Shown here piece after piece: positions 1 to 64,000 of a stretch of 64,000 nucleotides of DNA. The notes beneath the pieces were generated by a model. It was not told the DNA's origin. It did not search any database and saw only the letters and a program-made list of their open reading frames with translations. The DNA comes from a virus. Location of the stretch: IMG/VR virus record IMGVR_UViG_3300042569_003487, positions 1 through 64,000 of that record. One strand, given 5' to 3'. Numbering within the stretch: position 1 is the stretch's first letter; each line of letters opens with the position of its first letter. The translations under genes and the position numbers were made by a program.

Positions 1-277
1 TTTTAATTAAGGGTACTATCGAGACCTGGATATGGTGGGCTTCTGGATTATACAGTGCTTGTTCTTCCGTCTCCCACTTGTCCTTATCCCATAAGAGAAC
101 TGGTTTGGTCGCAGCTTCTCGACATAGTGTTTTGTATTCTATATTTAGGGTCTTAGCATCTAGCTGGACTTTAGCAATGGCATGGACTCCTTTGAGTGTT
201 GTGACAACGCTGCGCCCGCTTAGGATATCTGAATTCCAGAGTTCCACTAACCATAACCTGTCTTTCTTTGTCTTCAT
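1..277 (-). CDS. hypothetical protein, 3' end outside window (MKTKKDRLWLVELWNSDILSG...)
   Basis: Manual translation from the ATG at 277 stays open to position 1; same strand as neighbouring genes. Confidence 0.6.
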   Translation of the reverse strand, partial: MKTKKDRLWLVELWNSDILSGRSVVTTLKGVHAIAKVQLDAKTLNIEYKTLCREAATKPVLLWDKDKWETEEQALYNPEAHHIQVSIVPLIK

Positions 278-288
278 ATAATCTTATA

Positions 289-489
289 TTACCCAATCCG
301 GTTTGGGTTCTTACCTAACCATTTAAGAGCAACTCCAATTATAGGACCGCCAAAAACAAATAGTTTAAATGTTCGCGAACTAGAATAAGTAGTATCGCAT
401 ATTTGATTGGGATCTGCAGTGAGGGCAGCAAAGAATACTAGCGCCCATACGAATAGGATAATTGATCCTAAGATATAAAGCTTTGACAT
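289..489 (-). CDS. small membrane protein
   Basis: Two hydrophobic segments; tightly packed minus-strand run. Confidence 0.6.
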   Translation of the reverse strand: MSKLYILGSIILFVWALVFFAALTADPNQICDTTYSSSRTFKLFVFGGPIIGVALKWLGKNPNRIG

Positions 490-492
490 AGT

Positions 493-693
493 TTAGAATT
501 TAGAAGGTTTAGGTTTATCAGGAGTACACGCTCCCCAAAAGGTTACGATCCCCATAAGGAATGCAATAAAGCAGCAACCCATCTCGTTTTCAGGTCCTGC
601 GAAATGGATAACTCTTTGAGGAATTCCCATAATAAGAAGAAATGCTAATCCAAAAGAAAGGATTGAAATAAGGGTTAATTGTAATCTAGACAT
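493..693 (-). CDS. small membrane protein
   Basis: Two hydrophobic segments; first gene after the putative early promoter. Confidence 0.6.
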   Translation of the reverse strand: MSRLQLTLISILSFGLAFLLIMGIPQRVIHFAGPENEMGCCFIAFLMGIVTFWGACTPDKPKPSKF

Positions 694-721
694 AGTTAAT
701 TGTTTTAATGATTAATGATAT

Positions 722-762
722 GTAAATATAAACAATTTATTTGACAGTAAAAAATTTATTTT
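722..762 (-). promoter_or_regulatory. putative host-RNAP (Bacteroidetes-type) early promoter
   Basis: Minus strand reads AAATAAATTTTT...TTATATTTAC, with the same layout at 1800-1842; TATATTTA resembles the Bacteroidetes TAnnTTTG -7 box. Confidence 0.45.
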
Positions 763-773
763 AACTTTTTTTC

Positions 774-802
774 AAAAAAAAACCTGCCTTACGGGGCAGG
801 TT
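774..802 (-). terminator. rho-independent terminator
   Basis: AACCTGCC...GGCAGGTT hairpin with an A-run (U-run on minus strand), just after the gene ending at 826. Confidence 0.75.
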
Positions 803-825
803 CAAGGCTTAAAGAGTTTCTCTAC

Positions 826-1128
826 TTAGACAAGCTGAGAATTCTTGATACGACCGCGAGTCATATCGAAAGCTTTGTTTACAATTTTCGTGTTAGTGTA
901 TAGGCCACCGATAACTTCACTTGTGTAGTTAGGTGAGAATCCTGTACGTGCAGCCACTTTAACTACATCGCCTTGACGTAAGCGAGAGTTGATAACTGCT
1001 AACTTTGCCGTGTAAGGCAATTTGCGATAGGTCATTCCTATCTTGGTTTGGTTTGCTGTGTTTGACATAGTTGTCGGTTTGGTTTTAAATTTCGCAGCAA
1101 CTGCTGCAAATACTTTTGATATAGACAT
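826..1128 (-). CDS. basic, putative HTH DNA-binding protein
   Basis: HTH-like segment GDVVKVAARTGFSPNYTSEVIGG; start moved to MSISKV, downstream of the TATAAT box at 1150-1156. Confidence 0.45.
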   Translation of the reverse strand: MSISKVFAAVAAKFKTKPTTMSNTANQTKIGMTYRKLPYTAKLAVINSRLRQGDVVKVAARTGFSPNYTSEVIGGLYTNTKIVNKAFDMTRGRIKNSQLV

Positions 1129-1156
1129 AGATAATGTTAAGTTTAAGATATTATAC

Positions 1157-1384
1157 CTAATCCTTTTTCTTATTGGCACTAGCGATTGCAGTTTTAATTG
1201 CTCCTGTTCCCAAGACAGTTTTACCGATAATCATCCAGCCCATAGCCCCAACCCAAGTAATTTCGCGCAGACCTTGATCAGGACCAAGTCCGTTCCATAT
1301 TAGTTTAAGAATAAAAGCTTCTATCATGAAGCTACAAATAGCGACGAAGAGTTTACCTAACGCTTCTGATGTTTTTGAATCCAT
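1157..1384 (-). CDS. small membrane protein
   Basis: Two hydrophobic helices. Confidence 0.6.
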   Translation of the reverse strand: MDSKTSEALGKLFVAICSFMIEAFILKLIWNGLGPDQGLREITWVGAMGWMIIGKTVLGTGAIKTAIASANKKKD

Positions 1385-1501
1385 TATATCCAGTTTAATA
1401 ATTTAATTAATACTTTCGCGACAATTAAGAACGCGATAATCTTTAGGGCTAATATACCCAATTTTTCGATAGTGGAAAAGAAATCATTCATAATGATAGA
1501 T

Positions 1502-1777
1502 TTAAAGTTTACGACCTCTAGTATTACCAAGCTTTAGCTCGCTTTCTGTTATCTCGATTTGAACTACTCTAACCCCATTTGCAAAGTTGTATTTATCGAA
1601 TCGGATAAATCCTTCATTGGTAAATCTCTCTACGGTCTCTCCTTTCTTTAATGCGTCAAACTCGTCTTGTCTTAGCGAAATCTCTTGACCAGTATGGTAG
1701 CGGATAGGTTGAACATCTCGACCTGTAACTTCGCGTATAGGTTCGTGAACCGTTACTTTAAATTCTCTGTGTATCAT
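1502..1777 (-). CDS. hypothetical protein
   Basis: ORF directly downstream of the promoter motif at 1800-1842. Confidence 0.6.
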   Translation of the reverse strand: MIHREFKVTVHEPIREVTGRDVQPIRYHTGQEISLRQDEFDALKKGETVERFTNEGFIRFDKYNFANGVRVVQIEITESELKLGNTRGRKL

Positions 1778-1799
1778 AGCTTATTAATTAATTGATATA

Positions 1800-1842
1800 G
1801 TAAATATAACCAATCCGCTTGATACAAAAAAATTTATTTAAT
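1800..1842 (-). promoter_or_regulatory. putative host-RNAP (Bacteroidetes-type) early promoter
   Basis: Minus strand reads AAATAAATTTTTTG...TTATATTTAC: a TTTG -33-like box plus a TAnnTTTA -7-like box; same layout as 722-762. Confidence 0.5.
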
Positions 1843-1858
1843 AAAAGTTATTAACAAT

Positions 1859-2041
1859 CTACTCCCATACCTTGGTCGGCTCGTCCTTATCTGTAACCTG
1901 CCAGAAATTGCCGAGATTATCGCGAACAGTAAGCTTATCTGATTCAACTATCTCTACTACTCCCCGTATTGGGTAATCTATCTCTTCGAATTGCTGTAAC
2001 CATTGGATAGGATCCCCTACCCTGAATTCTTGTATCTGCAT
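1859..2041 (-). CDS. hypothetical SH3-like small protein
   Basis: FRVGDPIQW...GVVEIV beta-strand pattern. Confidence 0.5.
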   Translation of the reverse strand: MQIQEFRVGDPIQWLQQFEEIDYPIRGVVEIVESDKLTVRDNLGNFWQVTDKDEPTKVWE

Positions 2042-2047
2042 ATGTTG

Positions 2048-2353
2048 TTATAGTTTGTTTACTTCGGTTTCGCGCTTAACTCTATAGAATAGCTCGGCAG
2101 CCCATTCGTATTCTTCCCTTGCTATAGCTTCGTCTAGCGCAGCTTGACATCCATGATATAGAGCATGTAATAAGTATTCTAGGTACTCAGCACTCCAGTC
2201 TTCTTCGCCTGCAGTTCGGCCTAGATCTTCGGCTATCTTGCCTAGACATTGGCGTATCTGTTGCTGGTCTCGACCTACTCCTTCTAGGCCGGTTAGGATA
2301 CGTTCTTTAATTATCTCAGATAGGTACTCTGGCATTGCATTATCTTTAAACAT
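2048..2353 (-). CDS. hypothetical protein with C-terminal UvrB/UvrC (UVR)-like motif
   Basis: ALDEAIAREEYEWAAEL matches the UVR pattern. Confidence 0.55.
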   Translation of the reverse strand: MFKDNAMPEYLSEIIKERILTGLEGVGRDQQQIRQCLGKIAEDLGRTAGEEDWSAEYLEYLLHALYHGCQAALDEAIAREEYEWAAELFYRVKRETEVNKL

Positions 2354-2360
2354 TATAGTT

Positions 2361-2367
2361 ATTATAC
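2361..2367 (-). promoter_or_regulatory. GTATAAT (-10-like) promoter class, representative site
   Basis: GTATAAT occurs on the minus strand upstream of non-structural genes at 1150, 2361, 9627, 10325, 25111, 29501, 31697, 32296, 39934 and 40854; one-mismatch variants at about 1451, 5506, 7690, 19424, 27151, 28649, 50745 and 59695. Confidence 0.6.
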
Positions 2368-2371
2368 TAGA

Positions 2372-2820
2372 CCTGGCAGATAGGTTTAGCTGCGCAGGGG
2401 AGGTACCAGACTAGCACAGATACTGCTACCAGGACCGGCTGGAGAACAGCCCTGGTCAGCTGGCCAGGCTAGCCCAGGGGCTGATACAATACTGCTCCTG
2501 GCTGCTCCTGGGGACTGTCCCTGGCTGCCCTGGGGACCGTCCTGGCAGCTGCCCCCAGGTGACTCCAGGGGTACTCCAGGGGACTGCCAGGCTGCTCCCA
2601 GGTGACCCTGGGGGACTACCCAGGGGCTACCCCGGGGGCTATCCCTGGTATAGTTTTTTGTAGCCAGGGGGAAGCAAGCATTTTTACTTTTTTCTCTTTC
2701 CTCCCCGGCCTGGAAGCTGTGCTGGAACCTTTTTGGCTAGACGGACTTTTATCCCGAGCTTTTCCTAGGGGCATTTCTACTGGTAGAGATTTTCCCCTGG
2801 CCTGGGGCAGGTTATCCAGG
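2372..2820. repeat. GC-rich non-coding island with 23 CCWGG sites, core spaced about 11 bp apart
   Basis: CCWGG at 2372, 2429, 2451, 2464, 2474, 2497, 2507, 2520, 2529, 2541, 2555, 2565, 2576, 2587, 2598, 2607, 2620, 2644, 2664, 2709, 2796, 2801 and 2816; lies between divergent gene blocks. Confidence 0.85.
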
Positions 2821-2862
2821 TCTTTTGCCAAATAAATATCTTTATAATAATAAAGAAATACT

Positions 2863-3288
2863 ATGAACAAGATTAAATCGTTTAATGAATACCTAGTAGA
2901 GTCTGCTGATATAGCTCAGCTTGCTCAAGACCTAGGTGGTACAGTAGAACCTGTAGAGGGCCAGACAGACTGGTCAGCAGTTAGAGGTTATCTAGATGTT
3001 AACCGTGAAAAACTTAAAGAAACCCTTATAAAGATAACTGGTGATAGAATAACTGCAATGGTAGTTATTAAGGTTGCCGATATCTATGCTGAAGACAAGC
3101 GTGATGGGGTAACTCCAAATCCAGACTGGTTAGGAGAAGCTCCAATTGTAGATGAAAACACGCCAGATCTACAAGAAATGGTTAAGGTGGTTATTGCGGC
3201 TATTCAGCGTAATCTAGCTAAATCAGATCAAGCTACCCTTGCTAAGTTGAGTACTGCAGGTAAAGGGATTAAAACCAGCCGTTATTAA
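2863..3288 (+). CDS. putative internal head protein with CTS-like leader
   Basis: N-terminus MNKIKSFNEYLVE-S; ATAAATA at 2832. Confidence 0.55.
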   Translation: MNKIKSFNEYLVESADIAQLAQDLGGTVEPVEGQTDWSAVRGYLDVNREKLKETLIKITGDRITAMVVIKVADIYAEDKRDGVTPNPDWLGEAPIVDENTPDLQEMVKVVIAAIQRNLAKSDQATLAKLSTAGKGIKTSRY

Positions 3289-3291
3289 CCT

Positions 3292-3795
3292 GTGAAGTAT
3301 ATTAAACCCTATCGACTAGTAGAATCCGCAGATCCTTTCTGGACAGGCTATGAAAGACTTGTTGATCTAGGTATGATTGATATTGAAGACTGGGTCAAGA
3401 TTAAAGATGATGTTGTCCTACTCGTTAAGGAGAGGCTGGCTAGTCACTATCCTGAATTGGATGTAGAGAAACTTGCATTTGATGAGATCCGTATCTATCA
3501 AAAGGGTAAAGGCGGCAGAGATCCTTATTATAGTGTCTATATTGATAAAGGCGTTAACCATAGTTATAAATTATGGAATTGTCGCTTAATAGTTCGTTTT
3601 CAAAACGCAACTGGCAGAGCTGACAGTAGTCGTCTTATTAAGGTACCCGATTATTTCTGGACCCGACCAATCGGAGGCTATGCAGATATTCCCGATACAG
3701 TAGCACAAAGTAAGTGGATAGCTGACGAAATTATTGGGTGGATGGAAGAGGTCTTTGTACCATGGATCGGCGTTGAAGTAAAAGAACAGGACTAA
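3292..3795 (+). CDS. putative internal head protein (CTS-like leader, RLxDLG motif)
   Basis: MKYIKPYRLVE-S and ERLVDLGMI; GTG start. Confidence 0.55.
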   Translation: MKYIKPYRLVESADPFWTGYERLVDLGMIDIEDWVKIKDDVVLLVKERLASHYPELDVEKLAFDEIRIYQKGKGGRDPYYSVYIDKGVNHSYKLWNCRLIVRFQNATGRADSSRLIKVPDYFWTRPIGGYADIPDTVAQSKWIADEIIGWMEEVFVPWIGVEVKEQD

Positions 3796-3797
3796 TT

Positions 3798-4403
3798 ATG
3801 AAGTATATCACTAAATTTAGATTATGGGAATCTCAAGAAGAGGTTGATACGGCTAAACGTCTCCTAGACCTAGGCCTAATGGAACCCCAAGATTATAAAC
3901 AAAAATTACGGGAGCTTGGTTGGGACAAGCGGTATCGTAGCCAATTTGTTGAAAACCTTGAAAAGCTATTTGTGGATCTAGGTTTGGAATGGAAAAACTG
4001 GGCAACCGATCGTCAAAAAGCAAACGGTACTGTACTCCTTAAATTTAGTCCAGCTGATGCAGCCGAGTTAATCTTTACTGCAACAGTACCCCCAGGTTTA
4101 ACACCACGTCAAGAGGCCCGATTCCAGAATATTAAGGAACGTCTCCTAAAGGTAAAGCGTGAAATGGAAATGGATGTGGAAGTTAGAGGCCGACTTGCCT
4201 TTGAATACTGGATTTTCCCAGGCTCATTCCGCCCAAGCGGTCACTTTGGCGAACCTACCTCTAGCCAAACTGTTAATTTTGATGGTTCCACTGATCCTCA
4301 ACACTCAATGGCCAGATTCCTCTACCAAGTTGCTCTTGATGCAGACGCAAAGGGCTGGATCTGGAATCCTCAGCACCCCCACTATAATTTTGCACGTCGC
4401 TAA
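3798..4403 (+). CDS. putative internal head protein (CTS-like leader, RLxDLGL motif); likely paralog of 10390..11019
   Basis: MKYITKFRLWE-S, KRLLDLGLM, TDRQKANGT. Confidence 0.55.
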   Translation: MKYITKFRLWESQEEVDTAKRLLDLGLMEPQDYKQKLRELGWDKRYRSQFVENLEKLFVDLGLEWKNWATDRQKANGTVLLKFSPADAAELIFTATVPPGLTPRQEARFQNIKERLLKVKREMEMDVEVRGRLAFEYWIFPGSFRPSGHFGEPTSSQTVNFDGSTDPQHSMARFLYQVALDADAKGWIWNPQHPHYNFARR

Positions 4404-4461
4404 CCTTTGGCCTCAACCCCCTGGCGCGGGGCGCAATCGGGCGAATCTGTTGTAACTGCCT

Positions 4462-4489
4462 AAAAAAAGAGATCCGGGGATCTCTCTTT
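4462..4489. terminator. bidirectional terminator
   Basis: AAAAAAAGAGATCC-GG-GGATCTCTCTTT between convergent genes. Confidence 0.7.
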
Positions 4490-4507
4490 AAATTAAATTA
4501 GTCTCTA

Positions 4508-5173
4508 TTAAGCTTGGTGAACTGGTAACTTTGTGTTATTCACTGTCCAATTATCATCAGTAAACATTTTCTCAACATCAGCAATACTTTTCTCGCTGTG
4601 CGTTCTCCAAAAATCAACAATAGTTTTACCTTCAGTTGCCTCTTTATTAAAGGTAATTTCACCATGACCCCAAACGTCTCCTTTATCAAATCCTAACCAT
4701 TTCATTAATTTAAATGCAGCTAGCACCTGTACTGGCAATACATCTGAATCATTTGACGCAATTACCTCAACCCCTTGAGCAGTATCATTTTCAAGATCAG
4801 ATGGCGCGCCAGGCTTACGGTCTTTTTTTGCAGTACCTGCATGCCATGCAGTTAAGCCTTCTGGAAAAGTTCTAAACACCTTGCCTTCGCGATCAATAAC
4901 CCACTGTACGCCAAGATTACGATTATTTAGAATATCCACTACATCTTCAGCTTTACCTCGACCTGCAGTATGGTGAACAACAAAATATTTTTCCTTGTTT
5001 TTCATTGGACGTAGAGAGGATTGGTGTGCAGTATCAGATAAATCTTCAATGTCACCCTCAAACTCTTTAAACTCTGTGTTATCTGAGCCAAATGAAGATT
5101 TAGCAGCAACTCCGGTAAATAGTTGCGCAACATCGCTCAACCAACCTTCAAATAATTTTACGTGCTTAGCCAT
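4508..5173 (-). CDS. N-acetylmuramoyl-L-alanine amidase (Amidase_2 type) with CTS-like leader
   Basis: Zn-amidase motifs VVHHTAG, AWHAG, GVEV and GHGE; leader MAKHVKLFE-G; ATAAATA at 5195-5201. Confidence 0.8.
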   Translation of the reverse strand: MAKHVKLFEGWLSDVAQLFTGVAAKSSFGSDNTEFKEFEGDIEDLSDTAHQSSLRPMKNKEKYFVVHHTAGRGKAEDVVDILNNRNLGVQWVIDREGKVFRTFPEGLTAWHAGTAKKDRKPGAPSDLENDTAQGVEVIASNDSDVLPVQVLAAFKLMKWLGFDKGDVWGHGEITFNKEATEGKTIVDFWRTHSEKSIADVEKMFTDDNWTVNNTKLPVHQA

Positions 5174-5208
5174 TTTTAATTTGCTATTTCTTGTTATTTA
5201 TCCAAAGA

Positions 5209-5484
5209 CTATTCAGTCTCGTGGTCGTAGAATCGGGAAAACTCATTAAATGCCGATTGGTCTACCTGACCAAGGTGATCTAGTGAAAGCTCCCATCTGC
5301 CAATGGTTGAGTTGGAAATGAATAGCTCTCCATGTAGTGAATCAATTAGGGCATGCTGTTTTTCAATTAGTTCACGCTGTTCAGCAACTTGAAATTGAAT
5401 TGATGACTTGGTTTGGTGCTGCATAACGGCAATTAAAGAAACCAAAACCAGGCCAATTGTCAAGTAAATTTCTCGGGTTTTCAT
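5209..5484 (-). CDS. membrane-anchored coiled-coil protein
   Basis: N-terminal TM then heptad-like region; start moved to MKTREIY. Confidence 0.55.
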   Translation of the reverse strand: MKTREIYLTIGLVLVSLIAVMQHQTKSSIQFQVAEQRELIEKQHALIDSLHGELFISNSTIGRWELSLDHLGQVDQSAFNEFSRFYDHETE

Positions 5485-5542
5485 ATATTTAGATTTTATT
5501 GTAGTCTTATACAAGAAACCAGCTAAACAGATTTGAGTACAA

Positions 5543-5549
5543 ATAAATA
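5543..5549 (+). promoter_or_regulatory. ATAAATA late-promoter class (T4 TATAAATA-like), representative site
   Basis: ATAAATA just upstream of structural or CTS-leader genes. Plus strand: 2832, 5543, 9658, 10362, 15855, 16734, 19455, 25131, 56943. Minus strand: 5195, 23731, 24292, 34614, 38845, 42602, 46147, 49576, 56367, 59150, 60141, 63872. Confidence 0.7.
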
Positions 5550-5572
5550 ACTACAAATAAACTTAAAATTTA

Positions 5573-7165
5573 ATGGAAATTAAAAGATACCAAAATTGGT
5601 TATTTGAAAAGCAAAATCCAAAAAGCGATTGTGGCTGTTCAAACCATGGTTTTATTACTGAAAGTATTAGCTATGATGAGGTTATGGCAAACCATAATGA
5701 ATTAAATTCACAGCCGATTACCGAGGCAGGAACCCCAACTGACCCGTTTGTTGCAGGAAAGGGCGGAAGCTCTGGCGATATATTATGTCTTTATGCAGCT
5801 GGATTCTATTCAGTAGACCACACTGATGCCAAAGGTAAAACCTTTACTAATTCTGCCAAATTTAAGCCAATTATTGATAAAATGATTGCGTTTCTTAAGG
5901 CTGAACCTAAAAAATCATGGGTTTCTGAAGTAGTTATTAGGTCTAGCGAATCGATTGTTCCAAACTTTGATATGGAAAAGCAAACTGGAGCAAAAAAGAT
6001 TGGATGGCTATCAGAACAACGCAAACAAAAGATTCAAGCCTATGTTAATGGAATAATTCAACCATTAGTGGCAGATGGAACTGTTTCTAAATTGCCAACA
6101 GTTAAACTTATTTTCGAAGAGGCTAAAACCTTAACTGAACCATCTGGTGGTTGGGATAACTATCGAGCTTGGAATAAGGAAACTGACCCTGTCAAAAAAG
6201 CGGCACTGCCAAACCATGCAGAGTATTCTAAACTAAAGCAAGGTTATGATGCTGATCAAAAAACGACTGTTCAATTTAGAGTAATTCAAGATTTAGGTGC
6301 TGCCCAATGTACAGTTGGAGTTAGAATTGTAGTTAGTTACGACGATCCAAAAAATATTGGTCATGGCTGTAATTTTGCAAATTATGAAATAACTGCAAAT
6401 GGTATTCCATTAACCACAGCTGGTTCAAGTGGAGCTGGACTTCCTGGACAATCAGTTGGCGGTTGGATTCCAAAGGGAACTGCCTATGCAAGTATGAGTA
6501 ATAGCCAAGAGAATGGTGATGTTCTTTATAAGAGCGGTGCAAAGGACGCAACTTCTGGTGGTGTACGAAAAAATTTCTTTTGGCTTCACGACACAGCATT
6601 AATTAAGCGTATTGTCGCGGCAGGAGATGGAAAGTCTATAATTCTTAGAGCAAAGTGTATAGTAAATGGAGCAGGATTTGGAGGCAAGGGTGGCTGTCAT
6701 AGTGATGCACCACACGTATATGTATACTTATCAAATGGAACGCTAGCCAAAGGGTTTGAACCAAGTGATGCACATATAACTTTAAGAAATGGAGGAACTT
6801 ATCCTAAAACAAATGACGGTGTAATTGCTGAATTGGATCTATGTGGAAACAATAGAGTTGCACAAACTGCGGCTGTAGCAAGTAGCGAAAAGACAAAGGG
6901 CGCTGCACAAACTGGTCCAAAATTAACTGGAGTTAAATTATCATTTGCTGCAAAAAAGGTTGGAACATTAAACTCTGAACAAGCTCTTCAAAATTTAATG
7001 AGTAACGGCTCCGTTACTAAGCGTGCAGATAACACATATTTAGTAAATAAGGACTTTACTGCAGGTGAAGGTGATGTTAAATATATGACTGGCGATATTA
7101 TTAATAAAATTTTACCAAAGGGATCAGCCGTAACCAGACCTGCTACGCCAAACGCTCCAAAATAA
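5573..7165 (+). CDS. large Gly/Cys-rich virion-associated protein with CTS-like leader; possible OmpA-C-like segment
   Basis: MEIKRYQNWLFE-K plus further ITE-S/ITE-A sites; SSESIVPN...WLSEQRKQKIQAYV weakly resembles OmpA-C. Confidence 0.45.
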   Translation: MEIKRYQNWLFEKQNPKSDCGCSNHGFITESISYDEVMANHNELNSQPITEAGTPTDPFVAGKGGSSGDILCLYAAGFYSVDHTDAKGKTFTNSAKFKPIIDKMIAFLKAEPKKSWVSEVVIRSSESIVPNFDMEKQTGAKKIGWLSEQRKQKIQAYVNGIIQPLVADGTVSKLPTVKLIFEEAKTLTEPSGGWDNYRAWNKETDPVKKAALPNHAEYSKLKQGYDADQKTTVQFRVIQDLGAAQCTVGVRIVVSYDDPKNIGHGCNFANYEITANGIPLTTAGSSGAGLPGQSVGGWIPKGTAYASMSNSQENGDVLYKSGAKDATSGGVRKNFFWLHDTALIKRIVAAGDGKSIILRAKCIVNGAGFGGKGGCHSDAPHVYVYLSNGTLAKGFEPSDAHITLRNGGTYPKTNDGVIAELDLCGNNRVAQTAAVASSEKTKGAAQTGPKLTGVKLSFAAKKVGTLNSEQALQNLMSNGSVTKRADNTYLVNKDFTAGEGDVKYMTGDIINKILPKGSAVTRPATPNAPK

Positions 7166-7187
7166 TTAAAGCGAATCTACTTTATAC

Positions 7188-7216
7188 AAAAAAGCCCTGC
7201 AATGCAGGGCTTTTTA
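7188..7216. terminator. bidirectional terminator
   Basis: AAAAAAGCCCTGCA-A-TGCAGGGCTTTTT between convergent genes. Confidence 0.85.
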
Positions 7217-7235
7217 TTGTTATTTAGAGTTTACT

Positions 7236-7664
7236 TTATTTTATCTCAGAGATATCCCCATTATATCTAAAGGTCTTTTCCATATCGTATATTGAAAATC
7301 CAATTGAAGTTGGAGTAGCATCTAATTTAAATAAATCAATATTCCAAAATTTATTAGTAGAATCGTTAATTACAAAAAGAGAAATTGTAAAAATTTCATT
7401 GCTATTAATTAAATCAAACCCAGTATAATTTCGTAATATTCTGTACTTAGTTTCTTTACCAATCGAGTCGACTACAATAACTGAACTGTCTGTAAGTTTA
7501 GCGATAGACTTAGTGTAAAGTTGATTTCCAAATAGCATTTCTCCACTCTCTCTGCTAACAGTAATTGTTGTAAAAGTATCAAAGTTCAATTTGATTTCAG
7601 TAGTTTGCGCAAATGCTGTGATTGACGCTAAACAAGTTAAGATAGTTAAAATTTGCTTTTTCAT
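7236..7664 (-). CDS. secreted hypothetical protein
   Basis: Sec signal peptide MKKQILTILTCLASITAFA-Q with Gln at +1, common in Bacteroidetes; AAGGAG upstream. Confidence 0.65.
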   Translation of the reverse strand: MKKQILTILTCLASITAFAQTTEIKLNFDTFTTITVSRESGEMLFGNQLYTKSIAKLTDSSVIVVDSIGKETKYRILRNYTGFDLINSNEIFTISLFVINDSTNKFWNIDLFKLDATPTSIGFSIYDMEKTFRYNGDISEIK

Positions 7665-7699
7665 ATTAAATCTCCTTTAGTTTAAATTTAATATACTAA

Positions 7700-8071
7700 C
7701 TACTCTGCACTTTTAGCACGTTCATACTGCTTTAAGAATTGCCAAGTAGATTCATGTGAATAGCAGATCGGTTCTCCATTTTCATCATGTGCGCCCCACC
7801 TTTCGCCTTCAACTTTAACTAATTCCCCATCTACCTTTTTATAACTTGGGACCTGACTAAAATCCTTTTGGCCAAAGTCTGCTTCCCACATAAACCAGGT
7901 TAGCCAGTCAACACCCTCGGGCGTCCAGATTTCACCCAATAAGTTATGGATGATTTGGCTATAAGGATCAGTAAAATCTATCAGGTCAACCCCTAATTTA
8001 TTGAGTTCTTCTAATTGTCTACTTGTCTTTTGTAAACCTAGTGTTAGCTTTAAGAAATTTTCGTATGTCAT
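7700..8071 (-). CDS. hypothetical phage protein
   Basis: EGVDWLTWFMWEADFG; ATGA overlap with the upstream gene. Confidence 0.65.
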   Translation of the reverse strand: MTYENFLKLTLGLQKTSRQLEELNKLGVDLIDFTDPYSQIIHNLLGEIWTPEGVDWLTWFMWEADFGQKDFSQVPSYKKVDGELVKVEGERWGAHDENGEPICYSHESTWQFLKQYERAKSAE

Positions 8072-8307
8072 GCTTTATTATAGATTTTTTCTTCTAGAAA
8101 TTTTAAGAGTTGACGCTTTTCACCAAACGATAAGCCATCAGCCATTGCCAAATCCAATTCATCCTCAGTTGAAATATCACACAATAGATCCAGTTCTTCT
8201 TCACTGATTCTACAAGTCTCCTTAATCATGGAATCAAATAGTCCAAAGATTCCGCCGTTTCGGTCTTCTCCTAAGTAGACCCCTTTTCTTGATAGTCTAG
8301 TATTCAT
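8068..8307 (-). CDS. hypothetical protein
   Basis: Translationally coupled at both ends. Confidence 0.6.
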   Translation of the reverse strand: MNTRLSRKGVYLGEDRNGGIFGLFDSMIKETCRISEEELDLLCDISTEDELDLAMADGLSFGEKRQLLKFLEEKIYNKA

Positions 8308-8912
8308 TATGCTATGTATAAAATTGTTGGGTTATCCTTGTGTACGTCAATATCAGGAAACTCTTCCCTAAATTTTTGCAGATTAAATGGAGCACTAATA
8401 ATATGGATTCCACTTTTAGTTTTAATAAATTCCATATAGATTGGATTGCCAGTTTCGGTTTGTAATTCAATAATTCGGCGTCTAATCTGAATCATGCTAG
8501 GCTGATGATTAAACCCATCAATTGAAATATTATCAATATCAATAATCCATTTCTTATTGGGCTCATTTGCATAGGCTCCACACACTGATTCATACGCCTT
8601 ACGAACTGACGCAAAATCCTTGTTCATAATTTGATCAGTAACCTTTTTTAGGGTATGAAAAGCCATTTTTTCAAATGAGCGACGATTAAGATTAATACAT
8701 GCTCTTGCTCCATGAAAATTGCACAGTGCAATAATTTCTGGCTCGACTTTTGCTAGGTGCTCTTCAGATTTAATGTAATATGTCTTAATAACCAAAGAGT
8801 TAGAGCCAATTTCAGGATGGTCCTTTTTTCGTTTGATTATTTGTAGATGATAAAAATCATCGCCACTCCTAAATTGGAGCATTTTTAAAATTTGTTGAAA
8901 GTTATTAGTCAC
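8307..8912 (-). CDS. putative AEP/PrimPol-superfamily protein
   Basis: WIIDID (motif I-like) and KTKSGIH (motif II-like). Confidence 0.45.
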   Translation of the reverse strand: MTNNFQQILKMLQFRSGDDFYHLQIIKRKKDHPEIGSNSLVIKTYYIKSEEHLAKVEPEIIALCNFHGARACINLNRRSFEKMAFHTLKKVTDQIMNKDFASVRKAYESVCGAYANEPNKKWIIDIDNISIDGFNHQPSMIQIRRRIIELQTETGNPIYMEFIKTKSGIHIISAPFNLQKFREEFPDIDVHKDNPTILYIA

Positions 8913-9223
8913 TAGTCGTCGATTTTAAAGGTTAAAACCTTCCAGTTAAAGTTAAACCAAACTTTAATCCAGATTAGGTTAAAACCAATATACCAACTTG
9001 GTGATAGGTTTGACTTATTAAACATAGCCTTGCCCTTTAAACGAGTCCCTACTGCCATATCCTTTTTAAACCAAATACCTAATTCATGTCGACGATGCCA
9101 TAGCGTAATGTCATCCATTAGCTTGGTAGAATATTCAGAATTTTTGTACGACTCCCACTTGTGTCGAATTACCATGGTCGTTTGAAAGTGACCTAACTTA
9201 AGAGTTTTAATTATGCCAGCCAT
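8912..9223 (-). CDS. hypothetical protein
   Basis: Operonic overlaps with neighbours. Confidence 0.55.
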   Translation of the reverse strand: MAGIIKTLKLGHFQTTMVIRHKWESYKNSEYSTKLMDDITLWHRRHELGIWFKKDMAVGTRLKGKAMFNKSNLSPSWYIGFNLIWIKVWFNFNWKVLTFKIDD

Positions 9224-9621
9224 TGATTAACTATTTGTATTAATAAGTATGAAAGTTTATATCCAACAAAAGCGCCTAGTGCACTTGGGATTGGAAAGAC
9301 TACGAGTTTACCAAGATCGGTTACATATTTTGGGCGATTAACAATTCTGCCCATAAAGAAGTAATATGTAATATAGCCAACTAAAACTGCAATATCAGTT
9401 CTGGTTGCAATAAAAACAACTAGGGTTGCACCGATAAAACCAAATAGGAAATTATCCCTAACCCCTTCCCAAACCTCAGCTCGGGTTGCGCCTTGCCAGT
9501 CTTTAACAATTTGCTGTAGTTTTGTTTTATTTTTCATTTTAAATTTCGGATCTATTTCCGTTTTTATATTTGAACTTGGCCCTTTGAGTTTTTGCCATAG
9601 CTCCCAATTGATAATCGACAT
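9211..9621 (-). CDS. multi-TM membrane protein
   Basis: Three hydrophobic helices. Confidence 0.65.
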   Translation of the reverse strand: MSIINWELWQKLKGPSSNIKTEIDPKFKMKNKTKLQQIVKDWQGATRAEVWEGVRDNFLFGFIGATLVVFIATRTDIAVLVGYITYYFFMGRIVNRPKYVTDLGKLVVFPIPSALGAFVGYKLSYLLIQIVNQWLA

Positions 9622-9692
9622 AATATATTATACTTAAGTTTTAGTAAGTCGGCACTAATAAATATCTCTATAAATCATAAAATCTTTGACTA

Positions 9693-10103
9693 ATGAAATA
9701 CGCTAAACCCTTTACTCAATTTATAAGTGAAGCTCGAGCAGATATGACGCCAACTGAATTGGAAATGCTGGATAGAATCGAAGCTAGAACTAGAGAAGCT
9801 TATCCTGAAACCTCGCCTGACGAAAAGAAAATTGACTCCAGACTTAGAGACCTAGGTCTTGCTCCTAAAGAAGAGTTCGATGACCGTTGGGATAATATGG
9901 TCGACGAGTGGGGTAGTGATCCTGAAATTAGCCGCGCAATTGATGTACTTAAGTCTCGTACAAGTGCAATCATGAACAAATACATTGACTATGGCGATCC
10001 AGAAGATGAGGCCAATTACGATCAGCGTAGAGAATGGATTTGGGAAGCTTCAATCGATGATATTGGATTCTTAGAATTTATGATTGCCCAAGGCGATATC
10101 TAA
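9693..10103 (+). CDS. acidic putative internal head protein (CTS-like leader, RLRDLGL)
   Basis: MKYAKPFTQFISE-A and SRLRDLGLAP; ATAAATA at 9658. Confidence 0.6.
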   Translation: MKYAKPFTQFISEARADMTPTELEMLDRIEARTREAYPETSPDEKKIDSRLRDLGLAPKEEFDDRWDNMVDEWGSDPEISRAIDVLKSRTSAIMNKYIDYGDPEDEANYDQRREWIWEASIDDIGFLEFMIAQGDI

Positions 10104-10318
10104 TTTTTAACTGGCACCTTACGTGCAACTTGCGGTTTTTCTATTTTTATTTTAATTGTGTCTCCAGCTTGATGAGGAGTTCGGCAATACACAGTTCCTT
10201 CAATACAGGTTTCTGCATCATATACATTATATTGGTAGGTACCTTGAAAATCTGGTGTACCTGTTCCAGATGTTACGATTAATACTAGATACGTAACAAT
10301 TTTTCCTAATTCTATCAT
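10100..10318 (-). CDS. small membrane or secreted protein
   Basis: N-terminal hydrophobic stretch; TATAAT 6 nt before the ATG. Confidence 0.5.
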   Translation of the reverse strand: MIELGKIVTYLVLIVTSGTGTPDFQGTYQYNVYDAETCIEGTVYCRTPHQAGDTIKIKIEKPQVARKVPVKN

Positions 10319-10389
10319 AATTCTATTATACCTAATCTCTGGTAAAGAGTATTAGATCTGGATAAATAACTACAAATAAGATATACTTA

Positions 10390-11019
10390 ATGTCATACTT
10401 CAAAAAATTTGGTGAATTTCTTAATGAAGATGAATCTTCGGAAGAACAATTAGCCAAACTAGCTAGATTAAAGGACCTTGGTTTGCTTGACACAGATCAA
10501 TATAGACAAGATTCCAAGAATATCCGAAAGAATGCAATGCTTGCTGCTAAAGACCGAGGAGACTATGCAGGAACAGCTCTTCCAGAAATTAGAGAAATAT
10601 TAGATTCTCCAGAAGCTCAACTACTAAGGGACAAAGGTCTTGAAGTAGTTTCAAGTCCAACTCAACTCTTAAATGGTACCCTTGTTTGGGCAAAACCTGG
10701 TTATAGAAGATCAGATGGTTGGGGTCTAGGATTTTTTCCTGGCCCAAGTAAAATACGCAGAATGACTCCAAAGGGAATTAATATTGGAGTATGGGGCCGC
10801 AGAGTAGGTTCAATGGATGTTGAAATGAAAGCTATTCCAAAATCAGCATATTCTAATGAGGCTGAATTTTATAGAGTTGCAATGAAGTGGGCAGCTGAAC
10901 ATATCGATTGGGATCAATTAGAAATGGCTGAAAGACAGAGCCGCGAAGCTTGGAGATATTACGTAAAAGGAAAAACAAAACAAGGTTATTTTAACGATGA
11001 GAATAATAGAATCATTTAA
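10390..11019 (+). CDS. putative internal head protein (CTS-like leader, RLKDLGL)
   Basis: MSYFKKFGEFLNE-D, ARLKDLGLL, SPTQLLNGT; ATAAATA at 10362. Confidence 0.6.
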   Translation: MSYFKKFGEFLNEDESSEEQLAKLARLKDLGLLDTDQYRQDSKNIRKNAMLAAKDRGDYAGTALPEIREILDSPEAQLLRDKGLEVVSSPTQLLNGTLVWAKPGYRRSDGWGLGFFPGPSKIRRMTPKGINIGVWGRRVGSMDVEMKAIPKSAYSNEAEFYRVAMKWAAEHIDWDQLEMAERQSREAWRYYVKGKTKQGYFNDENNRII

Positions 11020-12628
11020 TAGCTGGAAACGTTCGGACAGACTCTTAAACGAGAATGTTCAGGCAGCTAAACAATATATGTTAAAACGTTTTGCTCAAGC
11101 AAAAGGAATTGAATCTTCTGAAATTACGCCAGAGGATCAAGCTAGAATTTTTGCAAATGAAGATTATAAAAAAGTTTTACAGTTAATTCAGCCACTTCCT
11201 GGTTATGCATCAACCTTTGTCAAATTTAAATTTGATCATAGAGTTTCATTTGAGCAATTAGCAGAATTGCTTGAGAAAATTAAAGCAAATTCCCAATTTT
11301 TAGGGGAATTATCAATGCCAATTATTGAATTTCCAAATCAAAAGGAAGTAAATGGAGTTTCTCCATTTGAGGCGCTAATAGATGAGTTTAATCAAATTGA
11401 AACCCGTCGTAAAGCAAAATGGATTCTTAACGAATTACCAGGAAATTTACGTAGAGCAGCTAGAGAATTACCAAAAGAAGATCTACAGAGACTTTTTAAT
11501 GCAGCAACTATTATGAATGATTTGGGTCAAGAAGTTAAAGTGCGTTTGTTAAAAAAGGCAAAGGCTTTTACTAATCCAATTGATTTTATAGTTTATGCTG
11601 AAAATTATGTTAAAGGTTACCTAAACTCTGACGTTCAAAGTAAAATTGATAAATTAGAACAATTAGAACCAGAAGGCTCTGTGATTTATGCAGATGATCG
11701 TTACCTAATGTTAAGCGCACGTACAGAAAAGGCGCAAAAGGAATTATGCTCAGTTGCAAACTGGTGTATTAATAGAGGAAGTTTTAATAATAGAGGTTAT
11801 GGTGGAAGCGCTGTACAAATTAATACATTTGATTTTGGTTTACCACCAACTGATCCTCATCACCTAATTGGTACAACTATTTCATATGAAGGAAAGGTTA
11901 CATATAGTCATGATATTAACGATAGGAGTGTTAAGACAACTGATGATATTGCAACACACCTTAAGAAATTTGGTTATCCGGATAAAATGATTAACACCTT
12001 AATTCAGGTTTTTCCAATCGAAGCCATGATTAAAAAGGTAATTACTGAACTTAGCATTGATAAAAAATCTCCGATTCAAGTTCTTGATTCAGTTATTAAA
12101 GCAAGCTATAAAGTAAATCCAGAAGACGATCAAGAATCAGCTAGAGTAATTCTTAATATCCTAATGGAGAGAATTGCACCGGCAGTTAAAGAAGAAGAAA
12201 TTATTGCACTTTACATGAAGTTTGGCGTAATGTCAATTTTCTCTGCTAAACTATTTAATATGTTATTACCTAATATTAATCCTCAAACAAGATCCGAGGT
12301 TATTCAAAATGCAAAGGCGATTCTTGATGAAATTAAAGGTTATGCAAGTACTGGTTTATTTAAATATCCACAATTGCTAAATGCAGTTAAGAGCGAACCT
12401 AAAATTATAGAATTACTTGGTGAAAGTATAGTAAATGAATTTTATGCAGCTGAACCTGCAATTAAAGAACCTACTACAAAACCTAAAGTAACTCCAAGAC
12501 CAGGTCCAATTCCAACTAAAAAACCATCAGTTAACCCTGAACCAAGCGCAACTGCAGAAGATGTAGTTAATGTATTTTTAGCTGAATTAAAAAAATTAGG
12601 TACTACACCAAAGGAATTCCTTAAGTAA
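10997..12628 (+). CDS. large helical protein with CTS-like leader and a WCI (PcfJ-like?) segment
   Basis: MRIIESFNSW...LLNE-N; ELCSVANWCI; Pro/Lys/Thr-rich linker near the C-terminus. Confidence 0.5.
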   Translation: MRIIESFNSWKRSDRLLNENVQAAKQYMLKRFAQAKGIESSEITPEDQARIFANEDYKKVLQLIQPLPGYASTFVKFKFDHRVSFEQLAELLEKIKANSQFLGELSMPIIEFPNQKEVNGVSPFEALIDEFNQIETRRKAKWILNELPGNLRRAARELPKEDLQRLFNAATIMNDLGQEVKVRLLKKAKAFTNPIDFIVYAENYVKGYLNSDVQSKIDKLEQLEPEGSVIYADDRYLMLSARTEKAQKELCSVANWCINRGSFNNRGYGGSAVQINTFDFGLPPTDPHHLIGTTISYEGKVTYSHDINDRSVKTTDDIATHLKKFGYPDKMINTLIQVFPIEAMIKKVITELSIDKKSPIQVLDSVIKASYKVNPEDDQESARVILNILMERIAPAVKEEEIIALYMKFGVMSIFSAKLFNMLLPNINPQTRSEVIQNAKAILDEIKGYASTGLFKYPQLLNAVKSEPKIIELLGESIVNEFYAAEPAIKEPTTKPKVTPRPGPIPTKKPSVNPEPSATAEDVVNVFLAELKKLGTTPKEFLK

Positions 12629-12629
12629 T

Positions 12630-13925
12630 ATGAAAACACTAAAACAATTTTTACAAGAGGCAAGTTTACAGGGAAATCCTGGAACACCCGATCAATACCT
12701 AAAGGGAGTTGAACGCAGAGCAATGCAAGATGTTCAAGGAACTGAACAAAGACTTGGAAGAGAAATGAGTCAGTTTATGCAATTTGTTTCTCAAGTGCAA
12801 AGAATGCAAACTCCTCAAGTTAAAGCACAATTAGAAAAACTTGCAGAAGATATTATAATGAAAGAGTACGGATCAATCCTAACTCAAACTAAATTAAGTA
12901 TTAAATTTGCAAAGGCTGGAGAAATCCAACAAATGATGGAAGAGGTTCCTATGGAAACACCAGAACCCCAAAAAGAAATTGAAGATCAGGCAACTATTTC
13001 AAAAATCCATGCTAGAAAAATTGGTAACGCAATTATGCAAGGCGAGGCTAAAAATGCAAAGCGTATGTTAGCTTTACCTGAAACCATGGATGGTATGATT
13101 AAAATTTTTGGACCAGCTGACGCTGCAAAAATGGTAGATCTTCTTAAGAAAATTACAGACATTGCCTCTGCTCTTGATTGGAGAATTCCAATGGAAGTTC
13201 AAAAGCAAATGTGGGAAAGAGATAAAGGCGGATTTAGTGGATCAGTTAAAGTTGATTTTAAACCAGTTGAAGCTGACGAAAAAACTGCAGAGGATCTTAT
13301 TAAATCTCTAGAAAGTGGTGATCTTGAAACTCAAGAAATAGAAGATACTTTAAATGAAATGGAGCCTACTATTACTGCAATTGGTACAGATTTTGCAATG
13401 CTACTTCATGAAGCAATTAAAGGAATCTATAAATTAATTGGAACTGCTTCTATTCCAGATGATGAAGAAGAAGCTGGAAAGGTTGTTGCAAATACTGGAA
13501 CACTTAGTGATGAATTAGAAGATTTAAGATATGGACCCTACTTAGCAGCAGATCTTAGAGATTTTGTAAATCGATTTACCAATTCAAGTTCAGTTGAAAA
13601 TATCAGAGAACACGTTTTTGGAAAATTAATGATTCTTGCAAAAGAGGAAACTCAAGCATTTTTACAATTAATGAAAGAAATTTTTACTGAAGATGCTGGA
13701 GCAATTAATAAAATGAAATCGATTGTTTCAGAAATTGAACAAGAAATTAAGGATTGGGAACGCAGTCAATTTGATGAAGAGGTTCCAGACCTTGGAGTTG
13801 AACCGGCTGCCACTGAAACTGACCCATCTCAATTAAGTAAAAAGGAAATTCAAGCCTTAATTGATGCAGCACTAGATGCTGGAGATTACGCTGAAGTTGG
13901 AAAACTTGCAAAATATTTAGATTAA
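12630..13925 (+). CDS. CTS-leader protein with zincin-like HE motif and C-terminal UVR-like motif
   Basis: MKTLKQFLQE-A, FAMLLHEAIKG, LIDAALDAGDYAEVGKL. Confidence 0.5.
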   Translation: MKTLKQFLQEASLQGNPGTPDQYLKGVERRAMQDVQGTEQRLGREMSQFMQFVSQVQRMQTPQVKAQLEKLAEDIIMKEYGSILTQTKLSIKFAKAGEIQQMMEEVPMETPEPQKEIEDQATISKIHARKIGNAIMQGEAKNAKRMLALPETMDGMIKIFGPADAAKMVDLLKKITDIASALDWRIPMEVQKQMWERDKGGFSGSVKVDFKPVEADEKTAEDLIKSLESGDLETQEIEDTLNEMEPTITAIGTDFAMLLHEAIKGIYKLIGTASIPDDEEEAGKVVANTGTLSDELEDLRYGPYLAADLRDFVNRFTNSSSVENIREHVFGKLMILAKEETQAFLQLMKEIFTEDAGAINKMKSIVSEIEQEIKDWERSQFDEEVPDLGVEPAATETDPSQLSKKEIQALIDAALDAGDYAEVGKLAKYLD

Positions 13926-13926
13926 T

Positions 13927-14583
13927 ATGAAAATTCAAAGATTTAAACAATTTATAAATGAAAGCGAGGAATATCTCGATGAACCTGCAAAAGAAATGTT
14001 TAATGAGCTTCTAACTCAAATTGCAGATGAAATAGACGGTCAATCTGGCTGGATGGCTTCTGTAAATGAAAACTCTAGTACCCTACGTATTGACCAAGAT
14101 TGGAATATTGATGATTTAAACTATGAAGGCGATGAGCCTAGAGTTTATGCAAGTTATACTGCAACCTTTAAAATTGCTTTTCAAGATGATTCAACTCAAT
14201 TATCCCCAGAAGTAGTTAGACTTTGGAAATTAGGATTAGCGCCAATTACTGAATTAATTAAAGGATTCGATCATATTTGGGGTTTTAGTATTGATTCAAA
14301 GGATGTCCCAGAATTAGATATTCAAGAAGGAAATAGCGAATTTGAGTTTATGTCAATTGAAGATTTGACTGGAGGCGCAACTGCTGATTTAACTGATATT
14401 GAAGCTTTTGCAACTGACTTAATTGAAACTCTTAATGGTTGGTTAGACGAACAAACTTATATGTTACACGATAGAGTTCAAGAAGAATTAGACATGATTT
14501 CTGGTTATGGTGATGACGACGAAGAAGAGGATGACGATGATTATGAAAACGATGATGACGATTTTTCTGAAGACGAAATTTAA
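13927..14583 (+). CDS. very acidic putative internal head protein
   Basis: MKIQRFKQFINE-S, RLWKLGLAP and a poly-D/E tail. Confidence 0.6.
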   Translation: MKIQRFKQFINESEEYLDEPAKEMFNELLTQIADEIDGQSGWMASVNENSSTLRIDQDWNIDDLNYEGDEPRVYASYTATFKIAFQDDSTQLSPEVVRLWKLGLAPITELIKGFDHIWGFSIDSKDVPELDIQEGNSEFEFMSIEDLTGGATADLTDIEAFATDLIETLNGWLDEQTYMLHDRVQEELDMISGYGDDDEEEDDDDYENDDDDFSEDEI

Positions 14584-14589
14584 GATAGT

Positions 14590-14668
14590 TGAGGTTTGAA
14601 GACCTCACTTAGGACCGGGACTAGTTCACGGGTTTGGGCAGGGAATTCGCTACTCTCTGCCCTTTTTT
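14590..14668 (+). other. three tandem hairpins, the last a terminator (possible structured RNA)
   Basis: TGAGGT-TTGAAG-ACCTCA; CCGGGACTAGTTCACGG; GGGCAGGGA-ATTCGCTAC-TCTCTGCCC-TTTTTT. Confidence 0.55.
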
Positions 14669-15146
14669 ATCTCTGCTTAGTATTACCTACAAATTGATTA
14701 AAGACGTGCTGAATGAGCCACTGTTCAACATTTGGAATAGTTTGTAAAAATTCCAATTCCCATAAATAGCAGTCAGCCTCTTCTGCATTTCCACTAAGAT
14801 AAACTATACTGTTCCTGGAGATCCATAGGTGTTTGCTCTCGTGAACTATTACTGCAGCTATATTGTTTATTGATCCCAACTTAAAATCATCCCTAGATAT
14901 TACGATGGTTCCCTTTGCACTGCCCTTTCCAGGTTGGGTCGTTGATACTTTTCCATTCCACATTGAAATATGATCACATGATTCTTCAATCATTTGCCAA
15001 TGTTTAGGTGAAGTTTTTTTAATTAAGACCAGTGCTGAATCTACTTGAGTAGACCAACCATCTCCTCCTTTATCTACTACAATTTGAGCATTAACCAAAT
15101 TTGTAATAAAAAATAGAATAATTATAATTATAATATGTCTCAACAT
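14667..15146 (-). CDS. secreted HExxH metallopeptidase-like protein
   Basis: Signal peptide; VIVHESKH followed by EE. Confidence 0.55.
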   Translation of the reverse strand: MLRHIIIIIILFFITNLVNAQIVVDKGGDGWSTQVDSALVLIKKTSPKHWQMIEESCDHISMWNGKVSTTQPGKGSAKGTIVISRDDFKLGSINNIAAVIVHESKHLWISRNSIVYLSGNAEEADCYLWELEFLQTIPNVEQWLIQHVFNQFVGNTKQR

Positions 15147-15150
15147 AGCT

Positions 15151-15178
15151 AAAAAAAGCCGAGGTTTTACGCTCGGCT
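15151..15178 (-). terminator. rho-independent terminator
   Basis: AAAAAAAGCCGAG-GTTTTACG-CTCGGCT. Confidence 0.7.
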
Positions 15179-15189
15179 CTAAATTTTAA

Positions 15190-15813
15190 TTAAAGATCTT
15201 TTGGTTCTTTGCCGGTCGCCTTTCTTATAAAAGCAGCTGCCGCTGCTTCAGGATCCTTTGCCCAACCAAAATATTTTTTAGATTTTTGTTTAAAGTCCTT
15301 TGCTCCTTTTTCCTGATCTTTAAGCATTTTTTTCATTTCTGCTTTTTTTAGATTTGGAAATTTCTTATCTGCATCTTTTAAAACTTCTTCTCTTTTCTTT
15401 TCTAAGATAATAAAGTCTGAGCATCTCATTACTCTCTTACTTTCAAAACCATCATATGAAGGCTCGTCGTCTAATACGGAGTCCATCCACTGCTGTTTTT
15501 TAAGGTGAGATTTTTTGGCCTTTACTTCAGCAGCTTCTCTACGTTTAATATAACCCGTATCTTCTGCTGCTAATTTTTTATGTAGATCTAGGATTCTAAC
15601 TGCCAATTCTTTTTTCATTGGATGACCTTTAGGAAGCTCTCTAAGTTTTGCTTGTAGTTCCTTTAGTTCAGCTTCATCTCCGGAACCATATATAGGTTCG
15701 TCTTTTTCTACTGGTTCAAACTCGTCTTCAAAATCAAATTTTGAGGCTGGAGTAGCGTCGAAGTCGTCTGGATTGAACTCCATTTCGTCTTCATCATGGA
15801 ATCTAGGTTTCAT
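15190..15813 (-). CDS. hypothetical protein, acidic N-half and basic C-half, with an internal CTS-like segment
   Basis: Internal RVMRCSDFIILE-K precedes a Lys-rich domain. Confidence 0.5.
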   Translation of the reverse strand: MKPRFHDEDEMEFNPDDFDATPASKFDFEDEFEPVEKDEPIYGSGDEAELKELQAKLRELPKGHPMKKELAVRILDLHKKLAAEDTGYIKRREAAEVKAKKSHLKKQQWMDSVLDDEPSYDGFESKRVMRCSDFIILEKKREEVLKDADKKFPNLKKAEMKKMLKDQEKGAKDFKQKSKKYFGWAKDPEAAAAAFIRKATGKEPKDL

Positions 15814-15889
15814 TGGAATAGACTCGTTATTTTAGTTTATCTATCTTAGTGACGATAAATAATAATGTAGTACAAGATAATTAAATCAA

Positions 15890-16741
15890 ATGCAAAATAT
15901 GCAAGTTAGACAATTTACAGACTGGTTAGGCGAAGCAGTGGCTCCAGCAAAGACTTATACAAAAAAGCTTTCTGAGCTTAATCCGCAGCGAAAATACATT
16001 GGAGATACCTATAATACAGATCTTTTTTTAAGATTTAAACACCTGGCTTCAATTAGAGACAAACATGGAAAAAGAATTGGTGTTGAGAAATGGTTTGAAC
16101 TTGCCCAACTTGAAGATAAGGGATTCTATTCTGCTGTATTGGCTGACCAAATGGGACAGCCCGATGTTCGCGAACTTTGGAGAGATATGATGGGCAGAAA
16201 TGCAAGTAAAGTTAAAGGTCAAGTTAATTTTAAAGATCCATTTAAAGGGAACGAAGATACTGAAGATGAAGTTAGAGATTTAAGTCTAAGTGAAAGCGTT
16301 GAAGAACCTATTACAATGCAGTCAAATCTAGATTCAACTTGGACTTTAGTTATTACTTATCCAAATGATTCATTATATGCTAAAGCTCAGCCATACTTTG
16401 AAAAGCTTGGAATTGCATTTGCAAATTTGGCAACCCAAACTGTTTATTTTGATGGATCGGAAGTAAGCGAAGCCTATTTCACAAAGGATCATATGCTTGC
16501 AGTTGAAGCACATGAAATTGGACACTCTATTGCAAATCATCAAGGGGAACCGTATTATTCTAAAAGACAGGAACAAGAAGCAGACTTTATTGGAATCAAT
16601 TTGCTAATTCAAAATTCTTTAACTAAAGCTGCAAATATTCTAGCAGAAAGATTCTCAAATCATTATAATATTGAATATACAAAACTGGCTGATTCTGAAC
16701 AACTTACTGAACTACTAGAAGATTACTTACTAGATAAATAA
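15890..16741 (+). CDS. CTS-leader protein with C-terminal zinc metalloprotease (M48-like)
   Basis: MQVRQFTDWLGE-A; AHEIGH...QEQEAD; ATAAATA at 15855. Confidence 0.65.
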   Translation: MQNMQVRQFTDWLGEAVAPAKTYTKKLSELNPQRKYIGDTYNTDLFLRFKHLASIRDKHGKRIGVEKWFELAQLEDKGFYSAVLADQMGQPDVRELWRDMMGRNASKVKGQVNFKDPFKGNEDTEDEVRDLSLSESVEEPITMQSNLDSTWTLVITYPNDSLYAKAQPYFEKLGIAFANLATQTVYFDGSEVSEAYFTKDHMLAVEAHEIGHSIANHQGEPYYSKRQEQEADFIGINLLIQNSLTKAANILAERFSNHYNIEYTKLADSEQLTELLEDYLLDK

Positions 16742-16758
16742 TAAAAAATCTTTCAATC

Positions 16759-17043
16759 ATGGCCATACCTAAAATCGGAGATATTAAGAAATTTTCATTT
16801 GGTGAAATGACATCAAATGACACTGGAAAAACTTCTTCTACTTCAACTGCTGGTGTTTATATCATTTTCATTGGAGGTCTTTGCTTCTTATTGGGATGCA
16901 TTGATAAAATGTTTTTAGATAAATCAATTGATATTATCAACCAATCTGTAATGTTTACAACTATTGGAGCAGCACTACTTGGAGTTAAAAACGTAGTAGG
17001 AAGCGGTAAGAAAACTGAAGCTCCAGCTGAAGAGACTAAATAA
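16759..17043 (+). CDS. two-TM holin-like membrane protein
   Basis: Two TMs and a charged C-terminus; ATAAATA at 16734. Confidence 0.4.
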   Translation: MAIPKIGDIKKFSFGEMTSNDTGKTSSTSTAGVYIIFIGGLCFLLGCIDKMFLDKSIDIINQSVMFTTIGAALLGVKNVVGSGKKTEAPAEETK

Positions 17044-17065
17044 TTTTATCCAACCTGGATAAACT

Positions 17066-17093
17066 AAAAGAGGAGATTAATCTCCTCTTTTTT
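17066..17093. terminator. bidirectional terminator
   Basis: AAAAGAGGAGA-TTAA-TCTCCTCTTTT. Confidence 0.85.
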
Positions 17094-17352
17094 ATTTTAA
17101 AATGCTTGTAATGTAGTGTCCTATAAAACAGTGGATTCTGGGTATTCCAAGTTTCCGTCTAAAGGAATTTTCTAAATCGGTAAGCGGACTTGCTCCTCCG
17201 GCCCAAATAAAATTTATAAACATAAAAATTATTGGAAATGCAAACCACGCCGGAACGTGTAGAAGTAGGTGAGGTAGAGTTGCGGCCATTCCAAAAAGAA
17301 GGATTCCATGTAGAATCGAGGTTAGGACTAAGCCAATTTTATATTGTGTCAT
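17092..17352 (-). CDS. membrane protein
   Basis: Two TMs followed by PLTDLENSFRRKLG. Confidence 0.6.
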   Translation of the reverse strand: MTQYKIGLVLTSILHGILLFGMAATLPHLLLHVPAWFAFPIIFMFINFIWAGGASPLTDLENSFRRKLGIPRIHCFIGHYITSILK

Positions 17353-17537
17353 TTGAGAGGGTCTATGTAGAACTTTTTATAATCATAAAGATCAGCACAC
17401 TTTTCATATTCCTCTCTGGATTCTAGCCAGTGAATTACTTCATCTATCTTAGACCAGTATTTGGAATTATATCCATACTTATCAAGGTCTTTATAGATTT
17501 TTTCCATTTCCTCATCAGACGAGAGCTGCTTTGCCAT
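17349..17537 (-). CDS. small protein with UVR-like motif
   Basis: WLESREEYEKCADL. Confidence 0.55.
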   Translation of the reverse strand: MAKQLSSDEEMEKIYKDLDKYGYNSKYWSKIDEVIHWLESREEYEKCADLYDYKKFYIDPLK

Positions 17538-18483
17538 ATGAATGTTTGGGCTGTACCTTTATAGTATATTTAACCTCAAGGTCCAACAAATTATTCATAC
17601 ACTCAACAAAGTCCGCAGTGTGCAGATTTAATACACTTTGATAATCGTCTTTTCGATATCCTCCAAAGAGAGCACAACTTACAGGAAGAGGCCGCCCTAA
17701 TTTTTCATCCATCGATTTTACCCAATTCCAAAAAATTGTAGAGCACTCTAACCATTGTTCGGTTGAACACTGAAATCCTAAATCATCCCATTCATGTGAA
17801 TCTGCTCCATGACACCATACAACATATCCAATCTGACCATCTATAATAGCTTCTTCTAGATTTTGCAAATTCCATTTTAGATCATTAATATAAATTTGAC
17901 CTCTTCCAGTTGGATTAATATTAAATTCTTTTGGAATGGCCCTATTTAAATCCTTGACAAAATCTCTAGAATCTTCAATTGAATTTCCAAAATGACCATC
18001 TAAATCTAAATATGCACCACTTATACCAAATTCTTCTAGGATTTTAATTGATGCAATAACTTGTCCGCTAAATGTACAAAAGCCACTTCCTCCAGTTGGT
18101 CGAGCATGGTGAAATCCGCTAGTTGGACTAAAGTGAATTTGTTCTGGTTCTAATATAGATCCTTTTATTGCAGCGTGCAGTGATGCATTAGTGTAGCGAA
18201 CAGAGTCTGCGAATTGAGTAGACCAATCTAGACCATTTGATTCGCAGCCCCTTTGACCACTAAAAAATGAATTAACATATTGTTTGTTGTGGGCAATTTT
18301 AAAATCCTTATTTGTATATGGGGTAAAATCTTCAACTATTTCAAAATGTTTAATTAGTCCCTCTGCTTCAAAATTTTCAAGTAACCTCTTTGGCTTTAGC
18401 GGAGACTTACTAAAATTGCCTCCAGAGTCCTTTGCCAAGACCTGTTTAGGTGAATAGTGTACTTTAATTGTGTTTTTTCTCAT
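17515..18483 (-). CDS. histone deacetylase (Zn-dependent HDAC/AcuC) family protein
   Basis: All family motifs present in order: GFHHA, GFC, LDLDGHFGN, GADSH, GGY. Confidence 0.9.
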   Translation of the reverse strand: MRKNTIKVHYSPKQVLAKDSGGNFSKSPLKPKRLLENFEAEGLIKHFEIVEDFTPYTNKDFKIAHNKQYVNSFFSGQRGCESNGLDWSTQFADSVRYTNASLHAAIKGSILEPEQIHFSPTSGFHHARPTGGSGFCTFSGQVIASIKILEEFGISGAYLDLDGHFGNSIEDSRDFVKDLNRAIPKEFNINPTGRGQIYINDLKWNLQNLEEAIIDGQIGYVVWCHGADSHEWDDLGFQCSTEQWLECSTIFWNWVKSMDEKLGRPLPVSCALFGGYRKDDYQSVLNLHTADFVECMNNLLDLEVKYTIKVQPKHSYGKAALV

Positions 18484-18677
18484 AATCCTTGTAATACTGT
18501 AATACTAGAAATGGCCGAGACCAACTGGTCTAAGCTTTCTATAGTTAATAATACCAAAAAATCTGTAAAAGTGGCACCTGGGTATTCATATTCAATTATA
18601 CCCTCTAGCTGCTCTAGGGCTACCCTGGTGACTGCCAGGGACTCATTTGGAACCCTAATTAGGTAACTAGTCCTCAT
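18480..18677 (-). CDS. hypothetical protein
   Basis: Fills the gap in the operon; ATGA-coupled to the HDAC gene; start moved to MRTSYL. Confidence 0.4.
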   Translation of the reverse strand: MRTSYLIRVPNESLAVTRVALEQLEGIIEYEYPGATFTDFLVLLTIESLDQLVSAISSITVLQGL

Positions 18678-19404
18678 CGTCATCATCGTCCAGGAGGTCA
18701 TCTGTATTATCGAGTTCGATCTCTTTCTTTAAGAGTTCCATTTCTTCAACATATTCCATTAATTCAGAAAACGATAATTTAGATTCTTTATTTAGTTCAT
18801 CAATCATTTGCTGTTTATCTTCTGGCGATCCATATCTAGATATCTCAGAAAGAAATCCAGAAATAATGTCAAATAGTGTCCATCTGCGCTCAGCCTCAAC
18901 TGCAATTTGATAAGTTCTATCATCTGGTATATCAAGAGCAGTTTGTTCGCATATGGTAAATTGACAAATATCTCTTAATCTAATAAAATCTAACTCTGTA
19001 ACTACATCTGAATCACTACCCTGAATTGCGCTTATTCCAAGGATATTTGGAACAATATCTAAAATTGTCATATCGGAGGCAGCAATCATTCTAACCTTCC
19101 ATGCAAGTTCAACATAGTCAATCGCTGGCGATTTAACCGATAAAATTTGAGTTTCTTGTAAAAATAGATCAAAATCTACTCCATTTAAATATCCATCAAA
19201 TACCTGGTTAATTTCATCAGTAAAGTCTCCAAGAACCTCCAAAAAGGTTTTGATTGTAATATTTTCGTCAAACTCAGCAAAATATCCAAAAAAGCTCGAA
19301 AGTCTTCCTGTAATTTGGGTTTGATTGGTTGGCTGGTTTGTGGTCAAATCCCAGTCAACTAGATAGAACCCGTCCTGCTTTATTAAAATACTTTTGTGTA
19401 ACAC
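18667..19404 (-). CDS. acidic hypothetical protein
   Basis: 245-aa ORF with GTG start, downstream of a GTATAAA box. Confidence 0.65.
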   Translation of the reverse strand: MLHKSILIKQDGFYLVDWDLTTNQPTNQTQITGRLSSFFGYFAEFDENITIKTFLEVLGDFTDEINQVFDGYLNGVDFDLFLQETQILSVKSPAIDYVELAWKVRMIAASDMTILDIVPNILGISAIQGSDSDVVTELDFIRLRDICQFTICEQTALDIPDDRTYQIAVEAERRWTLFDIISGFLSEISRYGSPEDKQQMIDELNKESKLSFSELMEYVEEMELLKKEIELDNTDDLLDDDDDED

Positions 19405-19484
19405 CTACAATTAAAGTTTGTTTTTTATACTCTAGAAAAAGGGTTTGAACCCAAATAAATATCTATAGAAATATTTAATAACTT

Positions 19485-21299
19485 ATGCACAAATCATTCC
19501 TAGACCTAGTATTAGAGTCAAATCAGATTGAGGAAATGGCCCTAAAGCCAGAAGATTTTCCAGACACCTATCTCAAAAAGGCAAAGGATCGTCAAGCTAT
19601 CGCTAGAGAAATTGCTCCACTTGCTAAACAGTTTCAAGAAGCTTTAGTTAATTTAAATTGGAGAGAAATTACTTGGTCAACTAGAGGAAGTAACTATTAT
19701 CCAATCTTACCTGCTCCAATTTTGGCAATTTATGCTGAAGCAAAAGGTAAAATTGGTGGAACTGGCGATTCATTTATTAATAATTATATGAATAACAATT
19801 TTGGTAAATGGGCTGATGCAAATAACCAAAGTGACTGTATTCATATGGAAGTAGACTCAAGCGGTCGTTCACACTTTCCAGGCGGAGGAATTCCAAGTTC
19901 GCTTAGAGGAGCTAGACTTGGTTATAAGTTGTATAGAGGTCTTCTTGAACAAAAGAAATGGTTAAAATCAAATACTGCTGGGACACTAGAAAAAGATAAT
20001 GCTTGGGCATCTTTAATTTCTCCAAAATTAAATGCAGATGGATCGCTTAGCGATGATGATGTACATGCAATTCTTGGACCAGACTGTGTGTTTGCAATGG
20101 TTAAAACAATATCTAATGATCAAAAAATTAGATTTGCAACAAGTTTCCTAGATAATAATATTAGTTATAGTTCAGTTAATACCAGAAATTTTGGAATTGA
20201 TGATGAACTTAAAGCAATTTTGCCAGCTGAGCTGATGTCAAGGTTTGACCCAGCCGAGCGTGAACGTCTTGAAAGAGAACGTCGAGAAAGAGAACAAAGG
20301 GAACAGGCCGAAAGGGCACGTCAATATGGGATTGATCGAGGAATTCAATGGGAAGATCAGCCTGAAGTCGGAGACCTTGTTTATGTTAGAAACTATGCTG
20401 CAAATAGAGACACCAGTATTCCAATGAGAATTATTGTTGGTGAAAGAGGCGGAAGTGTTTACGCTATAAACCTTGTACATTTCCTAATGTGGAGAGATCA
20501 ACTAAATTCTGATATGAGCGAACTTGGTGGATTTGATACTAGAAGCTGTTCTAATAATCCTCAATCAATTAAAGAATATTTTGTTAAAGTAGATCCTGCA
20601 CAAATTCCAGGTTTAGAAGAAGATTCAACAGTTGTTCGTAGTAGATATTCAACGTCAGAATGGCAACAAGTTAAAGATCTTATCTTAAGTATGGTTGATC
20701 CAGAACTTGCAGCTAGAATGAGAGCAGAACGCGAAGAAAGAGAACGTACAGAAAGAGAAGAGCGTGAAAGAGCTGAAGCAGAAAGACAAGCTCAACGCGC
20801 ACAAAATGAAGAAAGATTTGGACCAAGTGTAGATAATTTCCAAGATGCCCAGTATAAAGAGGCGATAGACGGCCGTAACCCTGGCGGAACTTATATTGCT
20901 AAAATATTTAAGAGAGGCCAAATTACAGATATTGCACTTTCACCAGATCAACTAGATAGATTTAACAGAAGAAAATCAACTCCAGTATTTTTACCAGCAA
21001 GAAATGCTTATTGGAATTCAATAAATGGATTTAAGATCGATGAACCAATTGATGGATTGGGACTTACTAGATTCCGTTTAGAAAGATTTGATAGCAAACG
21101 AGCAACTACTCCAAATGAAATGCTTTATATTGCATCACATAATACTTATTATGGTTTAGTTGCGCCAGTTGATTATTTTGTATTCAATCAATCAAGAAAC
21201 GAAGAATACATTTACCTAAGAGTGTTTGATAACACTACCGGTAGAGCAAGAAAAATTGCAATTAAGGTTGCAGCTCTAAGAAAAATTGTTGCTTATTAA
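19485..21299 (+). CDS. multidomain CTS-leader protein with N-terminal GNAT acetyltransferase domain
   Basis: MHKSFLDLVLE-S; IPSSLRGARLGYKLY (GNAT motif A) followed by S...T...AWASL; two R/E-rich helical linkers; ATAAATA at 19455. Confidence 0.6.
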   Translation: MHKSFLDLVLESNQIEEMALKPEDFPDTYLKKAKDRQAIAREIAPLAKQFQEALVNLNWREITWSTRGSNYYPILPAPILAIYAEAKGKIGGTGDSFINNYMNNNFGKWADANNQSDCIHMEVDSSGRSHFPGGGIPSSLRGARLGYKLYRGLLEQKKWLKSNTAGTLEKDNAWASLISPKLNADGSLSDDDVHAILGPDCVFAMVKTISNDQKIRFATSFLDNNISYSSVNTRNFGIDDELKAILPAELMSRFDPAERERLERERREREQREQAERARQYGIDRGIQWEDQPEVGDLVYVRNYAANRDTSIPMRIIVGERGGSVYAINLVHFLMWRDQLNSDMSELGGFDTRSCSNNPQSIKEYFVKVDPAQIPGLEEDSTVVRSRYSTSEWQQVKDLILSMVDPELAARMRAEREERERTEREERERAEAERQAQRAQNEERFGPSVDNFQDAQYKEAIDGRNPGGTYIAKIFKRGQITDIALSPDQLDRFNRRKSTPVFLPARNAYWNSINGFKIDEPIDGLGLTRFRLERFDSKRATTPNEMLYIASHNTYYGLVAPVDYFVFNQSRNEEYIYLRVFDNTTGRARKIAIKVAALRKIVAY

Positions 21300-22051
21300 T
21301 TAATAGGAAACATTTCGTAGAATTTCTCAAGTCTCTCTAAGAATTTATTATAATACAATTTAAGATCCTCAGTATTCATTTCGAAATATTGAGGATCCAT
21401 TGTTTGCTCGTTAGAGATCCAAATCTGTGCTTGAGAAATCTTAATTTTATGTCGATCCCAAACGGCAACTGCATACGCTGCAACTTGGTGTTTATAATCT
21501 TCAATCCACTCTTCCTTTTTAGGTTTACGTGCAGTTTTAAAATCAATTACAGCATAGGTACCATCAACTAATTCTGAAACATTATCGACTGTTCCAGCAT
21601 AACCGCCATTTCTGTGAGTCCACAAAAATTCTTCTTGCATTACAGTTCTTTTAATTCTGTCAAACGAACCAGATCGAATATAATTGTAGAACATCATTCC
21701 GCCTACAATTTTAGCACGATTGTCTTGTTTATCAATTTCTTCGTCTAATCGGGTAAGAGCTAGGGTTTCTTCCAATCTATTTTGAGTAGTCATTGATCCA
21801 GGAAGATTAAGATAAATCTCACAAAGTCTGTGCATAATATTACCTCGGTCTAGAGCATTTTGACTAATACGATTAGCCTCAGCTTCACCAACTCGTTCTT
21901 TCCATTTATCAATACCTGTAGTATCTGCGGTGGATCCTAAAACTGTAGTTACACTTGGAAATGGGCCTAATTGACCGTGTTCTTCAGAATTTACTTGGTA
22001 ATATCGTTTGTTATTAAGCGTTACTCGCTTGATTGTGTCTCTAGTTTGCAT
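21296..22051 (-). CDS. PD-(D/E)xK exonuclease (Cas4/YqaJ-like phage exonuclease)
   Basis: PSVTTVL, RGNIMH, YAGTVD, IDFKT, QVAAYA. Confidence 0.85.
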   Translation of the reverse strand: MQTRDTIKRVTLNNKRYYQVNSEEHGQLGPFPSVTTVLGSTADTTGIDKWKERVGEAEANRISQNALDRGNIMHRLCEIYLNLPGSMTTQNRLEETLALTRLDEEIDKQDNRAKIVGGMMFYNYIRSGSFDRIKRTVMQEEFLWTHRNGGYAGTVDNVSELVDGTYAVIDFKTARKPKKEEWIEDYKHQVAAYAVAVWDRHKIKISQAQIWISNEQTMDPQYFEMNTEDLKLYYNKFLERLEKFYEMFPIN

Positions 22052-22650
22052 TTTAATTCTTCTATCTTGTCAATCATCCAATCGGCGTTGACGGGTTTAT
22101 AACCTGTTATACACGCACAAGCTGACATAGTTCCCGCTAATGGGTGAACGTGAGCGTGTGAGTGTCCATATAAGTGATAGGCTCCACGATATTTACCATT
22201 CCATTCGTAAAGAGGATAGTGAAATAGGACAAATCTTTTAAGACCCCATTCGCTGTCATCTTTAACCATGATTTCTTTGTAGTTTGTAAATTCTACAATA
22301 TCCATTATTGCGCTTAAATTATAGAGCCATGCTTGATCTATGTGAAGATCATGGTTTCCAATAATCCAGTGAACTTTTCCAGGAAGTTTTCCAAACTTTC
22401 CTAGGTTTTCACGAATGTGTTTGAATTTAGTTCTCTCCATTGCAAGATCACCTAAGAAAAAAACATGATCATCCGGTCCTACCGTTTCATGCCAGTTTTT
22501 GGCAATTGCATGATCGTGTTCTTTTATATCAGAAAAGTTGTGTAAGCCTTGTTCGAATCGTAAGACATTTCCATGTCCTATGTGTAAATCGCTAATGAAC
22601 CAAGTTGTGGCTCTGTCAAATGTGTTTTCTGTACTAAATATTTGTTCCAT
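22021..22650 (-). CDS. calcineurin-like metallophosphoesterase
   Basis: SDLH, LGD, GNHD, HYP, GHSH. Confidence 0.9.
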   Translation of the reverse strand: MEQIFSTENTFDRATTWFISDLHIGHGNVLRFEQGLHNFSDIKEHDHAIAKNWHETVGPDDHVFFLGDLAMERTKFKHIRENLGKFGKLPGKVHWIIGNHDLHIDQAWLYNLSAIMDIVEFTNYKEIMVKDDSEWGLKRFVLFHYPLYEWNGKYRGAYHLYGHSHAHVHPLAGTMSACACITGYKPVNADWMIDKIEELKCKLETQSSE

Positions 22651-23710
22651 CTAATAGTTTATTACTAACATACTCGAATGCAGTTTCAGCGTCGTGCATT
22701 ACTTTATCTTTCTGTTGGTTAGCTAAATCAGTTAAGGCTTTATCGTATTTAGATGAGGTTCTGTGTTTATGTAGTTTTTGTGCATAGATCTTAACAACCT
22801 CTTCTAAAAATTCCTTTGAACTATTATACTTAAAATTTGGTAAATCGTATGTACCAGTTTTTTCAAGAGTTCTGGCAAATCCTAAAATTCCATTACAGAT
22901 TTGTTCAAGTGAAAGTTGAGTTACATCAATTCCAGGGTGTTCATTTAGATAATCATCAATTACAAGTTCGCGTTTAGTACCTGCAAACTCATCAACAAAT
23001 TCTGCAAGGTGAAGAATAAATTTAGAAAAATCTCTAGTAATAATTTTTTCTTCAACGTCTTTGCGCATATTAGGTCCAACTAATTCGCCATTCTTAATTT
23101 TAGCAACAACTCCACGATCTGTAACTGAAACATCAAGCGCATTACCAAATGATTGATATAGGAACCCTACAACAAATCCTTTTACACCTCTAATTGGAGT
23201 ATATCTAGATTTTGCCCATTCTGCAGAATAGGTAAAAGTTGGAATAATATCTACCTGAACTGGGCCGTCTTTTAAATTAATTACAAGTTTAAGACTACCG
23301 TCAGAAATTGCATCGCTTTCTTCTGCATCAATTTCGGGTTGGGGATTTTCTTGAATCCACTTTAACATAAGTTGATTGTACTCTTTCATTGTATCAATTT
23401 CAACTCTCCTTGATTGAGGTTCAGTTAAAGGATATTCAACTAAAATATCAACATCACCATATGCTTTATCTGGGTTTTCTGTCATGTCTTGTTTAAAATA
23501 AACACCAGATCCACCTGGACCGAGCACTTTTAGTGGAGCCATTTCTAGTGACTTTGCGTACTTATTAAATTTAGAAAAAATCATTTCTAAAACTGAGACA
23601 GATTCTTCCAGCACAGCTGGCGTAATTTTAGTCCCCTGAGTTTTTGTGGTTGCCCAACCTCCCATTTCCTGTATTTTTAAAAATCCTTGAAAAGATTCAA
23701 TAATTCTCAC
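22634..23710 (-). CDS. Pol-beta-superfamily nucleotidyltransferase with CTS-like leader
   Basis: GGSG...YGDVDIL...VQVDII; leader MRIIESFQGFLKIQE-M; ATAAATA at 23731. Confidence 0.65.
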   Translation of the reverse strand: MRIIESFQGFLKIQEMGGWATTKTQGTKITPAVLEESVSVLEMIFSKFNKYAKSLEMAPLKVLGPGGSGVYFKQDMTENPDKAYGDVDILVEYPLTEPQSRRVEIDTMKEYNQLMLKWIQENPQPEIDAEESDAISDGSLKLVINLKDGPVQVDIIPTFTYSAEWAKSRYTPIRGVKGFVVGFLYQSFGNALDVSVTDRGVVAKIKNGELVGPNMRKDVEEKIITRDFSKFILHLAEFVDEFAGTKRELVIDDYLNEHPGIDVTQLSLEQICNGILGFARTLEKTGTYDLPNFKYNSSKEFLEEVVKIYAQKLHKHRTSSKYDKALTDLANQQKDKVMHDAETAFEYVSNKLLDGTNI

Positions 23711-23729
23711 TGTAATTAAGTAATTTTAG

Positions 23730-24287
23730 TTATTTATCGAAACCTAGCTTCTTTAGCTCTGCAATAGTTTCCTTGGCACTAGTATGTAAAATGCCAGTTC
23801 CACCGGCTGCAATCCAAGCATCAAGTTTCTTTGGCGTATCATCAATTAAAATATCCTGAGGCCCTGTTGCAAATTCAAATTTGTTACCATAGAAAATAGT
23901 CTTTTCTTTACCTGTCCAGTCTTCCTTTTTTGTAATATATGGAAAATCCCAATTTAAATTTTTCTTAAGCCATTTAGCTTTACCGGTAATTGACTTTGGA
24001 TCAAGCGACGGTGAAGATAAGATAGTTGGGTTAAACTTTCTAATAAAAGACCAAAGGTCAATACCATCAGTCATCCATTCCATGCCTGCCCAAAATGCCT
24101 CGCCGGCTTTTCCAACAAGTTTCCAACTTGCATTTTTTGAATATTCCCTTTGAAATTCTTCGATAGTCATGCCAGCTTCCTTTTCAAACTGGGAATCCCA
24201 ATCTGAAAGTACTCCATCCATGTCGCAAAAGATTCTCATTGGTTGAACACTCTCGTTAAATTGTGTGTATAGCTTAATGTGTTGCAT
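23730..24287 (-). CDS. HAD-family 5'(3')-nucleotidase with CTS-like leader
   Basis: FCDMDGVL, LSSP, LIDD; leader MQHIKLYTQFNE-S. Confidence 0.85.
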   Translation of the reverse strand: MQHIKLYTQFNESVQPMRIFCDMDGVLSDWDSQFEKEAGMTIEEFQREYSKNASWKLVGKAGEAFWAGMEWMTDGIDLWSFIRKFNPTILSSPSLDPKSITGKAKWLKKNLNWDFPYITKKEDWTGKEKTIFYGNKFEFATGPQDILIDDTPKKLDAWIAAGGTGILHTSAKETIAELKKLGFDK

Positions 24288-24294
24288 ATTATAT

Positions 24295-25095
24295 TTATTG
24301 TTGTAGACTTGGAACCCAATGTGTAGTTCTGCCGTCTGCTGTTTTTTCTCTAATTACTATATTTCCATGAGGATCTGCACTCTTTCCATAGACTTCAAAT
24401 TCAAAAACAAAGTCGCCAGTTTCACCAGTAACTTGTTGATAATTTCTAATACTTGCTCCGCCCTGTGCATATGACGCCCTACTAATTAATTTAGAATAGT
24501 CCCATAGTAATTGAATCTCATTATCGGTAAGATCCTTAACCAATCTATGCGGGGAAATCTTAGAACGATATAACATTTCACATTTAATATAGTTTCCAAT
24601 TCCTGCAAAAAGCCTCTGGTCCATTAGCGCTTCTACAACAGTTTTATTTGGAACCCTCTCGAATGATCTAATCGTATTATAAACAGATGCAGTTGTGTCG
24701 TTTAGCGCATCAACTCCTAGGGTTTTTAATTTTGCGTCCAATTCAACCTTACTTGCAAACTTAAGGGTACCGAATCGGCGCTGATCAATAAAAAACAGTT
24801 CAAGACCATCATCAAATGAAAGTTTAATGTGTGCATGTGGTTTTTGATAGATTGACCAAAACCCGCTCATTCCCAATGTAATCCAGATAGACATGGCGCC
24901 TTCCAATTCTAACCAGATGAATTTGCCTTTAACTCCGCCTCCAACTACCTCCAGGGGCAGCTCCAGGGCTCCCAGGCCAACTGGGGGAGTCTTTAAGAAG
25001 CGTCCACCAAGTATTTCTACACTAGTTAGTTTTCTATTAATACAATAATTTCGCAAACCTTCATATACGCGTCTGCACTCTGGTCCTTCTGGCAT
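24295..25095 (-). CDS. mutM: Fpg/Nei DNA glycosylase/AP lyase (no zinc finger)
   Basis: MPEGPE N-terminus, GKF, LGMSG, DQRRFG, H2TH motif GIGNY; ends in DGRTTHW with no Cys4 finger. Confidence 0.9.
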   Translation of the reverse strand: MPEGPECRRVYEGLRNYCINRKLTSVEILGGRFLKTPPVGLGALELPLEVVGGGVKGKFIWLELEGAMSIWITLGMSGFWSIYQKPHAHIKLSFDDGLELFFIDQRRFGTLKFASKVELDAKLKTLGVDALNDTTASVYNTIRSFERVPNKTVVEALMDQRLFAGIGNYIKCEMLYRSKISPHRLVKDLTDNEIQLLWDYSKLISRASYAQGGASIRNYQQVTGETGDFVFEFEVYGKSADPHGNIVIREKTADGRTTHWVPSLQQ

Positions 25096-25160
25096 ATCCT
25101 ATTTTTTGATATTATACCCAATTCGCGCAAATAAATAACTACAAAATAGATCTATTTAAA

Positions 25161-25592
25161 ATGATTTACAATTTCAAAGATTTCGTTACTAAGGTTGACG
25201 AAAACGTAAACTCTGAAGAGTTTTTAAACAAATTTGGTTTAACTGAAGAAGAAGATGCAACCGCAGCAGACGCTCCAGTTGAAGATGCACCAGAAGAAGA
25301 TGCTCCAGTTGCTGACGAAGCTGCTGATTTAGAAGCTTTCAAAAAGGAACACCTTGATGTAATGTTCAATGAACTTTCATCTGATGACTTTGATTCATTC
25401 TATTCTTCAGAATTTAAAGAGTGGAAAGAAATGGAAGATGGTGAAGATAAAGAAGCTAAAAAAGAAGAAATCCTTACAAAAATCAAGGATATGTTCCAAT
25501 TAGGCGAAGAAGAAAAAGAAGAAGAAGCTCCAGCAGAAGAAGACGCACCAGCTGAAGATGAGCCAGCTGCAGAAGAAGCGCCAGAAGCATAA
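25161..25592 (+). CDS. extremely acidic low-complexity protein with CTS-like leader
   Basis: MIYNFKDFVTKVDE-N; EEDAPA repeats; ATAAATA at 25131. Confidence 0.65.
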   Translation: MIYNFKDFVTKVDENVNSEEFLNKFGLTEEEDATAADAPVEDAPEEDAPVADEAADLEAFKKEHLDVMFNELSSDDFDSFYSSEFKEWKEMEDGEDKEAKKEEILTKIKDMFQLGEEEKEEEAPAEEDAPAEDEPAAEEAPEA

Positions 25593-25605
25593 TTAAATTT
25601 TTCCT

Positions 25606-26013
25606 ATGAAATCTCAACAAAAAGCAAAGCTTAAAGAAGAGGGTATTAAAATTGTTGAATTTGCAAAAGCAAATAAGAGCAAATGGCGCTATATTTTATA
25701 TGTAATTGGCGGTCTTATTGTTCTTTATGGGTTAATTTATGTTTTTACTCCAAAGCCACAAATGCCAGTAGAGTATAAAGCAATAATTGATTCATTAACT
25801 GTTGCAAATAAAGAATTAGAAGCAAAACAACTAAAGATTGATAGTTCAATTCAAGTTTATGAAACTGAAGTAAAGGCTATTGATTTCCAAGTTGATCACA
25901 TTAAAGAAAAGACTACAATTATTCGTGAATATTATCATGAACAAAGCGCAGCAGCTTCTAGTTATACACCAACTCAAATTGATTCCTTCTTTAAAGCTAG
26001 ATACAATTATTAA
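25606..26013 (+). CDS. N-terminal-TM coiled-coil protein (spanin-like?)
   Basis: Single TM followed by a coiled coil. Confidence 0.45.
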   Translation: MKSQQKAKLKEEGIKIVEFAKANKSKWRYILYVIGGLIVLYGLIYVFTPKPQMPVEYKAIIDSLTVANKELEAKQLKIDSSIQVYETEVKAIDFQVDHIKEKTTIIREYYHEQSAAASSYTPTQIDSFFKARYNY

Positions 26014-26014
26014 T

Positions 26015-26416
26015 ATGAAGAAATTACTTTTTATAATTGCACTATTTCCAGTTTTTGCGTTTGCTCAAACTGCACCACAGGACACGGTTAAAATTCCAGC
26101 ACCTGTTGCAAAGCAGATTGTTAAGGACTTAATTGGTGGTGATAGCGCAAAGGCTGAACTTAAACTTGCAAATGAACAACTAGTTTTACTTAATCAAAAG
26201 ATTGTGCTAAAAGATAGTATTATTTCAGGTCATGTTCAAAAGGGTGTTATGTACGAAGATCGTATTAAAAATGAGCAATTGAAATTTGAAACTCAGGGTT
26301 TATGGGTTAAAGATCTTCAAAAGCAAAATAAGAAGCTTAAAACTAAATTAACCTTTACTAAAATTATTAGTGGAATTTTGGTTGGTAGTTTAGGCTATCT
26401 TTATATCATGAAATAA
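26015..26416 (+). CDS. signal peptide + coiled coil + C-terminal TM protein (spanin partner?)
   Basis: Start moved to MKKLLFIIALFPVFAFA-Q, 1 nt after the previous stop. Confidence 0.5.
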   Translation: MKKLLFIIALFPVFAFAQTAPQDTVKIPAPVAKQIVKDLIGGDSAKAELKLANEQLVLLNQKIVLKDSIISGHVQKGVMYEDRIKNEQLKFETQGLWVKDLQKQNKKLKTKLTFTKIISGILVGSLGYLYIMK

Positions 26417-26434
26417 GACAAACCTTATTAAATT

Positions 26435-26472
26435 AAAAAAGGGACAGCTTTTCAGTTGTCCCTTTCTTTTTT
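26435..26472. terminator. bidirectional terminator
   Basis: AAAAAAGGGACAGCT-TTTC-AGTTGTCCCTTT. Confidence 0.8.
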
Positions 26473-26487
26473 ACATGGCATGCAAGA

Positions 26488-26685
26488 TTATTCGATAATT
26501 CCAAGGATTTTGGATTCTTGAACAGACTCAACAGTCATTGCTGAAATTCCATCTCCAAATCTAGCTCGGATTTTAGCTTCTGCATCAGATACAGAGTTAG
26601 CACTTACGACATACAATTCTTTAATGAATTTACGTTTACCACTTTCGGTTTCGGTCTCAAATTTGATTCTTACTAAATAATACAT
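26488..26685 (-). CDS. DUF4494-like protein (Bacteroidetes family)
   Basis: E.G..K...E.YVV.A.SVSDAEA pattern. Confidence 0.6.
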   Translation of the reverse strand: MYYLVRIKFETETESGKRKFIKELYVVSANSVSDAEAKIRARFGDGISAMTVESVQESKILGIIE

Positions 26686-26707
26686 AGCTTTTAATTTATA
26701 GGTTATT

Positions 26708-26923
26708 CTACTTTAACATTGATTTAAGTTCTATTAAAACTTCTTCGTTTGTATGACCTGCTCTAACCATTTCATACATTTTATCTAACATATCAACAGA
26801 TAAGCTATCGCCCATTACTGCATCAATTTTCTTAATCGCTACAAATTCTCTTGGACCAGTAAACTTCTCAAGTCTTTCAATAAAATCGGCTGGATCTGGA
26901 ATAAAATATTTGTTAAATCCCAT
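26708..26923 (-). CDS. hypothetical protein
   Basis: Operonic ORF starting MGFNK. Confidence 0.6.
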   Translation of the reverse strand: MGFNKYFIPDPADFIERLEKFTGPREFVAIKKIDAVMGDSLSVDMLDKMYEMVRAGHTNEEVLIELKSMLK

Positions 26924-26925
26924 GT

Positions 26926-27141
26926 TTATGATTTAAGGTAATCGTATGTGCCTTTGATATTGGCATTTAGGAATTTACCAAAGGATTCGGCTTCGCATAA
27001 TCCAGCGTACACTGATTCGGAAACTCCTTGGTATGTATAAATTGAGCCGCTTTTAAATTGAACATATAGTTCATTTAGGGTAGGGTCATAACCAAATGCA
27101 TCAATAGTTGATGATGTTACAGATTGTAGTTCGACGTTCAT
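26926..27141 (-). CDS. KTSC domain protein
   Basis: VTSSTI...GYD...L.VQFKSGSIYTY.GV...A.SFGKFLN..IK. Confidence 0.9.
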   Translation of the reverse strand: MNVELQSVTSSTIDAFGYDPTLNELYVQFKSGSIYTYQGVSESVYAGLCEAESFGKFLNANIKGTYDYLKS

Positions 27142-27167
27142 ATTATTAGTTTTATACTGATAATATA

Positions 27168-27350
27168 CTAAGAAGTCTTATGTTTTTCTCTAAAAAATAA
27201 AAAATAAAGTCCAAAAAAGAATGCCGATAGGCAATAGAAAATAGCGTCCGTAATCCAATAAGAACCGGTCCATTTCATAATTAGAGCAAATAGGGCATCG
27301 AAACCAAGAGGGTTGAAGAAAGTCGCCAGGATCAGGATCCAAGTCCCCAT
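27168..27350 (-). CDS. small membrane protein
   Basis: Hydrophobic FFNPLGFDALF...WTGSYW; start moved to MGTWIL. Confidence 0.5.
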   Translation of the reverse strand: MGTWILILATFFNPLGFDALFALIMKWTGSYWITDAIFYCLSAFFFGLYFLFFREKHKTS

Positions 27351-27477
27351 GATCTTTCTCTTCTTTTGTTTTAATTTGGCAAATACTATCACTATCCATG
27401 GTGTTAGGAATTTTCTCAGCTGAAAAAATTGATTAGTTGAGTAAACTGAGGATCGTTAAATCTTAATTATTTATTAA

Positions 27478-27711
27478 CTACCACTTGGGTTCGGGTAAAG
27501 GGCACGATTCATCCTTAGTTGCGGTCTTTGCAAAAATAAAACAGCCACATTCTCCACATTGACCGGAGTCGGCTAGGAATTTTTCGCAATCATAACAAAT
27601 ATTCAAGCGATTAGTTCGAATATCATCACCGACAAATAACTCATCAAATATCCCTTTAAGCTGAGTCCTAATTTCCTTTGATTTACAATTCTTGCAGTCG
27701 CTCATGTTCAA
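27478..27711 (-). CDS. Cys-rich small protein (DUF6171-like)
   Basis: CxxC...CxxC...CGECGC...CP...KW. Confidence 0.6.
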   Translation of the reverse strand: MNMSDCKNCKSKEIRTQLKGIFDELFVGDDIRTNRLNICYDCEKFLADSGQCGECGCFIFAKTATKDESCPLPEPKW

Positions 27712-28642
27712 ACGGAATATAATTTTCTAATAGAGTATTATACTGTTCTCTGTATTTTAGAACAGCAAGATCTTTGGCTTTTGCTTCAACTTCAATGTCT
27801 AACACTAATCCATAAGGATTAATTTGTTCATAGATATAATCTGCATGAGATCTAGCAATAACTGAAGAATCTTCAAATGTTTTCTTTGAACTTGAATAGT
27901 GTGTTAGCGGAGTGCAAGGCCAAGTTGAAGCTGCAAGAGTTAGAGCATCCTCTTCAGTTAATCCACTGGTATTAAATCGGTGGTGGTGAAAATCAAATGT
28001 GATAGGTGTTCCAATCCTTGCAGTAATTAAATCATAGAGATCTTGAACTGAATATTGTGTAGCCTTATCATCATTTTCTACAACCAGTCGGTTTTGGGCA
28101 GATTTGCTAAGTAGTTTAAAATTTTGACAAAATCTATCAGCAGCCGCTTCTTTATCACCGTAAGTTCCGCCTACGTGAATATTAACTGGAAATCTATGGT
28201 CATTTGGTAATCCCATTAGATCCATAATTTCAGAATGCTGATTTAAATCTTTGATAGTTTTTGTAACAACGCTTGGAGTTGGCGAAGGTAAAACATCAAA
28301 CTGACCAGGGTGCATTGATAATCTAATATTATTTGCAAGTACAAATTCTCCAATTGCCTGCATGTCGGGTAGAATTTCCTGAAAATTTGGCAATTGAGTA
28401 ATTTCATATTCTGACATCCATGGAAAAACATCGCTAGACATACGATAAACATAAATGTCATTTGCAACATTCCATTTTAAGATCGTAAGAATATCCTTGA
28501 TATTTTGATGGGCCAACTCGCCACAGTATTGAATACCCTTTTGTTGAAAGGTTTTCTTAATCATACCACGATTTGCAGTAACCTTTCTATCTAGTGATAG
28601 GTTAATACAGCAATATCCAAGACGAGTTGTTTCATTTATCAT
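27683..28642 (-). CDS. uvsE: UV-damage endonuclease
   Basis: RLGYCCIN, YRMSS, SMHPGQF, HVGG, ENDD, DFHHH, HADY, EAKAKD. Confidence 0.93.
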   Translation of the reverse strand: MINETTRLGYCCINLSLDRKVTANRGMIKKTFQQKGIQYCGELAHQNIKDILTILKWNVANDIYVYRMSSDVFPWMSEYEITQLPNFQEILPDMQAIGEFVLANNIRLSMHPGQFDVLPSPTPSVVTKTIKDLNQHSEIMDLMGLPNDHRFPVNIHVGGTYGDKEAAADRFCQNFKLLSKSAQNRLVVENDDKATQYSVQDLYDLITARIGTPITFDFHHHRFNTSGLTEEDALTLAASTWPCTPLTHYSSSKKTFEDSSVIARSHADYIYEQINPYGLVLDIEVEAKAKDLAVLKYREQYNTLLENYIPFEHERLQEL

Positions 28643-28654
28643 AGATCTAATATA

Positions 28655-28873
28655 CTAAATAATTTTCATTTTTGTGAGCTCTTCACACTTTTCAAATTCT
28701 TCTTGCCCTTCAAAATAAACTATCATTTCTTTTAAGAGGTCTTCTTTTTCCTTTTCATCAAATGGAATATCATCTGGCCATGTAAAATCGTTGGATGCAA
28801 GGTGTTTATACATTTCTTCCATCATATCAATGTACATGCTTTCTAGAGCAGCTTTATAATCAATAACTCGCAT
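28655..28873 (-). CDS. small protein with UVR-like motif
   Basis: YFEGQEEFEKCEEL. Confidence 0.55.
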   Translation of the reverse strand: MRVIDYKAALESMYIDMMEEMYKHLASNDFTWPDDIPFDEKEKEDLLKEMIVYFEGQEEFEKCEELTKMKII

Positions 28874-29483
28874 TCTGATAATTATTTGTAGCTTTACGAA
28901 TTACTTCAATTACATCGATTGCATCGTCTAATCCATCATGAGTAACATGATTTTCTAATCCAATTCTCTCTTTACACTTTCCTAAACCTGGCAAAGACTG
29001 ATCAGTTTTCCAATCGGTAACAAGTACAGCTGGATCAATAATTCGGTTTCTAATTTTAACTTTAGTGTTCCAAGTTGGAATTAGGGTCTCTAGCCAAACT
29101 TTATCAAACGATGCAAAGTTTTTTCCGGCCGCATTAATAATAACCCTGTCTCCATCAACTTCACAACCATGAAAAGCGGCCCAACTTGCAAATGCAGTAG
29201 CTACCATTTGTGGAGTTAAGATATTGTGTTTTTTACGATATTCACCTCGTTCTTCTCTTGGAATTTTTTCCATGCCAGCAATAATCTCAATAAGATTCAT
29301 GTTCATGTTAATTGCAAAGGCTGACCCTGAATAGTGTGGATGCTCAATTACACAATTAAATTTAGGTAATTCTGAAATTGGCTTAACTTCATTTGTGTCT
29401 TCAATTACTGCACCAATTTGTAGTATTTGACAGTTTTGTGGGTCTAACCCAGTAGTTTCCAAATCAATTGATATGTACTTCAT
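28860..29483 (-). CDS. DEDDh 3'-5' exonuclease
   Basis: IDLETTG, GKNFASFD, THDGLDD. Confidence 0.85.
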   Translation of the reverse strand: MKYISIDLETTGLDPQNCQILQIGAVIEDTNEVKPISELPKFNCVIEHPHYSGSAFAINMNMNLIEIIAGMEKIPREERGEYRKKHNILTPQMVATAFASWAAFHGCEVDGDRVIINAAGKNFASFDKVWLETLIPTWNTKVKIRNRIIDPAVLVTDWKTDQSLPGLGKCKERIGLENHVTHDGLDDAIDVIEVIRKATNNYQNASY

Positions 29484-29506
29484 TTCTTACGTTTTATTAT
29501 ATTATA

Positions 29507-29917
29507 CTAATCTAAGATATCCCATGGCAAATCATCATCCTGAATAGGAGTAGACTTTTTAGGCGTACTCGGAGCATCTCCAAATAAGTCATTCATAATT
29601 TCATCATCAGTCATATCTTGCTCGTCTAAAATATTATTAGATTTTGCAATATGAATTTGAGTTGCTTCAATTGTATTGAAATATTTGATTTGGCCGCTAG
29701 GACTTTCCCATTTACGACCGGCTAATTTATAGCCAACTTGAATTTGATCTCCAGGTTTTGCAAAATCTAGCATTTCGCATTTTTCTTGGATTGCAACAAA
29801 TGTTACATACTGTGGGTACTTATCATTAGTCCCGACTACAAATTCTCTTTTTTTGAATTTGGCTGATACAAATTGAGTATCATCTACATTAATTAGGGTT
29901 CCGTTAAAGGTTGACAT
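29507..29917 (-). CDS. DUF3127 OB-fold ssDNA-binding-like protein
   Basis: FKKREFVV...YPQ...GRKW...KYFN; acidic DDDLPW tail. Confidence 0.8.
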   Translation of the reverse strand: MSTFNGTLINVDDTQFVSAKFKKREFVVGTNDKYPQYVTFVAIQEKCEMLDFAKPGDQIQVGYKLAGRKWESPSGQIKYFNTIEATQIHIAKSNNILDEQDMTDDEIMNDLFGDAPSTPKKSTPIQDDDLPWDILD

Positions 29918-29918
29918 A

Positions 29919-30395
29919 TTAAAAGTTTGGGTTTGTTATTTTTAAATCGTAATCTGAAAATCCAGCAAATAACTCTCTATCTGCTTGAAGTCTTGCATCA
30001 ACTGTGTGGCCTGGCATAACTCTTTCTTCAAGTCGAGTTTTTCTAATTTCTTCTTCAATATCAAAGAATATTACAAATGATTTTGCACGATCTTCTTCAG
30101 AAAGATGAGACAGTCCGCTTGGGGTCATAATAAAAACATCATCTCTATAAAACTGTTTAAGAGTAGTGCCGTATGACCAACCATTAAAATCAATTACTTC
30201 ATAAAATTCATCTTCATCTTTCATTGATTGACACTGGTCTTGACTAAGAAAGAAATAATCCTTGCCGTCCTTTTCGCCTGGTCTTGGTGGACGTGTTGTA
30301 TAACTTACGGCGTAAGTCATGCCTCTTTCTTCGAGGCGTTTTCTCATGAAATCTTTACCTGATGCACCAGGTCCTACTAAAATAATTCTTGGCAT
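29919..30395 (-). CDS. gmk: guanylate kinase
   Basis: GPGASGKD P-loop, TTRPPRPGEKDGKDYFF, YGT. Confidence 0.9.
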   Translation of the reverse strand: MPRIILVGPGASGKDFMRKRLEERGMTYAVSYTTRPPRPGEKDGKDYFFLSQDQCQSMKDEDEFYEVIDFNGWSYGTTLKQFYRDDVFIMTPSGLSHLSEEDRAKSFVIFFDIEEEIRKTRLEERVMPGHTVDARLQADRELFAGFSDYDLKITNPNF

Positions 30396-31690
30396 TATAT
30401 TGTTCTTGTTTTTTCGTAAATTGCTTTAATAACTGGAAATCTTAAAGAGTGCTGACCGTGCTGGTCAGTTGTTTCTTCAAAATATTGAACAGTGATTGTT
30501 TTACCTAAAATTTGATCTGGGTTTTTATAAAATTGACGGCGCTGTTCAATTGAAAAACCTGAACCAACTCTAACTTGATTTCCTTTATGTGTAATAAAAA
30601 TATTTCCAAGCATTTCTTCTTCAATCTCTCGGCCATCTTCGATAACTCTGTGAGTTGAGTTTTCAACACCTTCTACAATATATTCTGCATCCCAAAATTT
30701 CTTGACTTTAAGGATTTCATCGCTACGTTTTCCAATATATTGTGTGTCTTTTCTTAGCATTAGACCCTCCCAACCTTGAGCAGTCGAATTAGTAATTTCA
30801 GTTTGTAGCTGCTCTTCTGATTCAATCAAAGTTTGTTTTAAGATTGTAGTATTTTTTAAGTCAATTCCACTAAATATTAAAGCAGCAATTGTAATTCGAT
30901 CCTTAAAGGTTCTATCAGTTGAAGAAGTTTGAGTATTAAATTCCTCCAAGGTTAAGCAGTCAAATACCAAATACTTAGGATTTTTAATTGTATGGTTTTT
31001 GCGACCAATTTCTTTAATAATTCCTTGAAAATCTTCTTGACCCTCAGCATTCATCATACAAACCTCACCATCAAGAACAGTATCAATTAGGTTTAGTTTT
31101 TTAATGTCAGCCTTCAGCGTATCTAGAGTTAAAAACTCATTGCCGCCTCTAGAAAAGAATTTAATTTCGCCTGTCTCATCAATTATCGTAATGCAGCGGA
31201 CTCCATCTAGTTTACGACTCATATACCAATGATCTTCAAGCCTTACTTTCTTTTTGGTTTTATCGTCATATGGTAGAGCTAGCGCAACGTCAAATGTTGG
31301 AATAGTTCCTGGAAGAACTGAATTAATTAGAGTAGTTGTAGCACGAGTTTTTAGGTTGCGATCTAAGATACTATAGATCACTTCTGAGAACTCCAAATTC
31401 TTAGCTATAAATCCATTAACACAAGCAATTGCAGAGTTGCCAGTGACACGACGTTCATTCAGGTCGTCTAATAATTGGAACAAGTCATCGTAATTATCGA
31501 AGATAAGGTCCTGATGTTTCTTTAAGTTTGCTGGAGTAACATAGTATTGCTTAAATGGAGAATACGTATATTCCAGGATCTTTCTAAGAAATGGACTATC
31601 AAATTGACTAAGTACTGCTTTTTTATCATTAGTCGATGATGTTACATTCATCGATTCAATAAATTCCTGAATTTGCTTGAGATTTGTCAT
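30395..31690 (-). CDS. ATP-dependent DNA ligase
   Basis: RKLDGVR, LDGEV, FDCL, EGLML, LKVK, VGSGF, SLRFP; start moved to MTNLKQ. Confidence 0.93.
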   Translation of the reverse strand: MTNLKQIQEFIESMNVTSSTNDKKAVLSQFDSPFLRKILEYTYSPFKQYYVTPANLKKHQDLIFDNYDDLFQLLDDLNERRVTGNSAIACVNGFIAKNLEFSEVIYSILDRNLKTRATTTLINSVLPGTIPTFDVALALPYDDKTKKKVRLEDHWYMSRKLDGVRCITIIDETGEIKFFSRGGNEFLTLDTLKADIKKLNLIDTVLDGEVCMMNAEGQEDFQGIIKEIGRKNHTIKNPKYLVFDCLTLEEFNTQTSSTDRTFKDRITIAALIFSGIDLKNTTILKQTLIESEEQLQTEITNSTAQGWEGLMLRKDTQYIGKRSDEILKVKKFWDAEYIVEGVENSTHRVIEDGREIEEEMLGNIFITHKGNQVRVGSGFSIEQRRQFYKNPDQILGKTITVQYFEETTDQHGQHSLRFPVIKAIYEKTRTI

Positions 31691-31703
31691 ATACTTATTA
31701 TAC

Positions 31704-31731
31704 AAAAAAGGAGACCAATTTGGTCTCCTTT
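31704..31731 (-). terminator. rho-independent terminator
   Basis: AAAAAAGGAGACCA-ATT-TGGTCTCCTTT. Confidence 0.8.
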
Positions 31732-31755
31732 CGGCATATAAAAGACGCCAATAAA

Positions 31756-32271
31756 TTAGGCGGGAGTTTCCTCTGTTTTAGGAGCCTCGACTGGAGTTTC
31801 AAGAGCTTTAATTGCTTTATCCAACTCATGAACTTTTGAATAGGCACTGTTTAATTGGAAAGAAACTTTAAATAATGCTTGTGCATTATGCAAACCTGTG
31901 AATTTTGCTCTATTTAAAAAGTAAAGACACGATTCGATACAAGCGGCAGGTAATCTAACTGGGCTAACCTCAGAATTTTTACCTTCTCCTTTATGGTTTT
32001 CAATTTCTCCCAATAGCATGTTATGATTTTGTAGAATAACGAAAGCTTCGTTTGGTCCAGTAAATTCAACACTATTTTTTAAGAAATTTCTCAACCACTT
32101 AAGATCATCTTGCGTCATAGATGGAACATCAAAATGACCACGACGTTGTGCTTTAAGACTTTCGATTTCTGATAATTCTTGTTGAGGTTCAGTTACCTCG
32201 GTAGATTGATCCATAATCTGATCAACTTGTTCTAAAATTTGCTCTTCTTGAGTTACAGTTTCGTTTGACAT
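31756..32271 (-). CDS. hypothetical protein
   Basis: Start moved to MSNETV, downstream of GTATAAT at 32296. Confidence 0.6.
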   Translation of the reverse strand: MSNETVTQEEQILEQVDQIMDQSTEVTEPQQELSEIESLKAQRRGHFDVPSMTQDDLKWLRNFLKNSVEFTGPNEAFVILQNHNMLLGEIENHKGEGKNSEVSPVRLPAACIESCLYFLNRAKFTGLHNAQALFKVSFQLNSAYSKVHELDKAIKALETPVEAPKTEETPA

Positions 32272-32308
32272 AAATATCTTTGTTTTTGTTAAGATATTAT
32301 ACCAAACT

Positions 32309-32791
32309 CTATTCGATAGTTTCAATTAAACGTTGAGCAATTATCTGTTGAGATCTTGATAATTTTTCAACTGCTTCTTGGAATGGAATAAATCCAGCCC
32401 AATCTACCTCCTCGGCTTGTAGTTGTTCTTTAGGTAATTTAGGCGAATCGAGGCCAATTTGTTCAAGACTCTCAATGTGTACCTCAAAATAAGCGCAGCG
32501 ACTGTGAGGAATACCGCGACGGTAAAATACAAAATATTTCTCATTTTTATCAATTAGTTCTGGATCTACCGTAACCCCGGTCTCTTCTCTAGTTTCACGA
32601 ATTGCGCAAGTTAAAAGATCTTCACCTAGTTCAATTCCTCCTTTAGGAATTCCAAAAGGTTGATTTTTCCAACTTGCATTTGATGGATGAATTAATAAAA
32701 GCTTTCCTTCCCAGATAATAGCGAGGCCGGCTGCTCTAATTTCAAGCTGCTTTTCGCTTTCTGCTAAATAGTCTGTGAAGGTAAAAATCAT
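32309..32791 (-). CDS. NUDIX hydrolase with CTS-like leader
   Basis: Nudix box GGIELGEDLLTCAIRETREETG; leader MIFTFTDYLAE-S. Confidence 0.9.
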   Translation of the reverse strand: MIFTFTDYLAESEKQLEIRAAGLAIIWEGKLLLIHPSNASWKNQPFGIPKGGIELGEDLLTCAIRETREETGVTVDPELIDKNEKYFVFYRRGIPHSRCAYFEVHIESLEQIGLDSPKLPKEQLQAEEVDWAGFIPFQEAVEKLSRSQQIIAQRLIETIE

Positions 32792-32982
32792 TTATTATTT
32801 ACATCTCGCTTTTTTTGAATGTACTTTGCTTTATTAATTTCAGAACGACGCTTTACACTAGGCTTTTCGAATTCTTTACGGTCACGTAAGTTTTGTAATT
32901 GCTTAGTGTCAATAACCTTTCGCTTAAGTATTTTTAGAGCTCGCTCTAATGAGTCTGAATTTTTTATATCAATAATTAGCAT
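32788..32982 (-). CDS. rpsU: ribosomal protein bS21 (Bacteroidetes type)
   Basis: MLIIDIK...LERALK..KRK...F.KPS..RR...AKYIQ; start moved to MLIID (64 aa). Confidence 0.9.
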   Translation of the reverse strand: MLIIDIKNSDSLERALKILKRKVIDTKQLQNLRDRKEFEKPSVKRRSEINKAKYIQKKRDVNNK

Positions 32983-32986
32983 TAAC

Positions 32987-34597
32987 TTAAATTTGTTTAA
33001 AGTCAACATCAATTAAATCATAATTAACTGAATAAAAATCATCTTCTAGGATTACCGCAGATTCAAATTTTGTTCCAATTAATTCTTGGGCCATTACCCC
33101 TTGATAATATCCCTCTTTATCTTTATATTTAAATGAATAAATGTTTAGACCGCTTTCTGACGTACCTATTAAATTAATATCGTCCTTTAGTCTAGAGTCC
33201 GACATAATTCCACCAACGGCTGGGTCATTGGGGTTAGATTGAGTAACTTTTGCTGGTGCAGCTGGTATGCTACTTAGAGCCTTTTCTAAAACATCTCCAC
33301 CTAATGCATTCAAATCTGATACAGCCTTAAACCAAGCCTCATCGCCAGAACCCTTTCCACCATCTGCTTCAAGCGCACTAATCGGAAAAGACTTTCCATT
33401 TGTCGATTGGAGTGGAGAAATATATTTTTCATAAGTCGACTTCCACTCTGAACTAACTTCTCCTAATATGTAATCGCTTAGACTTAAACTATTTGGAATA
33501 TTAATACCAGCAGTTTTAGCATAACCGTTAAGAGTATTTAGAGCAGATTGTCTTAGTCCTATTAATATTGCATAAAATGCTTGGGCTTCAGATGTATCAA
33601 AATTTGTACTGGACATGGCCTTTTCTACTTTATATGAGATGTAGTCATAACCAGAGGTAAATGTTGCATCCTTTGCAGGATCTCCTTTCTTACCTACTAC
33701 AGAATTACCTAAGTCTGCGATTGAGGCAAATGGCACAGAATCTATTCCGGGCGCAAACTGTGAATATATTTTATTTGTAACTGGCCAATACCCAGCTGTG
33801 TATTTACGAAGTGAGCTAGCATCAATTGTCATATCTTTTTTATTAATAAAGCCAGCCGGCTTAGTAAACACTTCGTAACCTTTACTTTCTAATTTGGTTT
33901 TAATTAAAGAGTATAGAGCCGGGCTCTCTGTTTTTAAATTAAACATTCTCATATAAAAATACCAAGATAGGTTGATACTTCTTCTTGAAAAGGAAGATAC
34001 TACTGCATTTAATTCAAGCTCACTACTTGGAACAACGCTTACATTAGTCTTTTCAATTTTACCGGTTGCTAAATCTATAATCTCAGACTGTCCGCCCAGT
34101 CCAGTTATTGTAAGCTTGCCGCTACCAATTGTATAAGTTCCACTATACAAATACGGAATATCCGTTGCAGACTTTTTCCAGTGAACTATTACTTCCTGTC
34201 CGCCTTCTGTTTTAAAAATATATTCTTTATCAGTTTTAACTGGAGTTTTACTTGTAGGAGAATATACTTCTCCACCAGTCGAAGTCCATGCTACAGCCCA
34301 AGGCCAAGGTTCTTTAATAGTTTTATCTGTTCCAACTTTAACTCCATCTTGATCATGTAGAATACTGCCTGGTAATTTCAATAGAGATACCCACGGCTCC
34401 TTATCTTTAAGTTCAGAGCGAGTGTCAGTAGGAGCGGGATCAGTATCAGTATCTGTGTTAGTATCATCCTTTCTAGTTCTCCTCCCTTTACCGTCAGCTG
34501 GTTGTGTAGTTGGAGTAGTAATAGTTCCACTTTGAAGAGCGCTAAGATCAGGTGGACCTTGCTCTAATAAAATAGATATCGATTTAATTTTCTTCAT
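32987..34597 (-). CDS. virion protein with CTS-like leader and C-terminal intramolecular-chaperone (peptidase S74-like) domain
   Basis: MKKIKSISILLE-Q; SDSRLKDDI...IYSFKY...GVMAQEL...VNY. Confidence 0.7.
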   Translation of the reverse strand: MKKIKSISILLEQGPPDLSALQSGTITTPTTQPADGKGRRTRKDDTNTDTDTDPAPTDTRSELKDKEPWVSLLKLPGSILHDQDGVKVGTDKTIKEPWPWAVAWTSTGGEVYSPTSKTPVKTDKEYIFKTEGGQEVIVHWKKSATDIPYLYSGTYTIGSGKLTITGLGGQSEIIDLATGKIEKTNVSVVPSSELELNAVVSSFSRRSINLSWYFYMRMFNLKTESPALYSLIKTKLESKGYEVFTKPAGFINKKDMTIDASSLRKYTAGYWPVTNKIYSQFAPGIDSVPFASIADLGNSVVGKKGDPAKDATFTSGYDYISYKVEKAMSSTNFDTSEAQAFYAILIGLRQSALNTLNGYAKTAGINIPNSLSLSDYILGEVSSEWKSTYEKYISPLQSTNGKSFPISALEADGGKGSGDEAWFKAVSDLNALGGDVLEKALSSIPAAPAKVTQSNPNDPAVGGIMSDSRLKDDINLIGTSESGLNIYSFKYKDKEGYYQGVMAQELIGTKFESAVILEDDFYSVNYDLIDVDFKQI

Positions 34598-34616
34598 TTT
34601 AATAAAATTTTATTAT

Positions 34617-36287
34617 TTATGCCTTTTTATAATATTCAGTTCGGTAAAATGTAATAGCTTGTGCTAAATCATTATCCCATCCAAAGCCCTTTTTAACTAA
34701 ATCTATGTCAGCTTGGATTGGTCCAGTTATCGATCCGGTCTTTCTCTTAGACATGGCTAGTAAATCAGCGGCAGTTGGGACTCTATTTAAAGTCGGTTGG
34801 CCAGAAATAGGAGATTTAGTTTGTTTATCTAGTAAAATTAAACGTAAAATTCCAAGGGCCGAATGTATTCCAGTAAAGTTTGGCGTAAAAATCTTAGCTG
34901 TTCCATCTGCATTAAATGCACCAATGTTAGATGTATCAAATTCAAGAATAATATTTCCGGTGCTATCAGTTGCCTTCCATGCAGAGGCGTTCTTAAAAGA
35001 ATCTCCAGCCGCAGTAACTAAGCCTGATGAAAAGGTTGGGTGTAATTTATTATTTACAAATATATCTGCATCAGTATAACCAGTACCTTTTAAAATTTCA
35101 ATAAGTTCCTGTTCATTTTCGATGCTAGTTGGTCCAGCTAAGCGTGCTGTTTGCTTTTTCTTCTTTGCAGCCAGTGTAGCTTGATCCATAGCCGAACCTT
35201 GTCCAGCAGCAGGTTGACCCGAAGCAGGCTGTCCGCCTGCCGGTGCGGCAGAAGCAGCGGCTGTTACCGAATCAATAAAAGTTTTTAGTGTTGGATATGT
35301 ATCAGTTTCAACCTCTGATCTTGGAATTAGCCCGTTATTTACTGCATAAATTAACCAAACTGACATAATTGAAACCAATTGAGTTTTTGTTAGTTTATCT
35401 AAATCGTATGATGGACCAACTTTATAATCAGGATCTCCGGATTTATTTAAGATCTCAGTAAATGCAGACTTAATGTCAGGGGTATACGAATCAACTTGGC
35501 CTTTAACTAATGAATTTAGTGGACTTTGTGAACTAAAAAATTTACTAAGCACAAGCATAACTGGAGACATGTCTCCTATCTTAATTATTTCATTATCTTT
35601 TAGTAGTACATCTGGTGAAGCTGGATTTCTAAATGTACCATTGACGACTTTTGTAAAATACACCATACCGCCATTAGGTTTTCCACCAGGTCCGGCCTTT
35701 GGCATAATTGTATTTAATTCCATCATTGTAAGCTTGGAAGTAGATTGAGCCGAAGTTGTAGTTGAAGAAGTTGTAGAATTAGTTGAAGCTTTGCCAGAAG
35801 AATTTATAATATTTGCCAAATTTTGCTGGATTGACTCTCCGCTTTTTCTTGGCGTAGAAAGAACATGAAGGGCTGTAATATTATTTGAGCCAGTTTTTCC
35901 TAGTAATTGCTCTGGATTTACAGATTTTACCGAATCATCTGTTACATTTTTAAATATGTAAACGTGGCCCTCTATACGGTTTTTTCCTCCAAGAAGACCT
36001 GCCTTATTTGAAGGATCTGCTGAAATTCCAACGGCAGCTGGGCTAGACAAACTATTGATAGTTGTCTTGATTTGATTAGCATCGCCTTCAGTTGAATTTA
36101 TAATGTAATCTAAAATTGATTTAGGCGTAATAATTGAAGTAGACTTCTTAGGATAAGTATAAGAATATGCAAATCGCTTAGGCACAAGTCCATTTAATAA
36201 GTTATCTTCTGGACGACCTTCTAATTTAAATTTAACGTCTTCTTCTGCTTCAAGTATTAATTGGTTTAGACTAGTATAGTTTTTCAT
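34617..36287 (-). CDS. large virion-associated protein with CTS-like leader
   Basis: MKNYTSLNQLILE-A; S/T-rich and AGGQP linkers. Confidence 0.55.
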   Translation of the reverse strand: MKNYTSLNQLILEAEEDVKFKLEGRPEDNLLNGLVPKRFAYSYTYPKKSTSIITPKSILDYIINSTEGDANQIKTTINSLSSPAAVGISADPSNKAGLLGGKNRIEGHVYIFKNVTDDSVKSVNPEQLLGKTGSNNITALHVLSTPRKSGESIQQNLANIINSSGKASTNSTTSSTTTSAQSTSKLTMMELNTIMPKAGPGGKPNGGMVYFTKVVNGTFRNPASPDVLLKDNEIIKIGDMSPVMLVLSKFFSSQSPLNSLVKGQVDSYTPDIKSAFTEILNKSGDPDYKVGPSYDLDKLTKTQLVSIMSVWLIYAVNNGLIPRSEVETDTYPTLKTFIDSVTAAASAAPAGGQPASGQPAAGQGSAMDQATLAAKKKKQTARLAGPTSIENEQELIEILKGTGYTDADIFVNNKLHPTFSSGLVTAAGDSFKNASAWKATDSTGNIILEFDTSNIGAFNADGTAKIFTPNFTGIHSALGILRLILLDKQTKSPISGQPTLNRVPTAADLLAMSKRKTGSITGPIQADIDLVKKGFGWDNDLAQAITFYRTEYYKKA

Positions 36288-36289
36288 AA

Positions 36290-38821
36290 TTATTTAAATA
36301 ATACATTTGGATTTACGTCCGCGCCAAAAAAGTTTGGCATATAAGACGGGTCTGCTTTTACTTTAGCTAATTCAGATTTAATCCAAGCAATTTCAGTTGG
36401 ATTTGGATATAAAGAAGGTTTTGAGAGTCTATCGGCATTTGCTGAAACCTTATTATAATAGCTTCCATATAAATCCATTAATGAATTAATTTTATTTACA
36501 ATAGAGCCTTCGTATGATATTTCTCCATTTTGAATTTGTGCTAAGTGATACCATAATCCTCTAACTCCAAGATCGGCATCGAGTCTAGCTTCTGCAATTA
36601 AATTAGGATCAGTTCCAGCATTAAATTCTACAAAAATTCCTTCCGTTGAATTATTTACTCTCGGTACACCAGTTTGATCTAGAACTTGATTAACTGCATC
36701 ATCATTAGCAGTTGCGCTCAATGGAGTAGCTCCAGTTATCTCTTGAATTTTAGAAGTATTATCACCATGTCCGCCGGTATCAGTCAAAGTTTGGGTCGCA
36801 GCTGCAGTGTCGATAACTTGAGCTGGAACACTTAAACAAATATCATTAAAGCTCTTAGGACCAATAATTGCAATAAGCTGTGTATCTGCAATCTTTTTGG
36901 TTTCAACTGCTACTTCCTTTTTTAATTCTTCAGTTTGGATAGTAACGTTTGTATTTTGTTCAACACTTCCCCAATTACTGAACTCTGAGCTAGCTTTAAA
37001 TTCATCTTCAGTTTTAGTAGCCTCTGCTAAAAATTCGTATTTGTATTTAATATACTTTAATCCTTCATTAAATTCTCCAAATCCTTTCTTATCAGCAGTC
37101 TTTTCTGGTCCAAACATTTTACCAAGATTACCAGTAAGAACGTTTGCGCCCTTTGCCATAAAACTAACTGGGCAACGCAATGCTGCGCCGATTAAATATT
37201 TTGCAGTAATAAGGCGGTTTCTATTAAATCTTCTTCTTACTAAAGCTATACCAAGATCTCCCAATTCATCTTGAAGTTTTGCAAATTTTGCAGCAGCTTG
37301 GGTTCCAGCCTCTGACAATTTAATTGCAATTTCAGGGTTTTTTGCAAATACTCTAAATAGTTGAGTTACGCCTGGGCCAGCATCATTTAATACTTTGACT
37401 GTTTCTGGGTGGCTTACTAACCAACCAAAAAATTTCTTAATATTTTCGGGATCGTCCTTTAAAGTTTTAAAAATATCTGCTGATAGACTTGTACCCTTTC
37501 CACCAACTGCTGCGGCTGACCAATATTTTGCAAGAACCTCTCCGCCAGCCTCATCTAATTTAAGAAGACCTTTTACAAACAATTTATTTGATTCCATTTC
37601 ATAATAAACAGCTCTCATTTCATTGTCTAGCATATCAAGCTCAGCTTTTTCAATGGGCTTTTTCAACTTTGATCTAAAATCGATAAGTTCATTTTTAAAT
37701 TTATCAAAGTTTGCATCAACTGCCTTTCTAAATAGGTCTGGATTGGAAGCCATTTCCTTAGTAAATGCAAGTTCTGAACTTGCAAGCATTTTTCTGAAAG
37801 GAACATGTTGAGCAATATCTCCAAATTTTCCAGCTGCAATTAACTCATCAATATTATCTGTAATTTTCGAAATATCTCCAGTCTTTATTAGAGATGCAAT
37901 ATCCTCGCCGCCTTTAAGTACGGTCTCGCCACCAAATTTTTCTAGATTTCTAGCAACTGGTGTGATTACTTCATCAACCCAAGAAATAAGTTTCTTTCCT
38001 AATGCAGTACTTCCACCAAATGTAAGCCAACTAATAGGAGGCATACTTAATATATGGCCAATTCCTAAAGCAATACCATGAAAAACTTTAAGCATAATTG
38101 TACCAACTGATGACATTCCATCTAATACAACCTTTGCACCAGAGTCTGTAGCAAGCTCAGCAATAAGTTTTTCTTCAGCTTTACCTGTTTTAATAATAGA
38201 TTCAAATGCTTTTTCTAATTTGGCTGCATTTTTACCGTATTTTACCGCTTTTGCTGCATCACCAATTCCAGGTAAAAACGCTGCAATTGCACTAATTCCT
38301 GCATCCAACCAGCGTCCTCTAAACATGTAAATTATAGCATTTAATCCATCTGCAACAACATCAATTGGAAATCCAAAGTATGATGCTGGAATAAATCCAA
38401 TTAAATCTAATAAGAATTGAAGAATGCCAATTGGCGAACTGTCTTCAGTTAACGCATTCCATAAACCAGCTAAAAAATCAACTACTCCTTCATTAATTGA
38501 AGTATATTCATCGATAATTCTAGTTATTTGGTAATTTGATTCAACGAAAAGATTTTCTCCAATAAGACCCTTAGCAAATAGAGTATGCTCGATTTGGGTA
38601 ATTTCAGACTGGTTAAATCCAACGCTTTCTAATGAAAGCTGATACTTTCTAAAATCTGCAGTATCGGTTGCAGTTTGTACGTCCTGAATTCGGATTGCAC
38701 AGTTTTCAATAATGTTAATAAGAGACTCTCCAAACTCATTAATAAATGATGATAATCTCTCCGCGTCCCCAGGGTTTAGTGATAATACAGATTCCCTAGA
38801 TTGAATATATTTTGATGCCAT
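36290..38821 (-). CDS. large protein with pre-toxin TG-like hydrophobic hairpin
   Basis: LDLIGFIP...VADGLNAIIY..RGRWLDAGISAIAAFLPGIGDAAK; internal LKYIKYKYEFLAE-A; ATAAATA at 38845. Confidence 0.6.
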   Translation of the reverse strand: MASKYIQSRESVLSLNPGDAERLSSFINEFGESLINIIENCAIRIQDVQTATDTADFRKYQLSLESVGFNQSEITQIEHTLFAKGLIGENLFVESNYQITRIIDEYTSINEGVVDFLAGLWNALTEDSSPIGILQFLLDLIGFIPASYFGFPIDVVADGLNAIIYMFRGRWLDAGISAIAAFLPGIGDAAKAVKYGKNAAKLEKAFESIIKTGKAEEKLIAELATDSGAKVVLDGMSSVGTIMLKVFHGIALGIGHILSMPPISWLTFGGSTALGKKLISWVDEVITPVARNLEKFGGETVLKGGEDIASLIKTGDISKITDNIDELIAAGKFGDIAQHVPFRKMLASSELAFTKEMASNPDLFRKAVDANFDKFKNELIDFRSKLKKPIEKAELDMLDNEMRAVYYEMESNKLFVKGLLKLDEAGGEVLAKYWSAAAVGGKGTSLSADIFKTLKDDPENIKKFFGWLVSHPETVKVLNDAGPGVTQLFRVFAKNPEIAIKLSEAGTQAAAKFAKLQDELGDLGIALVRRRFNRNRLITAKYLIGAALRCPVSFMAKGANVLTGNLGKMFGPEKTADKKGFGEFNEGLKYIKYKYEFLAEATKTEDEFKASSEFSNWGSVEQNTNVTIQTEELKKEVAVETKKIADTQLIAIIGPKSFNDICLSVPAQVIDTAAATQTLTDTGGHGDNTSKIQEITGATPLSATANDDAVNQVLDQTGVPRVNNSTEGIFVEFNAGTDPNLIAEARLDADLGVRGLWYHLAQIQNGEISYEGSIVNKINSLMDLYGSYYNKVSANADRLSKPSLYPNPTEIAWIKSELAKVKADPSYMPNFFGADVNPNVLFK

Positions 38822-38847
38822 TTAATAGTAAGGCCATTTTTCTTTAT

Positions 38848-39927
38848 TTATCTAAATGGAAACAGATTTGAAATACACTTAGAATAGATGGAAGCTCGGT
38901 CAGAAGGGCTAGAGTCTTTAAAAAATGCCAGAATTTCTTCTAATTTAACCAAATCTGTAAATCCAAGAGCTTCATGAATACGATAATCTTTATATGAGAC
39001 TGGAATCGCGCCAAATATAAGGCTTTCGTATACCCTGGCTGGATAAAATCCGCGTTCTACATAAAGATCCTTTGAAATATTTAAACTAATAGTTGAACTT
39101 GCATATTCATTCCAAATATCAAAACGATCGTATCGTTTAATTAATTTAATATGTCTTTCTGTAAACTCTTCTGCTAAAGTTGGGTCAAGCTTTCCAGCTA
39201 CTGATACCTCATATTTTTTTCCAGTAAATGATTTAAACTCTGCAGAATTTTTAATTGCATCAACTACAATTGGATTTTTTGCATGACCTGCTTTATAATT
39301 TCCAAATGAAATATTTCCATAATAAAAAATCTTATTGTTTCTATCAAAACGATCTGTTTCTTCTAACCAAACCTTTTCGCAGTCTTTAATAAAGGCCTTT
39401 GATATGTTTGGATAGTCTATTGATGGAATTTCAAATGAGATTCCTTGAGATTTGCAAAATTCCACAAACTCTGGTTCTAGTGAAAGATCTGTATCTAGTA
39501 TTACAACCTTATTTGCCTGGCCACTTTGAATCGCTGCTGTAATAATTAGTTCAAACTGCTTAGCATCAGTTAATTGTTTAGTTAAAGTTGAAAGATTTCT
39601 AAATCTAGCCTTTAGAAATATTTTTTCATATCGACCCTTTTCAATATTTTCCATAATTTTCGGAAAACTTAAATTGTAGGAACGAATTCTTTCTTTGGTA
39701 AATTTTTCAAAAACTGGCGTAACTGGGCTCTTTGGCCAAACTGGAGATTTTTGATCTGCTCCAATCGAATCATGTGATAAGTAGGAATAAAAATCGACTT
39801 TATCTACATGATGAGAAAGACATAATTGATCAATTAGACCAAGTTGATAAAATGTGTGACCTGGAATATCTGTTGAAAAATCACCTAGATATCCAAAATA
39901 TGCATATAATGCAGCTGGGGTATTCAT
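38848..39927 (-). CDS. putative GT-B glycosyltransferase (CgeB/beta-glucosyltransferase-like)
   Basis: YYGN...ISLNISK...PARVYESLIFGAIPV GT-B C-terminal signature; start moved to MNTPAA. Confidence 0.6.
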   Translation of the reverse strand: MNTPAALYAYFGYLGDFSTDIPGHTFYQLGLIDQLCLSHHVDKVDFYSYLSHDSIGADQKSPVWPKSPVTPVFEKFTKERIRSYNLSFPKIMENIEKGRYEKIFLKARFRNLSTLTKQLTDAKQFELIITAAIQSGQANKVVILDTDLSLEPEFVEFCKSQGISFEIPSIDYPNISKAFIKDCEKVWLEETDRFDRNNKIFYYGNISFGNYKAGHAKNPIVVDAIKNSAEFKSFTGKKYEVSVAGKLDPTLAEEFTERHIKLIKRYDRFDIWNEYASSTISLNISKDLYVERGFYPARVYESLIFGAIPVSYKDYRIHEALGFTDLVKLEEILAFFKDSSPSDRASIYSKCISNLFPFR

Positions 39928-39962
39928 ATTTTTATTATACAATAGTTTCATCATAAGATTAC

Positions 39963-39987
39963 AAAAAAGGCCGAGTTTCCTCGGCCT
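39963..39987 (-). terminator. rho-independent terminator
   Basis: AAAAAAGGCCGAG-TTTC-CTCGGCCT. Confidence 0.8.
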
Positions 39988-40008
39988 GTAGGTCTAGATC
40001 AACTTAAA

Positions 40009-40827
40009 TTAACCTCTCTTTACTGCTGCAAAGTGAGTAATCCAAGTTTTAGTATTTTCAACATTAGGGCAAACATAAATGTCATCAAAATTTGCTCTAA
40101 AAATATCTAAGATTTCATTGAATTTTTCAACACGCCCTTTAGAAAGATTACGATAGTGGAAATGGTATTCAATAATAGCAATTCTGATATTTGACCAATC
40201 TTCTACAGATTTAATCAAATCGTATTCAGCGCCCTCTACATCCATTTTTAAGCAGGTTGCTTCTTTAAGGGCTTCGCTAAAGTTTTTAGCAGGAACTGTT
40301 ACTTGAGTACGACCTCTAACTGGAAGTAGTGAGTGTTTACCTGAATCCCAAGCTAAAAAGAAGTCTACATTTTTTGTATCATCGTTTGGTACAAGTGCAG
40401 CCTCAATCATTTCACAACGGTCAGCTACGCCATTTTCTCCAAGATTAAGTTCAGCAAACTCAATATTATTACGAAAAGGTTCATACGACAAAACTTTCTT
40501 AATTCTTGGAAACTGAGTTAGCAAACGAGTAGCAAACACTCCAATATGTCCACCTGCATCTAACCACACGTCTTCCTGATCTAAGTCTTCTAACTGAAAT
40601 TGATGACCATTAGTATTCCAATCGGTTCTAAATAATGGACTAAAGTATTCCCCGCCTGTAGCAGTTTTACTGATGTTTTGATTAATATTGTATTTAACTT
40701 CATCTTCTGAACGTACAAATAAACTGTAATTAAAATACGGTGTGTCTTTTTTGGTATGGATTAGGAGTCCGCGTTCTCTAGCTTCTTCTAGACTAATCAA
40801 TACGTCTGCTGTTTTCTGTTTTGCCAT
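40009..40827 (-). CDS. FkbM-family SAM-dependent methyltransferase
   Basis: LDAGGHIG, SYEP, LKMDVEGAE, IEYH. Confidence 0.85.
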   Translation of the reverse strand: MAKQKTADVLISLEEARERGLLIHTKKDTPYFNYSLFVRSEDEVKYNINQNISKTATGGEYFSPLFRTDWNTNGHQFQLEDLDQEDVWLDAGGHIGVFATRLLTQFPRIKKVLSYEPFRNNIEFAELNLGENGVADRCEMIEAALVPNDDTKNVDFFLAWDSGKHSLLPVRGRTQVTVPAKNFSEALKEATCLKMDVEGAEYDLIKSVEDWSNIRIAIIEYHFHYRNLSKGRVEKFNEILDIFRANFDDIYVCPNVENTKTWITHFAAVKRG

Positions 40828-40864
40828 GTTACTACTTTAAGTATGTTTAGATTATTATACTAAT

Positions 40865-40889
40865 AAAAAAGCCCGAGTTACCTCGGGCT
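40865..40889 (-). terminator. rho-independent terminator
   Basis: AAAAAAGCCCGAG-TTAC-CTCGGGCT. Confidence 0.8.
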
Positions 40890-40915
40890 CTAAAAATATT
40901 TAAAATATTAAAAAA

Positions 40916-42580
40916 TTACATAGTTTCAACTTCTGGCATAATCTCGTCCTCTTTAACGGTTTCGCCATTGCTTAATTGATATAAACCATCTGCAGTAACT
41001 CCGCTAATTTCAACAGGTTCACCATTATGCATTACTTTATCGCCGATTCCGTATTTAGAACCGTTTGAACCTAACATAGGATCAGTTTCTAAACTATCGT
41101 CTAACGAAAGATATTCATCCTTAAGACCTACAATACTTGAATTAATTGTATGTTTAAGAGTTTCCAATTGATCTTGAGTTTCTTCATCTGCTTCTGCAAT
41201 TACTGAATCTAGTTGAGAGATAGATTCTTCTAATTTTGCAATATCAGCTTGGATTGCAGATTTTCTTTCGTTAACGCTTTTAATAAATTCTTGTCTTTCT
41301 GAAAGTTGAATTGCAAACATATCGCTTACGTCATACTTAAATGTTTCAGCAACATATTTATGGAAGCCTAACGTATCATATTTCTTAAGACCTTGTCTGT
41401 CTAAAACAAAAATACCAGATTTTTCAGTATTAATAGCATAACTTTGAGCACCTTCAGTAACAAAGCGTTGAACGAATTCAAATTGAGCAATCATATTTGC
41501 ATTTTCTAAAATCTTTGCAACATTTTGTTTAAATGAAATAGTTTCAACAACTAAAGTTTTGTAAATTTCAGAGCTATTTAAGTCTTCTGCAACTTTACCA
41601 TTGATTTCAAATGAAACTTCTCCTTCTGGAGAAACTTTAAATGCAATAGTATTTGCTTTACCTTTAGCTTCTACACCATGTTCAGTAGGTTTAAAACCTA
41701 AATCAGTGTAAGCTTTTGCAGTTTGAGTAAACTCGTCTTCTTGTGGAAGAGATGAGAAGGGAACCATTTCGGCTTCTTCTTCACCATTCATATCAATAAT
41801 ATGATTCTCGATTAAAACTCTAACTCCGTTTGCAGTTCTAGTATAAACTCCAACTACTGGATTAATTTTAGTTGAGCTATTACCTGAACCTAAATTAAAT
41901 CCTCCGTTTTGAGAAGATTCAAATTGTGAAAGTCTATTAAGAAGATTTTTGATAACTGGTTGAGCAGTAGCTTCTGCTAAAATCATAGTTAAAGCATCAA
42001 CTGAAGTTCTACCTTCAAGAATTGCTCCTTCTAGTTTTTCGCAAACTTTTGCATAATATGCGTTTGGTGCTTTCTTTAAATCTGCTATTGTATTGAAGAT
42101 TGCAATAGTTGCACGATTTTCTGATACATATTTAGTTAATTCAGCAACCACTGACTTAACAGTAGAGTCAAACGAAAATGGTGCAAGTTTAGTAATAACT
42201 GATTCTACCACGATTGGCTCAGAATTTACAGTTACTGCTTTTTCAAGACCTAAAACAACTGTTCTAAAAATAGGGTCTGCATATGCTGCAGATTCTTTAA
42301 TTTGAGCAATCTTTGGAAGAACTGCTGCGCCGTTTTCGATCATTTTTAATTTTTTAGCTGGAGTATTTGACATTTCGTTAAATTTCTTAACGATTGCATC
42401 AAGTTCAGTATTTTGTAGTTTTTCACTAACTTCAGCTAGATCGGCTAGAGCTTGCTCGATGTTGCCAGAAGCATTAACGTTGGCCTCAACGCCAGCGACG
42501 AACATCTGTAGCATTCTGCTTTCAGATACAGCTTGTGCTGCTTTTAATTCTTTGATTAAGTTTTTTGTTAAGTCGTTCAT
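40916..42580 (-). CDS. helical/coiled-coil late protein, possible prohead core or scaffold component
   Basis: Late promoter at 42602; many (I/L/V)xE-(S/A/G/N) sites; C-terminal coiled coil and SH3-like tail. Confidence 0.4.
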   Translation of the reverse strand: MNDLTKNLIKELKAAQAVSESRMLQMFVAGVEANVNASGNIEQALADLAEVSEKLQNTELDAIVKKFNEMSNTPAKKLKMIENGAAVLPKIAQIKESAAYADPIFRTVVLGLEKAVTVNSEPIVVESVITKLAPFSFDSTVKSVVAELTKYVSENRATIAIFNTIADLKKAPNAYYAKVCEKLEGAILEGRTSVDALTMILAEATAQPVIKNLLNRLSQFESSQNGGFNLGSGNSSTKINPVVGVYTRTANGVRVLIENHIIDMNGEEEAEMVPFSSLPQEDEFTQTAKAYTDLGFKPTEHGVEAKGKANTIAFKVSPEGEVSFEINGKVAEDLNSSEIYKTLVVETISFKQNVAKILENANMIAQFEFVQRFVTEGAQSYAINTEKSGIFVLDRQGLKKYDTLGFHKYVAETFKYDVSDMFAIQLSERQEFIKSVNERKSAIQADIAKLEESISQLDSVIAEADEETQDQLETLKHTINSSIVGLKDEYLSLDDSLETDPMLGSNGSKYGIGDKVMHNGEPVEISGVTADGLYQLSNGETVKEDEIMPEVETM

Positions 42581-42648
42581 TATAGACGATCTATTTTTTA
42601 TTATTTATCTGTGCCTTATATAGCGATTCACTGGATTATTGTAATTGA

Positions 42649-44745
42649 TTAGAATTGAGTCGTTATATCATCTCCGGTAAATCTCCCGCCTGATCCAGGT
42701 CTACCTAAGGACCTTCCATATCCAGTCGAGAGTGGTTTAACTTGTCTGATTGGGTTAGAATCTGGCGCAGTATCTGACGTTGAGTTTGATGCCTGAGAAG
42801 TTTGGTACTTAATACTATTTTTTCTAAGGTTTGCATTTTCATCCCTAAGCTGATCAACTAAAGTAGAAAGCTCGTCAAGTCTCTTTCTTAAAGTTTCTTC
42901 AGCTTTAATTCTAGTTTCCTCTGCTGTGTTTTGAGTAGTTGCCTCAGTTGCTCCGTCTGGCTTATACCATTTTCCTGTGTATAGGGCAGTTCGGGTGCCG
43001 TCACTTCCTACCGATACAATATAGAATTTTGTATCTTCTAACATAAGAATCTTAGACGTTGTTGCTACATCAAACTTAAATAGAATTTCTCCAAGATCAG
43101 AATTAACTTCAGACTGTTTAGTAGTATTTTTAACAGTAACTCTTGAATTATCTGTTCCAAAAACTAATTCAAATGATGAAAATTGTGTAAGATCAACTGT
43201 TCTAATTACAGGATTACCTGAAGTATTTAATTTTTCTTGTTTTACTTTAAATTTAAAAACATTATCAAATGGACTTACTATAATAGAAAGTAAACCTTGA
43301 CCATATGCAACTTCAGTGTTTTGACCACTTCCAGTCATTTTACTGCTTTCCGCTAATAAAATGCTATTATTTGAAAATAATACTGGAACGTATTCGGTAA
43401 CAGTTCGGATTTCAATTTGAGGCACTGTTTCAACTGATTGAACTGCTAAAGCCGCCTGATTAGTCGAAGTAGCTGAGCGGTTTGCTTCAGTTTCATTGTA
43501 TACTTTAAGTGAATCTGTAACTTTAGTAATAATTAAGTTATTAATTCTATTAGAATTTGGTTTATCTGCCAATTCAAGTTTACTTAAAGATTTTCCATAC
43601 TTATTTGGATTAACTACTACTAGAGATCCAGTTCTAATAATTTGTTCGTTTGTTGTTCTATTAACTAATCTAACTGAATAGTCAATTGCCATGCTAACTG
43701 CCTCATTTGCATTTTTTAAAATTGGTCTATAAATTAGAGGTTCATCAAAATTACTTTCTTGAAAGAATGTTGCGTCACCACTTTTAATAAATGATGAGCC
43801 AATTTGTTCAAATATTGTAAGCTGGTGAAAGATTATCCAAGATTGTCCAGTACGTTTTTCAAGTATACCAATAAATTCTTCTGGGAAACCTTCATTCCAG
43901 GTTGCATTAAATTCAATATAATCTCCATCTAATGCTTCTCTAATTTTAGCACCAATTAAATCAAATTCATTTGCTTGACTTACTTGAGCGACATATGCTT
44001 GATTTACATCATATGTTGAATAAACCTCGTCTGCTGTATTAAAGGCTGGGCCCTCTTTACATTCAAATAGATTAACTGTAATTGGATTGTTTTTAACTAA
44101 ACCTACACCAGTTGCCGTGCCATTTACCGTAACGGTTGTTGCTTTATATTCAAAAGTAATCGCTGGATTTGGTGAAGTATAGAATTGCTCATCCATATTT
44201 TTAATAGATGGTACAATTATATCAATATATCGGTCGTACATTGCATTACCAATAATCATTGGTCTGGTTGCAAATAATAAAACATCACCAAGTGTAGTTG
44301 AATTAATTAGTATGTTTGCTAGTATTAAAGCATTACCATTATTCATATCTTGTCTAATTGATAGTACAAGGCTAGAAAAGTCATCAAATTGAAAACCAGA
44401 TGCAAAATGGAATCTTACTCGATCTGCAATAATTGATCCAGCTGGAATTAATGTTTCAGACGCTCCAGGAACTTTACTAATTGCATATTCTGTATAGTTT
44501 GGAGAATCTTCTGAGTCTAAATAAACAAATCGCCCGCTATTAGTTGACAGCGGAACTGCAGTCAAATCTTTAATGTTTCCAGTTTCATATAGTGCTGAAT
44601 CTGGGTTGTATAGGTAAATCTCTCCCTCGCCTAATGTTAATGCATAGAACGGAGAATTAATTAAAATCGGACTTGCCGGCGATAATGATTCATACTGATA
44701 TTCCAGTAAACAATAATCGGTTAATTTTATAAATCTAGACTGCAT
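42649..44745 (-). CDS. putative structural protein (698 aa)
   Basis: Long beta-rich ORF within the morphogenesis block. Confidence 0.5.
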   Translation of the reverse strand: MQSRFIKLTDYCLLEYQYESLSPASPILINSPFYALTLGEGEIYLYNPDSALYETGNIKDLTAVPLSTNSGRFVYLDSEDSPNYTEYAISKVPGASETLIPAGSIIADRVRFHFASGFQFDDFSSLVLSIRQDMNNGNALILANILINSTTLGDVLLFATRPMIIGNAMYDRYIDIIVPSIKNMDEQFYTSPNPAITFEYKATTVTVNGTATGVGLVKNNPITVNLFECKEGPAFNTADEVYSTYDVNQAYVAQVSQANEFDLIGAKIREALDGDYIEFNATWNEGFPEEFIGILEKRTGQSWIIFHQLTIFEQIGSSFIKSGDATFFQESNFDEPLIYRPILKNANEAVSMAIDYSVRLVNRTTNEQIIRTGSLVVVNPNKYGKSLSKLELADKPNSNRINNLIITKVTDSLKVYNETEANRSATSTNQAALAVQSVETVPQIEIRTVTEYVPVLFSNNSILLAESSKMTGSGQNTEVAYGQGLLSIIVSPFDNVFKFKVKQEKLNTSGNPVIRTVDLTQFSSFELVFGTDNSRVTVKNTTKQSEVNSDLGEILFKFDVATTSKILMLEDTKFYIVSVGSDGTRTALYTGKWYKPDGATEATTQNTAEETRIKAEETLRKRLDELSTLVDQLRDENANLRKNSIKYQTSQASNSTSDTAPDSNPIRQVKPLSTGYGRSLGRPGSGGRFTGDDITTQF

Positions 44746-44770
44746 CCGTGATTCAATTTAATTTTTATAA

Positions 44771-44995
44771 TTACGATAGAAGAGATTCTAATGTAATTTT
44801 TGCATCGACCTCTCCTATATTATCTATTAACACATGCTCACGCTCTCTTAGTGTTTCCAATCTGCTTAGCAAAAGGTCTTTTTGTAATTCTAGACTAGAA
44901 GCCAGCATTTCAAGTTTTTCAAGCTCTTCAAATATTTGAGAATATTCTGAAACTATAAGTTTGGCTTCGGTTTTAATATTAATAGGTACTTCCAT
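44771..44995 (-). CDS. small coiled-coil protein
   Basis: Heptad pattern; operonic. Confidence 0.55.
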   Translation of the reverse strand: MEVPINIKTEAKLIVSEYSQIFEELEKLEMLASSLELQKDLLLSRLETLREREHVLIDNIGEVDAKITLESLLS

Positions 44996-44997
44996 TA

Positions 44998-46131
44998 TTA
45001 TGAGATTTTAACTTTTAATTGACCTGACTTTAGAATATTTAGCATCTGTAACATATATCCGGCTAAGGCTGGATCTCCAGAATTTACGGAAACTGTATTA
45101 GGTTGCATTCCATCGGCAGTTGCAGCTTGGTTTGGTTGTGGCTGATTTGGTGTAACCTCTTCTATTGGTTTAGGCTGAGGTTGAACTGGAGAAGTAGAGG
45201 CTGCTTGATTAACAATATTGGTTTGAGATACGATCTTTGAATTAGACTCGGCTACATCTGTGAGACCCTGTGCAATTGCTTTATTAAATGTCGGCGGCTC
45301 GACTTCTTTAGCAGGAGCTAACGGATTACTAATTAAGGATAAAATTGCGGCTGGGTCGTTTGAGCTAAGAGTCGCTGTTGTTTGTGCTTCTCGTTTAGTT
45401 TTTTCAATTTCGGCAGTTCTTTCAAATTCTTCAACTGCTGACGTAATACCTTTACTAAATGTATTTGACAATTCTCCTCCAGCAGCAGAGCCGGTTGCGC
45501 TAACTACATCGGTTTTAAATATAGTCGATAAATCTCCACCTGATGCTATAATAGAATTAACGTCAGCTTCGAGCTGATTTTCTTGTTGACTTAATGCAGT
45601 TCTAAATAAATCTAAGCTTACTTTGGGTTTATTTGAAACTGTCTCTTCTGGAACAGTAGTTAGAGCCTTAGTTGAAACAACGTCTGGGGTAGTTTTAGTA
45701 GATTCCTCCTTTGCGCTAGAAATATTTTTGATAAGATCTTCTAGAGCGGCAACATCCTTTATTGATAATTCAACTTTCTTTGGTTCAATCTTTACAAGAT
45801 CACTTGTAATTGACAGTGAATTATTTACTGTATTTAGCGTTGAATTATTTACAGTTGAGTTAGGTTTAGGTAGTCTTTCAGAAAGAGTTGATAGGGTATC
45901 AGAAAGACCTGATAAAATTTCATCGGAATTAACTATAGCAGATTGACCGGCAGGTAAAGTTTTTTCAGTAGCAGGACTCAATGGAGAACTTGCTGTAGAA
46001 ACAGACTCTGCCAAATTTAAATCTGGTACAAACCCTTCGGGCTGCATTAAATCCATTAAATTTGGAACGCTTTGCCCAGTGGTTTTCAGGGTTGGATTAA
46101 GTGCTCCTAGTTCTAAATATAGACCGCTCAT
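44998..46131 (-). CDS. low-complexity S/T/P-rich late protein next to baseplate hub genes
   Basis: ATAAATA at 46147; follows the gp26/gp51-like genes. Confidence 0.45.
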   Translation of the reverse strand: MSGLYLELGALNPTLKTTGQSVPNLMDLMQPEGFVPDLNLAESVSTASSPLSPATEKTLPAGQSAIVNSDEILSGLSDTLSTLSERLPKPNSTVNNSTLNTVNNSLSITSDLVKIEPKKVELSIKDVAALEDLIKNISSAKEESTKTTPDVVSTKALTTVPEETVSNKPKVSLDLFRTALSQQENQLEADVNSIIASGGDLSTIFKTDVVSATGSAAGGELSNTFSKGITSAVEEFERTAEIEKTKREAQTTATLSSNDPAAILSLISNPLAPAKEVEPPTFNKAIAQGLTDVAESNSKIVSQTNIVNQAASTSPVQPQPKPIEEVTPNQPQPNQAATADGMQPNTVSVNSGDPALAGYMLQMLNILKSGQLKVKIS

Positions 46132-46175
46132 TAAACTGCTTTTTGTTATTTATCGAAATATCCAGTAAAACCAAA

Positions 46176-46364
46176 TTATGCAAGTCTTCCCGGTAGATTC
46201 AATAATTCATCCTGTTCAGCTAGAATTCTAGCGTTAGATTCTTCTATTTGTTTATTAATAATAGTTAAGTAGATTGAATATTCATAAAATGGAAGCGAAT
46301 ACAATTGGTCCAATGGTTGATTCAGCTTCACCGCCAAGAACTTGTTAGTCTCAAACAAGTTCAC
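46176..46364 (-). CDS. baseplate hub assembly catalyst, T4 gp51-like
   Basis: LYSLPFYEYSIYL..I pattern; immediately downstream of the gp26-like gene. Confidence 0.65.
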   Translation of the reverse strand: MNLFETNKFLAVKLNQPLDQLYSLPFYEYSIYLTIINKQIEESNARILAEQDELLNLPGRLA

Positions 46365-47271
46365 TAAATCCAGCTGAAATAAGGAAAAGATCTTTGACAG
46401 TGAAGCTGGAGTCCAAAAAAATTCTTGATTCTATTTTGGCTCCACATTTAGGGCAGTCATCCTTTAAAATCTGTTTTTTAGATTTTTGGATAGCATCTGC
46501 AAATTTAGTAATAAATGTAAATTTGTTAATATGCCAAGTCAAAGACTCTTCATTTAGTGCAGAAAACGTCTGTGGGGTAAGACTGTCCCAATCTCCAATC
46601 AAGTATGGAACTACTTTTAAGAAAGCCTTATCTATTTTTTTACCGGCTCGATTAATATCTAAGACAATATCTCTAAGTTTTTGCATTGTACCTAGGGTAG
46701 GTAAAAATAGATTAAATGAAGTATTAAGTTTTTCTGATTCTACTCGATATGCTTTAAGCTCTTCAGAATAAAAAACTTCAAGCTCTTCTGGAAAATCAAA
46801 TGCACTCAGCATTGAACTTGAAATAGGTTTCTTTTCACTGTATGGCTCGTTTTCATCGCATGCACATTCAAACTTATGAGGAATATAGTTTTCTCCATTT
46901 GGGAAAGTTAACTCTTGTATTCTAAATATAATATAGAATCTATCAATTTCCAAGATTTCTTTCCAACTCGCTGGAACTCCATCAATTGTTACAGTTGCAC
47001 AACGTTCTAAAATATAGTTTAATTGGTCGTCTACTGACAATAAGTCATTTTCATCAATGGTTGACCAATGACGAATTTCTGCAACAGTGGCAGACCTAAT
47101 TGAAAGTTCAAATCCAGGAAGATAATATTTTCCCTGACTTGGTAGAAATGATAATGGAATACTCTTTAGTCCTAATTGATTTGGTACAGAGACCTCTGGT
47201 TTAACCGAAGCCGCTTTTTTGGCCTTTGGACTAGGTGCAGAATTTTCTTGTTGAATGTCTATCTCTTGCAT
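46351..47271 (-). CDS. baseplate hub subunit, T4 gp26-like
   Basis: LPSQG, IR..TVAE, DRFYIIFRI, CxC and CPKC zinc-ribbon motifs. Confidence 0.7.
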   Translation of the reverse strand: MQEIDIQQENSAPSPKAKKAASVKPEVSVPNQLGLKSIPLSFLPSQGKYYLPGFELSIRSATVAEIRHWSTIDENDLLSVDDQLNYILERCATVTIDGVPASWKEILEIDRFYIIFRIQELTFPNGENYIPHKFECACDENEPYSEKKPISSSMLSAFDFPEELEVFYSEELKAYRVESEKLNTSFNLFLPTLGTMQKLRDIVLDINRAGKKIDKAFLKVVPYLIGDWDSLTPQTFSALNEESLTWHINKFTFITKFADAIQKSKKQILKDDCPKCGAKIESRIFLDSSFTVKDLFLISAGFSELV

Positions 47272-47292
47272 TGTATTAATACTTGACCTTTT

Positions 47293-47751
47293 CTAGTCTT
47301 GTATTAAAAATTGCATAAAAGTTTTTGTATGGTGAGAGCTGGCTTCGTTAACAGTCATTAGCGAAGCAGGATAAACTTCAACTTTTTTATTAGACGCAGA
47401 GTCTCTAATAAAAGCTCTAATTACTTGGTTCTTTCTATCTAATTGAAATCCAATAAATCTTCCAAATACTTTATGAGATCCTCCCTTTTGGTGTTGAGTA
47501 TTTACTTCAACGCCGCTAAGTCTTTTACCAGGTCTAAATTGATCGTTTAAGTCATTTATTAATTGATCAAATTCTGATGTTTCAACCTCTTGCGGAAGAG
47601 AAAGATCCGCTAGCGGCAAAAGTTTAATTGTAATACCTGGAGTAAAGTTTGATTGGGATGCAACAAAACCAAAATCTCCTCTTCCTTGAAATGGAATACT
47701 ACTTATAAAGTTATTCTTTTGTCCATATGACATTACTGGTCTCATTAGCAA
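47293..47751 (-). CDS. hypothetical late protein
   Basis: Operonic; C-terminal TKTFMQFL resembles the CTS core. Confidence 0.55.
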   Translation of the reverse strand: MLMRPVMSYGQKNNFISSIPFQGRGDFGFVASQSNFTPGITIKLLPLADLSLPQEVETSEFDQLINDLNDQFRPGKRLSGVEVNTQHQKGGSHKVFGRFIGFQLDRKNQVIRAFIRDSASNKKVEVYPASLMTVNEASSHHTKTFMQFLIQD

Positions 47752-48533
47752 TCACAATTATTTGGATCAACATCAGTTTTTGTCTTAATTAATAAGACAC
47801 TAACTTTAACGCTGAATTTTGAACTTGGGTTTAATAAAGTTAAGGTGTTTATAATCTTAGTTGGATCAGTAGTTGCCTCTGGTGCAAAGTACATATAAGC
47901 TTGTCCTATTGTAAAGTTAGATGGGCTGCTTCCACCATTTGTAAGAATCATAGAAATAGATCCAGTTAGTAGATATTCAGAAGGATTAATTTCTGCACCG
48001 TCTTCATCTAGCGTAGGGTAATTTACATAGATAATAACTCCCTTTACGTAAGCTTTGTTTGGATTTAAAACTTCAACAAATGTTAAACTAACGCTTCCGC
48101 TAGTTGCAGTAGCAGGCTTAGATAAAGTTACAGCCGTTCCGTTAACTGCAGTGACAGTAGTTCCATCGGCAATTCCACTTCCAGAAACTGTACTACCGAC
48201 TCTAATTGCTGAATTAGCTGAAGCCGTAACTACAGCAGTGCTATTAAGAGTCGTTGAAGAAACCGCAGTAGTTCCACCAACTAAACTGTTAGTAAATACC
48301 GTGGCAGTTTCGCCTTGACATATTTCTAATTCCTGTTTAACATAAGAATCCGCAGGATATGCCAATTTACCAAAGTCACAAAGATCAGCTTGGCTAACAT
48401 TTTTGTCTACTATTGAAAAACAGTTGTCAATAAGCCTAAGTGACTTTTTAACAGGGACTGGATCGCATAATTTAGCCATAGCCGAATTGACTCTTTTATA
48501 GCTTGGATCACCTTTAAATTTAATGTAAGACAT
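47745..48533 (-). CDS. putative structural protein with a beta-rich T/S/V insert
   Basis: IRVGSTVSGSGIADGTTVTAV..T.VTLS..AT, a module typical of tail proteins. Confidence 0.5.
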   Translation of the reverse strand: MSYIKFKGDPSYKRVNSAMAKLCDPVPVKKSLRLIDNCFSIVDKNVSQADLCDFGKLAYPADSYVKQELEICQGETATVFTNSLVGGTTAVSSTTLNSTAVVTASANSAIRVGSTVSGSGIADGTTVTAVNGTAVTLSKPATATSGSVSLTFVEVLNPNKAYVKGVIIYVNYPTLDEDGAEINPSEYLLTGSISMILTNGGSSPSNFTIGQAYMYFAPEATTDPTKIINTLTLLNPSSKFSVKVSVLLIKTKTDVDPNNCDC

Positions 48534-48566
48534 TAGCCGAAGTTCTTTTTATTATTTACCTTCGAT

Positions 48567-49277
48567 TTAGGAAACAATTCCTCTAGAGATTCTTTCATCT
48601 GCTGAAAGTCTTCTGGTATCTCTATCTGGAACTTCAAGTAAATCGATATGCTTTGGCTTGGTTAAATCAACTTCAATTGGTCCAGTAGATTTTTCCTGGC
48701 TCACTGGAGTCTTTTTTTTAACTTTTGGCGCTTTATTAGGAGTCTCGACTTGGACACTTTCTTGGACAGGCTGTCCAACTGGTTCCATACTCGGTTCTTC
48801 TATAATAGAATCTTCTACAATGGGTTCAGTTTGAACGGTTTCTGGGGTAGGTTTAATATAATCAACAAGAGACTTAATAAATCCTAATGCAACAATTGGC
48901 AAAACTGCGCCTGATATAATTGCAAGAATCCTTTTTTGATAGATTAGATCTTCTTCTTGAAGTCCAAACAATTCAATCCAGCTTGTAAAATTTTCAAGAT
49001 GAGAAAACGCATAATACGTATTTCCCATTGCTTGCATTGCAGTTAAAAGAATAAAGAGACCCCAAACAATACCTTTATTCATTTTTTCTAAAATAATAAG
49101 AGATGCTAGGGATGCAGCTGCACCAACTTCAAAGCCAATTGCAAGAGAAACTGCTAGCCAAGTAGGATTTGATAATTTAAAAAAGTCGATTACGTGAATC
49201 GTAGAAATAATTGATACTAAGAGGTATAAAGTAACAAAAGAACCAATTATAAAGTAATGGGTTGCTTTATTTTTCAT
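48567..49277 (-). CDS. multi-TM membrane protein
   Basis: Four hydrophobic helices plus a polar tail. Confidence 0.7.
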   Translation of the reverse strand: MKNKATHYFIIGSFVTLYLLVSIISTIHVIDFFKLSNPTWLAVSLAIGFEVGAAASLASLIILEKMNKGIVWGLFILLTAMQAMGNTYYAFSHLENFTSWIELFGLQEEDLIYQKRILAIISGAVLPIVALGFIKSLVDYIKPTPETVQTEPIVEDSIIEEPSMEPVGQPVQESVQVETPNKAPKVKKKTPVSQEKSTGPIEVDLTKPKHIDLLEVPDRDTRRLSADERISRGIVS

Positions 49278-49552
49278 TATTGTGCTCCAAGTTTTTTCAA
49301 TTCAGCATCAATCTCAGATTGACGTTGAACGTCTAGCATTTTTCGGTCAGTCGCCTGAATCATGCGTTTTTCTGCTTTAAGACCCTCAATTTCAAGGTCC
49401 TTTTTTGTTGCTAGCGAGTCTAGAGTAGTTAATTGCTTTTTAATTTTAGTAACTTCACGGTCTACTCCGCAAGATTTCATATAGGTTAAAATTAATAAAA
49501 ATATTACTACCTTTAATCCGTTTTTCTGTAAAAATTGTTCTACTTTATTCAT
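49277..49552 (-). CDS. TM/lipoprotein-like coiled-coil protein
   Basis: Hydrophobic stretch ending in KSC, then a coiled coil. Confidence 0.55.
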   Translation of the reverse strand: MNKVEQFLQKNGLKVVIFLLILTYMKSCGVDREVTKIKKQLTTLDSLATKKDLEIEGLKAEKRMIQATDRKMLDVQRQSEIDAELKKLGAQ

Positions 49553-49578
49553 AATTTAAGATTATTTGATACTATTAT

Positions 49579-50076
49579 TTATTTGGAATTTAAAGTTTGC
49601 CAAATTTGTGACCACTCTACTTGTCCAAGTGCAGGTATAAAAATTAGTGAAATTAAGAAAAATACAATAACTGGATAAATTATAATGTATAAAATTCTTT
49701 CTAGAGAAATTTGTTTAAAATCAAATTCCATCCAAACTAAATATGCATATACGTCTGGCGTTTTAATTCTACGGAAGCCGGTTTTAACAAAATCGATAAT
49801 ACCAAGTCTAGTAATAGGATCGTTATAGTCAGCTAGTGATTCTTTAACTTGCATTATTTCAAATCCAGATAAATCATCAGTATTTAAAAGAACTTCTGGT
49901 TGGAGATTTTTAACATAGTATAATCGACCAAGTCTAGTTCGTCTTAGATTTAATTTGGTAAGGTCTCCGTTTTTTTCCAATTCGGATATGATTCCCAAAT
50001 AACGTCTAAATATGTTTAATTCCTTAATCAAGGAGATTAACTTAGTTATAAAAACTATTGGATTTATGTATTTCAT
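49579..50076 (-). CDS. membrane protein (C-terminal TM)
   Basis: Hydrophobic C-terminal helix; coupled to the sigma gene. Confidence 0.6.
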   Translation of the reverse strand: MKYINPIVFITKLISLIKELNIFRRYLGIISELEKNGDLTKLNLRRTRLGRLYYVKNLQPEVLLNTDDLSGFEIMQVKESLADYNDPITRLGIIDFVKTGFRRIKTPDVYAYLVWMEFDFKQISLERILYIIIYPVIVFFLISLIFIPALGQVEWSQIWQTLNSK

Positions 50077-50720
50077 TAGAAAAGATCCTTTATTTTTTCT
50101 ACCAGTTCAGGATTACTTTCCAAAACTGAGTCTTTTAATATTTTACGTGCTTTTCTGATTTTAGTTTTAACTGTATTGAGATTCATATCGTATTTGTCTG
50201 CAATATCAGCACCCTTCATCTTATTTAGCTCCTTGTCAATTAGGATGGATTTTTCTAACGATTCTGGCATCTCTTCAATTGCAAGCATAGTTGCAGTGTA
50301 AAGATTCTCCAAAGAATTCTCCTTTTCTAAATTATCTCGACTGTCATCGACTAAAAATAGAGAATTTCCAATTTTATCAATATCAGTTGTCATTTGCTGT
50401 TTAAGTTTATGCAAATGCAATAGAGATTCATTTCTGGCAATAGTATAGATCCAAGTTGTAAATCTATATTTTGGATTATAGCTATCAAGCGATTTGAATA
50501 TCTTAAAGAACGTATTGTGTAATACTTCTTCGGTTTCGTCCTTATCGTTAAAGAACTTCCAAATAAAGTATTTAAGTTTAGGTTCCATTATTCGAACTAA
50601 TCGATTTCGGTCTCTTTCGGTGAAAGTTTTAGCAACAATTGCTTCGGCAAGCTGCTGCATTTCATCATTGAGGCGGCGGTTTAGATCTTCGTAACCTGTG
50701 ACCTTTTTGTTTCCTGTCAT
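50076..50720 (-). CDS. ECF-type sigma-70 factor
   Basis: Region 2: EEVLHNTFFKIF..LDSY...RFTTWIYTIARN. Region 4: DIADKYDMNLNTVKTKIRKARKIL. Confidence 0.88.
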   Translation of the reverse strand: MTGNKKVTGYEDLNRRLNDEMQQLAEAIVAKTFTERDRNRLVRIMEPKLKYFIWKFFNDKDETEEVLHNTFFKIFKSLDSYNPKYRFTTWIYTIARNESLLHLHKLKQQMTTDIDKIGNSLFLVDDSRDNLEKENSLENLYTATMLAIEEMPESLEKSILIDKELNKMKGADIADKYDMNLNTVKTKIRKARKILKDSVLESNPELVEKIKDLF

Positions 50721-50760
50721 AAAAATTATTTTCTAGATAGAGTTATTGTACTTAACTAAT

Positions 50761-51462
50761 TTACCAATTAACTTTGTTATTTGCCTTCCATTCGTCATAT
50801 CTTTCCGTAATTTCTATTAGAATTTTATTACGAACGATATCTGCATCTCCAAAGGTATGAATTCCCATTCCTTTGATACCCTGCATCATTTCAATAAATT
50901 TTGGAAGTGCCACTTTGTCTCTTGATATGTCATATTGACTAACATCACCACAAATTAAGACCTTTGAATTTTTTCCCATTCGTGTAATGAATAGCATTAG
51001 TTGTCTAAAATCTGCATTTTGTGCTTCATCTAATACCATTAAGCAATTATCAAAAGTTGCGCCTCTCATATATGCAAGCGGTCTAAATTCAATAAGACCG
51101 TCCCCTTCCAATTTAATTAAGTTATCCCAACCAATAATTTTTTCAAGATTAGTTCGGTAACTTTCCATAAATGGGTCGATTTTCTCTTTAATATCGCCAG
51201 GCAAAAATCCTAATTTTTCTCCAGACTCTTGAATTGGCTTTGATAAAATTATACGTTGAATCTTATCTTCTGTATGTAGTTTCATTGATGCATAACATGC
51301 AACAAAGGTTTTACTGGTTCCAGCCGGTCCATGACATAGAGTAATATCATTGTTCATGATTTTATCACAATACTCCTTTTGTGAAGGTTTAAGCGAAACT
51401 TGCTTTAATAATTCTGGGATAGATTGTGTAGAGTTACCTCTTCTTTTAGTGGATTTTTGCAT
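50761..51462 (-). CDS. phoH: PhoH-family ATPase
   Basis: GPAGTSKT, LGFLPGD, AYMRG, DEAQN, TRMG, GDVSQ. Confidence 0.93.
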   Translation of the reverse strand: MQKSTKRRGNSTQSIPELLKQVSLKPSQKEYCDKIMNNDITLCHGPAGTSKTFVACYASMKLHTEDKIQRIILSKPIQESGEKLGFLPGDIKEKIDPFMESYRTNLEKIIGWDNLIKLEGDGLIEFRPLAYMRGATFDNCLMVLDEAQNADFRQLMLFITRMGKNSKVLICGDVSQYDISRDKVALPKFIEMMQGIKGMGIHTFGDADIVRNKILIEITERYDEWKANNKVNW

Positions 51463-51465
51463 TAG

Positions 51466-51729
51466 TTAGTTTGATTTTTTAATTTCTTCAATTAGCGAAA
51501 CACAGGTTTGGCACATTTCATAATCCTCAATTTTCTCAAAATGCCTTTTAGCCTTTTCGATAGCATCTTCCCATCCGTCCCTTAAAACGAATGCATCAAT
51601 TTCAGATTCTGCAACCTTAACACTAGGAAGCTCCGCAATTTCTACATCATTTTTAAGCGCATGCTGTATTGCAGCAATAGTTCTTCTAAAAATGACGTCT
51701 CTGTCTCTAGTCAAGTCAAAATTAATCAT
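51466..51729 (-). CDS. small protein with UVR-like motif
   Basis: HFEKIEDYEMCQT. Confidence 0.6.
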   Translation of the reverse strand: MINFDLTRDRDVIFRRTIAAIQHALKNDVEIAELPSVKVAESEIDAFVLRDGWEDAIEKAKRHFEKIEDYEMCQTCVSLIEEIKKSN

Positions 51730-51735
51730 TCGTAT

Positions 51736-53694
51736 TTAGTTTTTTTGATCTCCATAAAATCCAGCCAGTGTCTTTTTATACGAATCTAGATAAGTTTCAT
51801 CAAAAACTTGACGCTGTCCAGGTTTTTTTAGTTGTGGAGTATCATTTAGATAACCTACTAAATCTGAGCTAATCTTGGTTGAGCCATCACCCTGACTAGA
51901 ATTTAAGATTTTTTCAGTTATTTCTTTTTTGTATTCCTCGCTTGTACTGTCCCAAACTTCTGTTCCTAATTCAAGAAAACTAGGAGAATCAAAGAATGCG
52001 GCAGTGTTAACACAAGTCATTGCTAAGTCATCGTTTCCACTTTGACTTCTATATGTACCATTAGTTGATCTACCAAATGATCCTAATTCCATTACAGTTT
52101 TACTTTCGTTTGGAAGAATTTTATTAACATTAACGTGGTATTTAAATCTTTCACAAAATTTAATTTTATTGGTAACGCTTAGTTTAAGACCGGGCTTAAG
52201 TAATTTAGTTGCTTCTGTGTGTTTGGAATGAATTAGTTGTCCAGGCCAATACTGTTCGTTATTTGCAATTTTGTCCAAGATAAAATCCCCTTTATGGTTT
52301 AATTCAATTAAGACTTTAAGATTTTCAAAATTAAAGAGTCTATAAACCAAATATTCTAAAACTTGAGCATATTCATTAATTGTTTGCTTATTACTTCTCC
52401 AAGTTGCAACTTGCACAAGGGATAGGCAATCCATTTCGCTTTTTACTAGATTTTTAATTGGTTCCAACATTTTAACTGGAAGAGGTGCAACTTTAAATAC
52501 ATTAATAACTGAAAAGTCTTTTCCTGTTCCGTCTGCTGTATCGACTGAAAATACATATCGATCTGGCGAATTTCTAAAATCCTGCTCGTCCCAATCCTTT
52601 AGATTTGGATGTACTGTAAAGTTCCCTTCCATTAAGGCAAGAACTTCCGGATCCCAATTAATATTAAGAGGCTCTTCATATTTAGTCATAATTCCAAAAA
52701 TCTTTTTAAGATCTTTAGAAGAAAGCAATAATCGATCGGACGAAAAGAACTGTAGACCATATTCCTGGTTAAAGTCTTCTTCTGATCCCATGTTTGCAAT
52801 AGTTTCAGCTTTCCATTTATCATCTCTACCTGGAACTTGCCACCAGTCTACTCTTAGCGGAGTATAAGTATTTAGTCCATTTACTGCATCCATATAGATT
52901 TCATAGAATCTATTCATACCATTTGGAGTTGATGTAATAATAATCTTGGAGGTAGTTGATGCAGAAATAGTAGGGTAAATTGCTCGATAAAAGAAATCTA
53001 AGTATGCTGGTGAGATGTGAGCAAACTCATCAATGTATAGTAAGTGAATAGTAAAACCAATACCTGTATTTTTGGTTGTAGTACGTCCAATTAATCTACA
53101 GCCATTATCGAACTTCATCGACATAACGTTATTTGAAATACAGCCAGGTTTTAGGAAAAATGGCAAATTTTCAAAAATAGATTTAATTTTATCAACAACC
53201 TCTTTGGTTGTACTTGCAATGTTGGCTACCGCTAAAACATTTTTATCTGTATGGAAAATAAGATACCATGCAACAAATACGCCAGACATTACAGTTTTAC
53301 CAATTTGACGGCTTGCCATTAAGATATTAAAGCGGTTTGCGCCAAATGCCTTAATAATTTCCTCTTGGTAATCACGTAAAACAATTTGTTCTACTCCATA
53401 TTCAGTTAAAACCTGAGCATACTTATTTGCAAAGTAACCTACATCAGATTTACAGCGCTTAATTTCTTCAAGTTCTTCTGGAGTATATTCAAAAACCAAA
53501 TTTTGCTTTTTCCAGGCAGGGTCATTATCCTTAAATGGAGAATTCTTAATGGTCTTAATATCAATTAAACCATTTTCAAAGTCTAGTAGAAGTTGATCTA
53601 CTTTTTTTGTAGTCCAGACTGCACTATTTTCAGTATCATCCATTCTAGATACCTGTACGCTAGTCCTTCCCCCTTTTGATAAAAAATCTTTCAT
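51736..53694 (-). CDS. terL: terminase large subunit (T4 gp17-like)
   Basis: LRDYQ, SRQIGKT (Walker A), LYIDEFAH (Walker B), STPNG, VDTADG..KD, DDLAM. Confidence 0.95.
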   Translation of the reverse strand: MKDFLSKGGRTSVQVSRMDDTENSAVWTTKKVDQLLLDFENGLIDIKTIKNSPFKDNDPAWKKQNLVFEYTPEELEEIKRCKSDVGYFANKYAQVLTEYGVEQIVLRDYQEEIIKAFGANRFNILMASRQIGKTVMSGVFVAWYLIFHTDKNVLAVANIASTTKEVVDKIKSIFENLPFFLKPGCISNNVMSMKFDNGCRLIGRTTTKNTGIGFTIHLLYIDEFAHISPAYLDFFYRAIYPTISASTTSKIIITSTPNGMNRFYEIYMDAVNGLNTYTPLRVDWWQVPGRDDKWKAETIANMGSEEDFNQEYGLQFFSSDRLLLSSKDLKKIFGIMTKYEEPLNINWDPEVLALMEGNFTVHPNLKDWDEQDFRNSPDRYVFSVDTADGTGKDFSVINVFKVAPLPVKMLEPIKNLVKSEMDCLSLVQVATWRSNKQTINEYAQVLEYLVYRLFNFENLKVLIELNHKGDFILDKIANNEQYWPGQLIHSKHTEATKLLKPGLKLSVTNKIKFCERFKYHVNVNKILPNESKTVMELGSFGRSTNGTYRSQSGNDDLAMTCVNTAAFFDSPSFLELGTEVWDSTSEEYKKEITEKILNSSQGDGSTKISSDLVGYLNDTPQLKKPGQRQVFDETYLDSYKKTLAGFYGDQKN

Positions 53695-53696
53695 AA

Positions 53697-54422
53697 TTAA
53701 ATGATTTCAAAAATAGTTGAGCTTAAATCTTCATCGTCATTTTCTTTTTCAATTAAATGCTCTAAGCCTCTTTCCGTCATCAATGAATTTTTTTCATTTG
53801 GATTAGTCAGCCTATTATCAAAATCATTATTCAAACCATCGCTCTCAATTTCTTTCATGATATTTTTAGTACCAGCCGTAATATAATAGTCTCCGGCTTG
53901 AATAGCATTTACAGAAGAGGCAGGGAGTCCAGCTTGGTCCCCCTTTGAATCAACTTCACTACGCATTTTCTTGTACGTATCCTCTAAGAACAACATATAG
54001 TTTGCTTGTGTTTTAGTAACTGTGGTAAGACGATCCTGCAATTGTGACATTACTTCAAATAAACGCGGATGTGCAGCACCCTGATTTATTTCTTCCATAA
54101 TTCTTTCAATCGCCATCTTAATAGTTTTATGCTGAAAGAACATGGTCTCGATATTCATATTATCGAGTTCTTTCTTTTGTTTTAGGTAATCGTGTTGAGT
54201 AATTAAACCTAAATCTACATAAAATTTAAATAGGGAATCTGTAATCTCAAGAGCTTTCTTCTTGAAACCTGAACTCATTTCATCAAAATCAATAGGAGGA
54301 TTTTGCTCAAGTTCATTAAAACGATCGTCGACTATATCATTTTCTGAAGTATCTCCAGAATAGGTGCTTAAGAAACTTTCGAGTTCGTTTTTTATTTGTG
54401 TTTTCTTCTCTTTGCTGATCAC
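53697..54422 (-). CDS. terS: terminase small subunit (T4 gp16-like)
   Basis: HPRLFEV motif; immediately upstream of terL. Confidence 0.65.
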   Translation of the reverse strand: MISKEKKTQIKNELESFLSTYSGDTSENDIVDDRFNELEQNPPIDFDEMSSGFKKKALEITDSLFKFYVDLGLITQHDYLKQKKELDNMNIETMFFQHKTIKMAIERIMEEINQGAAHPRLFEVMSQLQDRLTTVTKTQANYMLFLEDTYKKMRSEVDSKGDQAGLPASSVNAIQAGDYYITAGTKNIMKEIESDGLNNDFDNRLTNPNEKNSLMTERGLEHLIEKENDDEDLSSTIFEII

Positions 54423-54428
54423 TGGACT

Positions 54429-54674
54429 TTAGTTTAATTTTGTCTCGTTCTTATCCAGAGCTGGGTTAGCAAATATTTTAATTTTTTTGACCGCTTCAAT
54501 ATTATTGTAAACTATATTATTAAGTTTAGACAAGAACGCGTCAAATGATGGAGTTGTTCTTAACATATAGTTAGATACTGTTTTTTCGATAATAACGTTT
54601 TTGTAATCAAATCCTACATATAAACGCTTTTCGTTTCTTTCAAATGTCTTTTTAAAAACTGAATCCTTATTCAT
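54429..54674 (-). CDS. hypothetical protein
   Basis: Operonic, between the baseplate and terminase genes. Confidence 0.55.
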   Translation of the reverse strand: MNKDSVFKKTFERNEKRLYVGFDYKNVIIEKTVSNYMLRTTPSFDAFLSKLNNIVYNNIEAVKKIKIFANPALDKNETKLN

Positions 54675-54675
54675 A

Positions 54676-56346
54676 TTATCGTTTTATTTGTGTTTCTGCC
54701 TTAAATAAAATATTAACTGCTCCTAGTGAATTTTCAGATAAACCTGCAGCATAAGTATTACCCATTCGATCTTTAAATCCACCGCGTATAATTGCAAATT
54801 CAGATTCACCAATTATAATATCATTAAATTCATCAAGACCAGCTAGTGGTAAGTTTGGAGTATTTGGACGTCCAATAACAGCTGATTCATTTTTTTCACC
54901 AATTATTACAATACTAACTGAATCGACTCCGTCAATTTCTTCAATAAGTTTAATTAAATCACTTTTTGGAATTCTATCTTTTCTGGTATTATTAATAAAG
55001 TATTTTCCAAGTTTATCGTAAATCTGCGTTTTGATTGAACTTCTATCAAATCCAGAATAGGTTACCAATCCAATATTAAGAACATATTTGCTTGCAACTG
55101 GGTCTAATATTCTAATTCCAGTTGAAATTAATTTGGTTCCAGATTTTTCAATATATTTTAAAATTTCATTTTTTTGGAATGCTGTCAATTTAAACTTATC
55201 TTGAATTAGGTTAAAATAATCAGTTCCTTTTGAAAAAACTTTGGTTATGTCTGGAACTAAAAATAAATTAATCATTCGATCATCAGCTGAATCTAGAGTA
55301 ACTCTAACTGAAGAAAACATCTGTAATTTTTGCATTAATACTTCATAATTATCAAGATTTACTAGTGCATAGTTTTTAGAAGTTCTAGGTGCAATTAGAC
55401 GGGTTAAGGCTAAAGATTCTGGATCTGTTCCAAAGTTTGGAGCTCCAGTTACTGAAATTGTAACAGTATCTGCTAATGAAACTTCTTCTCCAATTGAATT
55501 AAATCCAGTATCACTAAATGACATTAAAATATCCTTTAAATTATCTAGGTTAATATTACCAGCTGAACCTTCAGTTACTAAATACTCTACAATAATTTCA
55601 GAACCTGCATTTGGAATTACGCCAAACGAATTGTTTCCGAAAAATATATCAAGACCGTTTGTTATACCAGTTCTACAAACAAAGCCTTTAGCTTTTCTTG
55701 GAATATCCAATAGAGATTCGTATTTGGTCCATTTTTCTCCATTAACATATACATTAACCATAAATTGGTCAATTAAAAAGTTATTTGGAAATCCTACTTG
55801 AAAGCTTTGGAAAGCTTGACCGTTTGCTGAAAATCTTTGTTGTTGTAGTCGACCTTGTCTAATAGTTAAGTTAACTCCGCCTGATCCATTTAAATTTAAT
55901 CGAATTTCGTCGCTTGGTAATTCAATAACATAGTTTAGCCCATTATTTTCACAGGCAACATTCATATAATTTGTTAAAATTAAAGTATTTCCAGGAAACT
56001 TAAGAAGATCTACTCCAGGTGCAGGCTTTACTAAAATGGTTCCAACTGATGAAATTGCACGACTTGGATTATGTCCAGCCAATGCAGCAAGGGAATATAC
56101 AGATGAAGGTCTAGAAGCTTCATATATGTTAAGTTCAGTAATTGAATCTTCAATATAGTATAAAATAAGTTGAGTTAAATTATGTAGAACTACTAAAAGC
56201 TGCCCAAACGGCGAAGCAATAGTAAATAATTCATTTTTAGTTTTAAACTTTTCTTGTAAAAACTGCTGCGCCTCATTATAAAGCTCGCCCGCATTAACGG
56301 ATAAGCTCCTGAAGATTTTGTATGCTGGTGAAAGTGTTTCAGCCAT
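54676..56346 (-). CDS. baseplate wedge protein (T4 gp6-like)
   Basis: IFFGNNSFGVIP..G..I.VEYLVT.G..GN; G.DPES....R..AP; V...DNY. Confidence 0.8.
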   Translation of the reverse strand: MAETLSPAYKIFRSLSVNAGELYNEAQQFLQEKFKTKNELFTIASPFGQLLVVLHNLTQLILYYIEDSITELNIYEASRPSSVYSLAALAGHNPSRAISSVGTILVKPAPGVDLLKFPGNTLILTNYMNVACENNGLNYVIELPSDEIRLNLNGSGGVNLTIRQGRLQQQRFSANGQAFQSFQVGFPNNFLIDQFMVNVYVNGEKWTKYESLLDIPRKAKGFVCRTGITNGLDIFFGNNSFGVIPNAGSEIIVEYLVTEGSAGNINLDNLKDILMSFSDTGFNSIGEEVSLADTVTISVTGAPNFGTDPESLALTRLIAPRTSKNYALVNLDNYEVLMQKLQMFSSVRVTLDSADDRMINLFLVPDITKVFSKGTDYFNLIQDKFKLTAFQKNEILKYIEKSGTKLISTGIRILDPVASKYVLNIGLVTYSGFDRSSIKTQIYDKLGKYFINNTRKDRIPKSDLIKLIEEIDGVDSVSIVIIGEKNESAVIGRPNTPNLPLAGLDEFNDIIIGESEFAIIRGGFKDRMGNTYAAGLSENSLGAVNILFKAETQIKR

Positions 56347-56454
56347 TTTGGCGAATTCTTTTTTGTTATTTATTAGGGATAATTGCGACTTGGAAAAATT
56401 TTACCTTCGCTCTAGACCAAATAGATAATTCTTTAGTATTATACTAAGAAATAT

Positions 56455-56921
56455 GGGGCTGTTTTGGCGTTTGACAAGCGGTCGTAGTTCTTTGAATGCA
56501 GGCGGAGTTAGTATTGGAAACTCCTTAATAACCTATACGAATAATAACTGACAATAAGTCAACTTGGACTTTCGAAGACGCTATGTCTTTCGTAGGTGCT
56601 GATTTAGCAGTAGCTGCCTAATCGCTCCCGTATCACTCATGGGACTTTAATAAGAAGTGAAAGCTAAATCCAGGTGGCTCCCTTAATAGTCAAGGCTGAC
56701 CTTGAGCATCTGATCGTAGTCGATCTATACAGGGGGCGAAAGAGTTGGAGTAACAGGTCGGAGCTCTACTAAATAATTTCGAGACCAGGTTGTTTTTCTG
56801 ATGGGTTTCCCACATACATCAAATCAGATATTTTGTCCAATTTAGAAAAAATGGACTAAGCCTGTGAATGAATTCATTGAAGTAGCCGGATTGGACACGG
56901 GTTCGACTCCCGTCAGCTCCA
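56455..56921 (+). ncRNA. ssrA: tmRNA, tag (A)DNKSTWTFEDAMSFVGADLAVAA
   Basis: GGGGCTG/CAGCTCC-A acceptor stem with G3.U70; T-arm ACGGG-TTCGACT-CCCGT; tag ORF 56550-56621 after ATAACT, ending AA-stop; CCA not encoded. Confidence 0.92.
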
Positions 56922-56955
56922 CTACTGTATTTTTCTAGGTGAATAAATAACCTAT

Positions 56956-57711
56956 ATGAAGAATACAAATACACAGGATATATTCCTTCGTAATCTTACA
57001 ATCTCTTTACTTGATCTATTAAATAGACAGTTAGAGATTGAGATGTGGCGCGACGATCGCCCAGAGATTCACACAATCCCTTTTTACTTTAATCAAGGAA
57101 CCGATGAGGGATTTATGCAAGATTTCTTTATAGGAATCCCATCTACTTGTAAAATTTCACAATTGGCTGAGGGTAATTATGATCCAATTCCTAGAGGAAT
57201 AATCACACTAAGCTCATTTAATGTAAAATCTTCAGATCTTGTAAACAAATATGTTAGAGGAACTTTTCAGCGAGATGAATTTGATGAAAACGATACAAAG
57301 AAAAGTAAAGCCTATTCGGCTAGACTCTATTCGCTTCCTCTTAAAGTAAGCTTTGATGCAAAAATTATTGTTGATAATCTTAATAAAACATTTAAGGCAA
57401 CTGAAAAGTTATTTGATCTTTTCTACAGTAATCGAGTAATGTACTTTCAATATAGAGGAATCCGGATCCCTGCTCTATTTGTTTTTCCAGATCAGGCAAC
57501 CAATGATAAAGCTTATAAATTTTCATATACTGACAATAATAAAATAACAATTTCTTTCAGCATTGAAATCGAAACTTACTTTCCTAGCTTTGATAAGACT
57601 ACTGAGATGTTTAGAGGAAACGTTATTGATCAAATTTTAACAAAAACAATTGATAAAGATTCTGGCCAATTGGATGGTAAATCTTGGATTGATAATAATA
57701 ACCCGCAATAA
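56956..57711 (+). CDS. tail sheath stabilizer/terminator (T4 gp15-like)
   Basis: IPFYF...IPRG...LPLKVSFDAKI pattern; late promoter. Confidence 0.6.
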   Translation: MKNTNTQDIFLRNLTISLLDLLNRQLEIEMWRDDRPEIHTIPFYFNQGTDEGFMQDFFIGIPSTCKISQLAEGNYDPIPRGIITLSSFNVKSSDLVNKYVRGTFQRDEFDENDTKKSKAYSARLYSLPLKVSFDAKIIVDNLNKTFKATEKLFDLFYSNRVMYFQYRGIRIPALFVFPDQATNDKAYKFSYTDNNKITISFSIEIETYFPSFDKTTEMFRGNVIDQILTKTIDKDSGQLDGKSWIDNNNPQ

Positions 57712-58514
57712 TGAAATATCTATTAGAATATAAAACTTTTATCTTATCTGAGGGAGGTAATGCTTTTCCAGAAACAGTATCTGTTAAAAGAGAAGATATT
57801 CAAAGAATTGTTAAAGAGTTTAATGATAGAGTAGTCCAGGGGATACTCGGAAGCCAGCCTGGTGAACCAATTGGTAGCTGGAAACAGAAACCTATTTCAG
57901 GAGATATTGATTGCCTGGTATACACAGATTTAGAACTGCCTAAGATTGTTGAACTGTGTAAAGCTCAAGGAATTGATGCTAAAGCTTTTTATGGTTTTAA
58001 TATTGTTTCAACTAAGTTTGAACCAACTGATCATGAACCTGTTCAAATTGATATTTTCGTAAGACCAGATTCTGCAAATAAAGAGGCAACAGATATTTTC
58101 TATAAAAATATTGAAGAGGATCCCGATACTACAAAACACCGTGTCTATTTCCTATTTACAATTTTAGATTCGCGAAAAGAAGATATCGAAGGAGACTCTG
58201 CACAACCTTCTAAATTTACAGGTTATATGTTAAGACCAGATGGTCTCTATAAGATTGTAAAAGAGATGAAGAAGGTAAATTATAAAATCATGGATCGTCA
58301 GCTAATAGCTGAAACTGGCGAAGATATGGCAAAGGCAATTTTTGGAGAAGCCTTACCATTTAGTGAATGGAATACCTTTAAGAAAACATTTGATCTTTTC
58401 ATGAAGTCGCCACTCTATCCAAATAAACAGGATATTGTTATGGCTTATATTGAGAAATTAAAAGAAGAAGGTTTACCGTTTCCGACTAGTGTTAAACTAG
58501 ATTCTTACGTTTAA
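57711..58514 (+). CDS. Pol-beta-superfamily nucleotidyltransferase with CTS-like leader
   Basis: MKYLLEYKTFILSE-GGNAF; IGS...SGDIDCL...VQIDIF. Confidence 0.7.
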   Translation: MKYLLEYKTFILSEGGNAFPETVSVKREDIQRIVKEFNDRVVQGILGSQPGEPIGSWKQKPISGDIDCLVYTDLELPKIVELCKAQGIDAKAFYGFNIVSTKFEPTDHEPVQIDIFVRPDSANKEATDIFYKNIEEDPDTTKHRVYFLFTILDSRKEDIEGDSAQPSKFTGYMLRPDGLYKIVKEMKKVNYKIMDRQLIAETGEDMAKAIFGEALPFSEWNTFKKTFDLFMKSPLYPNKQDIVMAYIEKLKEEGLPFPTSVKLDSYV

Positions 58515-59143
58515 CCGATATAGTTAAGGCCCTCACCAAAGTCTAGGGCAATATCAAAGTTATAGAATTGGAATGTTACGTCAAACGTATTAAATTTCGG
58601 CGCATTCTCATTATAAGATAGCGAAATTTGAGTTAATCCAGTTAGGATTGGATGATTAAAAACAACTGATGATACAGCATAACCTTCATTATTTAGTAGG
58701 GTTAATCTAATTGGATCTAGCGTCAATCCCTGCGGATCTGCAACAGTTGGAACACCAACTCCACTTAAACTTTTTCTTAGGTTTGCTGGTTCAACGTTTC
58801 CTTGACTTAAATAGTTAAGAGCATTATCTAAAAAGATAAAGTAATTTAGGTATGCATCACTTAGTTTAAATTTAATTGTAAACTTACGCTCAAACATATC
58901 GGCAATCGGCTTAGCACTTTTAAAATCTTGAACCTTTCCAAGAGGACGTGTCTGTGTAACAAGAGGAACGGTAAAGCCATTAAACGTAACGGATTGAATA
59001 GTAGACGCCATGAAATCTTCAATTGTCTCATATGGCATAATAAGACTATTGTAGTATTTCTCGTATTTCTTACTTATCTCCTTTGAGAAGAAAGTCTCTG
59101 GGAAACTGATTAGGAATCCGTTTTGTCTTGCACTTAGTATCAT
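58511..59143 (-). CDS. tail tube/tail completion protein (T4 gp3/gp19-like fold)
   Basis: IQSVTFNG, FTIKFKL.D...NY, C-terminal FDVTFQF. Confidence 0.6.
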   Translation of the reverse strand: MILSARQNGFLISFPETFFSKEISKKYEKYYNSLIMPYETIEDFMASTIQSVTFNGFTVPLVTQTRPLGKVQDFKSAKPIADMFERKFTIKFKLSDAYLNYFIFLDNALNYLSQGNVEPANLRKSLSGVGVPTVADPQGLTLDPIRLTLLNNEGYAVSSVVFNHPILTGLTQISLSYNENAPKFNTFDVTFQFYNFDIALDFGEGLNYIG

Positions 59144-59164
59144 ATAGATTATTTATTCCACCAT

Positions 59165-59195
59165 AAAAAAGAAAGGCTGCACTTTCGCACAGCCT
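59165..59195 (-). terminator. rho-independent terminator
   Basis: A-run followed by AGGCTG...CAGCCT. Confidence 0.6.
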
Positions 59196-59223
59196 GATCT
59201 TTGATAGTAGGATTTGTACTGTA

Positions 59224-59673
59224 TTAAGCCTCTACAAACTTAAAGAAGGTAGGGTAGTTATTACCACTCTTTACCTCACTAAGTGTTTCCAACTTAATTG
59301 GGTGATATGACAACTCTTTTTCTTGACTCAATAGCTCATTAAATTCCTTATTGAACTCTGCAAAGTTAGGGTTCATCTTAGAAACTTCTTTACCATCCTT
59401 GTCCATTTCTTTGATAACCATTTGGAGAGAAACTCCACCTTGATCGTCAGCTGTGCCATATTTTTTGATCAATTCTTCACGTTGAGTATCTAGAGTTTTA
59501 ACCTCTGCTGATACAACGTCGTTTAACTGGTTAATCCAGTATTTAGCAACTAGACCAATCTCTTCGTCTAGAATACCATTTTTTACCTTCTCTCCTGATT
59601 GCTGGTTGATCAAGCCATTAAGTTCGCTCTGTAGAGAGTAGATTTCAAAAAGTTTTACCTTTAAGTTCTTCAT
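59224..59673 (-). CDS. DUF1617-like protein
   Basis: REELIKKYG...F.EFNKEFNELL..E. Confidence 0.55.
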   Translation of the reverse strand: MKNLKVKLFEIYSLQSELNGLINQQSGEKVKNGILDEEIGLVAKYWINQLNDVVSAEVKTLDTQREELIKKYGTADDQGGVSLQMVIKEMDKDGKEVSKMNPNFAEFNKEFNELLSQEKELSYHPIKLETLSEVKSGNNYPTFFKFVEA

Positions 59674-59729
59674 GAAGTTGTTACTTTTTTGTTTCTTATA
59701 CTATAGTTCCATTTCAGGTTTTACTACAT

Positions 59730-59759
59730 AAAAAAAGGGAACATAAAATATTCCCTTTT
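59730..59759 (-). terminator. rho-independent terminator
   Basis: AAAAAAAGGGAA...TTCCCTTTT. Confidence 0.65.
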
Positions 59760-59779
59760 AAATAAATTAACAAATTAGA

Positions 59780-60121
59780 TTATGGTAATTCTGGTTCAGC
59801 TGGAGGCGTAACTGGAGTCGGTTCTGGTTGAACCCATTCAGTATCTCTAACCAATCCTGCTTTTGCTAATACTACATCAACAAATACCATATCATCAGTA
59901 CCCCAAGTGGCAGTATCTTCAGCTGTACAGTTAATGTGCTTAGACATAATTTGAACTGCTGCTGCAGCTGGTGCAGGTGCTCCTGGGTTAGGATCAGTTT
60001 CGTATAAATTAACCATAGCTGAAGCAATTCCGCTGGCTAAATCATAGTGCATTAAGTGAATTGTAGCAAATTCTGCAGTTTTGCCAAATCCGGTAATCGA
60101 TTCGATTTTTACTTTTAACAT
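59780..60121 (-). CDS. tail-fibre-associated small protein
   Basis: WGTDD motif; late promoter at 60141; start moved to MLKVKI. Confidence 0.5.
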   Translation of the reverse strand: MLKVKIESITGFGKTAEFATIHLMHYDLASGIASAMVNLYETDPNPGAPAPAAAAVQIMSKHINCTAEDTATWGTDDMVFVDVVLAKAGLVRDTEWVQPEPTPVTPPAEPELP

Positions 60122-60153
60122 TGTGAACAATATTTTTTATTATTTATCTAGTA

Positions 60154-61281
60154 CTAAGATATGCCAAAACGGGTTTGGTACTTCTTGTAATTTTGACTAA
60201 CTTGAGGAGAGGTCATCCCAGTTGAATAAATTTTAGCAACTGCAATTTTTCCATTTAAAAAATATTGACCAGAGGAAGCCGCAGCATATGTACCTATTCT
60301 ATATGGAGTACTTATTGTTAAAGATGATGATCCAGTATTTCCAGAGCCCACCTCTATTCCATTTAAGTATAGTTTACAAGTAGATCCTATCCTAGTGCAA
60401 ATTAAATGATAATACCGTCCTACTTCAATTGATCGATAGCCGCTATTAACTTCAATATTACTATTTCCTCCAACTATTCTAATTTGGCTGCCATTATCAT
60501 CAAATAGTAGGTACATGGGCGAATTAGATTCTCCGCCATTTCCTCTTGGATCAATTAAATAGTGTCTTTTTCCTGGAAGAGCATCTGCGCTAAAAACTAC
60601 CTCCATTGCATAATCTCCCAATGAAAAGCTTTGATTTGGCGTAACTACCAATCGATCGTCAGTTCCATCAAATATAAGACCGGCGTTTGAACTAAAGGAC
60701 GCTAAATTATTAATAGAATTTTTACCTGTTAAATCTAAAATAGAAGTGGTGGCTGATCTTGACCCCTTTAAAAATTGGGTCGCATGAGAGTTTTCTTCAA
60801 TTTGTGGAGCCGCAATTTCAATAGTCCCAGCTTGGTTATATCGATATACTGTTACGGTTGAAATCGTGCCACCCATATCACCTCGAGTATAGGTATATCT
60901 CTGCCAATTTTGAGTAAGTGGGCCATCTCCAAAATAATACCAGCCTCCATCTGGACCAGTTCCAGTATAAACATACATTAAATACGTACTAGGCGTAGCT
61001 GATCTAGACCTCATCCATACTGAATAAGTAAATGTTCTACCGCTGGCCGAGGTTGGAGTTGTATCTCTTGGATTTACATAATAACCAGAACTATATTGCG
61101 CATATCCTATAACATTGGTACCAAATGGAACATCTGTACTTAAGACATTTGCGTTTCCATCTGGATCAACTACTAAGTTTGTGCTAGGTTCTCCTTTGTA
61201 TGAATTAACAATGTCACCGATGTCATAGGCAAAAATTAATCCATCGTGTATTGAAGCTCCATATCCTTGTTGTACTGCCAT
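60154..61281 (-). CDS. LamG/concanavalin-A-like tail protein with CBM-like insert
   Basis: GLIFAYD....SY.G, FDGTDD, LYLNG, F.NGKI..AKIY. Confidence 0.75.
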   Translation of the reverse strand: MAVQQGYGASIHDGLIFAYDIGDIVNSYKGEPSTNLVVDPDGNANVLSTDVPFGTNVIGYAQYSSGYYVNPRDTTPTSASGRTFTYSVWMRSRSATPSTYLMYVYTGTGPDGGWYYFGDGPLTQNWQRYTYTRGDMGGTISTVTVYRYNQAGTIEIAAPQIEENSHATQFLKGSRSATTSILDLTGKNSINNLASFSSNAGLIFDGTDDRLVVTPNQSFSLGDYAMEVVFSADALPGKRHYLIDPRGNGGESNSPMYLLFDDNGSQIRIVGGNSNIEVNSGYRSIEVGRYYHLICTRIGSTCKLYLNGIEVGSGNTGSSSLTISTPYRIGTYAAASSGQYFLNGKIAVAKIYSTGMTSPQVSQNYKKYQTRFGIS

Positions 61282-61286
61282 ATTGA

Positions 61287-63152
61287 TTAAGTCTTTTCTC
61301 TAAAATAAATTTCCAATGAATTTATTGGAAGTGGGCCATTACAACCGCCTCCAGGTAATACGTCAACTCCATATCTAAGATATGCATTATATGGCTGTGC
61401 GTAGTCTTGAGTCCAGCCGCTTCCGCCACACATTGCGTGTCCAGCATTAATAGTTGAATTACAGTCACAAGTATCATCATCCAATAAAAATGATTTAATT
61501 CCTTCTGATGTTCTATATTGCCAGCTGTCTTGGTCTCCTGTATAGATTCCACCGGATAATACCGTTGGATTAAATGCTCCACGTTCTGCCCAAGCTCCCT
61601 CAGTTCCGCTAAAAAATGAATCCCAAACTCGTTGTGAAGTTTCTGAAGCATTACTAAAATCCCATTTGTAAATATTACCCGCCCCATCCTTTGCTAATAT
61701 CTCAGTATTGGATTTAGTTAAATATTGAGGAAGCCTTTGAAAACCATAGTCTCCTCCCTGATTATGTGAACCAAACGAATAATCTAGTGCATGTAAACCA
61801 GAGGGCCAGCCCTTTCCATTATACCACCAAAATTTAGTCCAACCTCCTCCATCTGTTGTCATATCACAATATGCTAAGATTGGATTTGTTAATTGAGGAG
61901 GTTTTATCCAATAATAACCAGAAGTTGCTCCAGGTTTATGTTGTTTAATTTTCTTTGCGCTAAGTCCAGCTGTGGCTGAGCTATCTCCAAGTCCGCCTAT
62001 TCCAAACTTAGCTGAATTCATTCTGTAAATTTGTTTAATTTCGCTTTCACTAAGCGCTCTATTGTAAACTTGGGTCATAAGGATTTTTCCTCTATATAGC
62101 TCAGATGTTACTGTATTTGCACCTATTCTAAACGGAGTACTTCCATCTCCAACCGTTGCGGTAGCCGACCCAGTTTTTTTAAGCTCACCGTTAATATAAA
62201 ATGCAGTTGATTCACCAAGCCGACTTGCCGAAATCATAACTGGGCTAGTAGTAAATTCTGGCAGGGTTGTATTCCATGGAGAAGATCCTAAGTATGTACT
62301 AGAATTTCCAAGATGCATGCCAATATAGTTTGTTCCAAAAAATATTTGAAGATTACTCGATGGATAACTACCAAACGTTGTTCCTCCAGAGTTACTAGAA
62401 TTAGACTGTAATATTTGAACCACGGTAAAATCCCCAGCTCCTTGAATAACACCGCTTCCAACTCCTAAATAGTCGTCAGACCCATCAAATGTCATTTGGG
62501 CACTTTCGTCAAAAGATACAGTTGATAGATTTGGACTAACCTGTCCCACTATATCCTTTAGTCCTTGGGTAGAGGTTCTGGTTCCATTTGTATATGGTGT
62601 GACATGACTCTTTTCTTCGGCTTGCGCAAGCACAAAATACATTGGCCTATTTTGAGAAATATTTTCTGCTGCCCAATATGGATATAAACTATCAGTTTGA
62701 GAAGTTAATGTATAACTTATACGTTGCCAATTTCCAGTTAATGTTACAAATTGGCCTGGATTATATGTAATTGGCCCGTATCCACCCTGGTTATATTGAC
62801 CAAGTGTTCCTAATCCTTTTACGTATGCTGAAATTGTATAGGTTCGGCCGTTACTAAATTTTCCACCATTTCCTTGATGAAAGTGAGCATACGATGTATC
62901 AGAAGTTGTTCTTACCACCTTAAGCGCTGAAACTGGTACCCCAAACGGTCCAATAATAGTTTCAGTTGCGTAAGAATATCTGCCGCTGTCCCATGAACCA
63001 AAAATCCAATTCGCAGTACCTGAACTAAAATCAGAATTTGAAAAAAGGTTTACCGTAGGCTCTCCAATATAAGAATTTACCTGATCTTGCAAATCAAATG
63101 CAAAAACCATTCCGCTTTCTGAAAAAATATTTGGTCCTGCGTGAGTTGGCAT
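61287..63152 (-). CDS. LamG + fibrinogen-C-like tail/receptor-binding protein
   Basis: FDGSDDY, YINGEL, VYNRALSESEI, then SGYYWI...YCDMTTDGGGWT. Confidence 0.8.
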   Translation of the reverse strand: MPTHAGPNIFSESGMVFAFDLQDQVNSYIGEPTVNLFSNSDFSSGTANWIFGSWDSGRYSYATETIIGPFGVPVSALKVVRTTSDTSYAHFHQGNGGKFSNGRTYTISAYVKGLGTLGQYNQGGYGPITYNPGQFVTLTGNWQRISYTLTSQTDSLYPYWAAENISQNRPMYFVLAQAEEKSHVTPYTNGTRTSTQGLKDIVGQVSPNLSTVSFDESAQMTFDGSDDYLGVGSGVIQGAGDFTVVQILQSNSSNSGGTTFGSYPSSNLQIFFGTNYIGMHLGNSSTYLGSSPWNTTLPEFTTSPVMISASRLGESTAFYINGELKKTGSATATVGDGSTPFRIGANTVTSELYRGKILMTQVYNRALSESEIKQIYRMNSAKFGIGGLGDSSATAGLSAKKIKQHKPGATSGYYWIKPPQLTNPILAYCDMTTDGGGWTKFWWYNGKGWPSGLHALDYSFGSHNQGGDYGFQRLPQYLTKSNTEILAKDGAGNIYKWDFSNASETSQRVWDSFFSGTEGAWAERGAFNPTVLSGGIYTGDQDSWQYRTSEGIKSFLLDDDTCDCNSTINAGHAMCGGSGWTQDYAQPYNAYLRYGVDVLPGGGCNGPLPINSLEIYFREKT

Positions 63153-63154
63153 AA

Positions 63155-63865
63155 TTATAATCCAAATCTATTTTTATGTGCATTAAAATTTTGGAGGGCT
63201 TCCTCTGGCGTTAAATACTTTTTATACATTCTGGCCATGGCAATGCTACCATAAAACAAATATCCAACATTATTTGGATTATTTCCAATTTGCATAGACA
63301 TATTACTCCAAATAGTAGAACCGGACCACGCGCCTCCGCCATCTCCGGTTGTTTTTTGAACTCCATCTATATAGGTTGAAAATGTTGAACTATCTCTAGT
63401 GCATATAATATGATGCCAATTATCATCAAATAGATTTGTGCCATATACTACAGTATTATGTAAGTATGTGCCAGGATATCCATTGTCTGTATTGTAGATA
63501 TAGTAAACAAGTTCTCCGCCTGGTGCAATATAACTAATAATTCCATAGTCTGGGCAAAATAGGCCTCCGATAGATTGACCTGCACCTAGACCTGGAGATT
63601 TTATCCACAGTTCAAATGCATGAGTTGAAATACCACCGAATGAATTAACAGATGGAGTAAAAGCTATATCATCTGTTCCATCGAATCTAAATATTCCTAA
63701 ATTACTTGAGCTAAAGGTTGGAGAATTTGCAAGAGATGCATTTAGGCTTGGATTTGCCAGATTAGTCCACTCTGAGCCGGAACCAGTATATGAATTAGTG
63801 TCACCTGCGTCTAACGCAAGAACCAATTCATTTGTAATAATTTTAGGTGAGTGATGTAGAGCCAT
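63155..63865 (-). CDS. LamG/concanavalin-A-like tail protein
   Basis: LVLALDAG...SY.GSG..W, FDGTDD, WHHI, YIDG, QNFNA.K.RFGL. Confidence 0.8.
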   Translation of the reverse strand: MALHHSPKIITNELVLALDAGDTNSYTGSGSEWTNLANPSLNASLANSPTFSSSNLGIFRFDGTDDIAFTPSVNSFGGISTHAFELWIKSPGLGAGQSIGGLFCPDYGIISYIAPGGELVYYIYNTDNGYPGTYLHNTVVYGTNLFDDNWHHIICTRDSSTFSTYIDGVQKTTGDGGGAWSGSTIWSNMSMQIGNNPNNVGYLFYGSIAMARMYKKYLTPEEALQNFNAHKNRFGL

Positions 63866-63891
63866 ATAAGATATTTATTTGGCTCTTTACT

Positions 63892-64000
63892 TTAATCGGG
63901 TCGTCCTTCAGTAAATGGCTCTGTCCACTCTTCAGTTGAAAGAATTTCTAAGATTTCTTCGTGAGTATATTCAGTCATGCCCTCTTGCCAAATTGCAGGT
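63892..64000 (-). CDS. partial CDS (C-terminus ...EYTHEEILEILSTEEWTEPFTEGRPD)
   Basis: Open from the window end to the TAA at 63892. Confidence 0.55.
   Translation of the reverse strand, partial: PAIWQEGMTEYTHEEILEILSTEEWTEPFTEGRPD

Follow-up and report, generated by a model that had tools for sequence, protein, structure and literature searches.

A helically phased CCWGG array in a clade of uncultured jumbo phages: a candidate protein-docking element at the head of a one-way gene block

Layout of the CCWGG island

The DNA analysed here (hereafter the window) is the first 64 kb of the viral record IMGVR_UViG_3300042569_003487, which is 141,925 bp long, has a GC content of 35% and is about 55% complete according to CheckV. 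This record is referred to below as G000. A GC-rich island lies between two genes, geneB on the minus strand and a gene for a 141-aa protein on the plus strand. From left to right, the features of the locus are:

2048-2353, minus strand: geneB, encoding a 101-aa acidic four-helix protein; the sole gene that constantly adjoins the array
2354-2371, minus strand: proximal promoter of geneB, with the -10 box GTATAAT at 2361-2367, 7 nt upstream of the ATG; unchanged in all 9 sequences
2372-2480, no strand assigned: left degenerate array, with 5 CCWGG and the variants CCAGA, CTAGC and CCGG; the least conserved part
2481-2495, no strand assigned: AT patch 1, resembling a -10 box and bordering the core array on its left
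2497-2648, no strand assigned: core array of 14 head-to-tail units of about 11 bp (13 CCWGG and CCCGG at 2631)
2643-2669, plus strand: inverted repeat, two CCWGG arms around an A/T loop that contains AT patch 2
2647-2654, plus strand: AT patch 2, GGTATAGT, a right-facing -10 box of the same promoter class
2664-2708, plus strand: T-rich block with ACTTTTTTC, near-invariant in close relatives
2799-2826, plus strand: terminator-like hairpin GGCCTGGG/TCCAGGTC, then TTTT; stem kept, loop free
2831-2838, plus strand: AATAAATA box, 24 nt before the gene for the 141-aa protein; invariant in 9 of 9 sequences
2863-3288, plus strand: gene for the 141-aa protein, right of the island

A preliminary description, made from the letters of the window, had reported 23 CCWGG pentamers in about 450 bp of an otherwise AT-rich genome. 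Recounting gave the same figure: positions 2372-2820 hold 23 exact copies in 449 bp, with totals of 103 for the window and 189 for the entire record. A genome-wide density scan showed that the island is the sole dense stretch of G000, the next-densest 450-bp stretch containing 4 copies. The 35% GC of the genome rises to 59% over 2372-2820 and to 66% in the core (2491-2662).

The spacing of about one helical turn proposed for positions 2497 to 2644 was also borne out. The 14 sites of this segment (13 CCWGG and the CCCGG at 2631) stand head-to-tail at intervals of 10, 13, 9, 12, 14, 10, 11, 11, 11, 9, 13, 11 and 13 bp, with a mean of 11.31 bp (sd 1.54) and a best-fitting period of 11.2 bp, a regularity matched in none of 2000 random placements of 14 points. 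The units are asymmetric direct repeats in which CCWGG is followed by GGACT, TGACT or GGTACT, or else by CTGCT, giving CCWGG-(G/T)GACT-N or CCWGG-CTGCT as the core consensus; spacers vary from unit to unit yet fall into these two or three templates. Tandem Repeats Finder returned periods of 10-12 and 21-22 bp, the latter being a super-period of about 22 bp with two CCWGG per double unit.

Two outward-facing -10-like boxes of the GTATAAT class bracket the core array. On the minus strand, AT patch 1 reads GTATTGT in G000, GTATAAT in the relative L009 and GTATAGT, GTATACT or GTATATT in other relatives; on the plus strand it reads TGnTACAAT, and its direction is ambiguous. AT patch 2 reads GTATAGT on the plus strand, or GTATAAG in the L006 group. 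These same variants serve as the -10 box of geneB: GTATAGT in G002, GTATAAG in G004 and G011. GTATAAT, GTATAAG and GTATAAA boxes show a 2.4-fold intergenic enrichment, and 14 of them sit 5-28 nt upstream of gene starts. Both AT patches are best described as putative promoters, and the promoter bracket is secure for the G000 subclade only, because the AT patches of G004 read GTACT and not GTATA. Since other promoters of the GTATAAT class work without an array, the array is not part of the basal promoter. If AT patch 2 is a promoter, the T-rich block would be the 5' end of a rightward transcript. A variable stretch separates this block from the hairpin at 2799-2826. The AATAAATA box at 2831-2838 resembles the T4-type late promoter consensus, and TATAAATA occupies the equivalent position in G004 and G011. 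A sigma-54 promoter reading of TGGC motifs failed on spacing and conservation.

The genes left of the island form part of a long one-way block of small genes, as seen in complete relatives. The switch from early minus-strand genes to late plus-strand genes that had been proposed for this point stands as a change of strand, which is real but local; the early and late labels are deduced from promoter types. Within the small-gene block, a repeated intergenic cassette was observed at 691-781 and 1780-1858 (minus strand). Its copy at 1780-1858 carries TGTTAATAAC (1847-1856, minus strand), then TTTG ... TATATTTA, a promoter of Bacteroidota style. A single cassette promoter box is present in the G000 record because the small-gene block runs off the contig end.

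Conservation among close and distant relatives

The island was found in all 8 metagenome relatives and, further off, in four genomes of 250-271 kb, an equivalent in related phages being a check that the preliminary description had suggested. The close set comprises these 8 metagenome contigs and the 216,815-bp viral contig G001, with the island between homologues of the same two flanking genes and 17-24 CCWGG in each. Core identity is 90-97% in five relatives whose flanking genes show 63-84%, and 80% in one lineage. The left array (2372-2480) shows 67-77% identity in 7 of the 8 relatives and 93% in the near-identical L009. The T-rich block is identical in 8 of 9 close sequences, L013 having one change at 2665, and its motif TACTTT.T.C is invariant even in G002, G004, G006 and G011.

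Changes were then broken down by letter, with sites defined on the window alone. CC/GG letters were changed in 7% of cells over the whole island and in 3% in the core, as compared with 20% and 15% for other G/C letters and 17% and 17% for the central W. Changes in CC/GG letters were about three-fold rarer than in other G/C letters across the relatives (pooled p 4e-18; individual relatives p 0.0002-0.008). Changes of W were nearly always A/T swaps, at 5-7 sites (2499, 2543, 2567, 2589 and others), and were uncompensated on any fold-predicted pairing partner. Because W swaps freely between A and T without compensation, CCWGG itself is under selection, and on DNA. As judged from these alignments, selection on CC.GG with a free A/T centre is the signature expected of a degenerate double-stranded DNA recognition word, not of RNA stems. 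According to the preliminary description, the pentamer and its phase were what is conserved; spacers do differ between units, but across relatives they are conserved, with 6-15% changed in the core. The spacers being constrained too, a reader of the array would therefore see more than the pentamer. Indels in the array measure 10 and 12 nt only, about one helical turn each, and are insertions in the left array of relatives.

The terminase large subunit (TerL) of these phages is of the T4 type, and its distant neighbours are huge uncultured phages, PAU, MaF61 and Lak phages. Viral contigs whose TerL is 67-68% identical carry one such array each, beside a geneB homologue: G002 (253 kb, 94% complete), G003 (271 kb, 100% complete), G004 (270,962 bp, 100% complete) and the fragments G006, G009 and G011. 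The geneB homologues that flank the array in G002, G004, G006 and G011 share 33-43% amino acid identity; the gene on the island's other side is not conserved in this wider clade. A 15-mer of the core array, CCAGGTGACTCCAGG, is also present in G002 and G004 with its orientation to geneB unchanged. Together with the inverted repeat around an A/T loop, TACTTT.T.C and a CCCC..GGGG hairpin before TATAAATA, it recurs in the same order and orientation, and the units keep one orientation with respect to geneB across the clades. In G002, 12 sites give an independent period of 11.6 bp. The island is the densest CCWGG stretch, in single copy, in every genome compared; in four genomes the densest 450-bp window holds 22, 17, 14 and 11 sites, against at most 6 elsewhere. 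It heads a one-way block of small genes of 40-85 kb.

Beyond this clade, the CCNGG array is absent from Sphingomonas phage PAU and Flavobacterium phage MaF61, the closest cultured relatives by TerL, and no DNA similarity to deposited phages was found. An exact-pattern scan of 2.9 million viral contigs matched the G002/G004 clade alone. The same scan of prokaryote genomes returned chance matches in GC-rich genomes only, and so gives no clue to the host. An assembly artefact or contig-end effect was ruled out, the island being internal in G001, G002, G003 and G004.

The alternative that overlapping ORFs account for the repeats was also checked. No ORF with a start spans the array, and no start-bearing frame is common to the 9 sequences; the open frames in the GC-rich stretch differ in frame and extent among these nine, and 1-nt indels occur in relatives. 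The island is thus non-coding. A coding repeat, for example a collagen-like one, was rejected on the same grounds and because a period of 11.3 bp is not a multiple of 3. Arrays of GGWCC with a strict 9-bp period (GGT CCT xxx) do occur in G003, G004 and G008 (L103 at G004:181331-181614, L104 and L105); these are collagen-like Gly-Pro-X coding repeats, and are absent from G000, G001 and G002.

Docking, replication and RNA readings

The island is a real, selected and clade-specific cis element: it is unique in each genome, phased, conserved across the clade, selected at CC.GG, non-coding and in fixed synteny with geneB. We tentatively favour, at somewhat less than an even chance, the view that it is a cis-acting cooperative protein-docking array, operator- or iteron-like, that controls the flanking promoters. 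In this model, the CCWGG units of about 11 bp would be bound cooperatively by a sequence-specific protein of phage or host, each turn of the helix taking one protomer, and a nucleoprotein filament would result. The two outward-facing -10 boxes are 157 bp apart, a gap occupied by the core array; the left box would face geneB and the long small-gene block, and the right one the T-rich leader and the late-type gene. Once loaded, the array would therefore act as an operator or enhancer that sets the two promoters together where the block begins. The protein-wrapping platform suggested earlier agrees with an array that is phased, conserved, unique, non-coding and selected at CC.GG; its specific forms, with TerS, an initiator or methylation in control, found no support.

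Several observations count against a docking array. The 5-bp palindrome is short for a typical dimeric regulator, 166 more CCWGG are scattered over the genome, and simple boxes leave the conservation of the spacers and the invariant T-rich block unexplained. No candidate reader was found either: the OmpR/PhoB winged-helix domain PF00486 was absent from six related phage genomes, HU and HU-HIG domains were not found above cut-off in G000 or G001, and tubulin and ParA were not found above cut-off in the genomes searched. The ParM model had no match in the phage genomes, a result that is uninformative since its control was silent. The genes neighbouring the island include no Rep-like family or initiator-like gene, and no small basic adaptor gene was found beside the array. 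The AlphaFold model of the geneB product (pLDDT 85) has four helices, with no fold match in the PDB (best E 0.68) and, in BFVD, a sole near match to an uncharacterised phage protein (E 2.2e-3, TM 0.77). No Pfam or PHROG family was assigned to it. Judging from this model, an acidic four-helix protein with neither an informative fold match nor a DNA-binding fold, geneB is unlikely to encode the reader of the array.

Known systems offer partial parallels to a docking array. The Pho boxes and other OmpR/PhoB tandem sites are 11-bp head-to-tail sites that reach the -35 position of promoters devoid of a -35 box, and the low-affinity DnaA box arrays of oriC are head-to-tail sites that build a helical filament. 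Both have far fewer sites than the island; moreover, the six related phage genomes lack a winged-helix response-regulator domain, and the island lacks DnaA-box-like 9-mers. Closer in geometry is the parC locus of plasmid R1, where two sets of five 11-bp repeats, one per turn, flank a promoter and each repeat binds a ParR dimer; binding is cooperative and the array doubles as operator (PMC2241845). parC has 10 repeats in 159 bp, whereas the island has 14 core and about 10 degenerate units in some 300 bp, GC-rich and centred on a palindromic pentamer, in a jumbo phage of lytic type with no parR/parM-like genes adjacent or detected (ParM with the uninformative control mentioned above). In phage phi29, a multimeric p4/p6 protein-DNA complex of regular periodicity occupies the non-coding control region between divergent early and late promoters (PMC3100819, PMC10899789), a layout comparable to that of the island if the temporal classes of its promoters are as we infer. 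The phi29 region spans about 220 bp, and p6 reads bendability with a 24-bp period, not a defined word. By analogy, the array would work most like the 11-bp arrays of parC and the p4/p6 region of phi29, while belonging with neither.

Phased short-repeat arrays are a route by which plasmids and phages arrive at partition complexes, orisomes and transcription switches, and no such array is known from the uncultured freshwater jumbo phages, with genomes of 250-290 kb. The present array is a sharply defined cis element, unique per genome and conserved above the surrounding genes. Lying where the largest one-way gene block begins, it offers a handle on the regulator and on the start of gene expression.

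An origin of the iteron type, in which double units of about 22 bp would bind an initiator and the adjacent T-rich block would melt, appears unlikely. The super-period of 21-22 bp, the invariant T-rich block adjoining the array, the location in front of 40-85 kb of co-oriented genes and the single copy per genome are all in keeping with it, and the layout is like that of the R6K, RK2 and lambda origins. Cumulative GC skew, which had been suggested as a check, does not point to the island: its extrema in G000 lie elsewhere (maximum at 14.6 kb, minimum at 82 kb), and in the complete genome G004 the skew is monotonic, with no extremum at the island. Over 90 kb separate the island from the PolB and DnaB genes, none of its neighbours is initiator-like, and the T-rich block is no more AT-rich than a genome of 35% GC. 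T4-type phages, moreover, replicate largely in a recombination-dependent manner. A DnaA-box reading of TTATCC at 2749 and 2812 was rejected because the motif is not conserved. As a separate observation, the family-B DNA polymerase of these phages is apparently split into two ORFs of about 460-570 aa that align to separate parts of the Pfam model, with 38-45 kb between them (G000:C1:136207-136539; 141092 and 179687 in G001; 49042 and 94348 in G002; 72582 and 116853 in G004).

We consider equally improbable that the island is a non-coding RNA gene or leader, with the array or the T-rich stretch transcribed from the plus strand to serve, for instance, as a sponge offering many sites to an RNA-binding protein. 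The plus strand does give the better consensus fold (-121 vs -104 kcal/mol for the minus strand; covariation term -3.3 vs -0.6), and several stems are retained by G-U wobbles that are possible on this strand only. The -10-like AT patches and the strongly conserved spacers would also fit. Two hairpins, at 2643-2669 and 2799-2822, hold up across clades, and these are the only RNA pairs that do. The first forms 11 pairs in the RNAalifold consensus, and its inverted repeat is retained with two-sided changes in 3 pairs while others are broken; the second, followed by TTTT, keeps its stem through G-C to G-U changes as its loop varies freely (pairs 503-510/519-526). Set against this, Rfam has no match for the island or for the distant islands, and the folding energy is ordinary, with z values of -1.7 (plus strand of the core), -2.8 (minus strand of the core) and +0.75 (right part). 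Two-sided changes occur in only 6 of 121 pairs, all in one lineage, predicted pairs are broken by W swaps, and the phage's genuine tmRNA has 43% GC as compared with 66% for the core. A long hairpin in which five CCTGG would pair with five CCAGG was ruled out, the W swaps of relatives being unmatched on the partners. It is plausible that a short leader or sRNA runs rightward from about 2661 to 2826, which would be compatible with a DNA array.

The tmRNA itself was found at full length at window positions 56455-56924 on the plus strand (Rfam RF00023, 97.4 bits, E 1.3e-38), with the tag peptide VKADLEHLIVVDLYRGRKSWSNRSELY according to ARAGORN. The intergenic gap around it, 600 bp long, separates divergent genes, and ahead of the tmRNA stands TAGTATTATACTA, a sequence readable as a -10 box on either strand.

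Methylation, packaging and partition readings

The Dcm/EcoRII site is CCWGG with the very A/T degeneracy seen here, and the presence of 23 such sites in 449 bp led to the proposal of a packaging (pac) or initiation site. In such a site, cytosine methylation of the cluster would gate terminase cleavage or initiation, as at the pac site of phage P1. Both are clusters of short methylase-type words in a phage; P1 has 7 sites, inside the terminase gene and with known Dam dependence, whereas the island has 23 phased sites far from the terS-like gene, with no phage methylase found and no sign of unique ends. A methylation-gated site of this kind is very unlikely here. The TerL is of the T4 type (gene at 51736-53694), and together with the adjoining terS-like ORF (53697-54422) it lies 49-51 kb from the island, the terS-like gene 51 kb off; the distance is the same in G004. 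The ends of the G004 assembly overlap by 127 bp, closing it into a circle, and the G003 assembly is a permuted version of that genome.

Nor did the search for a Dcm-like methyltransferase in G000 and its relatives yield any candidate. C5 and N4/N6 methyltransferases (PF00145, PF01555) were found in none of six related records, including G000, G001, G002, G003 and G004, three of which are 94-100% complete, and the Dam-type model PF02086 had no match in G000 or G001, the two genomes searched with it. No signature of VSP repair was seen, CTWGG and CCWGG both being at expectation. Outside the island of G000, 166 CCWGG were counted and 166 expected under a Markov model, a ratio of exactly 1.00, which also speaks against the earlier idea of a decoy for host restriction or methylation enzymes. 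The pac, origin and methylation-sensing readings are all weakened.

The picture differs between genomes. The observed/expected ratio of CCWGG outside the island is 1.00 in G000, 0.92 in G001, 0.82 in G002 and 0.63 in G004, the last being the second lowest of 1022 pentamers and a point in favour of a methylation-related role. The CCWGG share among the array's CC(N)GG/CCGG sites is 0.88, 0.81, 0.64 and 0.46, respectively. About half of the CCWGG sites are replaced by CCGG (also CCSGG) in the distant relatives, and the G004 island is kept despite the depletion of CCWGG elsewhere in that genome. The shift from CCWGG to CCGG is a trend and not a test, because the four genomes compared amount to two or three independent lineages. 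Since G004 depletes CCWGG outside the island, the word is seemingly a target of some of the clade's hosts, and differences between hosts in CCWGG-specific restriction may lie behind the gradient of avoidance. CCGG would escape marking by Dcm, and the trade of one word for the other alongside genome-wide depletion is a further point against methylation gating. From these word counts, it is suggested that the reader accepts CCGG and that the array is kept against restriction pressure. A Dcm/EcoRII word that shifts to CCGG under avoidance of CCWGG would offer a possible natural test case of a functional motif facing host restriction.

The array could also be imagined as an epigenetic sensor, with a reader that loads on the 14-23 phased CC(W)GG boxes in one cytosine-methylation state only, so that the promoters at the head of the small-gene block would respond to the mark of the previous host. 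We regard this as just as doubtful as methylation-gated packaging; if it were true, the trade of CCWGG for CCGG would be an arms race between the sensor and host restriction of CCWGG. Most improbable of all is a centromere-like partition site of the parC/tubC type serving a plasmid-like carrier state, which shares with R1 parC the geometry of two sets of direct repeats of about 11 bp on either side of a promoter-like patch (PMC2241845) but would have to do without the tubulin, ParA, ParM (its control being uninformative) and adjoining small basic adaptor that were sought in the genomes searched.

Two runner-up CCWGG clusters of 4 sites each were noted in G000, one near 108.5 kb and the other at window positions 18577-18640 (minus strand). 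The latter consists of two GC-rich hairpins with CCWGG-type arms (CCCTGG CAGTCA CCAGGG, then CCCTAGAGCAGCTAGAGGG) directly upstream of a GTATAAT box at 18595-18601, a miniature in the style of the island. Three CCWGG within 26 bp at 24951-24976 (minus strand) are coding and lie inside the ORF 24295-25095, near the N-terminus of a 266-aa protein that starts with MPEGPEC and is, by eye, a candidate Fpg/Nei-like glycosylase.

Follow-up and report, generated by a model that had tools for sequence, protein, structure and literature searches.

A leader ending in hydrophobic-x-Glu on about 17 unrelated late phage proteins matches the T4 head-loading signal and predicts a large head cargo

The window, the whole 64,000-nucleotide stretch of DNA that was analysed from an uncultured jumbo phage, holds a series of genes whose products begin with a leader ending in hydrophobic-x-Glu. 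An earlier note on this DNA had listed 19 such N-termini, and all of them read as it states; six members lie on the minus strand, their starts being given as the higher of the two coordinates (5173, 23710, 24287, 32791, 34597 and 36287), and two genes start with GTG (3292 and 23710). Below, an arrow marks the junction after the Glu, and scores in bits come from a matrix spanning -9 to +2 around the Glu, each leader being omitted from its own scoring. The plus strand first encodes a 141-aa protein (2863..3288; MNKIKSFNEYLVE↓S; 10.7 bits leave-one-out) behind an ATAAATA box at 2832-2838, then a 167-aa protein of the same operon (3292..3795; (M)KYIKPYRLVE↓S), which scores 5.5 bits on its own and carries an RLxDLG motif after the leader, and a 201-aa protein (3798..4403; MKYITKFRLWE↓S; 5.6 bits). 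In the sister genome (G001, about 80% identical to the present phage), the orthologue of 2863 begins MNRIKRFSEYLVE↓A, that of 3798 begins MKYLKPYRLFE↓S and scores 9.4 bits, and that of 3292 carries a different leader, MKHIRLYKDFITE↓E, with an extra module ahead of the shared domain. On the minus strand, 4508..5173 encodes a 221-aa N-acetylmuramoyl-L-alanine amidase (MAKHVKLFE↓G; box at 5195-5201), with a Pfam Amidase_2 match of 7e-11 over residues 61-173 and matches to PHROG amidase/endolysin families; its sister orthologue reads MPQHIKLFE↓S (8.8 bits).

Further plus-strand members are a 530-aa protein (5573..7165; MEIKRYQNWLFE↓K; 8.8 bits; box at 5543-5549), which has no match in Pfam, PHROG or PDB and keeps its leader despite an orthologue identity of just 59%; an acidic 136-aa protein (27% D+E; 9693..10103; MKYAKPFTQFISE↓A; 8.4 bits), with which the sister gene has just the C-terminal part in common while bearing another leader, MKALKFKQFLNE↓G; a 209-aa protein (10390..11019; MSYFKKFGEFLNE↓D; 9.5 bits; box at 10362-10368); a 543-aa protein with a long leader (10997..12628; MRIIESFNSW...LLNE↓N; 6.3 bits), for which family searches including Pfam gave no match and whose sister orthologue reads LLTE↓N (10.5 bits); a 431-aa protein (12630..13925; MKTLKQFLQE↓AS; 8.4 bits), whose leader is the closest to that of T4 IPIII, MKTYQEFIAE↓AS (N-terminus from NC_000866); and a very acidic 218-aa protein (29% D+E, pI 4.1; 13927..14583; MKIQRFKQFINE↓S; 11.5 bits). 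The 283-aa product of 15890..16741, also on the plus strand (M(QN)MQVRQFTDWLGE↓A), scores 9.6 bits, or 13.8 when started at the second Met, and has a weak metallopeptidase-like match (Peptidase_M48, E=0.0015, below Pfam's cut-off). The plus-strand gene 19485..21299 encodes a 604-aa protein (MHKSFLDLVLE↓S, with a second site IEE↓M; 8.1 bits) modelled by AlphaFold with a helix at residues 2-11 and disorder at 10-18; the model possibly combines a GNAT-like domain with a tandem SH3/Tudor-like C-terminus, the GNAT matches reaching a Z no higher than about 5.

The minus-strand gene 22634..23710 specifies a 358-aa nucleotidyltransferase-fold enzyme ((M)RIIESFQGFLKIQE↓MGGW) with an invariant GS...GDxD...D signature, whose model (pLDDT 93, residues 1-15 below 50) gave Foldseek matches to CD-NTase, Pol beta/lambda and cGAS (E 3e-4 to 5e-3). 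A 185-aa NT5C-type HAD nucleotidase (23730..24287, minus strand; MQHIKLYTQFNE↓SVQP, then M-RIFCDMDG) shares 34% identity with an annotated 5'-3' deoxyribonucleotidase of Flavobacterium phage immuto (E=1e-25). The list continues with an extremely acidic 143-aa protein (37% D+E; 25161..25592, plus strand; MIYNFKDFVTKVDE↓N; 5.0 bits; box at 25131-25137), whose leader is identical in the sister genome, a 160-aa NUDIX hydrolase (32309..32791, minus strand; MIFTFTDYLAE↓S; 10.3 bits; Pfam NUDIX 3.7e-14 over residues 20-142) and a 267-aa protein that, from its sequence, is probably nucleotidyltransferase-like (57711..58514, plus strand; MKYLLEYKTFILSE↓GGNAF). Two minus-strand members are doubtful: a 536-aa fibre or spike-like protein with a C-terminal Peptidase_S74 fibre chaperone domain (32987..34597; MKKIKSISILLE↓Q; 4.3 bits) and a 556-aa protein (34617..36287; MKNYTSLNQLILE↓A; 5.0 bits) score within noise, and no orthologue of either was found in the sister genome. 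These two of the 19 are probably chance matches, which leaves about 17 of the roughly 20 leader-sharing proteins proposed earlier.

The alignment of 21 leaders was anchored on the Glu, so that this residue is no independent test of the motif; the junction test at the level of protein families, given below, is independent. The conserved columns are -6, -3, -2 and the Glu at 0, the most informative including -6, with F in 9, L in 3 and Y in 2 of the 21, and -3, where 13 have W, F, Y or L. At -2, every one of the 21 leaders has a hydrophobic residue, with L, I or V in 20 and A, S or G in none; at +1, 14 leaders have S, A or G. The motif scan that the earlier note had suggested found at least 8 bits, with the leave-one-out matrix, at 12 of the 139 N-termini of the contig versus 8 of 2615 internal windows (0.3%), an enrichment of about 28-fold. 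Strong scorers within the window are the leaders of 2863, 5573, 9693, 10390, 12630, 13927, 15890, 19485 and 32309, and two further strong leaders lie outside it (125384, plus strand, and 129975, minus strand). By the matrix alone, roughly half of the leaders on the earlier list score weakly, which counts against reading them as capsid-targeting signals: those of 3292, 3798, 4508, 10997, 22634, 23730, 25161 and 57711 reach only 4-6.4 bits or less, and regain support from leaders conserved in the sister genome or from junctions that their own protein families preserve. The downstream domains are, as had been claimed, unrelated, since pairwise BLAST among the 21 mature parts yields zero matches at E<0.01; recognisable ones are Amidase_2, NUDIX, NT5C and the nucleotidyltransferase fold. 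The hydrophobic core of Sec, Tat or lipoprotein signals (about 7 or more residues) is absent, no leader having a hydrophobic run longer than 3 residues, and charged residues number 2-7 per leader. In AlphaFold models, the leader forms a detached low-confidence helix ahead of the fold.

Distant homologues preserve the hydrophobic-x-Glu junction in three of the cargo families. Among the homologues listed for 19485, 47 of 49 have a leader ending in this way, the two exceptions being a fragment and a gene call that begins at an internal Met. In the 22634 family, a hydrophobic residue occupies -2 of the Glu before GG in 95 of 96 representatives, compared with 32% of other Glu (p=3e-46). Long polyproteins have 33 of these junctions in their interior. 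Hydrophobic-x-Glu occurs in 93% of 94 distinct extensions of 23730 homologues versus 28% of control windows, and the alignment with the immuto nucleotidase begins only past both leaders. An ancestral Met directly follows the site in 22634 and 23730, and leaderless homologues begin exactly at the leader junction: when 57711 is aligned with an immuto phage protein that has no leader, the mature N-terminus GGNAF falls on residue 2 of the latter (MGGNVF), and the alignment continues through a GS...GDID motif. To judge by these alignments, the leader is an add-on module grafted onto unrelated domains.

The earlier note had also tied the leader to ATAAATA boxes. Transcription units with this box hold 18 of the 20 strong scorers versus 60 of the 119 other genes (Fisher p=0.001); the link stands with one exception, an early-unit gene (59224-59673). 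The box of the NT5C gene lies only 4 nt from the ATG, and this gene stands behind an early-promoter gene, so that its expression may not be late; this counts against a capsid-targeting role. Judged by the promoter motif, the leader genes are predicted to be expressed late, together with the head genes.

The gp21-like protease, whose identification the earlier note had proposed, was found in the lineage and not on the record's own contig. This contig (142 kb, 55% complete) is without head genes, and neither a gp21-family protease nor capsid genes were detected on it, which counts against a capsid-targeting role. The protease of the sister genome matches Pfam Peptidase_S77 (2.8e-14), the PHROG head maturation protease (3.5e-35) and the T4 gp21 structure 5jbl (1.4e-4), and a gp21-family protease is likewise encoded by G003, an abutting contig that shares its first 476 bases with the end of the present contig at 97% identity. 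The C-terminal tail of the protease carries nine exact 14-residue repeats, each leader-like and ending Y-x-x-(Y/H)-(L/I/V)-(A/G)-E, a pattern found elsewhere in the G001 proteome in two leaders only. The N-terminus of the lineage's capsid protein carries VLE↓S, MFE↓N and INE↓A, and the sister genome has about 20-25 leaders. The motif, its enrichment, its modular grafting, the protease and the scaffold and capsid sites can all be read in the sequences themselves.

[quoted passage not shown] T4 IPI, IPII and IPIII (and Alt) bear such a sequence, processed by gp21 (PMC9026906, PMC3012670, PMC5694885). In IPIII, residues 4 and 7 serve targeting and residues 8 and 10 processing (PMC9026906), and the leader columns -6, -3, -2 and 0 match this spacing; on the matrix of the present phage, the IPIII tag scores 9.4 bits, with its best position at the real cleavage Glu. 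The two systems have in common a short N-terminal tag on unrelated proteins with equal spacing of targeting and processing positions, a cut after (L/I)-x-Glu and late expression (both here predicted from sequence), and a protease of the same family (here in the sister genome and on the abutting contig). They differ in scale, T4 having three internal proteins and a few other processed head proteins, and the present 142-kb partial genome about 17-21 tagged genes of 139 ORFs, roughly 1 in 8. Unlike in T4, the cargo includes recognisable enzymes and the protease bears a tail of nine leader-like repeats; the host, probably a member of the Bacteroidota, is a further difference. The spacing, the protease, the scaffold and capsid sites, the annotations of phage PAU described below and the conserved junctions support the earlier proposal of a T4-type capsid-targeting and protease-site leader. 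We consider it likely that the leader is a T4-type capsid-targeting propeptide through which proteins are loaded, cleaved and ejected with the DNA; as far as sequence can tell, the mechanism is that known from T4, on a larger scale.

From these features we infer docking, cleavage, head retention and ejection. Transcribed late from T4-style ATAAATA promoters, the leader genes would yield proteins starting with an amphipathic helix of 9-19 residues (aromatic or hydrophobic at -6 and -3, Leu/Ile/Val at -2, Glu at 0), then a flexible linker. While the prohead assembles, its scaffolding core would be the docking site to which the leader brings the protein; the serine protease of the gp21 family (S77) would then cut after the Glu, and the mature protein would be retained in the head, to exit with the DNA at the next infection. 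Since the protease tail consists of nine 14-residue near copies of the leader, the likeliest docking is that the leader mimics one scaffold repeat. With about 17 unrelated late proteins matching the T4 head-loading signal, a large, enzyme-rich cargo is predicted. A nucleotidase and a NUDIX enzyme are non-obvious packaging cargo, which counts against this prediction, and some of the small acidic bearers may be prohead-core parts that are degraded. Tentatively, the leader might be a single copy of the scaffold repeat, with loading by co-assembly and release by the cuts that dismantle the scaffold, and the cargo an injected kit of nucleotide enzymes and acidic proteins. Such a kit would comprise two nucleotidyltransferase-fold proteins, the NUDIX hydrolase, the NT5C nucleotidase, possibly the GNAT-like protein and very acidic small proteins, and could act before any phage gene is expressed, for instance against nucleotide-signal or restriction defences.

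Sphingomonas phage PAU (NC_019521), a cultured relative, falls in the same clade by terminase and protease, and 20 of its ORFs begin MK(T/S)(L/I)xxL(Y/F)E (MKTLTQLYE-type), an L-Y/F-E consensus that differs from that of the present phage. In the PAU record, the depositor notes 'internal capsid protein' on four leader bearers and 'scaffolding' on one, gp152, which bears the same leader. None of the 21 cargo proteins on the present contig has a PAU homologue (0/21), and a literature search found no paper on the PAU leader set. The PAU capsid protein is a 585-aa precursor with a mature form of 520 aa by N-terminal sequencing (PMC5646251). It reads ...ALME(64)N(65)..., and the reported mature length differs by one residue from what a cut after Glu64 would give, which counts against cleavage at this site.

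The alternative that survives best, though we hold it unlikely, is that the tag is real and cut by the head protease but that many bearers belong to the prohead core or assist the scaffold, as T4 gp67, gp68 and gp22 do, and are degraded or expelled at maturation and not delivered to the next host. The products of 13927, 25161 and 9693 are small, very acidic and without enzyme domain, many leader genes of G001 and PAU lie within the head module adjoining the protease, and PAU gp152 points the same way; however, internal cleavage motifs show no enrichment in the mature parts (0-1.3 per 100 aa, against 0.46 in the proteome), the NUDIX, amidase, NT5C and nucleotidyltransferase-fold enzymes, being folded, would be poor scaffolds, and four PAU bearers are annotated as 'internal capsid protein'. 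It is quite improbable that the hydrophobic-x-Glu site is a zymogen switch, activating or inactivating enzymes by cleavage with no capsid targeting role. Such a switch would account for the junction being the best-conserved feature while the upstream leader differs among lineages, but a substrate of T4-type prohead proteases has to be in the prohead, the place where they act (PMC5694885), and -6 and -3, which are targeting and not cutting positions in T4, are conserved here too. We give hardly any credence to the idea that a modifying enzyme, for instance a radical-SAM maturase, recognises the proteins by this tag, since Radical_SAM (PF04055) has 0 matches in G000 or G001, both incomplete, versus matches in 14 of 14 control genomes, and the tag is degenerate and no fixed 16-mer, and ends in the protease motif of the scaffold and capsid protein. 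Just as implausible, and refuted for the core leader set, is chance or an mRNA/translation-start feature of late genes without Shine-Dalgarno (A-rich codons after the ATG), which would suit the SD-like core in merely 10 of 139 genes, the commonness of MK starts and the two claimed members within noise, but not the enrichment over internal windows, the synonymous codons for conserved residues or the same junction at 33 positions deep in polyproteins, outside translation initiation.

If T4-type capsid targeting holds as a rule, a short leader ending in hydrophobic-x-Glu together with a gp21-type protease would make the head cargo of uncultured T4-superfamily phages predictable, and would allow candidates for injected proteins with a counter-defence or take-over role to be ranked in phages of Bacteroidota. 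Were the leader indeed a scaffold repeat, the same rule would reveal the 'injected proteome' of many T4-like phages from the environment. Most tagged proteins are without known family and show complete turnover between relatives, as arms-race accessory genes do. The leader is also a candidate natural tag to load foreign proteins into such phages, and the leader-like scaffold repeats suggest a concrete docking mechanism for capsid targeting, which is poorly understood even in T4.

Phage P1 likewise loads accessory proteins, the Dar anti-restriction proteins, into its capsid and delivers them with the DNA, as predicted for the present cargo; P1 loading relies on a Dar/Hdf hierarchy without a cleavable common N-terminal tag (PMC9024508). 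In phiKZ, 201phi2-1 and SPN3US, which like the present phage are jumbo phages and have ejected enzymes, many head proteins are similarly cut after Glu by a gp21-related protease. At -2 of the phiKZ/SPN3US-type (S80) motif stands a small residue (A/S/G), and the propeptides are long and dissimilar (PMC5694885). By contrast, the present leaders share a short consensus with Leu/Ile/Val at -2, and assignment to the S80 class was rejected, A, S or G never occurring at this position and the protease of the sister genome matching S77, the T4 family.

All 19 N-termini that the earlier note had listed as carrying a common leader, a short tag ending in hydrophobic-x-Glu, are present as given (genes are named here by their start or low coordinate, the Glu is position 0 and a hyphen marks predicted cleavage). 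Using a position matrix spanning -9 to +2 around the Glu, with each leader excluded from its own scoring, scores of at least 8 bits were obtained for 12 of the 139 contig N-termini versus 8 of 2615 internal windows, an enrichment of about 28-fold. Nine strong members lie within the window and two beyond it. For eight others of the listed set the matrix alone gives weak scores, and support comes from relatives. About 17 of the 19 remain, the N-termini of 32987-34597, whose C-terminus is a fibre-type Peptidase_S74 chaperone domain, and of 34617-36287 being indistinguishable from chance. The downstream parts are indeed unrelated: the mature portions share no mutual similarity in BLAST, and paralogy is thus ruled out as the origin of the common start. 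Conserved leader residues use several synonymous codons, indicating selection at the protein level. A tag linked to a radical-SAM enzyme was rejected, as no Radical_SAM match was found in the contig (G000) or its sister genome G001, both incomplete records. In addition, a motif of the form (A/E)RLxDLG(L/M)(I/L/M)xxxD(W/Y), common to 3292-3795, 3798-4403 and 10390-11019, stands right behind the leader; it resembles a SHOCT-like oligomerisation motif and has no Pfam match.

The contig (IMG/VR; 141,925 bp, of which the first 64 kb form the window; 55% complete by CheckV) has a GC content of about 35%, a Shine-Dalgarno core in 10 of its 139 genes, and two promoter classes: early boxes resembling GTATAAT, and late boxes of the T4 type (ATAAATA) that stand 16-28 nt upstream of most late starts. 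Its structural region gave no Megablast match among GenBank phages, and the best relatives of the terminase and head protease come from huge uncultured phages, the Prevotella Lak phages, Sphingomonas phage PAU and Flavobacterium phages. We interpret the phage as a distant jumbo member of the T4 superfamily, whose host probably belongs to the Bacteroidota. The proposed link between leaders and late promoters largely holds, with 18 of 20 strong scorers in late units versus 60 of 119 other genes, a count of 20 that is somewhat inflated because the matrix contains the window's own leaders. The exception is the ORF at 59224-59673 (minus strand; MKNLKVKLFE-I, 8.1 bits, kept in the sister genome), which lies behind an early-type TAGTATAAG box and has the sole leader-like N-terminus within an early unit. 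An ORF cut by the contig edge (2-277, minus strand; MKTKKDRLWLVE-L, 8.3 bits), conserved in the sister genome and with no late box within 70 nt, may be an additional leader protein.

The leaders closely resemble the capsid-targeting sequence (CTS) of T4. The T4 internal protein IPIII begins MKTYQEFIAE-AS (NC_000866), and 12630 begins MKTLKQFLQE-AS. In T4, residues 4 and 7 are needed for targeting and residues 8 and 10 for processing (experiments of Mullaney and Black, reviewed in PMC9026906). These correspond to positions -6, -3, -2 and 0, the same columns that are informative in this phage's leaders, where Lys at -8 forms a further informative column; on this phage's matrix IPIII reaches 9.4 bits, with its best score at its real cleavage Glu. 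The gp21-like prohead protease that the earlier note had called for was found in the sister genome. This genome (216,815 bp at 84% completeness) has its genes in the order of G000, with protein identity of about 80%; the protease is a 676 aa protein that matches Peptidase_S77 (2.8e-14), the T4 gp21 structure 5jbl and, in PHROG, the head maturation protease family (3.5e-35). It is encoded at G001 156284-158314 (locus L011:4284-6314, minus strand of L011), with a counterpart at locus L029:10001-12034, and in G001 a T4-type major capsid protein gene comes after it. Peptidase_S77 has no match anywhere on G000, because this contig stops about 10 kb short of the head module. No locus retrieved via the protease overlapped G000 directly; a DNA search with the contig end identified contig G003, whose start falls within the last 476 bases of G000 (97% identity) and which encodes this protease and the capsid protein as well. 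The enzyme is therefore present in the lineage, though not shown by the G000 record. The T4-type capsid-loading reading is supported by several lines, among them the matched T4 residue positions and a gp21-family protease located outside G000 itself. We conclude that the leader set probably represents T4's system of capsid targeting and gp21 processing, found here in a distant jumbo lineage and far more extensive than in T4, and we infer that the leader proteins are cleaved, packaged and injected. In the literature, we found no account of large CTS-tagged sets beyond T4, nor of PAU leaders.

At its C-terminus the protease continues into a fused tail of some 460 aa, in which residues 327-452 consist of nine exact 14-residue repeats. 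Each repeat is a near copy of a cargo leader, ends Y-(S/T)-(E/D)-(Y/H)-(L/I/V)-(A/G)-E and terminates in a predicted cleavage site; one reads NVNKNIKYTEYLAE, compared with MNKIKSFNEYLVE for the leader of 2863. Elsewhere in the sister genome the heptad occurs in two head-module proteins only, there as the leader. Cutting at all repeat sites would reduce this tail region to 14-mers. The capsid protein N-terminus contains three hydrophobic-x-Glu sites. For PAU, N-terminal sequencing defined a 520 aa mature capsid protein from a 585 aa precursor (PMC5646251); in its sequence ALME falls at residue 64, one residue off the reported mature length. A DnaJ-like gene lies mid head module in the sister genome, behind an early box (G001 158385-159239).

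Leaders also recur in the relatives. The sister genome has 19 N-termini of at least 8 bits, plus several at alternative starts; many of these genes have no orthologue on G000, and several adjoin the protease. In PAU, 20 ORFs begin MK(T/S)(L/I)xxL(Y/F)E, of which four carry the note 'internal capsid protein' in the record and a fifth is noted there as 'scaffolding'. Similar leaders are present in the head region of Flavobacterium phage immuto. At locus L034 (NC_055915 104705-145229), immuto has a LamG-type fibre trio in common with this phage, as well as several N-termini that resemble leaders, among them those of the annotated 5'-3' deoxyribonucleotidase (MKKVMGNLADLLLE-E) and the major capsid protein (MELNQLFE-G). 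PAU homologues were found for 0 of 21 G000 cargo proteins versus 16 of all 139 proteins. By sequence comparison, the two phages share the loading system but differ in their cargo.

The leader is a module grafted onto proteins, and the clearest case is the family of 22634 (22634-23710), a nucleotidyltransferase-fold enzyme. Of 150 family representatives, 25 start with MGG exactly at the junction, and another 96 have Glu right before GG, with a hydrophobic residue at -2 in 95 of these 96 versus 32% for other Glu (p=3e-46); 63 of the 96 lie behind short leaders and 33 within polyproteins of up to 1708 aa. In six metagenomic polyproteins of 840-1708 aa (P0190, P0192, P0197, P0255, P0270 and P0297), hydrophobic-x-Glu-GGW always directly precedes the nucleotidyltransferase-fold module. 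For the NT5C nucleotidase 23730 (23730-24287), the alignment with the immuto enzyme begins only past both leaders; hydrophobic-x-Glu occurs in 87 of 94 distinct N-terminal extensions of its homologues versus 28% of control windows, and a few homologues have no extension. Among the 49 homologues listed for 19485, 47 carry a leader of variable sequence that ends in hydrophobic-x-Glu and is usually followed, a few residues on, by a second site, the other two being a fragment and a gene call from an internal Met. In AlphaFold models, the leaders of both modelled cargo proteins, 19485 and 22634, are detached low-confidence helices before the fold.

The claim of an enzymatically diverse, injected cargo is supported as to diversity, several enzyme domains or folds being recognised; delivery is presumed. 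Besides the NT5C nucleotidase, the leader proteins include a peptidoglycan amidase (4508, Amidase_2), a NUDIX enzyme (32309) and 22634, which has invariant GS/GDxD/D residues and whose model (pLDDT 93) retrieved CD-NTase, Pol X and cGAS in Foldseek. 57711 is probably a second nucleotidyltransferase-fold protein. Residues 57-228 of 19485 resemble acetyltransferases (Foldseek E ~0.1, VIA Z ~5; no Pfam match) and JGI names one homologue RimI-like, weakly suggesting a GNAT-like protein. 15890 has a weak metallopeptidase-like match, and a PDB sequence search returned one weak, uninformative match for it and none for 5573 and 10997; the ESM Atlas yielded nothing for 19485 and 12630. Most cargo proteins have no Pfam or PHROG match even up to E 5; three small ones are very acidic, and the remaining cargo are orphans. 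Beyond the window, GroEL-like and GroES-like chaperonins, judged by their N-terminal sequence, are apparently phage-encoded (G000 114679-116271 and 129009-129323, both plus strand). Around 23730 (24288-24298 and 23711-23737), the gene's ATAAATA box ends 4 nt before the ATG and overlaps an ATATAAT-like word. The gene is preceded by one with an early promoter (24295-25095), whose N-terminus, MPEGPECRR, is Fpg/Nei-like, and 23730 may therefore be expressed both early and late.

Follow-up and report, generated by a model that had tools for sequence, protein, structure and literature searches.

Little is understood of how large phages sort, hold and deliver their dozens of internal proteins. The cleavable T4-type leader is the one well-defined signal for these proteins, and the T4 targeting leader is removed on maturation. 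The locus described here raises the question of whether a second short peptide marks some of the same proteins and stays on them. The window that we analysed is a stretch of 64,000 nt (positions 1 to 64,000 of IMGVR_UViG_3300042569_003487), from a 142-kb record of an uncultured jumbo phage that is estimated to be 55% complete. A preliminary description of this stretch had pointed to a recurrent motif, RLxDLGL, in a subset of leader-bearing proteins and had proposed that it is a second address that survives maturation. No annotated phage record matched the region in a megablast search, and none of the motif carriers could be named by Pfam or PHROGs searches. We found that the helix motif RLxxLG plus a hydrophobic residue marks a subset of the proteins that the phage appears to package in its capsid.

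All five strong instances reported before are present in the sequence; the positions quoted for them were gene starts, not motif cores. Gene 3292-3795 has a leader that ends in ..LVES (3292-3327), and its core RLVDLGM (3355..3375, + strand) lies in a helix-Gly-helix module at 3322-3432. Gene 3798-4403 carries RLLDLGL (3858..3878, +) in a module at 3825-3935, and the additional L..LG caps seen earlier in this gene, LRELGW (3906-3923, +) and FVDLGL (3966-3989, +), are both there and are kept in orthologues. In gene 9693-10103, RLRDLGL (9840..9860, +; module 9807-9917) is the start of a conserved C-terminal domain. It is invariant in a three-sequence alignment and present in 27 of 27 homologues, of which one with 41% identity reads QLRDLGL; the homologues come in forms of 108, 136 and 184-206 aa, with two motif copies in the longest. 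RLKDLGL (10465..10485, +) of gene 10390-11019 falls within a SHOCT-like hairpin (10435-10545). Across 30 orthologues, down to 36% identity, Gly31 never varies and the conservation of Leu24 and Leu27 is 90% or more. RLWKLGL (14218..14238, +) is internal to the product of gene 13927-14583, at residue 98; just four columns are invariant among 11 homologues of 26-65% identity, and Gly103 is one of these. The earlier proposal had been made to depend on conservation in homologues, and the motif is indeed kept in orthologues down to 26-40% identity, with an invariant Gly. Its placement 10-45 aa after the cleavage site was accurate for four instances (about 9-37 aa); in gene 13927 the motif lies 86 aa downstream, inside a domain.

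We compared the number of RL..LG[LMIV] sites in the 142-kb record with per-protein shuffles. Five sites were found versus 0.12 expected (maximum of 2 in 200 shuffles), and all five are in proteins with T4-CTS-like leaders (n = 21-22), with none in about 118 others. The pattern RL.[DK]LG[LM], which was defined post hoc, occurs in 5 of 21 leader proteins versus 0 of 119 others (Fisher 5e-5). The suggested enrichment among leader-bearing proteins thus holds proteome-wide, and it was replicated in two distant relatives, G308 and G310. G308 has 16 RL..LG[LMIV] sites versus 0.32 expected, with carriers among 10 of 33 leader proteins and 3 of 286 others (p 8e-9), and Arg is found ahead of 16 of its 24 L..LG[LMIV] sites. 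G310 has 9 sites versus 0.23 expected, with carriers among 5 of 22 leader proteins and 2 of 161 others, and both of these other proteins look leader-like.

The carriers had been called otherwise dissimilar, and BLAST among them detects likeness only across the first 34-45 residues. A profile from distant phages, trained solely on other phages and including small-terminase orthologues, placed motif-bearing proteins as the top five of 140 in the genome, with a small-terminase look-alike first and a clear gap after the fifth. The matches include genes 9693 (E 4e-8) and 3292 (E 1e-3 to 2e-3); gene 13927 was missed by single-sequence profiles. A weaker instance put forward before, QLAQDLGG in gene 2863-3288 (2917..2940, +), is not supported: the cap is followed by Gly instead of a hydrophobic residue, no profile recovers it (E about 6), and it is not among the matches listed for the distant-phage profile. 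Because about 16 of the 21 leader proteins are without the RLxxLG motif, it is not needed for general loading or processing, and we ruled it out as a general address for cargo.

Counting one copy per protein, 7 of 7 G310 carriers read N-L-x-R-L-x-x-L-G-I. The G310 copies use different synonymous codons (mean nucleotide identity 0.61), which argues for selection on the peptide and against recent gene conversion, and rules out a signal in the DNA itself, e.g., a recombination hot spot. The residue after the Gly (+1) is Leu in 16 of 16 G308 sites and Ile in 9 of 9 G310 sites. In the orthologous families of genes 10390 and 9693 (families A and B), this position holds Val and Ile in G310 versus Leu in G000 and G308. 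When the likeness of copies within and between genomes was compared over all free positions, the permutation p was 0.07 (0.28 without +1), and we therefore rate the genome-specific flavour as weak. The case for co-evolution of the motif with a shared partner is thin and rests on this one position switching in concert between genomes.

RLxxLG plus a hydrophobic residue forms the core of an amphipathic helix of about two turns with a Gly cap at its end. Numbered from the Gly, the hydrophobic residues are at -7, -4, -1 and +1, with Arg at -5, and in relatives Asn is frequent at -8, the position expected for the helix N-cap. L-x-x-L-G-hydrophobic is a generic helix C-cap too, so part of the motif conservation could be structural. 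A second helix follows the motif in the families of genes 10390, 3798 (family C) and 3292 (family D), and is not evident from sequence in many G308 copies. The AlphaFold2 model of gene 10390 has a helix at residues 17-29, a loop at 30-34 and a helix at 35-55 (pLDDT 77-88); a fold search with this model gave no match, and a PDB sequence search with the module profile found nothing. Profiles of separate families matched one another by hhalign: gene 3798 versus gene 10390 (97%, P 2e-10), gene 3292 versus gene 10390 (87%, P 4e-6), and, in register with the other cargo modules, gene 13927 (family E; 86%, P 5e-6). We rejected the possibility that the motif is itself a protease site (hydrophobic-x-Glu in LG-I-A-E), as Glu occupies +3 only in a minority and Asp, Ser, Thr or Pro are as often found there.

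The motif had not been recognised as a described one, and this needs qualification: by hhalign, it corresponds in three or four families to helix 1 and the Gly turn of a SHOCT-like hairpin. The SHOCT domain was described by Eberhardt et al. 2013 (PMC3581485) and has a strongly conserved Glu in helix 2; "SHOCT-like bi-helical" domains have been described as well (PMC11237479). We used 25 SHOCT domains from Bacteroidota genomes as the reference, against which nulls reach a score of at most 13.3. The gene-10390 family matched with 95% probability (P 4e-8, score 32), mixed distant modules with 96%, and the gene-3798 family with 75% (P 2e-5). The match of the gene-9693 family was weak (score 16.7, P 1e-3) and that of the gene-3292 family scored 15.2, both short of profile similarity, and the gene-13927 family was at null level (12.9). 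The Pfam SHOCT model (PF09851) did not reach its cut-off of 27 bits: the best match was the gene-10390 peptide (15.6 bits, E 0.013), only 1 of 30 members of that family had E<1, and the other carriers had no match. In the reading that we favour, the hairpin in the families of genes 10390, 3798 and 3292 is a divergent SHOCT-type two-helix module.

SHOCT and the phage modules have much in common. Both span about 30 residues, with two amphipathic helices, a short loop and a strongly conserved Gly, and both are fused to many unrelated domains. They have the same register: Leu at -10, -7 and -4, an acidic residue at -2, the Gly and two hydrophobic residues, followed by a helix N-cap, an acidic residue and then an aromatic one. 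Two helices joined by a short Gly loop are found in the AlphaFold2 model of gene 10390, and the module windows align in register without indels. At position +6, compared with the SHOCT helix 2 Glu, the carriers vary between Glu, Asp and Gln. The phage modules differ by an additional Leu at -1 and frequently an Arg at -5. Location also differs: 89% of SHOCT domains lie no more than 50 residues from the C-terminus (PMC3581485), and the phage modules are found at N-terminal or internal positions. Families B and E and many copies in the relatives have only the first helix and the Gly in common with SHOCT.

The motif stands 8-25 residues past a hydrophobic-x-Glu-Ser/Gly/Ala site, both at leaders and at internal fusion junctions. 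In 121 of 124 instances, 13-29 residues separate the cut-site Glu from the motif Gly. All of the internal copies listed from fusion proteins are preceded by such a site, mostly 8-14 residues before the first Leu of the motif and up to about 24 residues before it in a three-unit protein of G308. Sites of this type are cut by T4-type and giant-phage prohead proteases (PMC3012670, PMC10052503), and by analogy with T4 and SPN3US (PMC3012670, PMC10052503) we infer cleavage at the predicted sites. We detected no match to the T4 protease family Peptidase_S77 (PF03420) in this record, which is estimated to be 55% complete. Given the placement just after cut-type sites, each predicted mature unit would start with the motif helix, and a motif downstream of the predicted cut sites, including internal ones, should remain on the mature protein. 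The proposal of a second address that survives maturation is plausible and partly supported, in that the motif is cargo-specific, conserved, under peptide-level selection and downstream of predicted cut sites; it fails as a general address.

We compared the motif to known systems that sort internal proteins. The targeting sequence of T4 internal proteins (Mullaney and Black 1996, as cited in PMC10052503) is an N-terminal leader that directs proteins into the prohead core (PMC10052503). Like the motif, it is a short peptide common to unrelated packaged proteins of a large myovirus and is tied to prohead-protease processing after Glu (PMC3012670). The leaders fit the T4-type pattern (the N-terminal 10-15 residues, ending in hydrophobic-x-Glu) but the RLxxLG motif does not, and it differs further in lying downstream of the cut-type site, in occurring on a subset of leader proteins and in repeating before internal units. 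Giant-phage head and ejection proteins are comparable in that many are processed after Glu with Ser next, and precursors may have several cut sites; SPN3US gp245 cuts after A-X-E and prefers Ser at P1' (PMC10052503, PMC5694885). No conserved helix after the cut sites is described for them in these two papers. Encapsulin targeting peptides (Family 1 consensus SDGSLGIGSLKRS, with an N-terminal TVGSL variant) dock to the inner face of an HK97-fold shell (PMC8346489). They too are short conserved peptides on unrelated cargo with a hydrophobic-Gly-hydrophobic core, but they have another sequence (the consensus was compared by eye) and are usually C-terminal, and the likeness is an analogy of concept only.

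The reading that we favour, and to which we give an even chance, is that the motif helix stays on the protein as a recognition handle for a single phage-encoded partner and takes the form of a divergent SHOCT-type hairpin in some families. The leader would bring the protein into the prohead; after maturation each cargo unit would begin with a capped helix, and this helix would then hold, order or present a subset of the small cargo units. We infer that a partner exists; it could be the portal or ejection apparatus, a protein of the core or scaffold, or, through an exosite, the prohead protease. Counting against this reading, the single oligomerisation test of a SHOCT domain in the literature had a negative outcome (PMC3581485). 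A more specific form of this idea is possible and is put forward tentatively: a two-part code in which the cleavable leader is followed by an N-L-x-R-L-x-x-L-G-L/I helix read by a co-evolving phage receptor. This receptor, e.g., the portal, inner core or ejection conduit, would position or order the cargo subset for delivery, and its co-evolution with the helix would have produced LGL in some phages and LGI in others.

Somewhat unlikely, in our judgement, is an inherited cassette, in which an ancestral leader-plus-helix (SHOCT-like) piece spread by duplication and recombination with no shared partner, and was retained for capping or nucleating the fold of small domains or for keeping the cut site at a distance from the folded body. 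Conservation between families falls mostly on the hydrophobic core and the Gly while surface residues vary, profiles of separate families match in register, fusion and fission of whole units are common, and likeness within a genome is weak except at one position, all of which this explanation would account for. Retention of Arg at -5, Asn at -8 and an acidic residue or Gln at -2 across unrelated domains is harder to reconcile with it, as is the concerted Leu-to-Ile change in the orthologous families of G310. Moreover, most cargo domains manage without the motif, and since many G308 copies are without a second helix there is no common fold for it to stabilise. Shared origin of the leader-plus-helix cassette could account for much of the motif sharing.

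We consider it doubtful that the handle acts in the host after ejection, by anchoring injected proteins at the inner membrane face, to a host target or to nucleic acid. Globular domains that are unrelated to one another carry SHOCT-like domains at either terminus, and these are predicted inner-leaflet anchors (PMC11237479); a non-self partner or nucleic-acid binding has been suggested for SHOCT (PMC3581485), and the motif is expected to outlast maturation. However, on inspection the module windows range from neutral to acidic (e.g., the gene-9693 family), which suits neither DNA nor anionic lipid well; the membrane function of SHOCT is itself a prediction; and families B and E, like many of the G308 copies, are not SHOCT-like. 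It is highly improbable, and as far as computation goes refuted, that a common helix-cap pattern recurred by chance in helical, Leu-rich proteins. In favour of chance are the post hoc definition of the pattern, the frequency with which helices end in L..LG plus a hydrophobic residue, and the small-terminase copy, which indicates that sites occur outside the cargo too. Against it, the motif is 40- to 50-fold enriched over shuffles in three genomes with almost none in proteins without a leader, is conserved in deep orthologues, and its carriers are recovered by a profile trained on other phages.

Under the favoured reading, that of a retained handle, the finding provides a short peptide that marks a cargo subset, is predicted to be retained, and recurs ahead of every unit in natural polyproteins. 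The motif occurs widely among freshwater jumbo phages that probably infect Bacteroidota, and the phage GroEL points to hosts in Flavobacteriia or Chitinophagia. A second cargo-sorting step becomes directly testable, and it would place the SHOCT-like hairpin, a very common and little-understood domain, in a concrete biological setting. Even as no more than a structural cassette, the motif would help to locate cargo units and cut sites in the genomes of uncultured phages.

A further motif-like site, which the preliminary description did not include, is in a protein without a leader encoded by gene 53697-54422 (-). The look-alike hairpin ..FYVDLGLITQHDY.. (54147..54257, -) has no Arg. The gene is probably a T4 gp16-type small terminase: it matches phrog_735 (E 3.5e-4), the large terminase is directly downstream, and PF11053 matches 7 of 14 orthologues (best E 4.4e-4), with the window's own copy below threshold. 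Its structural model has a low confidence (pLDDT 57) and gave no informative result in a fold search. We judged it unlikely that this copy is part of the cargo system, given that it is without the Arg and reads LGV, not LGI, in G310. The look-alike motif is invariant in orthologues of 52-56% identity.

The record of this uncultured phage, of which the window is the first 64 kb, is 141,925 bp long and encodes a T4-like packaging gene, the large terminase (51736-53694, minus strand), as well as a baseplate wedge protein. By eye and with an N-terminal profile, we recognized leaders of the form M-x-x-I-K-x-F-x-x-[FWY]-[LI]-x-E-[SA] on 21-22 of its ~140 proteins, which are apparently loaded into the capsid. 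The leader is similar to the capsid targeting sequence of T4 (PMC3012670). Its end, hydrophobic-x-Glu-Ser, is the pattern cut by giant-phage prohead proteases; cleavage by gp245 of SPN3US follows A-X-E, with Ser as the preferred P1' residue (PMC10052503). From this analogy we infer that the leader is cleaved in this phage. No Peptidase_S77 match was found in the record, which is estimated to be 55% complete.

The preliminary description had reported a second short motif, RLxDLGL, in a subset of otherwise dissimilar cargo proteins. All five strong instances were recovered, in the genes starting at 3292, 3798, 9693, 10390 and 13927, and similarity among these carriers is indeed confined to their first 34-45 residues. 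With genes called by a simple ORF filter, a leader set derived from this genome and a post hoc pattern that was afterwards replicated on other genomes, RL.[DK]LG[LM] was found in 5 of 21 leader proteins versus 0 of 119 others, and RL..LG[LMIV] at 5 sites versus 0.12 expected from per-protein shuffles. The weak instance QLAQDLGG in gene 2863 has no support from any profile. When the 140 proteins were ranked with a profile built only from distant phages, the top five were the small terminase and genes 9693, 3798, 10390 and 3292, below which there is a gap (E 1e-3 to 0.03).

We extended the search to three distant relatives, using their entire records; orthologues share ~30-40% identity. G308 (253 kb) has 16 RL..LG[LMIV] sites versus 0.32 expected. 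They occur in 10 of its 33 leader-like proteins, compared with 3 of the 286 others (p 8e-9), and Arg precedes 16 of its 24 L..LG[LMIV] sites. All proteins that carry the nine G310 sites (0.23 expected) have a leader-like appearance. No site fits this pattern in G307, which uses the variant L-[RK]-Q-L-x-x-L-G-[MF]. Counting from the motif Gly, position +1 is Leu in 16/16 G308 sites and Ile in 9/9 G310 sites. For two orthologous families, A (gene 10390) and B (gene 9693), it is Val and Ile in G310 versus Leu in G308 and in the phage studied here. Position +1 aside, the likeness of copies within a genome was not significant (p 0.07).

The probable T4 gp16-type small terminase (53697-54422, minus strand) has an N-terminal extension of ~90 residues, at the end of which, directly ahead of the long helical core, lies a conserved FYVDLG[LV] SHOCT-like hairpin. 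This copy is unlikely to be part of the cargo system, because it lacks the leader and the Arg and reads LGV in G310, where cargo copies read LGI; we regard it as an independent hairpin of SHOCT-like type.

The motif is kept in homologues of all five carrier families, which are non-independent samples. Among the 112 homologues of gene 10390, a 30-sequence alignment reaching down to 36% identity has an invariant motif Gly and at least 90% conservation of the two preceding Leu; the Arg is not present in every homologue. The motif is invariant in a three-sequence alignment of the gene-9693 family and was seen in 27/27 homologues, one of which, at 41% identity, reads QLRDLGL. It is retained down to 47% identity in the gene-3798 and gene-3292 families (C and D), and in the gene-13927 family (E; 11 sequences, 26-65% identity) only four columns are invariant, the motif Gly among them. 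Codons differ from motif copy to copy, which indicates that selection acts on the peptide.

The common core of the modules is an amphipathic two-turn helix with a Gly cap and hydrophobic residues at -7, -4, -1 and +1. This arrangement of hydrophobic residues and Gly is a classic helix C-cap pattern, and in the relatives Asn is frequent at -8, the position that a helix N-cap would take. The AlphaFold2 model of gene 10390 (pLDDT 83) places helices at residues 17-29 and 35-55 with a loop at Gly31; in families A, C and D a second helix follows, with an aromatic residue at +7. Bacteroidota genomes supplied 25 bona fide SHOCT domains, with which we compared the modules profile to profile. Family A matched in the expected register (95% probability, P 4e-8, score 32), whereas nulls from other family windows, 100 column shuffles and the reversed alignment scored ≤13.3. 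Family C matched SHOCT at 75%, and families C and D matched A at 97% and 87%; B and E are similar to the other cargo modules and not to SHOCT. Since the modules also score far below the cut-off of Pfam's own SHOCT model, the right label on these profile comparisons is "SHOCT-like in part", not family member. What follows the motif in many copies of G308 is Gly/Pro-rich or strand-like sequence, which leaves the first helix with its cap as the element in common. The literature offers no proven function for SHOCT: an oligomerization test was negative (PMC3581485), and near-membrane anchoring of SHOCT-like domains is a prediction only (PMC11237479).

Fusion proteins reveal how the modules are arranged. 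Genes 3292-3795 and 3798-4403 are neighbours with two bases between them, and in some relatives the two units form one ORF (junction ..VTES-AEEV..); elsewhere the gene-3798 unit lies behind a domain of the SET (PF00856) or PF05618 type (proteins compared with 3292-4403: P0140, P0143, P0144, P0152 and P0157-P0159). Other relatives fuse a Zn-ribbon unit to the gene-9693 unit, or the gene-13927 unit to a further unit. The gene-13927 family (13927-14583) ends in a poly-acidic tail, after which two homologues (P0169 and P0171) continue with ..FES or ..LES, the motif RLHQLGLA and one more domain. A three-unit protein of G308 (164031, minus strand, 449 aa) and a multi-unit protein of G310 (L168:208-2316, 702 aa, the last unit a gene-10390-type domain) carry a cut-type site, motif and domain in two or three nearly repeated sets. 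Cargo units seem to be shuffled as beads with cut-type sites between them. Each internal motif listed from the fusions has hydrophobic-x-Glu-[Ser/Gly/Ala] upstream, as at the leader end, which suggests that every predicted mature unit would begin with the motif helix. The cut-type site mostly lies 8-14 residues before the first Leu of the motif (up to ~24 in the G308 three-unit protein), and 121 of the 124 module instances have a Glu-to-Gly distance of 13-29 residues; random positions within these proteins give a median of 56, a comparison that is descriptive only because the sequences are related. Between the GC-rich island and the amidase lies a hypervariable locus (2863-4455 versus L002:298-1400 and L003:167-1965): one close relative lacks both genes 3292 and 3798, and another has a Cys-rich, Zn-ribbon-like insert between leader and motif, with a second ..ITES cut-type site.

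Several features argue that the motif is a recognition element retained on the mature protein: its specificity to cargo, its location right after cut-type sites, the conservation of polar positions across unrelated domains, the selection on the peptide and the uniform +1 residue within G308 and within G310. What counts against it is the lack of the motif in most leader proteins, the absence of a known partner and the non-significant likeness of copies within a genome past +1. A leader-plus-helix cassette of shared origin and purely structural role also explains much of the data. Direct binding of the modules to DNA or membrane is argued against by their neutral to acidic composition, as judged by inspection. 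The nearest known items to the proposed recognition element are SHOCT and the SHOCT-like hairpin in fold, the T4 targeting sequence and encapsulin targeting peptides in concept, and the multiply cleaved giant-phage head proteins in processing. In our literature searches, neither a conserved helix following prohead-protease sites nor SHOCT-like modules on capsid cargo turned up.

The C-terminal alpha/beta domain of gene 10390-11019, a member of a widespread cargo family, is modelled confidently (AlphaFold2 pLDDT 83, pTM 0.77); Foldseek returned no PDB match at E<0.2 for the model, which suggests that the fold may be undescribed. An Amidase_2 peptidoglycan amidase (4508-5173, minus strand, E 7e-11) has a leader-like N-terminus (MAKHVKLFEGWLS) and may be a packaged cell-wall hydrolase. 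The record also encodes a full-length GroEL (114679-116271, locus L004) and a GroES-like ORF recognized by eye only (129009-129323). The GroEL is 50-55% identical to its nearest cellular counterparts, from Flavobacteriia, Chitinophagia and other Bacteroidota, a likeness that hints at a Bacteroidota host.
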